Shown one piece after another: positions 1 through 64,000 of a DNA stretch of 64,000 nt. Location: NCBI RefSeq assembly GCF_030144855.1, contig NC_082721.1, positions 43,400,001 through 43,464,000 of the forward strand. The letters run 5' to 3'. Position 1 is the first letter of the stretch. Every line of letters begins with the position of its first letter. The notes under the pieces are model-generated. The model saw nothing but the letters and a program-made list of their open reading frames with translations, had not been told where the DNA came from and ran no database searches. Origin of the DNA: Hypanus sabinus (Eukaryota). The position numbers and the translations under genes are program-made.

Positions 1-565
1 GGCCTGATGGTTTAACTGTGTGACAGTGAACTCACCCTCATTACATTGCCAAAGGCTGGTTTCTTTTCAAATAAAATCAAAGGAATATAAAAATGAAGAG
101 ATTCGTAAAATATGGCTTCTGTTCACTGCCATCTATTTTACGCATGATCACTTCCACCAGTACGATCATTGACAGGAGCATCTGCCACTAGTGGACAAGT
201 GAGTTTGAGATTAAATATGTTTCTCTCTGCTGTTGATCACTCATTGTCTTTGGAAGGCTCAGATTGAAAGTTCTGTCTTTCAGGACTTGGCCAACCCAAT
301 ATCTGGTGGAGCAAGCAAGCCACCCTTGTGATGGTCATTAAAGTCTAGACAAAATTCTGTGTCCGTGCTTCTCTCACTATTTGCCGATCATGGAAATCAT
401 TAATTCATCAATGCAGGGAGGCCAGGGGATTTTAATCAGGAGGAGGTCTCCCTGTCAATGTTTCACCTCATGTGATGAGAATTCCCAGTGTCTGGATTCA
501 ATGCTCAAGACACCATGGGATCCCTTTCCTTGCCAGCACACCAATGATGAAAAACAATAAATCAT

Positions 566-873
566 ATTTGATAAGGTACCACATACAAGGCTTAATGAGA
601 AAATAAGCAGGCGTGGTATCCAAGGGAGCATTGCTTTGTGGATCCAGAATTGGCTTGCCCACAAAGGCAAAGAGTGGTTGTAGATGGGTCACCAGTCTGC
701 ATGGAGGTCGGTCACCAGTGGAGTGTCTCAGGAATCTGTTCTGGGACCTTTACTCTTCATGATTTTTATAAATGAGCAGGATGATGAAGTGGAGGGATGG
801 GTTAGTAAGTTTGTTGATGACACAAAGGTTGGAGGTGTTGTGGATAGTGTGGTGGGCTGTCAGAAATTGCAAC
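566..873 (+). mobile_element. CR1-clade LINE RT fragment, 5' part, split by the L1 insertion
   Basis: ORF 684-932 reads SAWRSVTSGVSQESVLGPLLFMIFINE...SKFVDDTKVGG (CR1 RT SGVPQG and FADD regions). Confidence 0.9.
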
Positions 874-3107
874 GGAGGGGGACATCACGTGATGACATAG
901 GATTGAGACGTGGAAATCCAGCTCTCCCGTAAAAACCAGTAAAATAATGTTTAAGTGAAGCAAAGTTAGTAAATACTTTTTAAAAATTACTTATAAACTA
1001 CTCATGATTGTCTTAAGATATGTCTCCTAAACAGAAGCAGAAGAAAACTACTACTTTGAAGACAACACAGGTTGGAAAAGAATCAAGGCCAGCAGCCATG
1101 AAAGAGCCTCTGGCTCAAGTGCATTTTACCTCCGGCGATACAGAATAGGAAACTGCGGCAACATCAACCGTATCCAAAAAAAAAAAGAGCAACAGGAATT
1201 GCGTTCGCATGAAGGAAGGGGAATGCACAAACACGAGCAACCCAAACTACAAATCCCACCTATGATCGGAACTGAAAGTGAAAGTGAATATGAGGTGGAA
1301 TCAGATTCTCTGGTAAATCAGAAGAAGATGAAGAGACAAACAAAGTAGAGCAACAGGAAGAGGTTGGAGGTGATATTGGAGACATAAAAAAATCTTTGGT
1401 GCAAATAATGCATGAATTAAAAGCATTAAAAGTAATAAAAAAGATATTAAAATATGAAGATAATGTTTGGTAAAATGATGAAAAGACAAAATGGACGAGA
1501 AAATTAAAAACTTGGAAGAAATAACGGGAGACACAATTGATAGAGTGAATAAAATGGAGGATTACATTTCTGCCTGGACATCAGAAAGAAAATGGTTGTT
1601 GGAAAAAGTGGATGTACTTGAAAATTTTAACAGATGAAATAATATTAAGATTGTTGGACTTACAGAAGGTATAGAAGGAGAAGATCCAATAATTTTTTTC
1701 AAAAATGGATTCTGGAAATTTTGGAAATGGAAGAAGGAACCCAGTTTATTGAAACTGAAAGGGCTCAAAGAGCCTTAAGATCAAGGCCTCAAGCTGATCA
1801 AAACCCATGATCAATCTTGATAAAATGCTTAAGATATCAAGATAAAGAAAAGATCCTGAAGGCGGCTGCCTAAAGTGCCAGAAAGAGAAACGGGCCATTG
1901 ATGATAGAAGGGAAAACAGTTCTTTTCTATCCTGATATAAGTTATGACCTTTTGAAGAGAAAGAAGGAATTTAACTCAGCGAAGAAAGTTTTATGGGAAA
2001 AGGGTTATAAATTTATATTGCACCACCTGGCAACCCTGATAACTTTTTTGGATGACGGGAAAAGAAGATCTTTTACTGATTATCAGGATGTGGAAGAATT
2101 TGCACAAGAACTTTAAAATATTCGCTAACCACAGCCAAAGATTTAAAGGTGAAATGGATTAAAGAAGAAGACAGGGACAGTGAATGGAGTTGATGGATGT
2201 TTAAGGACAGAAGAATATTTAAATATATTCTTAATTATATGATACAGGGGGAGAAAGGTAAAAATTTGAGAAATATTAATCGAGAGTAGTGATATTATTT
2301 TTTCTTCTCTTACATATACTTTTTTATGTTACGGGGGAGCTGGGGGAACTTTGGATCGATTGCAATGGGATTCACGTGTGTAATCCTGGCAATTGTCATG
2401 ACCCGTACAACGGAGGGGGGTAATGTTGTGTTTTTACTTTATTCACAACATTAGTAGGGGGGTATTTTGTTATTTTTTTTCTTTATAATCTATTTTTCTT
2501 TAATCTTTCTTTCTTTGCCTGGACAATCGGGGGGGGGGGGGGGGGGACGGGGACGACACATAGCAACACGGAGAATTTTAAAAAGATTCCCCAAGGTACC
2601 ACGAAAGTTGAAAAGTTAGGTACTACTATAGACTGGAGTAACCCTGTTAAAAATAATGACTAATTTACAGAATTTTTAAAGTTTTAATGTTAATGGGCTT
2701 AATGGACTGGTGAAAAGAAAAATAATTTTAACATACATTAAGAGAATGAAAATAGATATAGCTTTTAACTGCATTCCATTTGAGAAAATTACTTATAATT
2801 TAAGAGATAAATACGAAATATTTCTGAAAATTTGGCTCCCTTATTTACAAAAGAGGATTAAATATATAGGTGCTCTGAAGATAAAATTATTGGGTATTTG
2901 GGGAAATAAATAAATATATATATTAAAGCTATTATGGACTCTGTGGAGCATGTGGGGATCTTCTGATATCCAGTCATTCCTTCCTTCCTTTCTTTTTTTC
3001 TCTTTTTTTTCTCTTTCTACAGGGATATGTTAGGGGGAAGGGTTGATAATTTTTTCCCCCTTCTGTAACTATTTGAAAATTTAATAAAAAAATTTATATA
3101 AAAAAAA
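874..3107 (+). mobile_element. L1-derived element A: 5'UTR, ORF1, ORF2 almost entirely deleted, 3'UTR, poly(A)
   Basis: 12-bp TSD agaaattgcaac at 862-873 and 3108-3119. The 5' end gggggacatcacgtgatgac matches the 36604 and 61625 elements. ORF2 N-terminus (KRKIILTYIKRMKIDIAF) is fused at about 2766 to the ORF2 C-terminus (CIPFEKITYNLRDKYEIFLKIW). Confidence 0.92.
1020..2128 (+). pseudogene. L1 ORF1p (coiled coil, RRM, CTD), disrupted
   Basis: MSPKQKQKK start; fragments NNIKIVGL and MIEGKTVLFYPDISYDLLKRKKEFNSAKKVLWEKGY; stops and frameshifts. Confidence 0.88.
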
Positions 3108-3960
3108 AGAAATTGCAACAGGACATGGATGGGATGCAAAACTGGGCTTAGATGTGGCAGTTGGAGTTCAACAGAGTTAAATGTGAAGTGGTCCATTTTG
3201 GAAGTTCAAATATGATGGCAGATTATAGTATTAATGGTGCGACACTCTGCAGTGTGGAGGATCAGAGGGATCTTGGGGTCCGAGTCCATAGGACACTCAA
3301 AGCAGCTACACAGGTTGACTATGTGACTAGGAAGGCATATGGTATATTGGTCCTAATCAATTGTGGAGTTGAATTTAGGATACAAGTTGTAATGTTGCAG
3401 CTATATAGGACCCTGTTCATACATCACTTGGAGTACTGTGCTCAGTTCTGGTCACCTCACTACAGGAAGGATGTGGAAGCCATAGAAAGGATGCAGAGGA
3501 GATTTACAAGGATGCTGCCTGGATAGGGGAGCATGCTTTATGAAAATATGTTGAGTGAACTCGGCTTTTTCTCCTTGGAGCAAAGGAGGATGAGAGGTGA
3601 CCTGATAGAGGTGGACAAGATGATGAGAGGCATTGATCGTGTGGAAGGTCAGAGGACTTTTCCTTGGGCTGAAGTGGTTGACTGAAGAGGACATGGGTTT
3701 AAGGTGCTGGGGAGTAAGTACAGAGGAGATATCAGGGGTAAGTTTTTTACTCAGAGTGGTGAGTGCGTTGAATGGGCTGCCGGCAATGGTGGTGGAGACA
3801 GATACGATAAAGTCTTTGAAGTGGCTTTTAGATAGGAACCTGGTGCTTAGTAAAATAGAGGGCTATAAGTAAGCCTAGTAATTTTTGAGGTAGGGCCATG
3901 TTCGGCACAACTTTGTGGGCCGAAGGGCCTGTACTGTGCTGTGGTTTCTCTATGTTTCTA
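3108..3960 (+). mobile_element. CR1 LINE 3' part (RT C-terminus and 3'UTR)
   Basis: WQLEFNRVKCEVVHFG...HLEYCAQFWSPHYRKDVEAIERMQRRFTRMLPG, continuing the 566-873 frame; tail gggccgaagggcctgtactgtgctgt. Confidence 0.92.
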
Positions 3961-4228
3961 TAAATACCTTCAGGCTCCAGTTAGTCTTAAACACTCAGGC
4001 CAAAGAAAACAGGCAGAGACAATAAGTAGTAGATCTGACATATCTTATTCTCATAGTTACATGTTGTCCTGAAGCATAAAAAGTTCTCCAAAATAATTTC
4101 TCATTTACTTACACGGAAACTTCCCCCGAATCCTTTCAAATTTTTTTCTGTCAAAATTAGGATTATCTCAAATTCCTTGGAGAAAAGAACACTGAACACT
4201 CAGCAGGAAATTTTATTTTCTTTTGTTT

Positions 4229-4300
4229 TCTCTCTCTCCCTCTCTGCTCCCTACCCCACCCTCTCTCTCTCATTCTCTTTCTCTCTCTCTCTCTCTCTCT
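4229..4300. repeat. (CT)n microsatellite
   Basis: Interrupted ctctctct run. Confidence 0.9.
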
Positions 4301-6062
4301 GACAATCTACTTCTCAGGAAAACTTTGATCTCATAGCATTCATATTCTGAAGGGTGAAATGGGAGAGCAGATTAAAATGGAATTATCTGCATTTTTAAGA
4401 GATATTTAAGTTTCAGCTTTTAAACCAAAGGATTGATGGAGGATAATAATGATGTAAACTCATACATTCAAACTTATCCCACATCAGCCAGAACAGCAGC
4501 AGCCTGAAGATAAAGCAGCTATGACTATAGTGAAATGGTTTGCTGTCGATGAAGGTACAGATGCATATCTCTGTACGGAAAGCAGCAGAAGATTTGACCA
4601 AATAAATGAATAAAAGGGAAAAAAACACATTGGAAGTCAGTTTAACTCTGGCTGGATTTAACGTGTGTGGCATTGAAATGAAGCCCTATTCTACACCTGC
4701 TTCATTTCTCTGTTCTTTTTGACTGCAATAGAAAGGGAAATGGGCTTAGAAAATGGAATTAGACTGAATTCACCACCACCAAATTAAACCAAAGCTCAGA
4801 TTAACATTTCCTTCCACCCGAATTTAGTGAATGAAACTGTGGAGTGGTTACTCAGACAAGCAACATTTCAAAATTTCTGAAACAATTCCCTTTCTGACTG
4901 TCACAATTCAAGGAGAGCAACAACCATGATGTCCCTTTAAACAGTCAGTGCCTGATAGATTCTTAAAATAAAAAATGGTAGAACAGAAACTATGATATTT
5001 GAGTAATGATGTATGAAAAGCAGATGATAACATCTTGTCTCAGTTCTGGCCAGCCCCTCACCTTAAAATAACAGCTCATTTCCTGCTGGGGTTGCAGATG
5101 TTTTTGTTCAAATGGTTAAACCAGGTTAGGTTTAAATCATTTCGCTGGACACCATAACGCAAAGGGCTGTGAGAGCCAATTCTGCACTGTCAGTCTAAAC
5201 GAGTAAAAATAAATAAACTAGGTAGAGGGAAACTAAAAATAGATAGGCAGGTGTATACGTGTGTGTCTTTGCGGGCCAGCATTGGCCTACCAAGGACAGG
5301 CAGTTGGATGACATGAGCAGCTTCTCCATGTAATACTTGGATAAGCGCAGAAGGGCTCTTGTGTCGCACAATCGCCAATGTATCCTGCTATGTGTTCCCA
5401 GAACTATCATGTAATGCAATTAATCTGCCTGCCCTGGAGCACTGAAATGGGGTCTTCGAGTCTTGCTGCGGATTCTGCAGTTAATGATCTCAAGTCTTTA
5501 AATTAAAAACCACGATGTTCTCCTCAGACAGGAGTAAGATAGCCTATAGAACTTCCCTCCTCTTGGGCAGAGTCCTTTTATGAGCACTTGTTTTATGAGA
5601 GAAGGATGCTCCAGCATATTCTGAAATCAAGTTGTTTTTCTCAAGAATGATGAGGAGGGTATTGTTTCATCCTGCCAGGGACTTAAACTCTTTGAGCTGC
5701 ATCTGGGAATATGATCCGTGGCTGACTATTCCAGTGATTACATATCTTAGTGACATAGAGTAGGTTTTGGTTGCTCTCTTTAGCCAGGGATGACATCACC
5801 AGCTAAGAGACATTCTTGCAACCAGGGTTTAGGTGAGGATCTGCAGGAATTTATGGACATCAACGTAAGAATCTAGAACCATATTTCTGAAAGAAGGCCG
5901 GAGAGATGCGCTGATTTCACCTTGAAGGCCAGTTCTTAGAACTGCCCGATGACTAGACCGGTTCCTCAATCTGATAACCAATGCAGATTCCGGCAAACAT
6001 TTCTGGAAGATCCCATGCAACCTGGAAGAACCTGGGTCTCCCAGCAGAGTGAGAAGTATGCA

Positions 6063-6735
6063 TGTAACGTTCTCCTTCGGGTGTACTAATAATGCCGAAT
6101 TCAACGTCGAGATAAACCACAGTCAATGAAACCAGATCGCAGTAAGATTAACCATTTACTGTTCACTCTTCACATTAACATATGGTGAAAACTGTTGATA
6201 AAACAATACAAGATTGATACAGTATTTGTTCCTTCCTTAATATCACATTTCAATTGTAAATACTTGTAAAGGTGACTATAACTACATTACACTAAGGTGC
6301 AGTATACAGGGAGAGTTTACCTGCTCCATTGACTACTTTAAATACACTTCCATGCAAACTATCCACAACTCTTTAACTAACGAAAGCTTAAACATTATCG
6401 ACCGTCGTTACTTTTAACAGGATCAGCATTAATATCTTAGTTCAATATATCGATTATCTATTAACTTACAGTGTTGCTCTCACTGTGATTTCTAATGCCT
6501 GCAAAACAACTTCTGCTCAGGTGTGCCTCGTGGTGAGCCCCCACCCTCGTGTTAATTTCAAACCGGTACTTTCCCACAAGACGCGGCGAAACCGGATGTG
6601 ACGTCATCGCATGCCGATATATTTTACATGCAATGAATATACTTTAAACACTTCTAATTCTAACTAGAAAATACTATCAAATGAATTACTAAGCGAAAAT
6701 ATTATAAACTAAATAACTGTCGTAAAGACAGCACA
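6063..6735 (-). mobile_element. Solo LTR, 673 bp
   Basis: TG...CA termini (tgtaacg...cagcaca); perfect 5-bp TSD atgca at 6058-6062 and 6736-6740. Orientation is inferred. Confidence 0.8.
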
Positions 6736-6849
6736 ATGCATGAGGCAGCGGTGTTGCTGATACTGCGGTAAAGCCTGCCTTGAGTCACATCCCATCCAGT
6801 GAAAGCAAAACTGAAACATTCTCAAGCTTCTCTCTCATTTCGTCAAGTC

Positions 6850-7144
6850 CTGGAGTGGTCTTCCCATCCCTGTTATCTTGGGGGAGACATGAGCATTCTG
6901 TGAAAGCCTTGGCAGCCTCTGGTTCCACAGTAATTTTATTGGACACCAGACTAGCAGAGAAAATCCAGATTTCTAAGGTATACCTCAACCAACCCATCTC
7001 TGCTATGGCCCTGGGTAATAGGTTATTGGGAGCTAGACAAATCTATTATCTTGCCGTCTCTCTCAGGTTGACTATTGGAAGTCACGAGAAGATGATTCAT
7101 TTTCACATTATTCATTGTTTGTGCATTCACCTAACCCTCGGTTA
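6850..7144 (+). mobile_element. Old Gypsy (Tf2/chromovirus-like) protease remnant, part 1
   Basis: HSVKALAASGSTVILLDTRLAEKIQI...LRLTIGSHEKMIHFHIIH...LTLGY resembles a retropepsin with the catalytic Asp lost. Confidence 0.7.
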
Positions 7145-7342
7145 CAGTGCCTATAAAAGGTATTCAACCACACTGGAAGTTTTCGCGTTTTATTGTTTTT
7201 CAACATTGAATCTCAGTGAACTGAATTTGGCTTTTTTAACACTGATCAACAGAAAAAACAAGACTTTTTCATGTCAAAGTGAAAACAGATCTCTACAAAG
7301 TGATCTAACTTAATTGCAAATATAAAACAAAGTAATTAACTG

Positions 7343-8105
7343 TAACAGGAGAAAATCTGAAGATGCTGGAAATCAAAGCAACACACACAAAATGCTGGAG
7401 GAACTAAGCAGGCCAGGCAGTATTACTGGAAAAAAATTACAGTCGACGTTTCGGGCTGAGACCTTCAGCAGGACTGGAGAAGAAAAGATGAGGAGCAGAT
7501 TTAAGAGGTGGAAGTGGTAAGAGAAAAATAAAGTGATAGATGAAACCATGAGGAGAGATGAAGTCGCTGGTGAAAGAAATACAGGGTCAGAGAAGGTGGA
7601 GTCTGATAGGAGAGGAGATTAAGTCATGGAAGAAGGAAAAGGCAGGGAGGAGCAACAGAGGGAAGTGATGGCCGGGCAGAAAATAAGGTAATACAGGGAA
7701 AAGGGAATGGGGATTGGTGAAGTCATTACCAGTAGTTTGAGAAATTGTTATTCCTGCCATCAGTTTGGTAGCTACCAGGATGGAATACAAGGAGTTGTTC
7801 CTCCAACCTGAGTGTGGCTTCATTGTGACAGTAGATGAGGCCATGGATTGAAGTATAATAATAGGAATCGGAAGTGGAGTTAAAATGGTTGGCTAGAGGG
7901 AGATACTGCTTCTTCTGGCTGACGGAACTTAAGTGCTTGACAAAGCAGTCTCCCAATCTACATCAGGTCTCACCAATATACAGAGTGCCAGACCAGGAAC
8001 ATCAAACACAGTATACGACCCCTAACATACTCACAGGGGAAGTCTTGCCACACTTGGAAAGACTGTTTGGGACCCTGTTTGTATGTTGCCTTGTGTGTGT
8101 TGCTT
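7343..8105 (-). mobile_element. Penelope-like element 3' part (GIY-YIG endonuclease C-terminus and 3' end)
   Basis: Minus strand LYIGET..RLGDCFVKHL...LANHFNS...LEEQLLVFH; terminal gatgctggaaatc...gacgtttcggg motif. Confidence 0.78.
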
Positions 8106-8958
8106 AAATGATTGATTTCATAAGAAGTCACCTGCTTAAAGTCAGTATTTTTGTAGAACCATCTTTGGCAGCACTTACAACCTTGAGTCTGTGTGGAGAT
8201 GTCCCTATCAGCTTTGCACATCTGGACTTTAGAAGTTCTTCCCCTTCTTCTTTGCAAAATTGCTCAAACTCTGTCAGATCGCATGGGGATCATGAGTTAA
8301 CAGCTCTTCTCAAGACCAGCCACAAATCCTCAATTTGATTGAGGTCTGGTCTCTGACTTGGCCACTCCACGGCATTAACTTTTTTTGTTTTTAAGCCATT
8401 CCTTCGTAGGTTTGGCTTAAGTTGCAGTTCACTTGCGGACTGGATTTGGTTTATCTCCAGGATTTCCCTGTATTTTGCTGCAGTAATTTTACCCTCTAAC
8501 TTGACAAGCCTTCCAAGGCCTGCTGCAGTGAAGCATCCCCAGAGCATGCTTCAAGGAGGGATGGTGTGTTGCTGCTGATCGGTGGTGATTGGCTTACGCC
8601 AAACGTAGTGTTTATCCCGATGGCCAAAATGTTCAACACTGGTTTCATTAGACCACTAAACCTTCTTTGAGCTGACTTCAGAGTCTTTTAAATGACTTTT
8701 GGCAAACTCTAGCCGAGATTTCATGTGAGATTTTTTCAGCAGTGGCTTTCTGTTTGCTGCTCTCCTATAACGTTGCAACTGCTGAAGCAACTGGGCAACA
8801 GATGATGTATATGCAATCTCTCCCACCTCAGCTACTGAAGCTAGTAACTTTTCCAGAGTTGTCATGTTTCCCTTTATGGTCTCCCTCACTCATTCCATTC
8901 TTGCATGGTTACTCAGTTTTTGAGGATGGCCTGCTCCAGGCATATTTACAGCTGTACC

Positions 8959-9956
8959 TGTCATGGTTCGGTCCGTTAAGTCCGCATTCCGGTTCACGGT
9001 CCGGTCCCTGGACTCTGGACTCCAGGTCTTCCGACTGTTCCTTGCTTCATTTGGGCTTAATCATAGGCTCCTGATGTTCATCTTGGGGCTGCTAGTTTGT
9101 CATGTTGGTATCCCCTTGGAGCAACTTGCTGGTGGAAGGCTAGAGCAGTGCTTCATGATCTGTAGGCCTGGTTGGAGGACCACTGCTTCATAGAGCCTTG
9201 TTGTCTCTAGTCGGAGTAGTCATCAGGATATGGATCTGGCCGTTTCTGTGGCCAGCTGAGTGGCCGTCTGCCACTCTGAGCCTTATATGGATTTGGCTGT
9301 TTCCGCAGCCAGCCAAGGTTGCTGGATGCCCCGAGACTTGGATCCACCCCGGATTGAGCTCCCTTCCTGTGCTTGCCACTGTGGGTAAGTCAGGCTGTCC
9401 TTGCTGTTACCCTGCGGATGGATGTTTCCCTATCTGTCCTTGCCTCGGTTGGGTAAGTCAGGCCATCTTTGCCATTACCCTGAGGCTGGTCTGTTCCCTT
9501 CCCCTCTCCATCTGAATCCCTGACAGTTTCCTCAGTGGTTTACCATGGCAGTCATCCCAGTCCCGCTGCCTAGTAAGCATCCCGGCCTGGTGTCCTAGGA
9601 GGGGACCGGCCCTGTGTTCAAAGAAGGAGTACCTCATCCTTCTCAGGAAAGCCTCGAAGAATCCAAGCCTCGCCTCGTCCTGTAGCCACGTCATGTCTTT
9701 GCTTAGTTCCAGAGTCCGAGCCTGAGTCAAGATCCAGGCTCTGCATCCTTGTTCAGTTTCTGGCTCGGAGTCCAAGCCCAGGCTCCTAGTTCCCAGTTCC
9801 TCATCCTGGTCCCACTTTCCTAGTCCAAGACTGTGTTCCTGTACCAGCTCCTAGTCTGTGTCCAGTCCCATCCCGAACTGTAGCCCAGTCCAGTTCCTAG
9901 TACTTCAGTGTCTGTGTCTTGCTTTTGGGTCCATTCCCAATGCTGCCCATATGATA
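8959..9956 (+). mobile_element. Solo LTR of about 1 kb (Gypsy-like) inserted in the Tc1 transposase
   Basis: tgtcat...atgata termini; TSD gtacc/gtgcc (1 mismatch); 3' motif ctagtacttcagtgtctgtgtcttgcttttgggtcc shared with 36847-37924 and 62591-63523. Confidence 0.75.
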
Positions 9957-10320
9957 GTGCCATATTCTTTCCATTTCTTGATGATTGACATTACTGTACT
10001 CTAAGGGATATTCAGTGACTTGGACATTTTCTTGTATCCACTTCCTGACAATACTTTTCAATAACCTTTTTGCAGAATTGCTTGGAGTGTTCTTTTGTCC
10101 TTGTGGTGTATCTTTTGCCTGGATACTGACTCAACAGCAGTTGGACCTTCCAGATGCAAGTGTATTTTACTACAATCAATTATAAAAACTTGACTAAACA
10201 CAGGTGATATCTATTTAACTAATTATGTGACTTCTAAATTGGCTGCACCAGTGATGATTTGGTGTGTCATATTAAATGGGGTGAATATTTAAGATATCAA
10301 GTATTTTGTGTGTAACATGC

Positions 10321-11590
10321 TGTAAGGTTTCACTGATAATTAATGGTTTCTCTGTGGCAGCAATGTTTGGGTTGTGACTAGAGATAATGGGGTTTGGAAT
10401 GCAGTTGTTCTTTCTTGTGAAGAGAGTTGTTCCTTTTGGAAGAGAGATTTTCATGGCCTTTGGTTGGCAAGAGGAGAAGAAGGAAGACGCGTGTGGAAAG
10501 CACTGGAAGAGCACCACATGGAGTGGACTGGCACCAAAGTTCCAAAGGTCAGCGACACTCGGAGGAGGTTGATGGCTGACGCAAGATCGTATTTGTGAGC
10601 TCCAATGTGCACTTTTGACTTTTCTCTTAAAATTATTTTATTTTCTTGACTAACTCTATATTCAGATTAACATTTATAAATATCAGTCAGTTAATTGCAT
10701 ATGGTGTACTATCTGATATTTTACGGTACGGATTTGTAACCGTGCAACACATCACGCAGCAAACACACAAACAAGATTTCTCAGTTTGGTGGGGCCAGAA
10801 GTTGTCTTCCCCTAGTTCAGGGGTCGGCAACGTTTACCACTGAAAGAGCCAATATGGACCCATTTCCCACAGAAAAGAAAACACTGCGAGCCACAAAACC
10901 CGTTTGACATTTAAAATGAAATAACACTGCATACAATGGTTTTTTTTGCCTTTATGCTATGTAAAAACAAACTATAATGTGTTGCATTTATGAAATTGAT
11001 GAACTCCTGCAGAGAAAACGAAATTACATTTCTGCATGCAACAAAAACATTTTGAACTCCGAAAAAAAGACATTGGGTTGAAGGTTAATCCACAGTTAGC
11101 CTACCTTGGATCGAAGAATTAAAAGAAAGTGCGCACTGGCGGGTGTCAGGCATTGGCAGTGGTGATGTATATTAATAGCGATAAAAAACATGTTGTAGCG
11201 GTGTGCTACACGCAGCACCAAAATAAAGACACTGCAGTCAAAGGTAACTTTATTCGAACTAAACAGCCTTGCTTTAAAGCCTCCCTCAACCCGTCCCCGT
11301 GGGCGCGGATGCCCCAAAAGACACGCACTCACAACCCCCCATAGGCTAACTCCATTAGCCGGAATGGTGGCTAATTGTGAGCCGGTTCGGATGTGCCAGG
11401 GAATGGGGTCTCCACAACGTTTTTAGATTGTACAAGATCACCATAATCTTCAAATTTTGAATTACATTTCAAAAACTAACAAACCACGGGGAGCCGCAGC
11501 ACAGAGATGAAAGAGTTGCATGCGGCTCCGGAGCCGCGGGTTGCTGACCCCTGCCCTAGATGAACACGTGCTGGTTGAACCTGAGGGTCA
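10321..11590 (+). mobile_element. LTR-like repeat interrupted by the hAT MITE
   Basis: Starts tgtaagg and ends gggtcaca; interrupts Tc1 sequence; no clear TSD. Confidence 0.5.
10818..11553. mobile_element. Non-autonomous hAT (Charlie-like) MITE, 736 bp
   Basis: TIR caggggtcggcaac / gttgctgacccctg (13 of 14 match); 8-bp TSD ccctagtt/ccctagat with a CTAG core. Confidence 0.9.
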
Positions 11591-11775
11591 CAAGTATTTT
11601 ATATTTTTAAAATTAATTTAGATCACTTTGCAGTGATATATTTTCACTTCAACATGAAAGAGTCTTTTTCTTTTGTTGAGTGTCAAAAAAGCCATATTAA
11701 ATCCATTGATTCAATGTTGTAGAACAATAAAACATAAAAATATCCAAGAGGGATGAATACTTTTCATTGGCACTA

Positions 11776-12160
11776 TACTTGTAGTTACAACTTCATAATC
11801 CTTAGATTAAATGGCTTTTGGTATAGTCCGGTTTGGTGAACCCTATGCTGGGATTAGTGGTTCTCAGACGCCAGCCCGAGTTTCAAAGAACTCTACTGTG
11901 AACCATGTCAAGTCATCAGTTGAGTTGCATCCTAACTCCTTAATACTGGATGTGAACTGAATGAAGCTGTCTGAAGTGCCAGCAGAGTACTTGGATTTGT
12001 TGGGATGTTCATCAGGAGGACAGCCACTGTGTTCTCCCCAGAAAGGGATGATAATTGCACCAACATTTTACAACTGGTATGTGTCCTCCCTGGGAAGGCT
12101 CTATGCCTTGTCTATTACTGAAAGTCAAGCAATGGAAGAATATTCTGGGAGTTGTGGACT
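11776..12160 (+). mobile_element. Old Gypsy pol remnant, part 2 (end of protease to start of RT)
   Basis: Resumes the GY/..LQLHNP..W frame after the Tc1 TA; contains LSEVPAEYLDL and GRLYALSITESQAMEEY. Confidence 0.75.
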
Positions 12161-15100
12161 GACAAGCTTATGTTTGTGGCATATGTTTACCTGTTGGAAG
12201 TATTTTCGAAGCTGCAAATGCACCTGTCAATAGTAAACAGTGCATCGTCATGTCTGAGTTTCTAACATTCATTGGAAGCATTCCTTGAGTTTCTACCTGG
12301 CATTCGCAAATTAATAATGACTCTCTCTGAAGAAGAGTCAAGCTTTGCTATAGGCTGTCAACAAGAAATAGCTAATTTGGTATTCTGTGTGAAATGGCTT
12401 TCACATTTCCCTGCCTGAAATGAAACTGTCATAGACGCAATAAAAGATTTTCCAATTCCAAGTGAGGACAACTATATCAGCCTCTGAATCAGAATGTCAC
12501 AAAAATGCATTGGAATCTTTGTACTCAAGACTAGCTGCAAGACTGGATAGAGGAAAGAAAAGACTGGCGAAACTTGGTAATTCCTACAACATGAAAAGTG
12601 ACATTCGTGTCTTTATCATGGCTTCTGACATCAGGCATGCTGTTATGCTACTCAAGGAGAGTGACTCACAGTAATTAATGATGAAACTTCAATGGTTATT
12701 TGCTATCCCAGAACATAGCCAGAGACCTGCTATCTCTCGCAGCAGCTTGTTGAAAGCTTCCTCTCCTTCGTTGCTTAATCAGTGGGTGCACCTTGACTGT
12801 TCAGAATAGATAGGAAATGTGTTGGAAAGCTCCATGAAGAAAAAACTCATAAAGGAATTCTCATAGGCTGAGACATTCAAGCAATGAACCTCATAAAGAA
12901 AATCGAGGTCCAGAAAAAAAACATTAATAGAAAGAATGTTCGGTTTGGCTCATTTGTCATTGTTGTTGAAATTCTTCCTTCCAAGAAGGAGCCTTTACAG
13001 ATCCACCACGTAACAAAGTTCTACAAATATATGATCATCAAGCGACCCTCATTATCAATGAAGATACTAATACAGATAATTTGGCATCGCTAGCTGAGTA
13101 ATGACACATGACTGCCAAGACTCCAAATAAACAGACGCAAACAAAATATAGGAAATGTTCTCTCTTGGTAGCCTTTCAAATAATCTGCTCCCATGGAAAA
13201 GGTAAATCGGAGTCTGCAGCATCTGGAATTAGTTCTTTGTCACAGAATGATTTTGTATTGGGCTCCAGGGGAAAAGAATACATGAGGAGGCAAATTGTTG
13301 GTCAGTGTATGACCTCATCAGCACCTGCACCTGCCCTTCCAAATTAGGCTCTATGAGCATTTCACTGTGTTTCAACAGGAATGCTATCAGGTGATAACAG
13401 GTATGTTCATCATTTAAGGGCAGTGTAGAAGTCTATGATAACAATGGTGAAATTGACAAGTTTTTCATGAAATCAGTATACAGTACTGATGCATTGTCAA
13501 TGTAATGGAAAAATTTGGGGATGGATGCCTGAGTAGGTTTTCAAATAAGAACTGACCCACATAGCCAACAAAAACAGAGGCATAGCTAGGCCCATGTGAG
13601 TACATATGATTATGAGCTTCTTGAGTGTGTTGAAGCTGTTCTCATCCAAACAACCGGACAGCATTCCATCACATAACTGATTTGAGCTTTGTAGGTGGTG
13701 GACAGGAATGCTTAGGAGGTGAGTTAATGCCTGGGGTATGAAACTCACAGTGCCAAAAGCTTCAGTTCCTACTCTGTCTACCTGTGACTGCACTTTCATT
13801 TAAACTGGTACTCTAAGACACCACTGTTCAACAGGTCTTCCCAGAATGCTGCCATTTATGTGAAAGTCCAACCAGATTTGATCTTGCAAAATGCAATGCC
13901 TTGCCCTTATACAAATTAAACTCCATTTGACATTCTCCATCTCCCAGTAATTTATAATGACCTTCTTCATTGTCTATCTACTACACCACATATTTTACTG
14001 TCAGCTGCAAACGTATCAATCATGTCTTGTATGTTCTTATTCAGATTGTTGATAGAGATGCCAAACATCAATGGATCCAGCATCATCCCCCAAGGCCATT
14101 ACCATTAGTAATGGGAACCAGATGCGAAAGAATTATCCACCTTGAATGCTCCCTCTGCTTTTTTTTTCATCAAGCCAATTCTGCCATCAATTTGATAGTT
14201 CTTACTGTTTCCATGTGTTACATCCTTCCAGAGCAGCCTAACAAATGAACATTAAAGATTTTCAGCAGATCACACAAATCCCATCTATGGCCTTGTCCTT
14301 ACTGTCTTTCAGATACTGCATGATAAAAAAATCTCAATCAAATTGATAAGACATGATCTCCCATGTATAAAGCCATGCCAATGCCTCTAATCAACCTATG
14401 TGTGGAGGGTCACGGCCTGAAATGTCGACTATACCCTTTTCTGTCAATGCTTCTTGGCCTGCTGAGTTCTTTTAACATTTTGTGTGTTCTGCTTGGATTT
14501 CCAGCTTCTGAGATTTTCTCTTTTTCATGTTTTTCTAGATGTGTGCATATCTTACCCCTCAGAATGTTCTCTGGTATTTACCTGCCCCAGATGTTAGAGT
14601 AACTGGTCTATAGTTCCCAGTACCCTTTGCCATCCTTTTTCTGTACATGCACAATATTTGCTACCATCCAGACCCTTACCAGCACTTGACTGTGGCAGAC
14701 AATGAGACAAATATCTGAACAAGGGCTGCTAATTTCTTCCCCAGCCAACCACTTTGTTGTTGGATATAGCTGGCCTGGCCCTAAGGATCTGTCAGCCTCC
14801 ATACTTCTTAGAAAATATAGCAAAGATAGATCTTTGCAGTTCTATAACCCACTAAACAAGAGAAGCCAGCTCATTGAATAGATCTGTGGCTGCGACTGGG
14901 CAGATCTTCAGTGGAAACCTGACAATGGATTACATTAAAAAAGTGGAGTTCAGACCAAGACTCTGTTACTGTGACCTGAATCAATGGAGTGGTCCTATGG
15001 ACTGGTCCTGTCCCCATCACCAGTGTTCTTTTGCTCAGAGAGATTGATAAACAGACTCAGGTCATGAGGACACGATCTATGTGAGAACATGTTTAGTGAC

Positions 15101-15817
15101 CACGTTTGTTTCTAATGCCAATGAACATAGCCTTAAATTTCACTGATGCATATGTATGCATTTCTCAATTCCACTCTGACCCCAGCTGCAGGTTTCTCTT
15201 GTCACTTGCTCAACCCTTCAACACACTCAGGGCTGATTTGTTCTTGGCCTCAACTTCACCAAGACCTATGTTCCCTGCACAACATCAACTGTTTAAAGAG
15301 CATGAACTAGTTCAGACACAAGTATATTCAATGTCCACTCCTCCATAGCTCTGAGGTGGAGAATGCCACAGGTTCTGGAGCCCTGAAGAAGAGAAATCCT
15401 TGCCCAGCTTCTACATTACTGGGGCATCCTTTATTATGAAATTGTTTTGCTCAGGAGAGACTCTGGTATCTGGCAGTGAGATGTCCTGTCAGCATCTATT
15501 CCTTCCCTGCTCCTATATCATCAGTCCTTATGAAATGTCTAAATTGCCTGTTTCTATCATGATTCCATCATTTCATACTGGTAGCTGAATTATAAGCACT
15601 TTTATTCAACACTGTGTCTGTATTGAAATAAACCAAAATATGTAAAAAAATTGTAATATTGCCATAATCCCAACAGCTGAACACTGAACACAGGACCTGA
15701 AAGCTCCAGCATACTCAGGTCAGATATGTTTTGGCACCAGAATATTATCATGAGCATAATTTTATAAATGGCTCCACCTTTAGCAGTGGAGAGGTTCGCT
15801 CCCATGAAGATAAAGGG

Positions 15818-16060
15818 GCAGCATGGTTGTAAAGTGATATGTACAAAGTTTTACTGGTTACCTGGGTTGACGTCCTGATGCTGGCTGTATGGAGCTTGTA
15901 TGATCTCTCCAGGACTGCATGGGTTTCCTCAGCGTGATCCAATTCCCACCCAAGTCAAAAGACGTCTGGGTTGGAAGGTCATTGTAAATTCACGTGTGAT
16001 TTTGCTCAGGTTAAATTGATAGGGTGCTGTATGGGATGGTTTGAATGGCATGTAATGTAT
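15818..16060 (+). mobile_element. tRNA-derived SINE (HE1/SacSINE-like), degenerate; mirrored at about 56290-56540
   Basis: ggcagcatggt...gctgtatggagcttgtatgatctctcc...gggtttcctc core. Confidence 0.55.
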
Positions 16061-16089
16061 GAGAGGGCCAACTCCACACTATATCAAAA

Positions 16090-16225
16090 ATAAATAATAC
16101 ATAACTAAATAGATAGCTAGATAAAAAGATCAATAAATAAATAGACACACAGATTAAAAAATAAACAATCAGACAGATCAATAAACAGATAGATAGACAG
16201 ATAGATAAATAAACAAACAAGGAAA
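16090..16225. repeat. Degenerate (GATA/GACA)n repeat; mirrored at about 56150-56270
   Basis: atagatagacagatagataaataaac runs. Confidence 0.75.
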
Positions 16226-18774
16226 TAATGAGAATGGTGCTGTGGGTTCATCTCTCTATCATAAATGTGACAGTTCATTTTTCACAAGACTGTGCTCCAG
16301 GAAAGAAATCCACCTAACCAGACTCTTTTAGCAAAGAGGGAGGTGATGTCACACTGGCCCTTCCATCAGGGAATTCACATTCGAGTATCATCATCCTTAC
16401 ACCAAACTCTTAATGCTCCTCATCTGGAGTGACAATTCACAGAATTATCTGTGGACAAATAAAAGAATAATGTTAATGAATATCTTATCTTGAATAGTTT
16501 ACCTACTAACTCAGCCTTGCTTTAGATTATAGTGAGTGATGACCAGAAATGATTATTTTGTAAAACTTGACATTCAATTTGAGGAACTGATAAATTTTTA
16601 AGTATATTTGAAAAAAAAAATCGTGTTTAATACAGGAAGCTATGACGATGGCAAATATGGGTCATTATATAGTTACTCCATTCTCAGTTGTGTTTGTCAC
16701 ATTCAAGCAAATTTTCACTAGCTCAAAGCCTGGAACGGGTCAAAATTCATCAGTTCACCTATTCTACAGTACCTCTTGTCTATTGATAAAACTTTGGATC
16801 AAAATCTCTCAATGAAAGACTCCTACCCTCTGGGTTGGTGACAGGAAATGTGGCTGCCTTTCACATAATGATCTTGTTTAAATCGCACATTTTACCTGCG
16901 GACATGGCCACGCTGTGGTTTCCAGACCCAGAGATCCAGGAACCAAAATCTAGCTTCATTTCTGTTGTTCCTCAGATATGCCCAGGCTGAATTCTTCAAT
17001 CGAATAAAGGCATACAGGAAGTAGCCTCCAATACTACTTTCAGATCAGTTGTCACTGAAAGGAGCGTCAATATCCCATTTTACACATCTGCCCTAAGTTA
17101 AAGCTCTCAGTTTCATTCTTTGTGTGTTCAAGTTTTCCAACTTTCTCTGAGGGCATTGGGAACAACAGCTCCCTGAGCCAGTGATCCCTCTTCCCAGTGG
17201 AAGCCAGACAGAGACAGTGGGCAGACGTGGATAAGTGAACCCATCTAGCCCAGTTCTGCCCTCCTCGCACAGTGAGCCATCCAGGTCATTCACATTGAAC
17301 AGGTATACGGACATGCTAATGAGCAGGGACACCTATTGTAGTTACTGCTTTCTCTATGGAAGATCAATTGATCTATTCTGAAAAATGAACCGAACAGTGG
17401 ACGCCATTGTTATATAGATCTCAGTAAATCATTATAGTAAAAGCAGATTCTATGATATGATCTCTATCGACACATTGATGGATATGGTCAATGAAATACA
17501 TTTCTCTTGAATCAGTTGCCCATTTATTGCATTCAGTTCGAATCAACCCATGTTACGAAGGATGTGGCAGCATTGGAATGGGTGCAGAAAAGGTTTACAA
17601 GATGCTGCCTAAAGTTGAGGGCAGGTACTACATGCAGTTTTTGGGAAAATCTTGTATATTTTTTGCATGATAAAAGTGTGATACCAGATGGCATGTCTTT
17701 ATGATAAGAGGGGTAAGTTCAAAGGGGATTTGCAGGGCATATGTTTACGCGAAGAGTGGTGAGTGCCTCGGCTGCACTGCCAGAGTTGGTTATGGTGTCA
17801 AATATGATAAAAGCATCGAAAAGATTCTTAAGTAGGCACATGAATTTGCAGAGAAGGAAAACATATGAACTATACATATGCAGAAAGTAATTGTTTTTTC
17901 CAGCATTAATTAACATTGTGACTCAGAAATCCTGTCCTGTTCTGTACTATTCTCTCTCTTCCTTTCCTATAATTACAGAATCCAAATTTCTCCATTTCTG
18001 TTCTCCTTGAGATACTATGGATTCACAGATTTATCACCTGGGCTTGCATTATCCAGTGGATTATCATGAATGAATGTTAATGATGCAGTGTGCTTTGCAT
18101 TATTCAGGAGAATTGCTCCACTGGAGTTAATAGTTTAATTATGTTTTCCCAGAAACTAATATCCTGAATGTCCTTGCAGACCAAAATATATACACAGCAA
18201 CCAGCACAGTTCTCAATGTAATAATCAGCTGTGAAATCTGTCTTTCTGCAGATTGCTACAGAGTGGAGTAGTTAAATCTGCAGTCATTCCTCTACCCTCA
18301 CTGACTCTCAAATTGTTATCCCACAATTGATCAGCTCAGTGGTTTGTACAGCAGTCACATTGGGGAAATGGTGCAGAATAAAGCAGAGCTCACTAGTTCC
18401 AGGGCTGCCCAGTTTCCTGCTTATTCTCATCTTCTTCCTACAGAAACAGTGGGCCATGCATTGAGAGTATCAGCACAAGGATGCCTCGGTAGCATGTGAG
18501 GAGTGTGATACAGTGCTGATATCTCACGGCTTCAGTGACCTAGATTTGATCCCAAGCTTGTCCATGTGAAGTTTTTATGTTCTCTCTGTGACTACTTGAG
18601 TTTCCCACTGATGCTCTATTTTTCTTGCACTGTGCAGATACTTTCCAGTAATGTTTCCCTTTGTGCATTGAAACAACAGACAAATCAAAGGATATTTGAT
18701 GGCATGTATTTGCCAGGACATCTAGCATTGTAATGTCAGGATTGTTTCCTGAACCACGAGATTGCGAGTGCAAG

Positions 18775-21700
18775 AAGAGCATGATCACGTATATTAATGT
18801 GTGGCTGAGAAGCTCCTGTAATGGGCATGGCTTCAGTTTCCTTGATCACTGGGGCCTCTTCTGGCAGAGGTATGATTTGTAGAAAAAGGATGGGTTGCAC
18901 CTGAACCCAAAGGGGTCCAATATGCTAGGGGGCACATTTAATAGAGCTGTAAGGGAGGGTTTAAACTAAGTTGGCAGAGGGATGGAAACTGGATTGATAG
19001 GGTTGAGGGAGTGGAAAACAGAAATAAATCAAAGATAGCATGCAACAGAGATTATAGAAAGAACAGGCAGGAGATGGGGCTTAATCAGAGCCAGTGGTCA
19101 AATTTACAGGGCAATAGAGGCATGGTGCAGGTAAAACAGAAAGCAGCAAATCCTGGACTGAAAGTGTTATATTTGAATGCACGCAACATATGGACGATCT
19201 TGAAATTCAGTTACAGATTGGCAAATGTGATGTCGTGGCCATCTCTGAAACTTGGCAAAAGGATGACTGCCATTGGGAGCTGAACATCCAAGGATATATG
19301 ATGTATCAGAAAGATACTCTGCTGACCCACGACTGTGCTGCAACACACAGCTGGAACCATATCATCAAGTTCTGCGATGACACCACGGTGGTGGGTCTCA
19401 TCAGCAAGAACGATGAGTCAGCTTATAGAGAGGAGGTGCAGCGGCTAACGTACTGGTGCAGAGCCAACAATCTGTCTCTTAATGTGAACAAACCAAAAGA
19501 GATGGTTGTTGACTTCAGGAGGGCATGGAGCGACCACTCCCCGCTGATCATCGACGGCTCCTCGGTAGAGATCGTAAAGAGCACCAAATTTCTTGGTGTT
19601 CACCTGACGGAGAATCTCACCTGGTCCCTCAACACCAGCTCCATAGCAAAGAAAGCCCAGCGGCGTCTCTACTTTTTGCGAAGGCTGAGGAAAGTCCATC
19701 TCCCACCCCACATCCTCGCTACATTCTACAGGGGTTGTATTGAGAGTGTCCTGAGCAGCTGCATCACTGCCTGGTTCGGAAATTACACCCTCTCGGATCG
19801 CAAGACCCTGCAGCGGATAGTGAGGTCAGCTGAGAAGATCATCGGGGTCTCTCTTCCCGCCATCACGGACATTTACACTACACGCTGCATCCGCAAAGGA
19901 AACAGCATTATGAAGGACCCCATGCACCTGTCATACAATCTCTTCTCCCTCCTTCCTTCTGGGATAAGGCTCCGAAGCATTCGGGCTGTTACGACCAGAG
20001 TCTATAACAGTTTCTACCCCCAAGCTATCAGACTCCTCAATACCCGAAGCCTGGACTGACACCTTGCCCTACTGTCCTGTTTATTATTTATTGTAATGCC
20101 GGTACTGTTTTTGTGCACTTTATGCAGTCCAGTGTAGGTCTGTAGTCTAGTATAGCTTTCTTTGTGTTTTTTTATTATGTAGTTCAGTCTAGTTTTTGTA
20201 TTGTGTCATGTAAACCATGGTCCTAAAACACATCTCATTTTTACTATGCACTGTACCAGCAGTTATGGTCGAAATGGCAATAAAAGTTGACTTGACTTGA
20301 TTTGACTTGAAATAGTTTAGTAGACAGAGGGGCTGGTGTAGCTCTGTGTGATAGAAATAATATTAGATCATCAGAAAGAGATGACATAGGATTGAATTGT
20401 CAAGTCTCTATGGGTTGGCAAGGGTAAATGGACCCTAATGACAGTTGTATACTGGCCTTCAAACAGCAGCCGGGAAGTGGATTTGAAATTACAGCAGGAG
20501 ATGGAAACAACATGTCAGAAAGGCAATGTCATGATAATTGTTGGGGATCTTAACATGAAAGTAGATTGGAAAAACCAGGTCAGTACTGGACCTCAAGAGA
20601 AAGAATTTGTAGAATGTCTGATGGATGGCTTTTTTAAACAGCTTGTTGTTGTTGTTGAATCACATAAAGTTGGATTACAGGTACAACAGTTTATTAAGAA
20701 GGCAAACAGAATGATGGCCTTCATTGCTAGAGGAAATGAAATCAAGAGCAGGGAAGTCATGCTGCAACTATAGAGGGTACAGGTGAGGCCACACCTGGAG
20801 TACTGTGTGTAGTTCTGTACTCCGTACTTGAGGAAAGATATCCTGGCTTTGGTGGCAGTGCAGAGGAAGCTCACCAGGTTGATTCCAGGGATGAAGGGAT
20901 TAATCTATGAGGAGAGATTGAGTCACCGGGGACTAACACACTCTGAAGTTTGGAAGAATGAGAGGGACTCCTATAGAAGCATACAAACTTTTGAAAGGTA
21001 TAGATAAGATAGAAGTAGGAAAGTTGTTTCCATTCGTAAATGAGACTAGAACTAAGGGATATTGCCGCAAGATACAGAGGAGATGATTTAGGATGGAGAT
21101 GAGCAGAAACTGTGTTTCTCAGAGAATGGTGAATCTGCAGGATTCTCTGCCCAAGGAAACTGTTGATGCTTCTTCACTATGTATATTTAAGATACAGTTA
21201 GATTGTTACATAGTGGGGGAATTAAGGGTTATGGGGAAAAGGGAGGTCGGTGAAGCTGAGTGAAATTTGAGAGGGAATAATGAAATCCAATGTGTTGCTA
21301 TTTCAGTGGAATAAAGGAAATTACAATGGCGTGAGAGGGGAACTGGCTGAAGTTGACTGGAAAGGGACATGTGTAGGAAGGACAGCAGAACAGCAATGGC
21401 TGGAGTTTCTGCAAACAATCAGGGAAATGCAAGACAGATATATTCCATTAGAAGAAATTTTCAAAGGGAAGAAGGACACTACTGTGGCTGACAACTGAAG
21501 TCAGAGTCAAAGTAAAAGCAAAAGGGATGGCATACAAGGAAGCCAGAGCAAGTGGGAAGATAGAGGATTGGGAAGCTATTAAAAACTTGCAGAAGGAAAC
21601 TAAGAAGGTCATCAGGAAGGAAAAGGTGAATAATGAAAGGAAGATGATGACTAATGTCAAAGAAGATAATAAAAGCTTTTTTAAATATATAAAGGGTAAA

Positions 21701-23470
21701 AGAGAGTCAAGGGTTGATATGATGCTGGAAATATTGTAATGAGAGATGCAGAGATGGCAGAGGAACTGAATGCATAATTTCATTAGTCTTCACAGTGGAA
21801 GGCATCTGCAGTATACTGGACATTCAAGAGTGTCAGGAAAGTGAAGTTTCTGCAGTGAAAATTACAACTGCAAAGGTGCTTGGGAAGCTTAATGGGCTGA
21901 CGGTGGATAAATCTCCTAGTCCTGATGGAATGCACACTTGGGCTCTGAAGGAAGTAGCTGGTAAAATTGTGGAGGCATTAATGATGATCTTTCAAGAATA
22001 TAGTTTCTGTCTTTGTACCAGATGACTGGAAAATTGCAAATGTAACTCCACTATTTAACAAGGGTGGGAGGCAGCAGATAGGAAACTATAGACATGTTAG
22101 CCTGATATCAGTGTTTACGAAGTTGTTGGAATTGATTGTTAGGGATAAGGTTATGGAGTACCTGGAGGCACATGACAAGATAGGTCAAAGCCAGCATGGT
22201 TTCTTTAAAGGAAATTCCTGCCTGACAAACCTACTGTAATTCTTTGAGGAAATTACAAGCAGGGTAAACAAAGGAGATGTAGTAGATGTGGTGTACTTGG
22301 ATTTTCAGAAAGCCTTTCACAAGGTGCAACACATGAGGCTGCTTAGCAAGATCAGAGCCCATTAAATTACAAGGAAATTACTAGCATGGGTGGAGCATTG
22401 GCTGTTTGGTAGAAAACAGAGAGTAGGAATAAACAGATCCTATTCTAGCTGGCTGCCGGTTACCAGTGGGGTTCCACAGGGGTCAGTGTTGGGACCACTG
22501 CATTTACATTGTATGTCAATGACTTGGACGACGGTATTAATAGATTTGTGGCTAAATTTGCCGATGATACAAAGATAGGTGGAGGAGCAGGTAGTATTGA
22601 GGAAACAGAGAGCCTGCAGAGAGACTTAGATAGTTTAGGGGAATTTGCAAAGAAGTGGCAAGTGAAATACAATGTTGGAAAGTGAATTGTCATGCACTTT
22701 GGTGGAAGAAATAAAAGGGCAGACTATTATTTAAATGGGGAGAGATGCAAAGGGACTTGGGAGTCCTTGTGCAAGATACCCCAAAGGTTAACCTCCAGGT
22801 TGAGTCAGTTGTGAGGAAGGTGAATGCAATGTTGGCATTCATTTCTAGACTTATAGACTATAAGAGCAGTGATGTGGTGTTGAGTCTCTATAAGGCTTTC
22901 GTGAGATAACACCTGGAGTATTGTGTGCTGTTTTGTGCTCCTTATTTCAGAAGGATATACTGATATTGAAGTGGGTTCAGAGAAGATTCACGAGAATGAT
23001 TCCAGGAATGAAAGGGTTACTGTATGAGGAACGTCTGTCAGCTCTTGGGCTGTATTCTCTGGAGTTCAGGAGAATGAGGGGGGATCTTATAGAAACATTC
23101 TGAATGTTAAAAGGTCAGAACAGATTAGATATCACAAAGTTATTTCCCATGATAGCGAATTATAGGACAAGAGGGCATGACTTCAGGATTGAAGGACATC
23201 CATTTAGAACTGAGGTGTGGAGGAATTACTTTAGTCAGAGGGTGGTAAATCTGTGGAATTTGTTGCCACGAGCGGCTGTGGAGGCCAAGTCATTGGGTGT
23301 ATTTAAGGCAGAGATAGATAGGTTCTCGATTAGCCAGGGCATCAGAGGGCATGGGTTGAAGGCTGGGGAGTCAGATGACTGGAAGATTTGGATCAGCCCA
23401 TGATGGAATGGTGAAGTGGATTTGATGGGCCAAATGTCCTACTTCTGCTTCCATATCTTATGGTCTTATG
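18775..23470 (+). mobile_element. CR1 LINE (ORF1 SGNH-esterase C-terminus, EN, RT, 3'UTR) with nested CR1 3' piece (about 20660-21262) and a Rex1 insert
   Basis: DHWGLFW..YDL.KKDGLHLN; LKVLYLNARNI; DVVAISETW; SPDGMH..LKEVA; TSGVPQGSVLGPL; LEYCV.FC.PYFRKDIL. Confidence 0.92.
19317..20310 (+). mobile_element. 5'-truncated Rex1/Babar LINE, young, open frame to 20059
   Basis: THDCAATHSWNHIIKFCDDTTVVGLIS...[13 protein letters not shown]; (cttga)n tail; short ata TSD; empty site in the right arm at about 55490. Confidence 0.92.
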
Positions 23471-26198
23471 TTCTTATCTATTAGCATAACATAATTGGCA
23501 TCAATGGAGTTACTCTTTTGGGAGCTTATATGGACACAATTGGCTGAATGGCATCGTTATTTATTTTGTTAAATGTCAGTTGCAGAGTTTCTGTTGTAAT
23601 ATTTAATTACTGATATTTTTCAGTGTCAAATTGCAACAAGTGTTAATTATTTTGTCCTGTTGGGTGCAGTGAGATATCACTGACTGAAAAGAGGATTGTG
23701 TGAGATCTGTCTGATTGTACTGATGTGTCTCAGTCATTGCATCATGGTTATTTGGTGAATGTGTTTTCTTTCTCAGAAACCTCAGGCTCCAGTACCAGTG
23801 CTATGGAAAATTGAAACCTGCAGTTATGAACTGATACAGTGAATGAGGGAGCACTCAGCAGTGAAAACCCTTCCTGCAGGATGGGATGCTGCTTAACTTA
23901 GTGTCAGTATTGTGGAATTTAAACAACTGGCTAGCCGCTCACAGCTCTGCTATAGAGGTATTTCCAGTCTCATCTTTGTGAAAGAAAGGAAGTTTCCACG
24001 AGTTCCTACTGATCAGATCTGAGCTGTAACTTGGCCACCAACTGAATGGATTGGGTCAGTATGGTCCATGGGATCAGTCTGTGGAGCTATTTTCAAGTGA
24101 GTTCCAGTATTGCTTAATCACATGAGATCTTCTGGTCAGTGATATGTTATGGAGGGAGATTTCTGCATGAACATCAATATAGGAAAAGTAGTTCGCTCAA
24201 CCCTTTGAACCTGCTCTGCCATTCAATGACATTATGGCTGATCTTAATGTTCCATTAATCCATGTTCCAGGTAATCTTTCACCCGTTTCCTGACTTAAAA
24301 ATATAAATTGATTCTGCTTCCATAGCCACTTGGAGAAAAAGAGTTCTAAAGGTTTATGGCTCTCTGATAAAGAAACAAACTTGGTTCCAAATCTGTTCTA
24401 AACAGGCAGCCCCTGACTCTTGAACACCAACAGCTTGTCCATAGCATCCAGCCAAGCTGTCATAGGAACTGACAATCCCATCAATTTCCCTCTCAGACTT
24501 CAAAATATCGGTGTATATAGGCCTCACACTTTTACAGAAGACCTACAGTGCAGAGTACTGAATCCAGTAAAAGGAGAGAAAGGAGAGAGGAAGCAGGGTT
24601 CCTCCTTCCAGCTATCAAAACTACTGGACAGGAATCTTCAGCATTGGATTTTGTCACATTTGGAAAAGCATAGATTTCTTACTAATAGTCAGGCTAACTT
24701 TGTGCAGGACAGATAATGCCTTACAAAACTGACTGAGGTCTTTGGAGAGGTGACAAAGATCATTGATGAGGGTAGAGCAGTAGATGCTGTTTAGATAAAT
24801 TTTGCTAATACATTTGACATGCTGCTTCAGTGTAGCCTGATCCAGGAGAGTAGTTCACTTTGGATCCAAGATAACTCTGTATACTGAACTTAAAATTGAT
24901 TGGTTGCAGAAGACATAATGTAGTGGTGGATGGGTGATATCCAGATTGGAGAACTATGGCCAATGGTGCTCCACACGTACCAGTGATGGGACCTCTGCAC
25001 TTTACGATGTACAGAAAATGACTCAGATGAGAATACAGTGTGGCTGATTAGTCAGCTTGCTGATGGCAAAAGGAATACAAGGAGTGTTTGTAGTATACTG
25101 GATGTGTTCTTTTCAGCAGAAACACAAAATGCTGAATTCAGATCAGCAACCTAGACTTGATAGTTAAGCTACCTGGACCAAATGGAGTGCAGCCCAGGAT
25201 TCTGAAAGAGGTCGCTGACAGTGGATTTGGAGGGCAGCTAATTGCAATTGTCACTTCACTCCTTAAGAAAGAAAGGGATGCAAAAGACAGGAAATTATTG
25301 CCACTGGTTGGCAAAGCATTAGTGTCTGTTCTTAAGGATGAGTGCACGTGAGCCCTTGCCAAAATGTTTGGCCAGGTGGTTTGTGTTTCGATGCTGTAAT
25401 TGTTTTCACATTCACTTTCGTTTCTAACTTCAGTTCAATTTCCCTTTTTCCTGCTGATCCATTGGTACAACTACTGCGGCTGTTCTTTCAAATGTAAGTT
25501 GGGTTTTAGTTAGGTGCTGTCTTGAGTGCTTTCTTGTAACATTCCAATAAACCAAAGATTTCGTAGTGCATAAATAAGCCCATTACCAAACTGACAATGC
25601 TCAGACAATCACATCAATTCAGCCACATACACTGAAATGGACTCCCCTTCTTTTTGATTCCACTTTTGAAACCCAAACTATTCAGCAATGAACAATGGTT
25701 TCTGTTCCTGCATTACTTTCACAGTATCAGCAAATTTTATTTTGATTGGTTCATTTGGAGCAGGTAAATTTCACAGCAAACTATGCTTTAAACCAAATGC
25801 ACTCAGCAAAACTGTTATTTGTTCTTCATTGGCTCATCCGTTTGGTCAATCTGTTTGTACAATATATCTATTGTTTTGTTGTGTAATCAAATGTGTCAGT
25901 CTTTCCAATGTAGACAGCTATTTCTGCTCTTTTTTGTGATTATTCTCACCCAGTACTCACCGTTTAAGAAGATATGAGTCCTTTTTTCTTCCTTTTCTTT
26001 TCAACTCAATGATTCTTCCTTTTGCAAAGAAAACTTGCTGCTCCAATGAAATTAAACATGCTGGGTTTTCCGGTGATGTCATCGTCGAGAATGGCAGATT
26101 AAGTCACAAGCTCCACTGGAAAAATGCCTATTAAGCTCCACGAACCGGTCAAATATCATATTTTTCGAAAAATATTTGAACTGAAAAGAGGGGAACGA

Positions 26199-27150
26199 AT
26201 GGGCAAAAAGAATGGAAATATAAAAAGCGACATTGCGGAGCCTGCGTCCGAGAGGAGTGCAGCGAGCGGCTCTCCAACCCGACCACGTGCTAGTGAGGCG
26301 GATGCTGGGCCTCATTCAGGCGAAGTGGTGAATGTCTTCGAAGTCCTGAAAGAAATAATGGAGGTCCAGAAAGATATAAAGCAGCAGCTCTGTGATATTA
26401 AGACAGAGCTCGCCAGCGTTAATCAAAAAAATAGCAGTGACAGAGACTCGCATTGAGAAGGTGGAAGATCACGTTCAAAATGTGGAATGGATACTGAGCA
26501 AGACAATAAAAACCATAGATCACCAAGAAGGTAAACTGCTTGATCTGGAGCGAAGTTCACAGCGGAAAAATATCAGAATCTACAACATTCCTGAAGGAGC
26601 GGAGGGCCTGTCTATGCCGGAGTTTGTCGGAAAGTTACTGCGGGATGCGTTGGATCTTCCCCCAGCTATGGAGCTGGAAGTTCCGAAACCTACCCCAGGA
26701 TAGAAAGCCACAATCAATTATAATTAATTTCTTTTGGTACAGCACCAAGGTGGAGATTCTATGAAGGGCCTGGGGTAAAAGGAGAGTGTTTTTAGAGGAT
26801 AAATTAATATATTTCGATCAAGATTATCCCCCCCCCCCACCACGGTCCTCCAGAAACGCAAAGAAAACTCTGAAGTAAAGCGAGTACAAAAACAAAATAA
26901 GATTAGATTTCAAACTCCTTACCCAACTAAACTTCGAGTGTTTTATGACAACAGGATGCAGTTGTACCAGACAGTGGAAGAGGCGACTACATACATGAAG
27001 GCCAGAGGGTTGCCCGTCAGAATGACCAAAATGAAAGAAAGCCTGGCTGACAAATTGTCTCGCTCGGCTTGGGAAATAGTGCGAGAATCAAGAAGGCAGG
27101 AGATGGGAGGAAGCCGAGAGAAACATATCTGGTAGAGAAATATCAGGGAA
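26199..27150 (+). pseudogene. L1 D ORF1p, disrupted
   Basis: MGKKNGNIKS...RIEKVEDHVQN...QRKNIRIYNIPEGAEG; frameshifts. Confidence 0.85.
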
Positions 27151-27418
27151 TTTTTTTCTGTGTAATGGATTTGTTCACTGACTTTTATGAATACTGCAAT
27201 GGGGGCCCTCAACTTACAAATAGCAGGGGTTATCCCCCACAGCTAACATTTCCTCTAGCTCAACACAGGATCATTTACTAGAGACCTCAGCCTTGGAATC
27301 ACACGTTCGTTGCCATTTATTATTGTTGTTATTTGAGTTTCTTGGTTCTTATTTGCTGAGGGAGTAGATCAATTGAGTTTTATTCTAATTTCAATGATAC
27401 ATTGACAGATAAATACAG

Positions 27419-30298
27419 ATGGCTAAGGACAAGGTAAAATTCATTTCTTTTAATGTAAATGGGCTATTAAATCCAATCAAACGTAAGAGAATTTTATCCA
27501 AAATGAAAAAAAAAGAACAAGCCCATGTAGTATATTTGCAGGAAACTCATTTAAGTGATAATGAGCATAAAAACTAAAGAGAATGGGCTTCACTAATCTG
27601 TTTTTCTCCTCATATAAATCAGGACATATCTCAAGTAAGCTAAATTTTGGAAAAAATATTCGAAATGGGAGATAAAGAAGGCAGATATATTTGGGTAAGG
27701 GGGAATATAGACAGCAATTCAGTTACTCTATTGAATATATACACCCCCCCCGGGAAGTGATACTGGTTTCTTTCAGAAAATTACTGATATTATGGTAATG
27801 GAAACAGAAGGTCTCCTGATATGTGGGGGAGACTTAAATTTACAATTACAACCAAACTTAGATGCTTCCAATAGAAAAACCTATGAAACAGAATCTTAAC
27901 ATAAGCAAGTTAATACACTTTTTGAGGATTTTGGTTTAATTGATATATGGAGGGACCTTTTCCCTGACAGAAGGGATTACACTCATTATTCTGCTCCACA
28001 TTCTGTATATACAAGAATAGACTATCTCATAACATTTGGGAAAGACAAAGACAAAATAAACACCTGTGGAATTGGGACAAAAGATGTAAGTGACCATGCA
28101 CCTATATATTTATCTGTTGATTTTGACCTACAGCCAAAGAATACTATTTGGAAACTAAATTCAAGTCTACTCAATGATCCGTACTTTAATGAACATTTTA
28201 AAAAAGAAATTGGTCTCTACTTAGAATTTAATGATAATGGAGAGGTTTCACCTCCCATTTTATGGGACACTCTGAAGGCAGTCTTAAGAGGGAAAATTAT
28301 AGTGATATCTTCATATAAGAAAAAAATAAGGAATAAAATATTAGAGGAATTACAAAACAGGCTGAAGGAACTAGAGAAAAAAACACAAATTGAATTTGGC
28401 ACAGGATACATTAGGGGAAATTAAAAGTATTAAGAATGAAATAAATAATATAGCTACACAAGAAATCAGGAAAAACTTAATGTTTCTGAAACAGAGACAT
28501 TACGAAAGTGGATCGAAATCTATGAAAATACTGGCATTGAAACTGAAAAATAATATAGCAGAAAATACATTTCATAGAATTAGGGATCAAAGAACGAAAA
28601 TGATAAAAAATAAACTAAGTGAAATTCAAGAAGCTTTTGAAGTGTTTTACAAAATGCTATATTCCAAAGTTCCAGGGGGAAGCATAACCCAAATTGACAC
28701 CTTCTTGAATTCTCTGGAGTTACCCACTTTAAGTGAAGAACAAAATAGAAGGATGACAGCTGACATAAATAAAGTTGAATTAAAAGCTGCAATTAGTAGG
28801 CTTAAATTAAGCAAGTCACCAGGATCAGATGGGTATACGGCAGAGTGGTACAAAGAATTTAAAAATGAGTTAATTCCTGTTTTACTCCCCACACTGAACT
28901 GGGCTTTAAAAAAGGCACAAATGCCACCCAGTTGGAAGGAAGTGCTAATCTCAGCTATACCAAAAGAAAGCAAGGATAAAATGGAATGCGGGTCATTTAG
29001 ACCAATATCCATTCTTAACTTAGATTATAGGTTATTTACCTCCATCATGGCCAAACGATTAAAGGAATTTCTACCTATACTGATACGTAATGATCAGACA
29101 GGTTTCATATGACAACGCCAGACTCAAGACAATATATGAAGGACACTTCACATTATGGATCATATACAAAAAAAAAATAAAATTGAAGCAATACTGATAA
29201 GTGTAGATGCTGAAAAAGCATTTGATTCGGTTAATTGGAATTTTCTTTACAGAGTTTTACATAGATTTGGTTTCCAAGACAATTATTAAAACTATAAAGA
29301 CATTATATGACAATCCTACTGCTAGGATTAAAATCAATGGATATTTATCAAATAGTCTTACCCTAGAATGGGGCACGAGACAGGGTTGTGCATGGTCACC
29401 ACTACTCTTCACGTTATATCTGGAACCAGTAGCTCAATACATCAGACAAAATGAAGATATCAGGGGAATTACTATTAAAGGGACAGAGCATAAATTGGCT
29501 TGTTATGCAGATGACATTTTGATCTACGTAGGGCAACCAACATACTCTTTACCTAAGTTAATGCAATCCTTTGAACAATATAGTCAATTATCAGGATACA
29601 AGATCAACATGGATCAAACCCAATTACTTTCACATTACTATAGTCCACCAAGAGAAATTGAAAGTCGATACCCCTGGGCATGGCACACAGAGTCTTTCAA
29701 ATATTCGGGCACCATTATGCCAAAAGATTTGGCAAAATTATCAGAATATAATTATCAGCCTCTATATGAAAAAAAATAAGTAAGATGTGGCAACATGGAG
29801 CCTGATTCCTTTTTTCAGTCTCAGTTCAAGGATTGAGTGTATTAAAATGAATATACTGCCCAGACTGTTATATCTCTTTCAGACCCTACCAATAGAGATT
29901 AATCAAAATCAATTCAATGAATGGAACAAGATGCTATCAAGGTACATTTGACAGGGTAAAAGGCCTAGAGTTCGTCTCAAAACTTTGCAATTAGCAAAGG
30001 ACAAAGGAGGATGGGGCTTGCCTTCTGTTTGAGGTTATTATTTTGCAGCACAGTTGAGAGCTGTGATATGTTGGTGCAACCCATCATATGACGCTCAATG
30101 GAAAAACATTGAGGAGCAAGTACTTCCCATCCCCATACAAGCAGTTTTGGCTGATAACAACCTGCAAAGGTACATAAATACTATTGATAACCCATGGGTG
30201 AAATTGACTCTTAAAATATGGAATACCACTATAAAAGAATATAATCTAGAGGGAGATATTGCAATTCTTAAATGGTGTGCATATGACTCTGATTTTAC
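27419..30298 (+). pseudogene. L1 D ORF2p (APE endonuclease and RT), disrupted and truncated
   Basis: MAKDKVKFISFNVNGLLNP; KSPGSDGYTAEWYK; RPISILNLDY; RQGCAWSPLLF; YADDILIY. Confidence 0.9.
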
Positions 30299-30789
30299 AA
30301 TAAAACATGCTGTGTTGCTTTTTCAATTCTCAACCATTTTGCTGCACTTCTTAAAAAATTTGAACTTTTTGCTGCATTTCAACAGGTATTTTGTTGCTCG
30401 GGTTAATGTAAAACTTTCTCTCTGCCACTGTTATGTTTTGTACTTTCCAAAACATTAAACCAATTGCAAGGAAAATGAGGGATCTGGGAATAACTTGTGT
30501 ACTTCACTTTTACATTAGTGTGGCAATGCGTATGACATGTTAGCATCATCACATGCAGTTCATGTATTTTTACATATAACCTGAAATGAATTGTTGAAAC
30601 AAATAAAGAATGCTTATTCAACAACATATATTCACAACATATTCACTCAAATATTACTTTTATATTAATATGCAATAGATATGCTAAAGAATCAGTCTCT
30701 CTTCCAGGGGAGAAATGTCAAATATTAGAGGACATTGAAGGTCAGAGGGATAAAGTTTAAAGGAGGTATATGGGACAAGAGTATTTTTA

Positions 30790-33700
30790 AATTTTTTTTT
30801 ATTGAATTTTCAAATAGGTTACAGAAAGAAAAAAAAAATTATCAACTCTTCCCCCCTGCCCTTAACCCTCCCCCTCCCCTTAACCCCTCCCCCTCCCCTT
30901 AACCCCTCCCCTGAACATATCCCTATAGAAAAAAAAAGAAGAAGAAAAAGAAAGAAAGAAAGAAAGAAGGAGAAAAAGAAAGAAAGAATGCCTGGATATC
31001 GGAAGATCCCGACATGCTCCATGGGGTTCATAATAGCTTTAATAGGTATATTTATTTCTTTCCCCAGATAACCAATAATTTTATCTTCGGAGCACCTATA
31101 TATTTAATCCTATTTTTTGTAAATAAGGGTGCCAAATTTTCAGAAATATTTCATATTTATCTCTTAAATTATAAGTAATTTTTTGAAGTGGAATGCAGCT
31201 AAAAATTTTATTCTTCCAACGATCTATACTTAAGTATGAATCAGATTTCCAAGTAACTGCAATAGCCTTTTTGGCTACTGCCAATGCAATTGTTATGAAT
31301 TCTTTCTGATATTTATTCAATTTGGATTTTGATTTTATCCCTTCAATATCGCCTAGTAAAAATAATATTGGATTATGTGGAAGTTATATTCCAATAATTT
31401 GTTACAGTAAAACTCATAAATTTGTCCAAAAAGGTTGAATTTTAGAACAAGACCAAGTAGAGTGTAAAAAAGCACCAATTTCTTGATTACATCAAAAACA
31501 TTGATCAGATAAATTTGAGTTTAATCTATTTATTTTTTGTGGTGTAATATATATTTGATGTAAAAAGTTATATTGTACTAATCTTAGTCAAACATTTATT
31601 GTATTTGTCATACTGTCAAGACATAGTCTTGACCAACTTGTTTCATCAATTTTAATATTCAAATCAGTTTCCCATTTTTGTCTTGACTTATGAATTCCTT
31701 GTTTAATTGCCTGTTTTTGAATCAAATTATACATACCAGAAATATTTTTTAAAATTTTTCCTTTATGAATTAAAGTTTCTATTTCATTAGGTTTCGGCAA
31801 CAACATTGTTTGACCCAGTTTATCTCTTAAATAAGCCCTTAATTGGAAATAACAGAAAAGAGTGTTATTTGGTATTTAATATTTATTCTTTAATTGGTCA
31901 AATGACATTAATATACCTCCTTCAAAACAGTCTCCTATATATCTAATCCCTTTGTGAAACCAGTTATATAAAAGTTGATCATCGTAAAAGGGATGTTTAT
32001 TTTGAATTAAAGGTCTCTTTGCTAATAAAGATTTCTTTATCTCATCATCAACATTTATCTTATTCCATAGATCAATCAAATGTTTTAGTATAGGAGATTC
32101 TTTCTTTTCCTGTATCCATTTAGATTCCCATTAATATATAAAATCTTCTGGTATACTTTCTCCTATTTTGTCTAATTCTATTCTAATCCATGCCGGTTTA
32201 TCTTCATCAAAATAAGATGCAATAAATCTAAGCTGATTTGCTTTGTAATAATTCTTAAAATTTGGTAATTGTAACCCTCCTAGGTCAAATTTCCATGTCA
32301 ATTTTTCCAATGATATTCTTGATATCTTACCTTTCCAAAGGAATTTCCTCACACATTTATTTAACTCTTGAAAAAATTTCTGCGGTAATTGTGTTGGTAA
32401 TGTTTGGAATAAATATTGTAATCTAGGGAATATATTCACTTTTACAGCATTGACTCTACCTATTAATGTTATTGGTAACATCATCCATTTATCAAGATCC
32501 TCTTGACTTTTTTTCAATAATGGCAAATAATTTAATTTATATAAATTCTTTATATCATTATCAATTCTTATACCTAAATACTTTATACCATTTATCGGCC
32601 ATCTAAATTGAGTTATTAATCGACATTGACTATAATCTCCTTTAGTAAGGGGTAGAATTTCACTTTTATCCCAATTTATTTTATACCCTGATATTTTCCC
32701 ATATTCTTCCAATCTAGAAGATAATTTACGCAACGAATATAATGGGTTTGTTAGATAAATCAGAACATCATCAGCATATAAGATAATCTTATATTTCCCC
32801 TGATTAACTCTGAAACCCATAATATCTGAGTCAGTTCTAATTAATTCAGCTAATGGTTCTATTGCCAACACAAATAAAGCAGGTGATAATGGACAACCTT
32901 GTCCAGTTGACCTTGTTAACTGAAATGATGTTGAAATTTGGACACTTTCACCACTTTAGCTTTGGGTTTAGTATTTTAGGTTTTAATCCATTTTATAAAA
33001 GGTACTCCTAATCCATATTTTTCCAATACCTTAAATAAAAAATCCCATTCCAATCTATCAAATGCTTTTTCTGCATCCAAAGCAACTGCTACACTAATTT
33101 CTTCCCTCTTTTGTGCCAAATGAATTATGCTAAGTAATCGAATTACATTATCTGCTGATTGTCTATTTTTAATAAATCTGGTTTAATCCATACATATTAA
33201 TTTTGGTAAATATTTAGATAATCTATTAGATAGAATTTTTGCTATTATTTTATTGTCCATATTCAACAAAGAAATAGGCCTATGTGATGTTGGTTTTAAA
33301 GGATCTCTATCGTTTTTTGGCAATGCTGTTAGAATTGCTGTCAAAAAAGATTCTGGAAGTTTATGTATTCTTTCCGCTTGATATATTAACTCCATAAGAG
33401 GAGGGATTAATAAATCTTTAAACTTTTTATAAAATTCAGGTGGAAAACCATCCTCTCCTGGTTTTTTTATTATTCTGAAGTGATCCGAGGGCTTCTTCGA
33501 CCTCTTTTAATGTAAAAGGCATATCTAATCCCTTCTGTTCTTCTGAATTCAATTTTGGAAGAGTTATTTGTGATAGAAATCTTTCTATCTCATCAACTTC
33601 ATTTTGTGATTCAGATTGATATAATTCAGAATAAAATTTTGTAAAGTTTTCATTAATTTCTAAAGGTTTATAAGTAACTATTTGCACTTATTCTAATTGT

Positions 33701-36604
33701 GTTTATCGTTTTGGAAGCCTGCTCTGTTTTCAACTGCCAAGCAAGAATCTTGTGTGATCTTTCACCTAATTCATAATATCTCTGCTTAGTTCTCATAATT
33801 GCTTTTTCTGTTCGGTATGTCTGGAGCTTGTTATATTGTAACTTCTTAGTAACAAGTTGTCTTTGTTTTTCTTCTGTCATATATCTTTGAGATTCTTTTT
33901 CTAATTTTACAATCTCTTTTTCCAATTGATCCATTTCTACCATATATTCTTTCTTAATTTTAGAGGCATAACATTATCTGGCCCCTCAAATATGTTTTCA
34001 TCGCTTCCCATAATACAAATTTATCATCAACTGAATGTGAATTTGTATCTAAAAAAAAACTGAATCTGTTTTTCCATAAAATCACAAAAATCTTGTTGTC
34101 TTAATAATACTGAAATAAATCTCCATTTGTAAATCAATTCTTCCTTATCCATCATTATCATTGTCATTATCAAGGGGGAATGATCTGACTGTATTCTCGC
34201 TTTGTATTCCATACTTTTCACTCTATACTGAATATTCACTGATAATAGAAAAAATTTATTCTTGAATAAGTTTTATGTCTATTTGAATAAAATGAATAAT
34301 CTCTTTCTCTTGGATTAATTCTTCTCCATATATCAATCAAATTTAAATCTTTCATCAATGATAAAGTTAGTTTTACTACTTTTGATTTTGTAATAGCCTT
34401 AGTTGATCTACCTAAAACTGGATATAGACAAAAGTTAAAATTTGCACCTGTTAATATTTTATCATGTGCATCGGCCAAATTCAAAAATGTTTCTTGTATA
34501 AATTTTGTATCATTTTCATTTGGTGCATAAATATTCATAAGAGTGCATAATTCCAAAAAAAAATTGACAATGTATAATCACCTATCTGCCTGCAGAATCA
34601 ATTAATACATTTTGTATTTTAATTGGTAAGGTTTTATTAACCAAAATTGCAACTCCACTCGTCTTTGAATTGAATGAAGCTGCAATAACATTCCCGACCC
34701 AATCTCTCTTTAATTTCTGATGTTCTGTCCCTGTTAAAAGTGTTTCCTGCAAAAGTGCTATATCTACTTTCATTTTCTTAATGTACGCTAGAACTCTTTT
34801 TCTTTTCACAGGTCCATTAAGCCCATTAACATTAAAACTTTAAAGATTCAGTAAATTAGTCATTGTTTTTAACAAGGTTACCCCAATCTATAACAGTGTA
34901 TAATATCTCAGCTCTTATAGTACCTTTGGGTATCTCTTTAAGATCCTATGTGTTGCTATGTGTCTCCCCCCCAATCATCCAGGCAAGAAAAGAAAAGTAG
35001 AAAAATGATAAATTATATAAAAAAAGCTAACTGTATACCCTCCAACTAATGTTGTGAATAGAAAAAATCACAACATTATCCCCCTCTGTTTTACGGGTCA
35101 TGGCAATCACCATGATTACACACGTGAATTCCATAGCAATCGATCAGAAGTTCCTCCAGCTGCCCCGTAATGTAAAAAAACATATATAAGAGAAGAAAAA
35201 AATTAATATCACTACTCACGATTAATATTTAGATTTATACCTTCTTCGCCTTCTATCGTATAGTTAAAATATATTTATATATTCTTCTGCCCTTAAACAT
35301 CCATCAAATCCATTCACAGTCTCAGTCTTCATCTTTAATCCATTTCGTTTCCACAAATTCTTAATTGTGTCTAGTGAATATCTGGAAGTTCTTGTGCAAA
35401 CTCCTCTGCTTTCCAGTAATCAGTAAAAAATCTTCTTTCTTCATCATCCAAAAATATTACCAGCATTACTGGGTAGCGTAATATAAATTTATAACCCTTT
35501 TCTCATAAGATTTTTTTCACTGAGTTAAATTCCTTCCTCCTCTTCAGGAGGTTATAACTTATATCGGGATAGAAAAAAAACTCTTTTCCCTTCTGTCATC
35601 AGTGGCCCATTTCTCTTTCTGGCACCTTGAGCAACTGCTTTCAGAATCCTTTCTTTATGTTGATATCTTAAACATTTTATCAAGATTGATCGTGGATTTT
35701 GATCTTGTTGGGGTTTTGGTCTTAAAGCTCCATGGGCCCTTTCAATTTCAATTAACTGACCTCCTTCTTCCATTTCCAAAGTCTCCGGGATCCACTTTTG
35801 AAAGAATTTTATTGGATCTTCTCCCTCTATACCTTCTTTAAGACCAACAATCTTAATATTATTTCGTCTGCTAAAATTTTCAAGCACATCCACTTTTTCC
35901 AGCAACTGTTTTCTTTCTGATGTCCAGGCAAGGATATTATATTCCATTTTTTTTCCATTCTATCAGTGGTGTCTCCCATTATTTGTTCCAGTTTTTTAAC
36001 TTTCTTATCCATTTTCTCCTGTTTTTTCACAACTTTATCAAGCGTAATCTTTATTGCTTTTAATTCATACATTATTTGTAGAGCTTCTCTTATGTCTTCA
36101 GAAGATCCTCTCTTTTTGATTTCTTCCGGTTCCTCTTCTTCCTCATCTGTGTTGTCCAGAGACTCAGCTTCTACTTCTGGTTCACTTACACTTTCAATTG
36201 CAGCTGGAACTTGTAGTTTGGTTTGCATCTGTTTGTGCATGCCCTTTTCTTCACGCATGTGCAGTTACTGCAGCTTCTTCTTGGAGACTGTTGATGTTGT
36301 TGCAGTTTCCTCTTCTGCACCGCCAGTGGCTAAATGCAATTCGCTGAGGAGAGGTCCAACCTGAGCACGGGGCTCTGTCATAATGGTCGGGCCTTGTTCT
36401 TTTCCAACTCGTGCTGTCTTCAATGTAGCAGGTCTCTTCTGTTTCTGTTTAGGAGGCATGTCTAAAAATAATCCTCAGTAGCTTATAAGTAGTTTTTAGA
36501 AAGTATTTACAAACTTTTCTTCACTTAAACACTATTTTAATAGTTTTTTATGGGAGAGCTGGATTTCCACATCTCGATCCTACGTCATCTCGTGATGTCC
36601 CCCC
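30790..36604 (-). mobile_element. Near full-length L1 element B (same family as A and C), degenerate, no TSD
   Basis: ORF1 at 35371-36459; ORF2 at 31096-34863 (KRKRVLAYIKKMKVDIALLQET; RPISLLNMD; YADDVLIYL; C-terminal Cys region); poly(T) at 30790-30810; 5' end ggggggacatcacgagatgacgtagg. Confidence 0.93.
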
Positions 36605-36846
36605 GCCCCCCCGAAACCAAGCTCTGAAGCATTTAACCATTCTGACTAATCACATCCCATTCTCTGCTCTACAATGACTCTACTATTCAACCTGTATCTC
36701 AATTGAGGCTGCAGTGCTGATAGTAAAGACAATTCATTCAAGTGGTAATAGAATGAATCCTTGTAATCAAATGTTACAAATAAAACTGTGGAATTGTTAT
36801 TTAGCAAAACACATAATCACGATATTCAGCCCATTGGGTTTATATA

Positions 36847-37924
36847 TGTCATGGTCCGATCCGTGAAATCTGTATTCTGGTTCATTGTCCGGTCCAAGTT
36901 TCTTATTCCAGGTTTTCCAGGTTTCCCCAGTTTCTGTTGAGCCAGCTGATTCTCGTTTGGGCTGGCCTCATAAATAGCTTCAGGATTCAGCCTCTGGCTG
37001 CTGGATTGCTCCTGTCCAAATCCTCTCCCTTCACCTTCCTCCTGTAGTCTTGCCTCTCCTCTGCCTCTGCTTGGAGCCTTGCCTCACCTTGCCTGTGTCT
37101 GGAGCTTCACCCTGTTTGGGAACTCCCTCTCTGTGTTCATGCCTTTGCTAGGTTGGTCTGGCTGTTTTGCCACTTCCTAGCATTGGGAACTGTCTTGTCA
37201 TGTTCAGCGTTCTCTGTGATGAGCCTGGCCCTACATCCTGTACCCAAGGAGGGGTCCTGACTCTGTGTTCCGTGTGTTGAGTCCAGGCCCTACATCCTGT
37301 ACCCAAGGAGGGGTCCTGACTCTGTGTTCTGTGTGTTGAGTCCAGGCCCTACATTCTGTACCCAAGGAGGGGTCCTGACTCTGTGTTCTGTGTGTTGAGT
37401 CCAGGCCCTACATTCTGTACCCAAGGAGGGGTCCTAGCTCTGTGTTCTGCATTCCTGTTCTCCCTTGACCAAGGCTCTGTGTTCTTGTCATGTCCACGTG
37501 CCTCACCCAGCCCAGGAGTACCTTGCCAGGCCTGGTACTGGGATTCTCTCATTCTGTGATGGGGTTTCCTTGTCCCGTCTTGGAGTCTCTCGTCCTACCC
37601 TGTGCCTCTCCTCATCCTATAGCCTCATCATGTCCTCGCCTAGCTCTGGAGTCTGAGCCTGACTCAAGACCCAGGCTCTGGGTCCTTGTCCAGTCTCTGG
37701 CTCGGAGTCCAAGCCCAGGCTCTGTGTTTCCAGTTCTATGTCCTGGTTCCGCTGTCCTTGTCAAGTCCTAGCCCAGAATCCTTGTCTTGTCTGGGGCCTG
37801 TGTCATGTCCAGCATCCTTTCTTCCTCACTTGCCTTGCTTCCTTCTCATGCCAAGTCCTGTTCCTGGTAGTTCAGTGTCCGTGTCTTGCATTTGGGTCCA
37901 CTCCCAATGTCCCCCCATATGACA
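36847..37924 (+). mobile_element. Solo LTR, 1078 bp (same family as 8959-9956)
   Basis: tgtcat...atgaca termini; perfect TSD atata at 36842-36846 and 37925-37929. Confidence 0.85.
37227..37450. repeat. 59-bp tandem repeat, about 3.8 near-identical copies, inside the solo LTR
   Basis: Unit ggccctacatcctgtacccaaggaggggtcctgactctgtgttccgtgtgttgagtcca starting at 37227, 37286, 37345 and 37404. Confidence 0.95.
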
Positions 37925-37959
37925 ATATAAGCTCATAACCCCATTGATGCCATTTGCAT

Positions 37960-38460
37960 TCCCGCATACATGCCCTCAAGCACCCTTTGATTCTTTTGTT
38001 TATTCATTGCACCAAGGGAAAACGTACAGTCCCATAACTGCACAGTAGAATGAACAGAGATCATCAGTGGGAAACTCAAGTAGTCACAGACTGAACATAC
38101 AAATGTCACATTGACAAGCTCTGGATCAAATCCAGTTCACTGAAAGCTGTGAAATATCAGCACCGATAGATAAGCCTCATATGCCAACTAAGAAATTTGA
38201 GCCTATACTCCTAATGAATGGCCCACTGCTTCTTTAGGATCTCCATGGGAATAAGGGTGAACCTGTGCAGCCCTGGGATTGCTGAGTTCTGCTTTACTCT
38301 GCACTGTTTTGCCAAAAGCATCTGCACACCAAACCAGTGGGCTGATCAATTGTGGGGTAACAATTCGACAGTTGGCAGGCTTGTGAGGGGGGGAGTGTTA
38401 TGCCAACAGATGTATTCCACCCCATTCTCTAGCAAAATGCTGAATAACAGATTTCACAAC
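37960..38460 (-). repeat. Older paralogue of 18210-18715
   Basis: Reverse complement aligns with both the unique part (cccacaattgatcagc...gcagagtaaagcaga...cagtgggcc) and the adjacent SINE remnant. Confidence 0.85.
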
Positions 38461-38955
38461 CGATCATAATCTTGAAAACAGTGAAGGTGCCGAAATCCAG
38501 CAGGGTTACAGTGATCTGAGCCGAGCTGGCATCATCATGGATGAGAAGGGATCAAGGTGGAAGAGTTTGAGAACTGTTGTCAAGCAAATAACTTCTTTAC
38601 AGAAAAGCATGGCATCTATGTAAAATGAAGAGCCAGAGGAACTGGCTAAAATATGCACAGTAACAACTTTTAAAAGAGAATTGGACAGAATATTCAGAAT
38701 GTTATTGGCCAAATACTTACAAATGGGACCCAATGGAGATGTAGATAAAGATCTTGTTTGGCATGGACCAGTTGGTGCAAGGAGGCTGGTACTCTGTAGT
38801 GTAACTCTATGAACTTTATGCATTCAGGATATGTCATCTCCTATATTTTGATATCTTCCAATTACCTGGAGGCAATTGCAATTTATTAGCATCTGTCTGA
38901 CCATATACGCAACATGAGGACAAAAGCAGATGAGAGGTTAGAATCCTATAGCGAG

Positions 38956-40010
38956 TAACTCACCTCCTAACTCACCAAGTCCTATCCACAACCTACAAAG
39001 CTCAGGGCAGTTGTGCGATGGAATGCTCTCCAGTCATCTGGATGAGAACAGCTTCAACAACACTCAAGAAGCTCAAGACCATAAGTACTCATATGTGCAT
39101 CGCTAAGCCTATCTTTTTGTTCACTGTGTGGAACAGTCTTCATTCCAAACCTACTCTGGCATTGTTGCCAACTTCTTCCATTCCATTGACAAATGCATCA
39201 GTAATACATTCTTATTTCATGCAGAACTTGCCAATTTCATCATTGTTGCCATATGCTTCTACACTCCCCTTAAACGATGATCATATCTGTAATCACCTTT
39301 CTGGTGAAAGAAAGCAGTTCATGAGCTCAGACACTGATGTATATTTTGATGAGTCACACATTTTACCCTCTGAAAACCACTGCAAAATCATTCTATGGCA
39401 AACAACTAATTCTAGCTGCTCCAGTCTCCTTTTTTGCTTTTCAATTGGAAACAACTATTTCCAATGGTTCCATGTGCACTGAATTCTCTTGATATTTTGT
39501 TTGTGTCTGTTTATTTGGAATCTTGGCAATGATGTGTTGCTGCTCAGCTTGTGATGTCAAATTAACTGCAGTTGTAATAATTGAAACACTAGGGTCACTT
39601 GAATAATTACACATTTCTGAACCTTGTTAGGCAGCGATAGGCCTGTAAAAGCTTCCTTTTTTAAAAAAAGATAAACCTCACAACAACAATGAGAAGGAAC
39701 CCTAGTCACCATCATCCCACCAAACATTCTCTGTATTAATGTTTTCTTTGGATCTTGATCTTCACTACGAAGTTCACTGCCTGAATGTGTCACTGCATGA
39801 GAATTCCTTTACTAGTCTTCTCTTTTTCATGTAGAGTTACAATAGATATCTGAAATACTCTGAGCAGTCATGGTGTGCCCTTTGATTAAATAATGGAGAG
39901 ATGAAGCTTTCAAGAAGTTCCTGGGAGAGGTTGTAGGTCTCTGCCTATGTTCCAGGAAAGCAAATAACCATGGAGATTTCCTAATTAATGACTGTGAATC
40001 ACTCTCCATG
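38956..40010 (-). repeat. Older third paralogue of 12652-13726 and of 58631-62075 (minus L1 C)
   Basis: Colinear, roughly 70% identical; shares the junction between unique sequence and a LINE remnant (gagcttcttgagtgtgttgaagctgttctcatcca). Confidence 0.88.
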
Positions 40011-40439
40011 AATATCTGCGGAAGAAAAAAAAAGAGAAAATTAAAAGCTAAATTAAATTTTGTTGTCCAGCTTGACTAGCTCAGTATTTTTCAAAATTTG
40101 GATGATGAAGGTAACAGGATGACACAGAGATGCCTCCTTGCTTGTGCTTGCTATCAAAAGCTGGAAATAGATCATGCCAGTGGTGAGGTGTTGTTAGCCT
40201 TTGTCCAAAACTGTCGGGCTAATAGAGGAGCTGACTCTAGACATACACTATCAATTTTATGTATCGCGCGGGAACATTTGTAAACTGGCTGACACATAAC
40301 AATAGCTTCCTGAAGTCACTGACAAATTATCTTAAGCTGTTGGCTGTTGCTGAAAATTTACTGAATAATTTTATGATGTAAACTGACATTGGTGAAGTAT
40401 TGATCTCGTATTGAAGAGTTAACCATACCCCGAAGTCTA

Positions 40440-41086
40440 TATCTTTATTTCTGTTTGATAACAGGGTAAATTTTCTTACAGTAAAATAGGGTAAGACAGG
40501 ACAAGACAGGCAACTTGGGCTTTCCTAATGTTTAGATCATATCCCTGGAGTTTGTATCCTCTGCAAAAATCATTCAACGTGCACTGTCGATCATCTTCAG
40601 AGAGAGCTATGCTAGTGTTGTCTTCATATTGGATCTCAGTAATTGAAATAGTTGGCACCTTGCTTCTTGTCTTGAACCTGTTAAAGTTAAAGAACCATCC
40701 ATCCATCCTGTAGAGAATCTGAAGTCCTTGTAAGAGGTTTTAGCCTGTGAGGTGAAGAGTGGTTGCAATGAGTTGGGGCATTAATTCAGCCCTGTTTGAC
40801 CCCAGCCTCATCTTGAAAAGTGATGTTGTTGCTGATGACTGTCACTCACGTATCACTGTGAAAGAGCTGCAGGTTCTTGATGGATTTCTCCCGACACCCG
40901 ATGTTGGATAGTACTTGCGAAAGGACCGGACAATTTACAGAGTCAAATGATTTTGTAATGTCTATGAAAGCCATATAAAGTGGGAGAGTTTGTTCTTGAG
41001 CTTTATCCTACAATTGACATGCTGTAAAGATCATGTCATGGTTTTCCCTTGGCTGGATGGAAGCCACACTGAAACTCAGACAGGAG
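40440..41086 (-). mobile_element. RTE-clade LINE RT remnant, 3' piece
   Basis: DGWFFNFNRFKTRSKV..ITEIQYEDN...LNIRKAQV; QCGFHP..DMIF. Confidence 0.78.
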
Positions 41087-42708
41087 GTAGTAAACTCAGG
41101 CACCAAACATCTTGGCCTCTGTTCCAGATGAACTCAATCGCTTTTACGCTTGGTTCAACGTAACTAACTCTGAGCCCCCGAGGAAAGCCACTGCTATAAC
41201 CTGCAGCTTGGTCATCTCTGAGGCGGAGGTACACAGATGTTTCCAATTGGTAGACAGTCACCAGGCGAGTACTCAAGATGTGCATAGCATGACTAGAAGG
41301 TGTTTACAGACACTTTTAATCTCTGCCTCTCCCAATGTAGTCTGCCCTCCTGCTTCAAATTATCCACCATTGTCCCTGTACCAAAAAGACCAAGGTAACA
41401 TGCCTGAATGTCTGGCGTCCTGTAGCACTCACCTCATTAATACACAAATGCTTTGAGAAGCTCAAGAACTACATCTGCAGCATGCTACCACCCAAACTCG
41501 ACCCCCTACAATTCACCTACTGACACAACCAATCAACAGATGAAACAATAGCCACTGCTTTACATATCACCCTTACACTTCTGGAGAAGAAGGATGCTTA
41601 TGTGCGAATGCTCTTCTTGGATTACAGTTCTGCATTCAGCACCATAATTCCATCCAGGCTCAACAGGAAGCTCAGAGCCCTTGGCCTTGACCCTGCCTTG
41701 TGCGGTTGGATCCTGGACTTCCTGTCAGGTAGCTGACAGTGGTAAGAGTGGGCTCCCTCACCTCCATTCCTCTGACTCTCAACACAGGAGACCCTCAGGG
41801 CTGTGTACTGTCCCCTCCTTGTATAACTATCACTGTGTTGCCACCCAGAGCTCTGATCTGCCAATTAGCTTTGCTGACTACACTACATTGATTGGCCAAA
41901 TCTCAACAATAACAAGATGGTGAACAGGGCATAAATCACCTCTCTGACACAGTGGTGTCAACAAAACAACCTCTCCTTCAATGTTGCAGTAACAAAGGAG
42001 CTAGTTGTGGATTACAGGAGGAATGAGACGGGCTAATCCATATCGACATTAATAGGTCTGGGATTGAGAGAGTAAACAGCTTTAAGTTCCACAGCATCCA
42101 CATCACCAAGGACCTCATGTGAACTGTACACACCAGCTTTGTGCTGAAAGAGGCACAAGAGCGTGTCTTTCATCTCAGACTGTTGAGAAGGTTTGGTATG
42201 GACCCCCAGAACCTAAGAATTTTCCACACGGGCACAATGAGAGCATCCTGACTGGCTGCATCACTGCCTGGTATGAGAGCTATATTTCCGTTAATCGCCG
42301 GATTCTGCAGAGAGTAGTATGGACAACAAATCTCTATTTGTGATCTTCCCATGCCTCAGGATATTTACAAAGACAGGTGTGGAAAAAGTGTGAGAAAGTT
42401 CATTGGGGACCCGAGTCACCCAAATCATAATCTATTCCAGCTGCTACCATCCAGGAACTATTAACACAGCATAAAGACCAGGACCAACAGGCTCTGGGAC
42501 AGATTCTTCCACCAGGCTATCCGACTGTTAAACTCACACTGATTTGAAAGTAATTCTATGTTACATTGTCTGTTCTATTTATTATAAATTCTTATAAATT
42601 ACTATGATTGCACATTGCTTATTTAGATGTAGACACAACATAAACAGTTTTACTCCTCTTGTATGTGAAGGATATAAGAAATAAAGTCTATTCAATTCAA
42701 TTCAATTC
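41087..42708 (+). mobile_element. Old Rex1/Babar LINE inserted into the RTE
   Basis: VPDELNRFYAWFN; [13 protein letters not shown] (frameshifted RT); GHNESILTGCITAWY; (ttcaa)n tail. Confidence 0.85.
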
Positions 42709-43500
42709 AGTTCTTCTGCCAGAGGTGAAAGCCGGTGACACAAAATTCAATGAGTACCTTTCCTGTTGTAGGGAGGTGGTAGATGTCTTTGTAGTTTCTG
42801 CAATCTTCTTTGTCAGACTTTTTGAAGACTGTGACAGTCAGGTGTCCCTGAGGTCAGCTGGAATCTTCTCCTGGTCTCAGATCTTGACAAGCAGGTCATG
42901 AGAATGATTTTGAAGTTCTGAGCCACCTTCCTTGAGGATTTCTGCTGGAATTCCTTCAGGCCCAGTAGCCTTGTTGTTCCTCAGTTCCTTGCATGCCATC
43001 TGCACCTCTTTGATACTAAAGGGCTAATTCATGTTTTCTTTCATGGGTTGTTGTGGGATCTGGTTGATGACTTCAAAGTCAACAGTGGTGTTATGATTAA
43101 GTAACTCCTGAAAGTCGTCCTTCCATTGAGAATTGATGACATCATTGCCCTTTAGTAACTTCTTGTCCATCTTTGAAGTAAATTTGGTTGAGACCATGGT
43201 GGCTTGGGATGTACACTGCCTTTCTGGCAATAAAGTATCCAAGGGGGTGGTCCAGAAGCCCAGGATTTAGAGCTTATTGTTTAGAATCTGTATGCCTTCA
43301 AACTGGGGGAGGAAATTGGAGCACCCTGAAGGAAAGGAAGTATTCAGTGCCATCTAACAGCTGCACACTCACTGCAGAAGGTGTGTGGATGTTTCAGTCT
43401 TTTGCTCACTACTCCTGAGGGAAGGTCCATGCGTTCAAATGGTCTCTCCTCTCTCCTCGAGGCTGTTGGAGAATGGTATTGCAGTTCTGTGTTGGTGATT
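42709..43500 (-). mobile_element. RTE-clade LINE remnant, 5' piece
   Basis: LSPLAEEL rejoins L.EFQCGF across the Rex1 insert; GNDVINSQWKDDFQELLN. Confidence 0.72.
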
Positions 43501-43594
43501 TATTGATTGGTCTGCAATTCAATTCAACTCTTTCAATTTTATGTTTATATGCTGTGCTTTTGTCCATTCTTCCTTATTGCATTTGCCCTATTTA

Positions 43595-44425
43595 GAACAT
43601 GAAAAATCTACAGCACATTGCAAGCCCTTTGTCCCACATTGTTGTGCTGACCAGGTAACCTACTCTAGAAGCTGACTAGAATTTCCCTACCACACAGCCC
43701 TTTATTTTTCTAAGCTTTTTGTACCCATTTAAAAGTCTCTGAAAGCAACCTATTGTATCTGCCTCTACCGACTTAACTGGCAGTGCATTCCACACACCCA
43801 CCATTCTCAGTATGAAAAACTTACCTCTGGCATACCCTTTTACCTGCTTCCAAGTACCTTAAAACTATGAGCCCTCATGTTACCTATGTTTACCCTGGGA
43901 AAACCTCTGGCTATCCTTACGATAAATGTCTCTCATCATCTTCCACACCACACCTCTATCAGTTTACCTATTATCCTCAATTGCTCCAGGGAGAAAATGC
44001 GAAGATCAATCAACCTATTCTCATAAGGCATGCTCTCCAATCCAGGCAACATCCTTGTCAATCTCCACTGTACTCTCTCTTTTGCATTCATGTCTTTCCT
44101 GTAGCGAGGTGACCAGAACCGAACAGAGTACTTCAGTGGGGTCTATCTAAGATCTTATATAGAAGTAAAATTGCCTTATGGCTCTTAAACTCAATCCCAC
44201 AGTAGATGAACCCCAAAACACCATACACTTTTTTAACAACACTGCCAACCTACGCAGCAACTTTGAGAGTCCTGTGGACATGGACCCCAAGATCTTGCTG
44301 ATCCTTGGCATTGCCAGAAGGTTTACCATTGATATGATATTCTCTCTTCAAATTCGGCCTACCAAAATAAACTTTTTCACACTTACCTCTGTTGAAATCC
44401 ATCTGCCATTTCTCAGCCCGATTCT
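43595..44425 (-). mobile_element. CR1 LINE 3' fragment
   Basis: ILGSMSTGLSK...KKCMVFWG; LEYSVRFWSPRYRKD region; CR1 tail. Confidence 0.75.
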
Positions 44426-44624
44426 GATTTAATTATTTATTTTGCGCATCGGATGGAGTGGGTGGGCTGGATTGGTGTTTTTGGTGTCATTTGCAGGTAC
44501 TGGTTTTCCAGCGTATCTTGTTTGAGGCTGTAGTGCTGATAGTAAGGACAATTGGTAATGGAGGAATCTAGGATGTGATTAATTATGACAAAGTTGGATG
44601 CTTATCGGATTAACCTAGATTTCC

Positions 44625-44955
44625 CTGAAACATTAGAACATCGCACTGAAACAGATCATTCATCACAAAGATCTGCACTAAATGTGATGCCAAATAATAC
44701 TGAAATTCTTCTGCTTAAAGATGATCCATATCCCGCCACTCTTTGCAAATTCATGTCTATCTAACAGACTTTTAAATATGGCTCATATCTGCTTCCTCCA
44801 CTGCATCTGGCAGCTCATTCCAGTCACCTACCACTCTCTGTATAAAAATACTCTTGTCCCATATATCTCCTTTAAACTTTATCCCTCTGACCTTCAATGT
44901 CCTCTAATATTTGACATTTCTGCCCTGGAAGAGAGACTGATTCTTAAGCCTATCT
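44625..44955 (-). mobile_element. CR1 3' end remnant crossing the inner boundary of the right arm
   Basis: Reverse complement reads tttttatacagagagtggtaggtgactggaatgagctgcc...; its left-arm copy is cut at 30789. Confidence 0.7.
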
Positions 44956-44957
44956 AT

Positions 44958-46020
44958 TGCATGTTAATATATCAGTAATATTTGAGTGAATATATTGTGA
45001 ATATATGTTGTTGAATAAGCATTCATTATTTGTTTCAACAATTCATTACAGGTTATATGTAAAAATACATGAATTGCATGTGATGATGATACCACGTCAT
45101 ATATGTCGCCTTGCTTAAGTAAAAGTGAAGTACACAAGTTATTCCCAGATTCCTTATTTTCCTTGCAATCGGTTTAATGTTTTGGAAATTACAAAACATA
45201 ACAGCGGCAGCTAGGATGTTTTAAAAGAAACCGAGGCAACAATTTACCTGTTGAAATGCAGCAAGAAGTTTGAATTTTTTAACAAGTGCAGCAAAATGGT
45301 GGAGAATTTAAAAAGCACCACAGCACATTTTATTTCATTGCAGCAGCATGTTTTCTTTGCAAAAGGAAGAATCATTGAGTTGAAAAGAAAAGGAAGAAAA
45401 AAGGACTCATATCTTCTTAAACAGTGAGTACTGGGTGATAATAATCATAAAGAAGAGCAGACATAGCTGTCTACATTGGAAAGATTGACACGTTTGATTA
45501 CACAACAAAACTATGGATATATTGTACAAACAGACTGAGCAAATGGATGGGCCAATGAAGAACAAAAGCCAGTTTTGCAGAGTGCATTTGGTTTAAAGGC
45601 ATACGCTTTGCTGTGAAATTTACCTGCTCCAAATGAACCAAACAAAATAAAATTTGCTGATATTGTGAAAGTAATGCAGGAACAGAAACCATTGTTAATT
45701 GCAGAATAGTTTGGGTTTCAAAAGTGGAATCAAAAAGAAGGGGAGTCCATTTCAGTGCCTGTGGCTGAACTGATGCGATTGTCTGAGCATTGTCAGTTTG
45801 GTAATGGGCTTATTTATTCACTACAATATCTTTGGTTTATTGGAATGTTACGAGAAAGCACACAAAACAGCACCTAACTGAAACCCAACTTACATTTGAA
45901 AGAACAGTTGCAGTAGGTGTACCAATGGATCAGAAGGAAAAAGTGAAATTGAGTTGAAGTTAGAAATGAAAGTGAATGTGAAAACAATTACAGCATTGAA
46001 ACAGAAACTGCCTGACCAAA
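44958..46020 (+). mobile_element. Truncated Gypsy (Mag-like) 5'LTR, PBS and gag fragment
   Basis: LTR ends aacataaca at 45203; degenerate PBS gcggcagctaggat; gag IGKID.FD...KAYALL..LPAP...KFADIVKVMQ...LIAE.F.FQKWNQKEGESIS. Confidence 0.72.
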
Positions 46021-47899
46021 CATATTGACAAGGGCTCATGTTCACTCATCCTTAAGAATGGACTCCAATTCTTTGCCGACCAGTGGCAATAATTTCCTGT
46101 CTTTTGCATCCCTCTCTTTCTTAAAGAGTGAAGTGACATTTGCAATTAGCAACCCTCCAAATCCATTGTCAGTGACCTCTTTCAGAAACCTGGACAGCAC
46201 TCCATCTGGTCCAGGTAGCTTACCTATCAAGTCTAGGTTGCTGATCTGGATTCAGCATTTTGTGTTTCTGCTGAAAGGAACACATCTAGTATACTGCAAA
46301 CACTCCTTGTATTCCTTTTGCCATCTGCAAGCTGACTGATCACCCACTCTGTATACTCATCTGAGTCATTTTCTGTACATCGTAAAGTTCAGAGGTCCCA
46401 TCACTGTTACGTGTGGAGCACCATTGGCCATAGTTCTCCAATGTGGATATCACCCATCCACCACTAAATTATGTCTTCTACAACCAATCAATTTTAAGTT
46501 CACTATACAGAGTTATCTTGGATTCAAAGTGAACTACTCTTCTGGATCAGGCTACACTGAAGCACCGTGTCAAATGCATTGGCAAAATTTATCTAAACGG
46601 CATCTACTGCTCTGCCCTCATCAATGATCTTTGTCACCTCTCCAAAGACCTCAGTCAGATTTGTAAGGCATGATCTGTCCTGCACAAAGTTAGCCTGACT
46701 ATTAGTAAGAAACCTATGCTTTTCCAAATGTAACAAAATCCAATGCCGAAGATTCCTGTCCAGTAGTTTTGATAGCTGGAAGGAGGAACCCTGCTTCCTC
46801 TCTCCTTTCTCTCCTTTTACTGGATTCAGTACACTGCACTGTAGGTCTTCTGAAAAAGAGTGAGGTCTGTATACAAGGATATTTTGAAGGCTAAGAGGGA
46901 AATTGATGGAATCCTTATTTCCTAGGACAGCTTGCTGGATGCTATGGAGACGGTGTTGGTGTTCAAGAGTCAGGGGCTGCCTATTTAGAACAGATGTGGA
47001 ACCAAGTTTGTTTCTCTATCAGAGAGCCATAAACCTTTAGAACTCTTTTTCTCCAAGTGGCTATGGAAGCAGAATCAATTTATATTTTTAAGTCAGGAAA
47101 AGGGTGAAAGATTACCTGGAACATGGATTAATGGAACATTAAGATCAGCCATAATGTCATTGAATGGCAGAGCAGGTTCAAAGGGTTGAGCGAACTACTT
47201 TTCCTATATTGATGTTCATGCAGAAATCTTCCTCCTTGCCTTCATAACATATCACTGACCAGAAGATCTCATGTGATTAAGCAATACTGGAACTCACTTG
47301 AAAATAGCTCCACAGACTGATCCCATGGACCATACTGACCCAATCCATTCAGTTGGTGGCCAAGTTACAGCCCAGATCTGATCAGCAGGAATTCATGGAA
47401 AGTTCCTTTCTGTTACAAAGATGAGACTTGAAATTCTCCAACTATAGAGGAGTTGTGAGCGGCTGGCCAGGGGTTTAAATTCCACAACACTGACACTAAG
47501 TTAAGCAACATCTCATCCTGCAGGAAGGGTTTTCATTTCTGAGTGCTCCCTCATTCACTGTATTGGTTCATAACTGCAGGTTTCAATTTCCCACTGCACT
47601 GGTACTGGAGCCTGATGTTCCTGAGAAAGAAAACACATTCACCAAATAACCATGATTTAATGACCGAGACACACCGGTACAATCAGAGAGATCTCACACA
47701 ATCCTCTTTTCAGTCAGTGATATCTCACTGCACCCAACAGGACAAAATAATTAACACTTGTTGCAATTTGACACTGAAAAATATCAGTAATTAAATATTA
47801 CAACAGAAACTCTGCAATTGATATTTAACAAAATAAATAATGATGCCATTAAGCCAATTGTGTCCATATAAGCTCCCAAAAGAGTAACTCCATTGATGC

Positions 47900-48707
47900 T
47901 GTTATGAATGTACCACAGCTCTGAGGGGCCGAAGGGGCGGGAGCAGCCCCCTCCTTCCGGAGAATCGCAAGAGCACTATTAATTCGGGTCTCGGACCCAG
48001 GCAAATGAGAGACAATGTAACGGTTTTGGCCAGGGCTCTTTGAGACACCTGTGCTAAGGGCATGACCCTGCTACGTGACAGCTACCACGGATATGGACAC
48101 CCTCGGGCAATGTGGGGGTGGGGATTGCATCACCCTACTTTGATGGACATCTACAACTCTGCAAGTCAAGATAAAAGGGGACTGCAGAAGGTGGTACCCC
48201 AGAGAGATGCACCAGAAGGACTCGATCGCTCAACACTCCCATGGTAGCTGGAAGCCAGTCAAAAGCCACGTGCACTCCGTAACTTCTCTGCCTGGGGAGC
48301 AGGTGGCTGATAATACCAAGAAGGACTTCGAACTAATAACAGGGAAACAATGGTCCCCTGATTCAAAGGAGTTGCTTCGTCAAAGACCCTGGCAAGTTTT
48401 GTCGCTTCTCCTCACTCTCTCTGAAACACAATTCCCCAAAAAAGACTGAAGCCTGCAGACTTCTGAGTGACTTTTATATTTCCAATGGACAATATATTAT
48501 CCCCTAGACAACAGTCGAGATTATTTCTTAATGATGATTACTGCTATACCCGCGCTTTAGATTGTTTTGCTGATGTATATGTTCTGAATGTTTGTATTAA
48601 CCTTTTGTGCTCCCCTTTTGAATAAAACGTTTGAAAATAGTGCCATCAGACTCCAACGGCCCTCTCTATCTTTGCTGGTGAGTTATCCAGTTACAGGATA
48701 CGTAACA
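47900..48707 (+). repeat. 5' LTR
   Basis: Direct repeat of 51499-52312, roughly 95% identical. Confidence 0.95.
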
Positions 48708-48710
48708 ACT

Positions 48711-48730
48711 TGGGGTTTCTTGTCCAGGAT
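48711..48730 (+). promoter_or_regulatory. Primer-binding site, tRNA-Pro-like, degenerate
   Basis: tggggtttcttgtccaggat compared with TGGGGGCTCGTCCGGGAT; 3 nt after the LTR. Confidence 0.65.
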
Positions 48731-48820
48731 TTGACACCAAATTGGGAGGCCAGTGAATCGGGCTTGTAGTCCAAAACTTGAATCTGGTTACGCGAGTAGC
48801 CAGACGGGAAACAAGCAAAG

Positions 48821-49813
48821 ATGGACGTGGGTGAATTTATGAAAAACCCGACTGGGGGGGCGCTAGAAGCGGCCAACAAATCAGAATTGTTAAATTTGGC
48901 AAAGGGGTTGAACCTCGCAGAAGTGAGGTCGTCCATGAAAAAGTGGGAGGTGCAAAGGGCCATAACCCAGTATTACATTGGGAAGAAGGTGTTTGAAGCT
49001 GAGGTATTGGGAGATATCCCTGAAAAAGTACCATCAAGTGGGACGGTTCAGTTAGAGGTGGAGAAATTAAGGCTGGAACATGAAATTAAGTTGAAATTAA
49101 CATGAAGCGGCAGAGAGAGAGAAAGAAAGGGTTGAGAGAGAGAGAGAAAGGGAGAGGCAAAGAGAGTATGAAATTCATCTAAAGCAGCTAGAAGCAGTCG
49201 AGAAAGAGAAGGAACGGGCTGAGAAAGAGAAACAGAGGCAACATGACCGGGAAATTGAGAAGATGAGGAACGAGTGAATAGATCAAAGGTTAGACCTAGC
49301 GGAGCGGTTTAATGTTAGTAGGGAGTTGAGATTGGTACCCCCCCGTTCGGGGAGACCAATGTCGATAGTTATTTCTTGTTTTTTGAAAAGGTGGCAGTAA
49401 ATCAGAAGTGGCCAAAAGAGCAGTGGGTGGCGTTGTTACAAAGTGTGTTAAAGGGGAAGGCCCAACGAGCATATGGGGTGTTGTCCCTGGAGGAGGGGGA
49501 AGCAAAGAATTATGCTGAAGTAAAGGAGGCCATTCTCTGGGCTTACGAATTGGTACCCTTGCATAGGGTCCTTCTAGATTGTGGGTTGGTGTTGGGACCA
49601 GTGGAGCCGGGGGTCCTGCCGGAGTTGCCGGGGGAAGGCGTGGATGTCCTTCTGGGGAACGACCTAGTGGGAGGGAAAATGGGAACAGCCGTGAAGCTAA
49701 CAACCCAGCCTGCGAGGATTGAGGCCCCTCCCTCAGATCTGAAGATATACCCCGCCTGCGCGGTCACTCGCAGCATATCGAAAAGAGAGCAGTCTAAATC
49801 TGGCCGGGTTTGA
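48821..49813 (+). pseudogene. gag with SCAN-like capsid region fused by deletion to the protease C-terminus
   Basis: FFEKVAVNQKWPKEQWVALLQSVLKGKAQRAY...EVKEAILWAYELVP joined to LHRVLLDCGLV...GVDVLLGNDL. Confidence 0.82.
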
Positions 49814-49975
49814 TTTGGCCAACACGTTTTTACCGACTCTGTACCAGCGAGGGTTCGAGGAAGGTAAACCGGAGAGTAAGGGGGGGGGGGAGAGAGTAAA
49901 CAGGAGGAGGTAGACCTGCCACTAGCCAGGCGAGAGTTTGTACGGGAACAGGAAAGTGACGAGGAGCTGATAGCC

Positions 49976-51366
49976 TTGAGAGAGTTGGTTCTTTCTGAGA
50001 CCGAGGTTGAAACCGAGCCCGAAGGTTACTACCTGAAGGAGGGTGTGTTGATGAGGAAGTGGAGGCCCCCCAAGGTGTCGGTCGATGAGGACCGGGCGGT
50101 GGTACATCAGATAGTAGTCCTGAAAGCGTATCGGGATGAAATTCTGAACTTAGCTCATAAGGGACCGTTAGGTGGGCATTTTGGAATAATGAAGACAGTG
50201 GATCGGGTTCAAAGAGAGTTCTATTGGCCAAACATAAGAAAAGAGATTACTGAATATTGGAAAAGGTGTCATACCTGCCAAATGGTGGGTAAGCCGAACT
50301 AAGTTATCCCTAAGGCACCCCTCCGACCCATCCCCGCGTGCGAGGAGCCTTTCTCCCGAATCATTGTGGATTTTGTGGGACCCCTACCTAAAACTGTGAG
50401 GGGGCGGCAGTATATCATGACCATGATGTGTGCCGCTACACGATTTCCAGAGGCTGTGCCTCTTGGTAATATTAGGACCGCTGTGGTGGTGAGGGCCCTC
50501 ATCAAATTCTTGACCACAGTGGGGCTGCCTAAGGAGATACAATCGGATCAGGGGAGTACCTTCACATCTAACGCATTTCGGCAGATGAAGACCCAGCTAG
50601 GGGTCAAACAAATTCTAGCCTCCGCGTACTACCCGGAATCCCAAGGGGCGTTGGAAAGGTTCCATGCTACACTAAAGACCATGCTTAAAACTTATTGTCA
50701 GGAGAACGTTCGAGACTGGGATGAGGCTTTACCCCTTCTGTTATTTGCCGTCAGGGATACAGTCCAGTGCTCACTGGGGTTCAGCCCGTTTGAGCTCGTT
50801 TTCGGTCACAGGCCCAGGGGCCCTCTAACCCTCCTGAGAGAAAAGTGGTCTAGCCCAACCATTCAAGTCAGTGTGATCAACTATGTTCTGAAATTCCGGG
50901 AGAGGCTGCATAAAGTACGCGCCTTGGACAAAGAAAACCTTAAAGAATCCCAGAAAAAAATGAGTCAGTGATATAACCCGAGAGTGAGAGAATGAGAGTT
51001 TTAAGTAGACGACAAGGTTTTGGTCTTATTTCGGTAGTTAACCATCCCCTTCAGGCGAGGCTTCAAGGACCATATAAAGTGCGTAAGAAAATAGACTCGC
51101 TGAATTACGTGATTGAAACCCCCGATTGGCGAAAGCCGACCCAGTTAGTTCACATGAACATGATGAAAAGGTACCATGACACCCCCTCCGCGGTGGTCGG
51201 GGCGGCCATGAAAACCGATCACAACCCGTTGGTATTCCTGGCCAATATGGAAAATAAAAACAGGAGGTTATTGAGCTGGAGTCTGATGCTGCAGGAATTC
51301 GATATTAAAATACAGCACATTAAGGGGAGTGATAATGTGCTAGCGGGTTGTTTATCTCGATGCTGA
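49976..51366 (+). pseudogene. Integrase (H2C2 and rve core) followed directly by the RNase H C-terminus
   Basis: LAHKGPLGGHFG...CHTCQ; DFVGPLPK; IQSDQGSTF; YYPESQGALER; GPYKV; then TDHNPLVFL...LLSWSLMLQEFDIKIQHIKGSDNVLAGCLSR. Confidence 0.88.
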
Positions 51367-51488
51367 ACTAAGTGTATAACTGTATGGCTCTGTAATTAAA
51401 AGAAAAAGCTTGGGTATTGTGTTAGATTAAAAATCACGTAAGACTCTGTACAACTCCGTTTTTAACCGCTGGTAAAAAACGTTTTTTT

Positions 51489-51498
51489 AGAGGAGAGG
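51489..51498 (+). promoter_or_regulatory. Polypurine tract
   Basis: agaggagagg immediately before the 3' LTR. Confidence 0.8.
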
Positions 51499-52312
51499 TG
51501 TTATGAATGCACCACAGCTCTGAGGGGCCGAAGGGGCAGGAGCAGCCCCTCCTTCCGGAGAATCGCAAGAGCACTATTAATTCGGGTCTCGGACCCAGGC
51601 AAATGAGAGACAATGTAACGGTTCTGGCCAGGGCTCTTAGAGACACCTGTGCTGAGGGCATGACCCTGCTACGTGACAGCTACCTTGGATATGGACACCC
51701 TCGGGCAATGTGGGGGTGGGGATTGCATCACCCTACTTTGATGGACATCTACAACTCTGCAAGTCAAGATAAAAGGGGACTGCAGGAGGCGGTACCCCAG
51801 AGAGATGCACCAGAAGGACTCGATCGCTCAACGCTCCCGTGATAGCTGGAAGCCAATCAAAAAGCCATGTGCGCTCCGTAACTTCTCTGCCTGGGGAGCA
51901 GGTGGCTGATAATACCAAGAAGGACTTCGAACTAATAACAGGGAAACAACGGTCCCCTGATTCAACAGTGTTGCTTTGTCAAAGACCCGGGCAAGTTTTG
52001 TCGTTTCTCCTCAAACACTGAAACACGATTCCCCAAAAAAGACTGAAGCCTGCAGACTTCTGAGTGACTTTTATATTTCCAACGGACAATATATTATCCC
52101 CTAGACAACAGTCAAGATTATTTCTTAATGATGATTATTGCTATACCCGTGCTTTAGATTGAGTTTTGCTGATGTATACGTTCTGAATGTTTGTATTAAC
52201 CTTACTTTTGTGCCCCCTTTTATGAATAAAACCATTCGAAAATAGTGCCATCAGACTCCAACTGACCTCTCTATCTTTGCTGGTGAGCTATCCAGTTATG
52301 GCATACGTAACA
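51499..52312 (+). repeat. 3' LTR
   Basis: Direct repeat of 47900-48707. Confidence 0.95.
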
Positions 52313-52329
52313 ATGCCAATTCTGTTATG

Positions 52330-55300
52330 CTAATATATAAGAACATAAGGCCAAAAGATATGGAAGCAGAAGTAGGACGTTCGGCCCATTGAGTCCACTT
52401 CACCATTCCGTCATGGGCTGATCCAAATCTTCCAGTCATCTGACTCCCCAGCCTTCAACCCATGCCCTTTGATGCCCCAGCTAATAGAGAACCTATCTAT
52501 CTCTGCCTTAAATACACCCAATGACTTGGCCTCCACATCCGCTTGTGGCAACAAATTCCACAGATTTTCCATCCTCTGACTAAAGTAATTCCTCCACACC
52601 TCAGTTCTAAATGGACATCCTTCAATCCTGAAGTCATGCCCTCTTGTCCTAGAATTCCCTATCATGGGAAATAACATTGTGATATCTAATCTGTTCTGAC
52701 CTTTTAACATTCAGAATGTTTCTATGAGATCCCCCCTCATTCTCCTGAACTCCAGAGAATACAGCCCAAGAGCTGACAGACATTTCTCATACAATAACCC
52801 TTTCATTCCTGGAATCATTCTCGTGAATCTTCTCTGTACCCTCTCCAATGTCAGTATACCCTTTCTAAAATAAGGAGCACAAAACAGCACACAATACTCC
52901 AGGTGTTATCTTACGAAAGCCTTATAGAGACTCAACATCACATCACTGCTCTTATATTCTATACCTTTGGAAATGAATGCCAACATTGCATTTGCCTTCC
53001 TCACAACTGACTCAACCTGGAGGTTATCCTTTAGGGTATCTTGTACAAGGATTCCCAAGTCTCTTTGCATCTCTTCCCATCTAAATAAGTCTACCCATTT
53101 ATTTCTTCCACCAAAGTGCATGACCATTCACTTTCCAGCATTGTATTTCATTTGCCACTTCTTTGCCCATTCCTCTAAACTATCTAAGTCTCTCTGCAGG
53201 CTCTCTGTTTCCTCAACACAACCCGCTCCTCCATCTATCTTTGTATCATCGTCAAATTTAGCCACAAATCCATGAATTCCACAGTCCAAGTCATTGACAT
53301 ACAATGTAATGCAGTGGTCCCAACGCCGACCCCTGTGGAACCCCACTGGTAACTGGCAGCCAGCCAGAATAGGATCTGTTTATTCCCACTCTCTGTTTTC
53401 TACCAAACAGCCAATGCTAGTAACTTCCCAGTAATTTCATGGGCTCTTATCTTGCTAAGCTGCCTCAAGAGTTGCACCTTGTCAAAGGCTTTCTGAAAAT
53501 CCAAGTACACCACGTCTACTATATCTCCTTTGTTTACCCTGCTTGTAATTTCCTCAAAGAATTACAGTAGGTTTGTCAGGCAGGAATTCCCTTTCAGGAA
53601 ACCATGCTGGCTTTGACCTATCTTGTCATGTGCCTCCAGGTACTCCATAACCTCATTCCTAACAATCAATTCCAACAATTCGTAAACACTGATATCAGTC
53701 TAACATGTCTATAGTTTCCTATCTGCTGCCTCCTACCCTTTTTAAATAGTAGAGTTACATTTCCAATTTTCCAGTCATCTGGTACAAAGACAGAAACTAT
53801 CTATTCTTGAAAGATCATCGTTAATGCCTCCACAAATTTACCAGTTATTTCCTTCAGAACCCAAGTGTGCATTCCATCAGGACTAGGAGATTTATCCACC
53901 GTCAGCTCATTAAGCTTCCCAAGCACCTTCTCAGTCGTAATTTTCACTGCAGAAACTTCACTTTCCTGACACTCTTGAATGTCCAGTATACTGCAGATGT
54001 CTTCCACTGTGAAGACTGATGAAAATATGCATTCAGTTCCTCTGTCATCTCTGCATCTCTCATTACAATATTTCCAGCATCATATCTACCCTTGGCTCTC
54101 TTTTACCCTTTATATACTTAAAAAAGCTTTTATTATCTTCTTTGATATTAGTTGCCAGCTTCCTTTCATTATTCACTTTTTCCATTCTGATGACCTTCTT
54201 AGTTTCCTTCTGCAAGTTTTTAATAGCTTCCCAATCTCTATCTTCCCGCTAGGTCTGGCTTCTTTGTGTACCCTCTGTTTTGCTTTTACTTTGACTCTGA
54301 CTTCAGTTGTCAGCCGCAGTAGTGTCCTTCTACCCTTTGAAAATATCTTCTAATTTGGAATATATCTGTCTTGCATTTCCCTGATTGTTTGCAGAAACTC
54401 CAGTCATTGCTGCTCTGCTGTCCTTCCCACACATGTCCCTTTCCAGTCAACTTCAGCAAGTTCTCCTCTCATGCCATTGTAATTTGCTTTATTCCACTGA
54501 AATACCAACACATTGGATTTTACTTTTCCTTCTCAAATTTCACTCAGCTTCGCTGACTTGCCTTTTCCCCATAACCCTTAATTCCCACACTATGTAAAAA
54601 TCTAACTGTATCTTAAATATACATAGTGAAGACGCAGCAACTGTTTCCCTGAGCAGAGAATTCTGCAGATTCGCCACTCTCTGAGAAACACAGTTTCTGC
54701 TCATCTCCATCCTAAATCTTCTACCCTGTATCTTTCGGCAATATCCCTTAGTTCTAGTCTCATTTACGAATGGAAACAGCTTTCCTACTTCTATCTTATC
54801 TGTCCCTTTCAAAAGTTTGTATGCTTCTCTAAGAGTCCCTGTCATTCTTCTGAACTTCAGAGAATGTAGGCCCAGGTGACTCAATCACTCCTCATAGGTT
54901 AACCCCTTCATCCCTGGAATCAACCTGGTGAGCTTCCTCTGCACTGCCACCAAAGCCAAGGATATCCTTCCTCAAGTACGGAGAACAGAACTACACACAG
55001 TGCTCCAGGTGTGGCCTCACCAGTACCCTCTATAGTTGCAGCATGACCTCCCTGCTCTTGAATTCATTTCCTCCAGCAATGAAGGCCATCATTCTGTTTG
55101 CCTTCTTAATAAACTGTTGTACCTGTATTCCAACTTTATGTGATTCAACAACAACAACAAGCTGTTTAAAAAAGCCATCCATTATACATTCTACAAATTC
55201 TTTCTCTTGAGGTCCACTACTGACCTGGTTTTTCCAATCTACTTTCATGTTAAAATCCCCAACAATTATCATGACATTGCCTTTCTGACCTGTTGTTTCC

Positions 55301-55841
55301 ATCTCCTGCTGTAATTTCTAATCCACTTCGCGGCTGCTGTTTGAAGGCCAGTATACAACTGTCATTAGGGTCCATTTACCCTTGCCAACCCATAGAGACT
55401 TGACATCTTCAATCCTATGTCATCTCTTTCTGATAATCTAATATTATTTCTTTCTCATAGAGCTACACCAGCCCCTCTGCCTGCTAAACTATCTTTCTGA
55501 TACATCATATATCCTTCGATATTCAGCTCCCAATGGCACTCATCCTTTTGCCAAGTTTCAGAGATGGCCCCAACATCATATTTGTCAATCTGTAACTGAA
55601 TTTCAAGATCGTCCATATGTTGCGTGCATTCAAATATAACACTTTCAGTCCAGGATTTGCTGCTTTCTGTTTTACCTGCACCACGTCTCTATTGCCCTGT
55701 AACTTTGGCCACTGGCTCTGATTAAGCCCCATCTCTTTTCTGTTCTTTCTATAATCTCTGTTGCACGCTATCTTTGATTTATTTCTGTTTTCCTCTCCCT
55801 CAACCCTATCAATCCAGTTCCCATCCCTCTGCCAAATTAGT
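52330..55841 (-). mobile_element. CR1 LINE, right-arm copy of 18965-23470 without the Rex1 insert
   Basis: Minus-strand ORFs mirror those of the left arm (LKVLYLNARNI; METTGQKGNVMII; LKGQNRLDIT). Confidence 0.92.
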
Positions 55842-58800
55842 TCACTATAATCTAAAGCAAGGCTGAGTTAGTAGGTAATCTGTTCAAGATAAGAAATTCA
55901 TTAACTTTATTATTTTATTTGTCCACAGATAATTCTGTGAATTGTCAATCCAGACAAGGAGCATTAAGAGTTTGGTGTAAGGATGATGATACTCGAATGT
56001 GAATTCCCTGATGGAAGGACCAGTGTGACATCACCTCCCTCTTTGCTAGAAGAGTCTGGTTAGGTGGATTTCTTTCCTGGAGCACAGTCTCGTGAAAAAT
56101 AAACTGTCACATATATGATAGAAAGATGAACCCAGAACACCATTCTCATTATTTGCTTGTTTGTTTATTTATCTATCTGTCTATCTATCTGTTTGTTTAT
56201 TTTTTAATCTGTGTGTCTATATATTTATTGATCTTTTTATCTATCTATTTTGTTAGGTGTTATTTATTTTTGATATAGTGTGGAGTTGGCCCTCCCGTAC
56301 ATTACATGCCATTCAAGCCATTCCATACAGCACCCTATCAATGTAACCTGAGCAAAATCACACGTGAATTTACAATGACCTTCCAACCCAGATGTCTTTT
56401 GACTGTGGATGGGAACTGGATCACGCTGACGAAACCCAAGCAGACCTGGAGAGATCATACAAGCTCCATACAGCCAGCATCGGGAAGTCAACCCAGGTAA
56501 CCAGTAAAACTTTGTACATATCACTTTACAACCATGCTGCCCGATTATCTTCATGGGAGCGAACCTCTCCACTGCTAATGCTGTAGCCATTTATAAAATT
56601 ATGCTCATGATAATATTCTGGTGCCAAAACATATCTGACCCGAGTGTGCTGGAGCTTTCAGGTCCTGTGTTCAGTGTTCAGCTGTTGGGATTATGGCAAT
56701 TGTACAATTTTTTAAAACATATTTTTGGTTTATTTCAATACAGACACAGTGTTGAATAAAAATGATTGTAATTCAGCTACCAGTATGAAATGATGGAATT
56801 GTGATAGAAACAGGCAATTTAGACATTTCATAAGGACTGATGATATAGGAGCAGGGAAGGAATAGATGCTGAGAGGACATCTCACTGCCAGATACCAGAT
56901 TCTCTCCCGAGCAAAACAATTTCATAATAAAGGATACCCCAGTGATGTAGAAGCTGGGCAAGGATTTCTCTTCTTCAGGGCTCCAGAACCTATGGCATTC
57001 TCCACCTCAGAGCTATGGAGGAGTGGACATTGAATATACTTGTGTCTGAACTAGTTAATGCTCTATAAACAGTTGATGTTGTGCAGGGAACATTGGTCTT
57101 GGTGGAGTTGCGGCCAAGAACAAATCAGCCCTGAGTGTGTTGAAGGGTTGAGCAAGTGACAAGAGAAACCTGCAGCTGGGGTCAGAGTGGAATTGAGAAA
57201 TACATACATATGCATCAGTGAAATTTAAGGCCATGTTCATTGGCTTTAGAAACAAACGTGGTCACTAAACATGTTCTCACACAGATTGTGTCCTCATGAC
57301 CTGAGTCTGTTCATCAAACTCTCTGAGCAAAAGAACACTGGTGATGGGGACAGGACCAGTCCATGGGACCACTCCTTGCTGTCCCATTATTTATTCAGGT
57401 CACAGTAACAGAGTCTTGGTCTGTGTGTAATGCATTGTCGGGTTTTCCAATGTATGCCCAGTCGCAGCCACAAATCTTTTCAATTAGTTGGCTTTTCTTG
57501 TTTTATGGGGAATAGAACTGCAAAGATCCATCTTTGCTGGATTTTCTAAACTGTATGGAGGCTGACAGATCCTTAGGGCCAGACCAGCTATATCCAACAA
57601 CAAAGTGGCTGGCTGGAGAAGAAATTAGGAGCCCTTGTTCATATATTTGCTTCATTGTTTACCACAGTCTGGTGCTGGTAAGGGTCTGGATGGTAGCAAA
57701 TATTGTGCATGTACAGAAAACGGATGGCAAAGAATACTGGGAACTATAGACCAGTTAGTGTAACATCTGGGGCAGGTAAATACCAGAGAACATTCTGAGG
57801 GGTAAGATATGCACACATCTAGAAAGACATGAAAAAGAGAAAATCTCAGAAGCTGGAAATCCAAGCAGAACACACAAAATGTTAAAAGAACTCAGCAGGC
57901 CAAGTAGCATCGACAGGAAAGGGTATAGTCGACATTTTAGGCCGTGACCCTCCACACATAACTTGATCAGAGGCTTTGGCATGACTTTGTGCATGGGAGA
58001 TCATGTCTTATGAACTTGATTGAGAATTTTTTTATCATGCAGTATCTGAAAGCCAGTGAGGACAAGGCCATAGATGGGATTTGTGTGACCTGCTGAAAAT
58101 CTTTAATGTTCATTTGTTAGGCTGCTCTGGAAGGATGTGTCACATGGTAACAGTAAGAACTATCAAATTGATGACATAATTGGCTTGATCAAAAAAAAAG
58201 CAGAGCGAGCAATCAAGGTGGACAATTCTTTCTCGGTCTGGTTCCCATTACTAATGGTATGCCTTGGGGGATGATGCTGGATCCATTGTTGTTTGGCATC
58301 TCTATCAACAATCTGAATAAGAACATACAAGACATGATTGATACGTTTGCAGCTGACAGTAAAATATGTGGTGTAGTTGGTAGCCAATGAAGAAGGACAT
58401 TATAAATTACTGGGAGATGGAGAATGTTAAATGGAGTTTAATTTGTATAAGGGCAAGGCATTGCATTTTGCAAGATCAAGTCTGGTAGGACTCTCACATA
58501 AATGGCAGCATTCTGGAAAGACCTGTTGAATAGAAGTGTCTTAGAGTACCAGTTTAAATGAAAGTGTAGTCACAGGTAGACAGAGTAGGAACTAAAGCTT
58601 TTGTCACTGTGGGCTTCATTCCTCAGGCATTAACCCACCTCCCAACTCAGCATTCCTGTCCACCACCTACAAACCTCAAATCAGTTACGCGATGAAACAC
58701 TGTCCGGTTGTTTGGATGAGAACAGCTTCAACACACTCAAGAAGCTCATATTCATAAGTACTCACATGGGCCTAGCTATGCCTCTGTTTTTGTTGGCTAT

Positions 58801-59283
58801 GTGGGTCAGTTCTTATTTGAAAACCTACTCAGGTGTCCATCCCCAAATTTTTCCATTACGTTGACAATGCATCAGTACTGTATACTGATTTCATGAAAAA
58901 CTTGTCAATTTCACAATTGTTATCATAGACTTCTACACTGCCCTTAAATGATGAACATATCTGTTATCACTTGATAGCATTCCTGTTGAAACACAGTGAA
59001 ATGCTCATAGAGCCTAATTTGGAAGGACAGGTGCAGGTGCTGATGAGGTCATACACTGATCTACAATTTGCCTCCTCATGTATTCTTTTCCCCTGGAGCC
59101 CAATGCAAAATCATTCTGTGACAAAGAACTAATTCCAGATGCTGCAGTCTCTGATTTACCTTTTCCATGGGAGCAGATTATTTGAAATGCTACCAAGAGA
59201 GAACATTTCCTATATTTTGTTTGCGTCTGTTTATTTGGAGTCTTGGCAGTCATGTGTCATTGCTCAGCTAGTGATGCTGAATT

Positions 59284-61625
59284 TTTAAAAAAATATTAGT
59301 TATTTATTAAATTTTAGAAATTACAAAGAATAAATGTGATAATAATAAGAAAAATAATATTAACCCTCCCCCCTCCCCTTAACCCTCCCCCCCTTAACCC
59401 TTATCTAAAGAAAAAAAAAAGAAAAGGAGAAAAATTGCCTGGATATCGGAGGATCCCCACATGCTCCATGGAGTTCAAAATAATTTTGATATTTATTTTT
59501 ACTTTCCCCAATTACTATAATTTTATCTTCAAAGGACCTATGTATTTAATCCTATTTTTTGTAAGTATGGAAACCAAATTTTCAAAAATATATCATATTC
59601 ATTTCTTAGATTATACATCATTTTTTCAAGTGGAATACAACTATGTATTTCATTATTCCAATGATACATAGTTAAATCTAAGTCCCTTCGATATCTCCTA
59701 ATAAAAATAATAGTGGACTATGTGGAAGTTATACTCCAATAATTTGTTCCAATAACAGTCTTACATTTATCCAAAATGGTTGAATTTTAAAACAAGACCA
59801 AGTAGAATGTAAAAAAGTACCAATTTCTTGATTACATCGAAAACATTGGTCAGACATATTTGAATTTAATCTATCTTTTCATTTTTTTAATATATGTTAA
59901 AACTCTTTTTCTTTTCACAGATCCGTTAATTCCATTAACATTAAAACTTAATAAATTAAGTAAATTAATCATTCATAGTACCTTGGGAGCTCTTTAAAAT
60001 TCTCCATGTTGCTATGAGTCTCTCCCTAACCATCCAGGCAAAAACGAAGAAAAATAGAAGAAAGATAACTAATATATAAGAAAAAAAAACAAAATACCCC
60101 CCCCACTAATGTTGTGAATAGAAAGAACACAACATTACTCCCCCCCCATTTTACGGGTCATCGCAATCACCATGATTGTACACTTGAAACTCGCAGCCAT
60201 CAATCAAGAGCTCCTCCAGCTCCCCCGCAAAAAAACGGAAGTATATTAGTGAAGAAACAAAAGACAAATAATTAATGTCTCTATTCCCAATTAATACTCC
60301 TCGACTATGTTTTCCCTTATAAATGTCCATCAAGTCCAATCTTGTTTCAGTCTTCATCATTAGTCCATTTCATTTCTATAATTCTTTACTCCTCTTCATG
60401 GACATGAGGTAATTCTTGTACAAATTCCTCCGCTTTCCAGTAGTTAACGAAGAAACTTCTTTCTCCATTATCCAGGAAAATTATCAATTTTGCTGGGTAG
60501 CTCAATAAAAAATTATAGCCCTTTTCCCATAAAGATTTTTTCACTGGATTAAATTCCTTCCGCCTCTTCAGAAGATCGTAACTTATGTCTGGATAAAAAA
60601 AAACTCTTTTTTGTTCTATTATCAATGGCCCATTTCTCTTGAGTAGCTGCGTTCAAGATCATTTCTTTATCTTGGTACCTTAAGCATTTTATCAAAATTG
60701 ATCTTGGATTTTGATCTAGTTGAGATCTTGGTCTTAAAGCTCTGTGTGCCCTTTCAATTTCAATTACTTGACTTCCTTCTTTCATTTCCAAAATCTTCGG
60801 AATCCATTCTTGAAAGAATTTTATTGGATTTTCTCCCTCTGTACCTTCCATAAGACCAACAATTTTATTATTATTATTTTGTCTACTAGAATTCTCAAGC
60901 GCATCCATTTTTTCCAACATGCATTTTCTTTCTGTTGTCCAGGCAAGATTATTCACTTCTATCTTGTCTATTCTTTCAGTGTTTTCATCCACTTTTACTT
61001 CCATCTCTTTAACTTTATTATCCATCTTCTTTTGTTTTTCCAGCACATTATCAAGTGTATTCTGTATCCTTCTTATATCTGTTCTTACAACTTTTAAATC
61101 ATTCTTCATATCTGTTCTTACAGCTTTAAATTCATTCATCATATATATCAGGATATCTTTTATGTCTCCTTTAATCTCTTCCTTCTTTTCCTCTTCTTCT
61201 TCCTCTGAATCTCCCAAAGAGTCTATTTCTACTTCCTATCCACTTCCAATTTCATTTCCAGCCGTAGTTGAGATTTGTGGTTTTGTTAATATCTGTTCAT
61301 GCGTACTTCGACCGCCGACATTGCTGCAGCTTCTCGTCCCGCATCATCGGAAGTGCCATGCACTTCGCCTGGAGGAGATCCAACTTGAGTCCGAGGCTTT
61401 GCCGAGATGGTTAGGCCTTTCTCCCCGCTGATTTGCGCAGTCTTCGAAGTAGTAGCTTTCTTCTGTTTCGGTTTAGGAGCCATATCAAAAGATAATCCTG
61501 AATTACTTATAAATAGTTTCTAATAGATATTTGTTAACTCGTCTTCATTTAAAACTTATTTCATTACTTTTTACGAGGGAGCTGGTTTCCCAACGTCTCG
61601 ACCCTACGTCATCACGTGACGTCCC
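59284..61625 (-). mobile_element. L1-derived element C: ORF1 (about 60386-61483, disrupted), ORF2 mostly deleted
   Basis: 16-bp TSD ctagtgatgctgaatt at 59268-59283 and 61626-61641; ORF2 start MINLLNLLSFNVNGINGSVKRKRVLTYIKKMK jumps at about 59872 to RLNSNMSDQCFRCNQEIGTFLHSTW; empty site at about 13075-13092. Confidence 0.92.
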
Positions 61626-62368
61626 CTAGTGATGCTGAATTATCTGTATTAGTATCTTCATTGATATATGAGGGTCACTTGAATGATCATATATTTGTAG
61701 AACTTTGTTAGGTGGTGGAAATGCTATGGGTAGATCTGTAAAGGCTTCTTCTTGGAAGGAAGAATTTCAACAACAATGACAAATGAGCCAAACCGAATAT
61801 TCTTTCTATTAATATTTTTTTTCTGGACCTCAATTTTCTATATGAGGTTCACTGCTTGAATGTCTCTGCCTATGAGAATTCCTTTATGAGTCTTTTCTTC
61901 ATGTAGCTTTCAAATAGGTTTCCTATCTACTCTGAACAGACAAAGTGCACCCATTGATCAAGCAATGGAGGAGAGGAAGCTTTCAACAAGCTGCTGGGAG
62001 AGGTAGCAGGTCTCTGGCTATGTTCTGGGATAGCAAATAACCATTGAAGTTTCATCATTAATAACTGTGAGTCATTCTCCTTGAGTAGCATAACAGCATG
62101 CCTGATGTCAGAAGCCATGATAAAGACATGAATGGCACTTTTCATGTTGTAGGCATTACCAAGATTCACCAGTCTTTTCTTTCCTCTATCCAGTCTTGCA
62201 GCAAGTCTTGAGTACAAAGATTCCAATGCATTTTTGTGACATTCTGATTCAGAGGCTGATATAGTTTTTCCTCACTTGGAATTGGAAAATCCTTTATTGT
62301 GTCTGTGACAGTTTCATTTCGAGCAGGGAAGCGTGAAATCCAGATCACACAGAATACCAAATTAGCTA

Positions 62369-63580
62369 GGCACTCTGTCTGAGCTAGCTGCCTTACTCGC
62401 ATTCACTTTCCTTAGGGTGGATCTCACCTGCTGTTGCTTAAAGACCAGCGTAGACTCATCGTCAGGCGCGTGATTAGTGGAGCAGCCTCCTTCCTCTGAG
62501 TATCAAAGTGCGCAAAGAACTGGTTTAGGACATCAGGCAGTGTGGCGTCATCATCTGGCAGCAGATTATTGGTTTTGTAGTCTGTCATCGTGTCAGGGTC
62601 CGGTTCAGTCCGGAATCTACGTTCCGGGTCTCGATCTGGTCCGGAGACTCCAGACGCCGGGTCTTGCAGCTGTCCCTCCCGGCCCCTTTGAGCCTGGATG
62701 ACTCAAAGATCATCCCGTATCAAGGAGGCACACCTGTGGCCAATTCGGCTGCAGGTGTTTAAAAGGGGCCGTGGGACGGAGACTGGGCGGGTGGTCATTT
62801 TGTTCTGCATCCTGTTAGCTCTGAAGCTGGTTTATCAACTCCTTGTCTGCTCTGAAGTTGGTTCGTTTGCTCCAAATCCTGCTCCGTATCCTGCCTTTTG
62901 CCTGTTCTGCAACCGGCTCTCTATTCCGCTCTGCAAACCACTCTGTACCTGTTTTACCCAGTTCGTCATGCTTTTCCTGCTCCTCTCGGGTGTGCTGGCC
63001 CCGCCGTCCCGTCGTCTTCGTCTTGCGCGGGCTTTCAGTTGCCTTGACCAATGTACCCGGTGGATCACTGTAGTTCTGCTGCTCACCCTGGACCCAGCTT
63101 CCTCCAGATAACTTGTCTCTGTTGGGTGGGTCCTGCGGGACTGCCACTGCCCGGCGGGGGTTCTACCCCTTCCTACCCGTTTCTTCCGTCGGGCATGTCC
63201 GGCCGGACTGCCGCTGCCCTGCGGGGGTTCTGCCCCTTCCACCTATTGCTCCCTAAGGGTTGTGCCCCGCACCTGCCCAGGAGTCCGTGACTGGACCTGG
63301 CATCTGTGTTTTCTGCCTGGGAGGCGGTCCTGCCTGGGATCCATGAGGCCTGCCATGAGGGATCTGCCTGCCCCGAACTCTGGGATCCTCCTGCCTGCCT
63401 CGTCTGAACTCTTGGATCCAGCCCCGCCTGCATTAACCCTTAAATGCCATGGCATCCCCATCTTGTCCACCCCCTAGTACTTCAGTTTCTGCGTTTGGGT
63501 CTATCCGGCCACCGTTCCTGACACATCGTCTTGATGCCTTTCCACATCCTGTGGGGGTTGTTGTTGTTATCAAACTAATT
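62369..63580 (-). mobile_element. Rex1/Babar remnant split by a solo LTR and truncated at the arm boundary
   Basis: FDNNNNPHRMWKGIKTM then TDYK...LPDVLNQFFAHFD...VRSTLRKVNASKAASSDRVP. Confidence 0.78.
62591..63523 (+). mobile_element. Solo LTR, 933 bp, GC-rich
   Basis: tgtcagg...cctgaca termini; perfect TSD catcg at 62586-62590 and 63524-63528; shared 3' motif ctagtacttcag...tttgggtc. Confidence 0.88.
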
Positions 63581-64000
63581 TTCAATGTGCAATTTGTATT
63601 TGAGCTTTGCATCGAAGGAAAATTTGGAGCATCTCTCTGACACCACCTCTTACATCAATGGTGAGGCAAAAGGTCTATGTTGTTTTGAACACCAACTCCA
63701 GATGTGATCAAAGTAATACAGAAATGTTTAATTTCTTACATAAACACACATGCACACATACACACACTACTTTTATATTTAACAGTTCAGTTCTCTGTCA
63801 CGTTGGTGATATCTTGTGATCCTGAGGCCACAGGCTCATTAGGTTCAAGTGTGTACTATTTTTAAAAATAACTCACTGACTTAGACTACTATATTTGCAA
63901 TATACCTTCAGAATATGCTGTAACAGGAAGGAATATCACACAAGTACCTGCCAATAAGATCTGAACTGGCACTTGGCTACCAAAGGAACAATGGATAGAT

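What the first reader, a model, noticed from the sequence alone, without database searches (positions are those of the whole stretch)
12369..62368. Hidden inverted segmental duplication with 10.75 kb arms around a 14 kb spacer
Seen in sequence: 12369-30789 is the reverse complement of 44843-62368 across unique DNA and shared TE junctions. Removing arm-specific segments leaves 10745 bp and 10751 bp. Manual comparison gave about 10% divergence at 25141-25376 and about 5% elsewhere, so this is an old duplication and not an assembly artefact. Inference: inverted arms of this size can seed inversions of the spacer and gene conversion, and often mark duplicated gene clusters.
Basis: seen in the sequence. 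Interest (0 to 1): 0.72.

Follow-up and report, generated by a model that had tools for sequence, protein, structure and literature searches.

The report
Old inverted duplication in antibody locus
A stretch of about 11 kb of transposon-rich DNA, starting inside a dead copy of the USP35 gene, sits twice in opposite orientation around a 14-kb spacer in a stingray antibody light-chain region; it is a real, old and apparently functionless duplication of an ordinary kind.

Summary
12369-30789 and 62368-44843 align in reverse complement in six colinear blocks: 10,688 aligned columns, 93.9% identity, 36 small indels, around a 14,053-bp spacer. Five arm-specific segments break the blocks. Four are later transposon insertions with target-site duplications. 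One is probably a 2.4-kb deletion in the right arm.

The arms are not all "unique DNA". About a third is one decayed, very high-copy LINE. The outer 0.4 kb at least, and probably about 1.4 kb, is a dead USP35-like deubiquitinase gene piece. A third, older copy (about 71% identity) lies in the spacer. The scan had already found dead USP35 copies 184 kb away in the same locus.

No antibody exon or other live gene was found in the arms. The left arm is the more complete one at the outer edge, and the right arm at the inner edge, so both edges were reshaped.

Contigs from four related organisms show only one copy of the single-copy core. That copy has neither the LTR nor the L1 insertion.

Divergence is uneven: one 350-bp patch has 3 mismatches. 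The longest perfect match is 129 bp, so present-day inversion or widespread gene conversion is unlikely. Verdict: a genuine, ordinary segmental duplication of low interest.

The parts
12369..30789 (+). Left arm (18,421 bp, of which 10,763 bp is shared with the right arm)
   Evidence: six colinear reverse-complement blocks, 93.9% identity.
44843..62368 (-). Right arm (17,526 bp, of which 10,771 bp is shared)
30790..44842 (.). Spacer, 14,053 bp. It holds a near full-length L1-like LINE, an older USP35-like copy and CR1-like fragments.
12254..12806 (+). Dead USP35-like gene piece in the left arm: end of the Usp38-like N domain, Cys box and start of the catalytic domain. It has several stop codons and runs across the outer edge 12368/12369. 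It probably continues to about 13726, where the three-copy homology ends.
   Evidence: tblastn of P0001 covers 12254-12469, E 6.6e-14. Pfam PF21246 hits 12266-12415, E 3.9e-4, 20 bits, below the curated cut-off of 27. PDB 5TXK (USP35) residues 3-56 and 58-101 match, E 5.7e-6 and 1.7e-7.
61930..62369 (-). Right-arm copy of the USP35-like piece. Its homology starts exactly at the arm edge. The position aligned with the catalytic Cys (Ser in the 5TXK chain) reads Tyr.
   Evidence: tblastn covers 62369-62241 and 62184-62113. 5TXK residues 3-101 match, E 7.9e-23.
38956..40014 (-). Third, older USP35-like copy in the spacer, about 71% identical to both arms and in the orientation of the right arm.
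   Evidence: 5TXK residues 50-91 match, E 1.6e-8.
37966..38488 (-). Second colinear block of the older paralogue. It is homologous to left-arm 18200-18709 at 73%.
16536..18963 (+). Left-only segment, most likely deleted from the right arm. It has no target-site duplication, and its homologue lies colinear in the older spacer copy. By my unconfirmed reading of the translation, the B3+B4 LINE continues 5' into it.
18964..19316 (+). Block B3: 5' part of the shared decayed LINE. By eye the translation looks like the start of its endonuclease; no search confirmed this.
   Evidence: Translation. In the right arm it is contiguous with B4.
19317..20311 (+). Left-only insertion: 5'-truncated CR1-like LINE 3' piece with a short tandem-repeat tail and a 3-bp ATA overlap at the junction.
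   Evidence: Pfam RVT_1 (weak, E 0.007) and PF09004, E 4e-20. Junctions.
20312..23501 (+). Block B4: body of the shared decayed LINE (endonuclease then reverse transcriptase), a very high-copy family.
   Evidence: Pfam Exo_endo_phos_2 and RVT_1 hits are weak but colinear. Contig word depth is 2x10^4 to 1.9x10^6.
26064..30298 (+). Left-only insertion: L1-like LINE carrying reverse transcriptase, with a 12-14-bp target-site duplication.
   Evidence: Pfam RVT_1, E 3.8e-16. Junctions. A contig of organism D stops matching at 26063 (record 32).
47900..52312 (+). Right-only insertion: internally deleted Ty3/gypsy-type LTR retrotransposon. LTRs are 47900-48708 and 51499-52313, ends TG..CA, 4-bp duplication GCAT.
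   Evidence: Direct repeat. LTR pair 94.9% identical. Integrase_H2C2, rve and Integrase_p58_C domains. Junctions. The site is empty in contigs of organisms A, C and D.
59284..61625 (-).
   Evidence: Junctions. Homology to 877-2762 and 34757-36603.
30790..36613 (-). Near full-length L1-like LINE. Its poly(A) end abuts the inner edge of the left arm and it has no target-site duplication.
   Evidence: RVT_1 hits.
44757..44933 (-). Old CR1-like fragment that runs through the inner edge of the right arm, 91 bp inside and 86 bp outside.
   Evidence: Aligns with 3835-3657, E 1.9e-14.
24009..24358 (.). Low-divergence patch between the arms: 3 mismatches in 350 columns against 21 expected.
   Evidence: 0 of 2,000 permutations reached it.

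Best explanation
This is a genuine, old inverted segmental duplication with no detectable function. It lies in transposon-rich DNA between two sigma light-chain genes of a stingray. A segment of at least about 13 kb was copied in reverse orientation some 8-14 kb away. The segment began inside an already dead USP35-like gene copy and contained a decayed full-length LINE.

Shown: since then the two copies drifted apart to 6% substitution divergence and 36 small indels. The right arm gained a Ty3/gypsy LTR element and an L1-like element. The left arm gained an L1-like LINE and a CR1-like fragment, and a full-length L1-like element now sits at its inner edge.

Inferred: the right arm lost 2.4 kb by deletion, and the L1 at the left inner edge replaced adjoining arm DNA. 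The LTR element entered soon after the duplication, because LTR divergence is 5.1% against 6.1% for the arms. The copying mechanism was probably replication template switching or break repair; I found no diagnostic junction.

The pair belongs to a wider family of USP35-pseudogene-bearing duplicons produced as the light-chain locus expanded.
For: The reverse-complement alignment is colinear through both single-copy and repeat DNA. Contig depth shows that 23600-24200 is single-copy. Four arm-specific segments carry their own target-site duplications of 15, 4, 12-14 and 3 bp. The LTR pair is 94.9% identical against 93.9% for the arms. USP35-like homology is present in both arms and in the spacer copy, with stop codons in the copies and a Tyr at the catalytic-Cys position in the right copy. 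The left arm continues the USP35-like sequence 115 bp beyond the outer edge. The right arm continues a CR1-like fragment 86 bp beyond the inner edge. CpG observed/expected is 0.16, and CpG sites are 39% diverged against 5.4% elsewhere, the pattern of neutral decay in a methylated genome. No Ig exon pattern, no Rfam hit and no tRNA was found. Contigs from four other organisms show the ancestral empty state at the LTR and L1 insertion sites.
Against: I could not see beyond the window, so I cannot say whether the arms are each other's closest relatives among the USP35-bearing duplicons of the locus. I also cannot say whether the outer edge in the right arm is a true breakpoint or a large insertion whose far side lies past base 64000. 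No reads of the window's own species were available, so the four edge junctions are not independently confirmed. Four related organisms show only one copy of the single-copy core. That needs either a lineage-specific duplication or a loss in those organisms. Divergence along the arms is more uneven than a uniform neutral process gives (chi-square p about 2e-5).
Confidence: 0.85

Rival explanations
1. The two arms are not sister copies. Each is a copy of another USP35-pseudogene-bearing duplicon elsewhere in the large sigma light-chain locus. In that case the 6% divergence dates an older split and not a local inverted duplication.
For: A third USP35-like copy lies in the spacer. Related organisms show only one copy of the core.
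Against: In those related organisms the core 23600-24200 has single-copy depth, so this part is not a widespread duplicon there. The arms share 10.7 kb, including identical junctions between old transposons and unique DNA. The only other copy visible in the window is far more diverged (29%).
Confidence: 0.2
2. The structure is a working palindrome. The arms exchange sequence by gene conversion and flip the 14-kb spacer by recombination, which could change the relative orientation of neighbouring light-chain DNA.
For: One 350-bp patch (24009-24358) has 3 mismatches where 21 are expected (0 of 2,000 permutations). The arms exceed 10 kb.
Against: Overall identity is 93.9% and the longest perfect tract is 129 bp. 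Divergence tends to rise towards the spacer (Spearman rho 0.31, p 0.02), whereas another palindrome noted in this genome shows it falling to zero at the centre. The low-divergence patch overlaps a repeated motif (depth about 3,000 at 24200-24399). The listed rows show few differences from the related organisms there, so constraint or a low local mutation rate fits equally well. The spacer holds no gene that I could find.
Confidence: 0.08
3. It is an assembly artefact: a diverged second haplotype was joined in backwards next to the first.
For: No run of the window's own species was available to confirm the junctions. None of seven samples (four of organism A by word share; A, B, C and D by laid contigs) shows a left-arm-type copy.
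Against: Divergence is 6%, with five kilobase-scale differences and separate transposon insertions in each arm. That is far above the nucleotide diversity of about 0.2% reported for a shark (PMC10587355). The window has no N runs. Both arms have unique, non-duplicated flanks, and the left arm continues the USP35-like sequence into its flank.
Confidence: 0.03

Closest known systems
Segmental duplications (low-copy repeats) of vertebrate genomes, inverted intrachromosomal type
   Same: Over 1 kb (here 10.7 kb aligned) at over 90% identity. It includes non-repeat DNA, lies within tens of kb of its partner, carries a pseudogene passenger and has transposons at its edges.
   Different: It lies in a cartilaginous-fish antibody light-chain locus. 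Both edges were secondarily reshaped. It is much more diverged than the duplications that drive recurrent rearrangement in humans.
Large near-identical palindromes of mammalian sex chromosomes, kept alike by arm-to-arm gene conversion
   Same: Inverted arms of more than 8 kb around a unique spacer.
   Different: Arm identity is 94%, not above 99%. No live gene is present, and there is no general sign of conversion.
Dead intron-less USP35 copies reported by this scan 184 kb downstream in the same locus (note s1-172403)
   Same: The same parent gene family (USP35/USP38), dead, and multiplied by duplication within the light-chain locus. Here the N-domain end, the Cys box and the catalytic-domain start are contiguous without an intron.
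   Different: I could not compare the sequences directly. The copies here are partial, and one pair is inverted.
Cluster-type immunoglobulin light-chain loci of sharks and rays (many V-J-C clusters produced by repeated duplication; PMC4279169, PMC5192425, taken from their abstracts and from general knowledge)
   Same: The setting matches: earlier notes place the window between two sigma light-chain genes, 15 kb before it and 11 kb after it, in a region with many such genes.
   Different: The duplicated unit seen here holds no V, J or C exon.

Membership tests
Segmental duplication | At least 1 kb aligned at 90% identity or more | tested here: met
   10,688 aligned columns at 93.86% identity.
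Segmental duplication | Not explained by high-copy repeats alone; includes single-copy DNA and shared repeat/unique junctions | tested here: met
   23600-24200 has single-copy contig depth next to a LINE with depth 10^4-10^6. The blocks are colinear.
Segmental duplication | Both copies exist in the organism, not only in the assembly | not testable with these tools
   No run of the window's own species was served. The best holders have 0.18-0.28 of the words.
Gene-conversion-maintained palindrome | Arm identity above about 99% | tested here: not met
   93.86% overall. Only one 350-bp patch is near-identical.
Gene-conversion-maintained palindrome | Live, usually tissue-specific genes in the arms | tested here: not met
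   Only transposon reading frames and a dead USP35-like piece were found. Short exons could have been missed.
Recombination substrate for recurrent inversion | Long perfect-match tracts, a few hundred bp (threshold taken from general knowledge) | tested here: not met
   The longest perfect run is 129 bp.
USP35/USP38 family, pseudogene | Sequence homology to the Usp38-like N domain and to the USP catalytic domain, in the right order | tested here: met
   The best match is E 7.9e-23 to PDB 5TXK residues 3-101.
USP35/USP38 family, pseudogene | Disabled: stop codons and loss of the catalytic cysteine | tested here: met
   The left copy has stops at four places within 12254-12810. In the right copy, Tyr aligns with the catalytic position, which is Ser in the 5TXK chain.
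USP35/USP38 family, pseudogene | Processed (intron-less) origin | tested here: inconclusive
   The N-domain end, the Cys box and chain residue 101 are contiguous. I had no full-length reference or parent-gene exon map.
Ty3/gypsy LTR retrotransposon (right-arm insertion) | Two LTRs with TG..CA ends, a short target-site duplication and an integrase of the chromovirus/Ty3 type | tested here: met
   (Integrase_H2C2 E 6e-21, rve E 2e-13, Integrase_p58_C E 8e-8).

The most novel reading that the evidence does not exclude
The inverted copy is specific to this species' lineage. Four related organisms carry only one copy of the single-copy core. If so, the pair would be a recent-lineage rearrangement inside an expanding antibody light-chain locus. 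It could still flip the 14-kb spacer or exchange sequence, as the 350-bp near-identical patch might suggest. That would give a datable example of how ray light-chain loci grow by inverted, not tandem, duplication.
Probability: 0.12. Interest if true: 0.4.

Novelty: new member of a known kind. Interest (0 to 1): 0.2.

Why it matters
It matters little on its own. It shows that the sigma light-chain region of this ray was built partly by inverted duplications of junk-rich units. A dead USP35-like gene serves as a convenient marker of duplication history: three generations of copies are visible in one window. Dated transposon insertions and the single copy in related organisms give a rough order of events. 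A chromosome-wide tree of these duplicons could help anyone reconstructing how cluster-type antibody loci expand. No functional consequence is shown.

Tried and rejected
1. I first read the right arm's outer flank, from memory, as the N-terminal part of a LINE reverse transcriptase running through the edge. I concluded from this that the right arm was the parental copy. The test contradicted it. A protein-atlas search gave only noise. The HMMER search of 1.84 billion proteins gave a single hit to a USP-domain protein. tblastn then showed the USP35-like homology crossing the left edge, not the right. The nature of 62369-64000 remains unknown, with no Pfam hit.

2. L1 3' transduction as the copying mechanism: rejected. 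There is no poly(A) at the right arm's outer end and no L1 sequence at its inner end.

3. A target-site duplication for the L1 at the left inner edge, with the arm left in or conceptually removed: none above chance.

4. Coding constraint in the 1.06-kb three-copy unit: no clear codon periodicity (89, 90 and 66 differences at the three positions). That fits pseudogene copies decaying neutrally.

5. Immunoglobulin V, C and J pattern scan of all reading frames: only two chance J-like matches.

6. Rfam and tRNA scans: nothing.

7. Pfam on about 90 reading-frame pieces: only transposon domains plus one Usp38-like_N hit.

8. PDB searches with pieces downstream of 12806: nothing. The extent of the pseudogene beyond that point therefore rests on the three-copy DNA homology alone.

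9. A phylogenetic reading of the contigs. The differences table is capped at 40 rows, so for the 778-bp contig of organism A I can only bound its distance to the right arm at 13-33 substitutions. That compares with 35 to the left arm and 42 between the arms. My first estimate, that the relatives are three times closer to the right arm, is not safe.

10. Absolute dating. The only direct elasmobranch mutation rate I found is 7e-10 per site per generation, with a wide interval (PMC10587355). It gives ages from tens to hundreds of millions of years, so I give no date.
Full report
**Observation.** A BLAST of the window against its own reverse complement returns six colinear blocks joining 12369-30789 to 62368-44843. 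I aligned each block globally.
- The arms share 10,763 bp (left) and 10,771 bp (right), giving 10,688 aligned columns.
- Identity is 93.86%, with 376 transitions, 280 transversions, K2P distance 0.064 and 36 indel events.
- The spacer, 30790-44842, is 14,053 bp.
- Sensitive searches found no further inverted homology outside or inside the arms. Only 1.6 kb of right flank is visible before the window ends.

**What breaks the arms.** Junction sequences explain the five arm-specific segments.
- Right arm, 47900-52312: an LTR retrotransposon. It has two LTRs of about 810 bp, TG..CA ends and a 4-bp duplication, and it keeps only integrase-region domains: Integrase_H2C2, rve and Integrase_p58_C. That places it in the Ty3/gypsy type.
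- Left arm, 26064-30298: an L1-like LINE with reverse-transcriptase frames and a 12-14-bp duplication.
- Left arm, 19317-20311: a 5'-truncated CR1-like 3' piece with PF09004 at E 4e-20 and a short-repeat tail.
- Left arm, 16536-18963: no duplication at its ends. A colinear homologue of its 18200-18709 part lies in the older copy in the spacer. By my reading of the translation, which no search confirmed, the old LINE shared by both arms continues 5' into it. I therefore read this segment as a 2.4-kb deletion in the right arm, not an insertion in the left. The original arms were then at least about 13 kb.

**What the arms are made of.**
- Blocks B3 and B4 (18964-19316 and 20312-23501) form one decayed LINE. 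Weak but colinear endonuclease and reverse-transcriptase hits occur in both arms.
- When public contigs of four organisms were laid on 20400-26390, this part had summed word depths of 2x10^4 to 1.9x10^6. By contrast 23600-24200 had depth 5-22, which is single-copy.
- The arms therefore contain real single-copy DNA, and the shared boundary between the LINE and that DNA is part of the duplication.
- No Ig V, C or J pattern, Rfam family or tRNA was found.

**A dead USP35-like gene at the outer end.** I had read the outer edge, from memory, as a LINE reverse-transcriptase motif. I tested that reading and it was wrong.
- A HMMER search of 1.84 billion proteins with the reading frame 62169-62402 (minus strand) gave one hit, P0001. 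It is a Callorhinchus milii USP-domain protein carrying Pfam Usp38-like_N and the start of UCH.
- tblastn of P0001 against the window aligns residues 72-144 to 12254-12469 at E 6.6e-14. This alignment runs straight through the left arm's outer edge.
- In the right arm the homology begins exactly at 62369.
- Pfam places the last 42 positions of Usp38-like_N on 12266-12415 at E 3.9e-4, 20 bits against a curated cut-off of 27.
- Matches to the solved catalytic domain of human USP35 (PDB 5TXK) are as follows:

| Copy | Window coordinates | 5TXK residues | E-value |
|---|---|---|---|
| Left arm | 12444-12671 | 3-56 | 5.7e-6 |
| Left arm | 12675-12806 | 58-101 | 1.7e-7 |
| Right arm | 61930-62271 (minus) | 3-101 | 7.9e-23 |
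| Spacer copy | 39830-40075 (minus) | 50-91 | 1.6e-8 |

- The left copy has several stop codons. In the right copy a Tyr aligns with the catalytic-cysteine position, which is Ser in the 5TXK chain. These are dead gene pieces.
- After finding this I looked up earlier notes. Another agent had reported about five dead, intron-less USP35 copies 184 kb downstream in the same locus. The arms therefore belong to a family of duplicons that multiplied as the locus grew.

**The edges.**
- Outer edge: the left arm is the complete one. The USP35-like sequence continues at least 115 bp into its flank. The right arm stops and is followed by unrelated GC-rich DNA of unknown nature.
- Inner edge: the right arm is the complete one. 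An old CR1-like fragment (44757-44933, matching 3835-3657, E 1.9e-14) runs 86 bp past the edge.
- The left arm's inner edge is cut off at 30789 by the poly(A) end of a near full-length L1-like element (30790-36613, minus strand). No target-site duplication could be found for that element.
- The simplest account is inference only. The left position is the parental one. The copy that became the right arm reached further inward than the present left arm does. The L1 insertion later removed the matching part of the left arm.
- I found no microhomology or other signature that identifies the copying mechanism. L1 3' transduction is excluded by the lack of a poly(A) tail at the right arm's outer end.

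**Relative timing.**
- The two LTRs differ by 5.1% +/- 0.8%, against 6.1% +/- 0.2% for the arms. The LTR element therefore entered the right arm fairly soon after the duplication.
- CpG sites are 39% diverged and non-CpG sites 5.4%, with CpG observed/expected 0.16. This is the pattern of neutral decay in a methylated vertebrate genome.
- I give no absolute date. The only direct elasmobranch mutation rate I found has a tenfold confidence interval and is per generation (PMC10587355).

**Unevenness along the arms.**
- Divergence is over-dispersed (chi-square p 2e-5). It tends to rise towards the spacer, with Spearman rho 0.31 and p 0.02 for all sites, but p 0.06 once CpG sites are excluded.
- One patch, 24009-24358, has 3 mismatches in 350 columns against 21 expected. 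None of 2,000 permutations reached that value.
- 30344-30543 reaches 16% divergence.
- The low patch could be a gene-conversion tract. It also overlaps a moderately repeated motif, and in the listed rows it shows few differences from the related organisms. Constraint or a low local mutation rate is therefore equally possible.
- The longest perfect match between the arms is 129 bp. This argues against efficient recombination today.

**Evidence from other organisms.** No public run holds either arm at near-identity. The best word shares are 0.18-0.19 for the left core and 0.24-0.28 for the right core. The window's own species is therefore not among the runs served.
- Contigs of four organisms (coded A-D) laid on the left arm show exactly one contig each over 23440-24246.
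- These contigs are uninterrupted at the LTR insertion site and lack the extra 4-bp duplication.
- They carry the right-arm state at both indels in the interval. Contig lengths equal the left length plus 3 plus 8.
- They carry the right-arm letter at 32 of the 39 listed positions where they differ from the left arm.
- A contig of organism D stops matching at 26063, where the left arm's L1 begins.
- The relatives thus show the ancestral empty state for both insertions, and only one copy of the core.
- The table of differences is capped. For the 778-bp contig of organism A, I can only bound the distance to the right arm at 13-33 substitutions. The distance to the left arm is 35, and the arms differ from each other by 42.
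- The relatives' copy is therefore somewhat nearer the right arm or about equidistant. Either the duplication arose around or after the split from these organisms, or they lost one copy. I cannot decide which.

**Comparison and verdict.** The structure meets the definition of a segmental duplication. It fails the criteria for a conversion-maintained palindrome (identity, live genes) and for an efficient recombination substrate (perfect tracts). It is a new example of a known kind, in a setting where repeated duplication is the rule: the cluster-type light-chain locus of a ray. Its suggestions that the structure marks a duplicated gene cluster or drives inversions are not supported by anything I could test. 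Interest is low.

Noticed in passing
window 12254-13726, 58631-62369 and 38956-40014: Three dead USP35-like gene fragments lie in one window: two at 94% identity to each other and one at about 71% to both. They could serve as markers for the duplication history of the sigma light-chain locus.
   Followed up: yes
window 24009-24358 (right arm 47385-47028): A patch of 350 bp has only 3 differences between the arms. It starts in single-copy DNA and runs into a moderately repeated motif. The listed rows show few differences from four related organisms there. It may be a conversion tract or a conserved element.
   Followed up: partly
window 8959-9954 and 36847-37922: Two GC-rich blocks in direct orientation are about 71% alike. 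Each holds its own tandem repeat: 68-bp unit at 9360-9489, and 59-bp unit in 4.1 copies at 95% identity at 37209-37449. No Pfam hit; nature unknown.
   Followed up: no
window 7143-7327 and 11597-11777: A pair of inverted repeats of about 185 bp (77% identity) lies 4.3 kb apart in the left flank. A reading frame at 6744-7310 gives a weak aspartyl-protease hit. This may be a decayed mobile element.
   Followed up: no
window 874-3107, 30790-36613 and 59284-61625: Three L1-like elements share the same G-rich 5' start. The full-length one lacks a target-site duplication.
   Followed up: partly
window 20400-23500: The decayed LINE shared by both arms belongs to an extremely abundant family in four related organisms. 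Summed contig word depth reaches 1.9 million in one 200-bp bin.
   Followed up: partly
window 62369-64000: The right flank is GC-rich (49%), has long open frames on both strands, no Pfam hit and no similarity to anything else in the window. I could not identify it.
   Followed up: partly
window 3137-3956, 17533-17885, 19317-20311, 41832-42526, 43596-44426 and 44757-44933: There are at least six fragments of CR1-like LINE 3' ends. They were recognised by homology to one another and, in one copy (19317-20311), by a Pfam PF09004 hit. Two lie in tandem just inside the spacer next to the right arm.
   Followed up: partly
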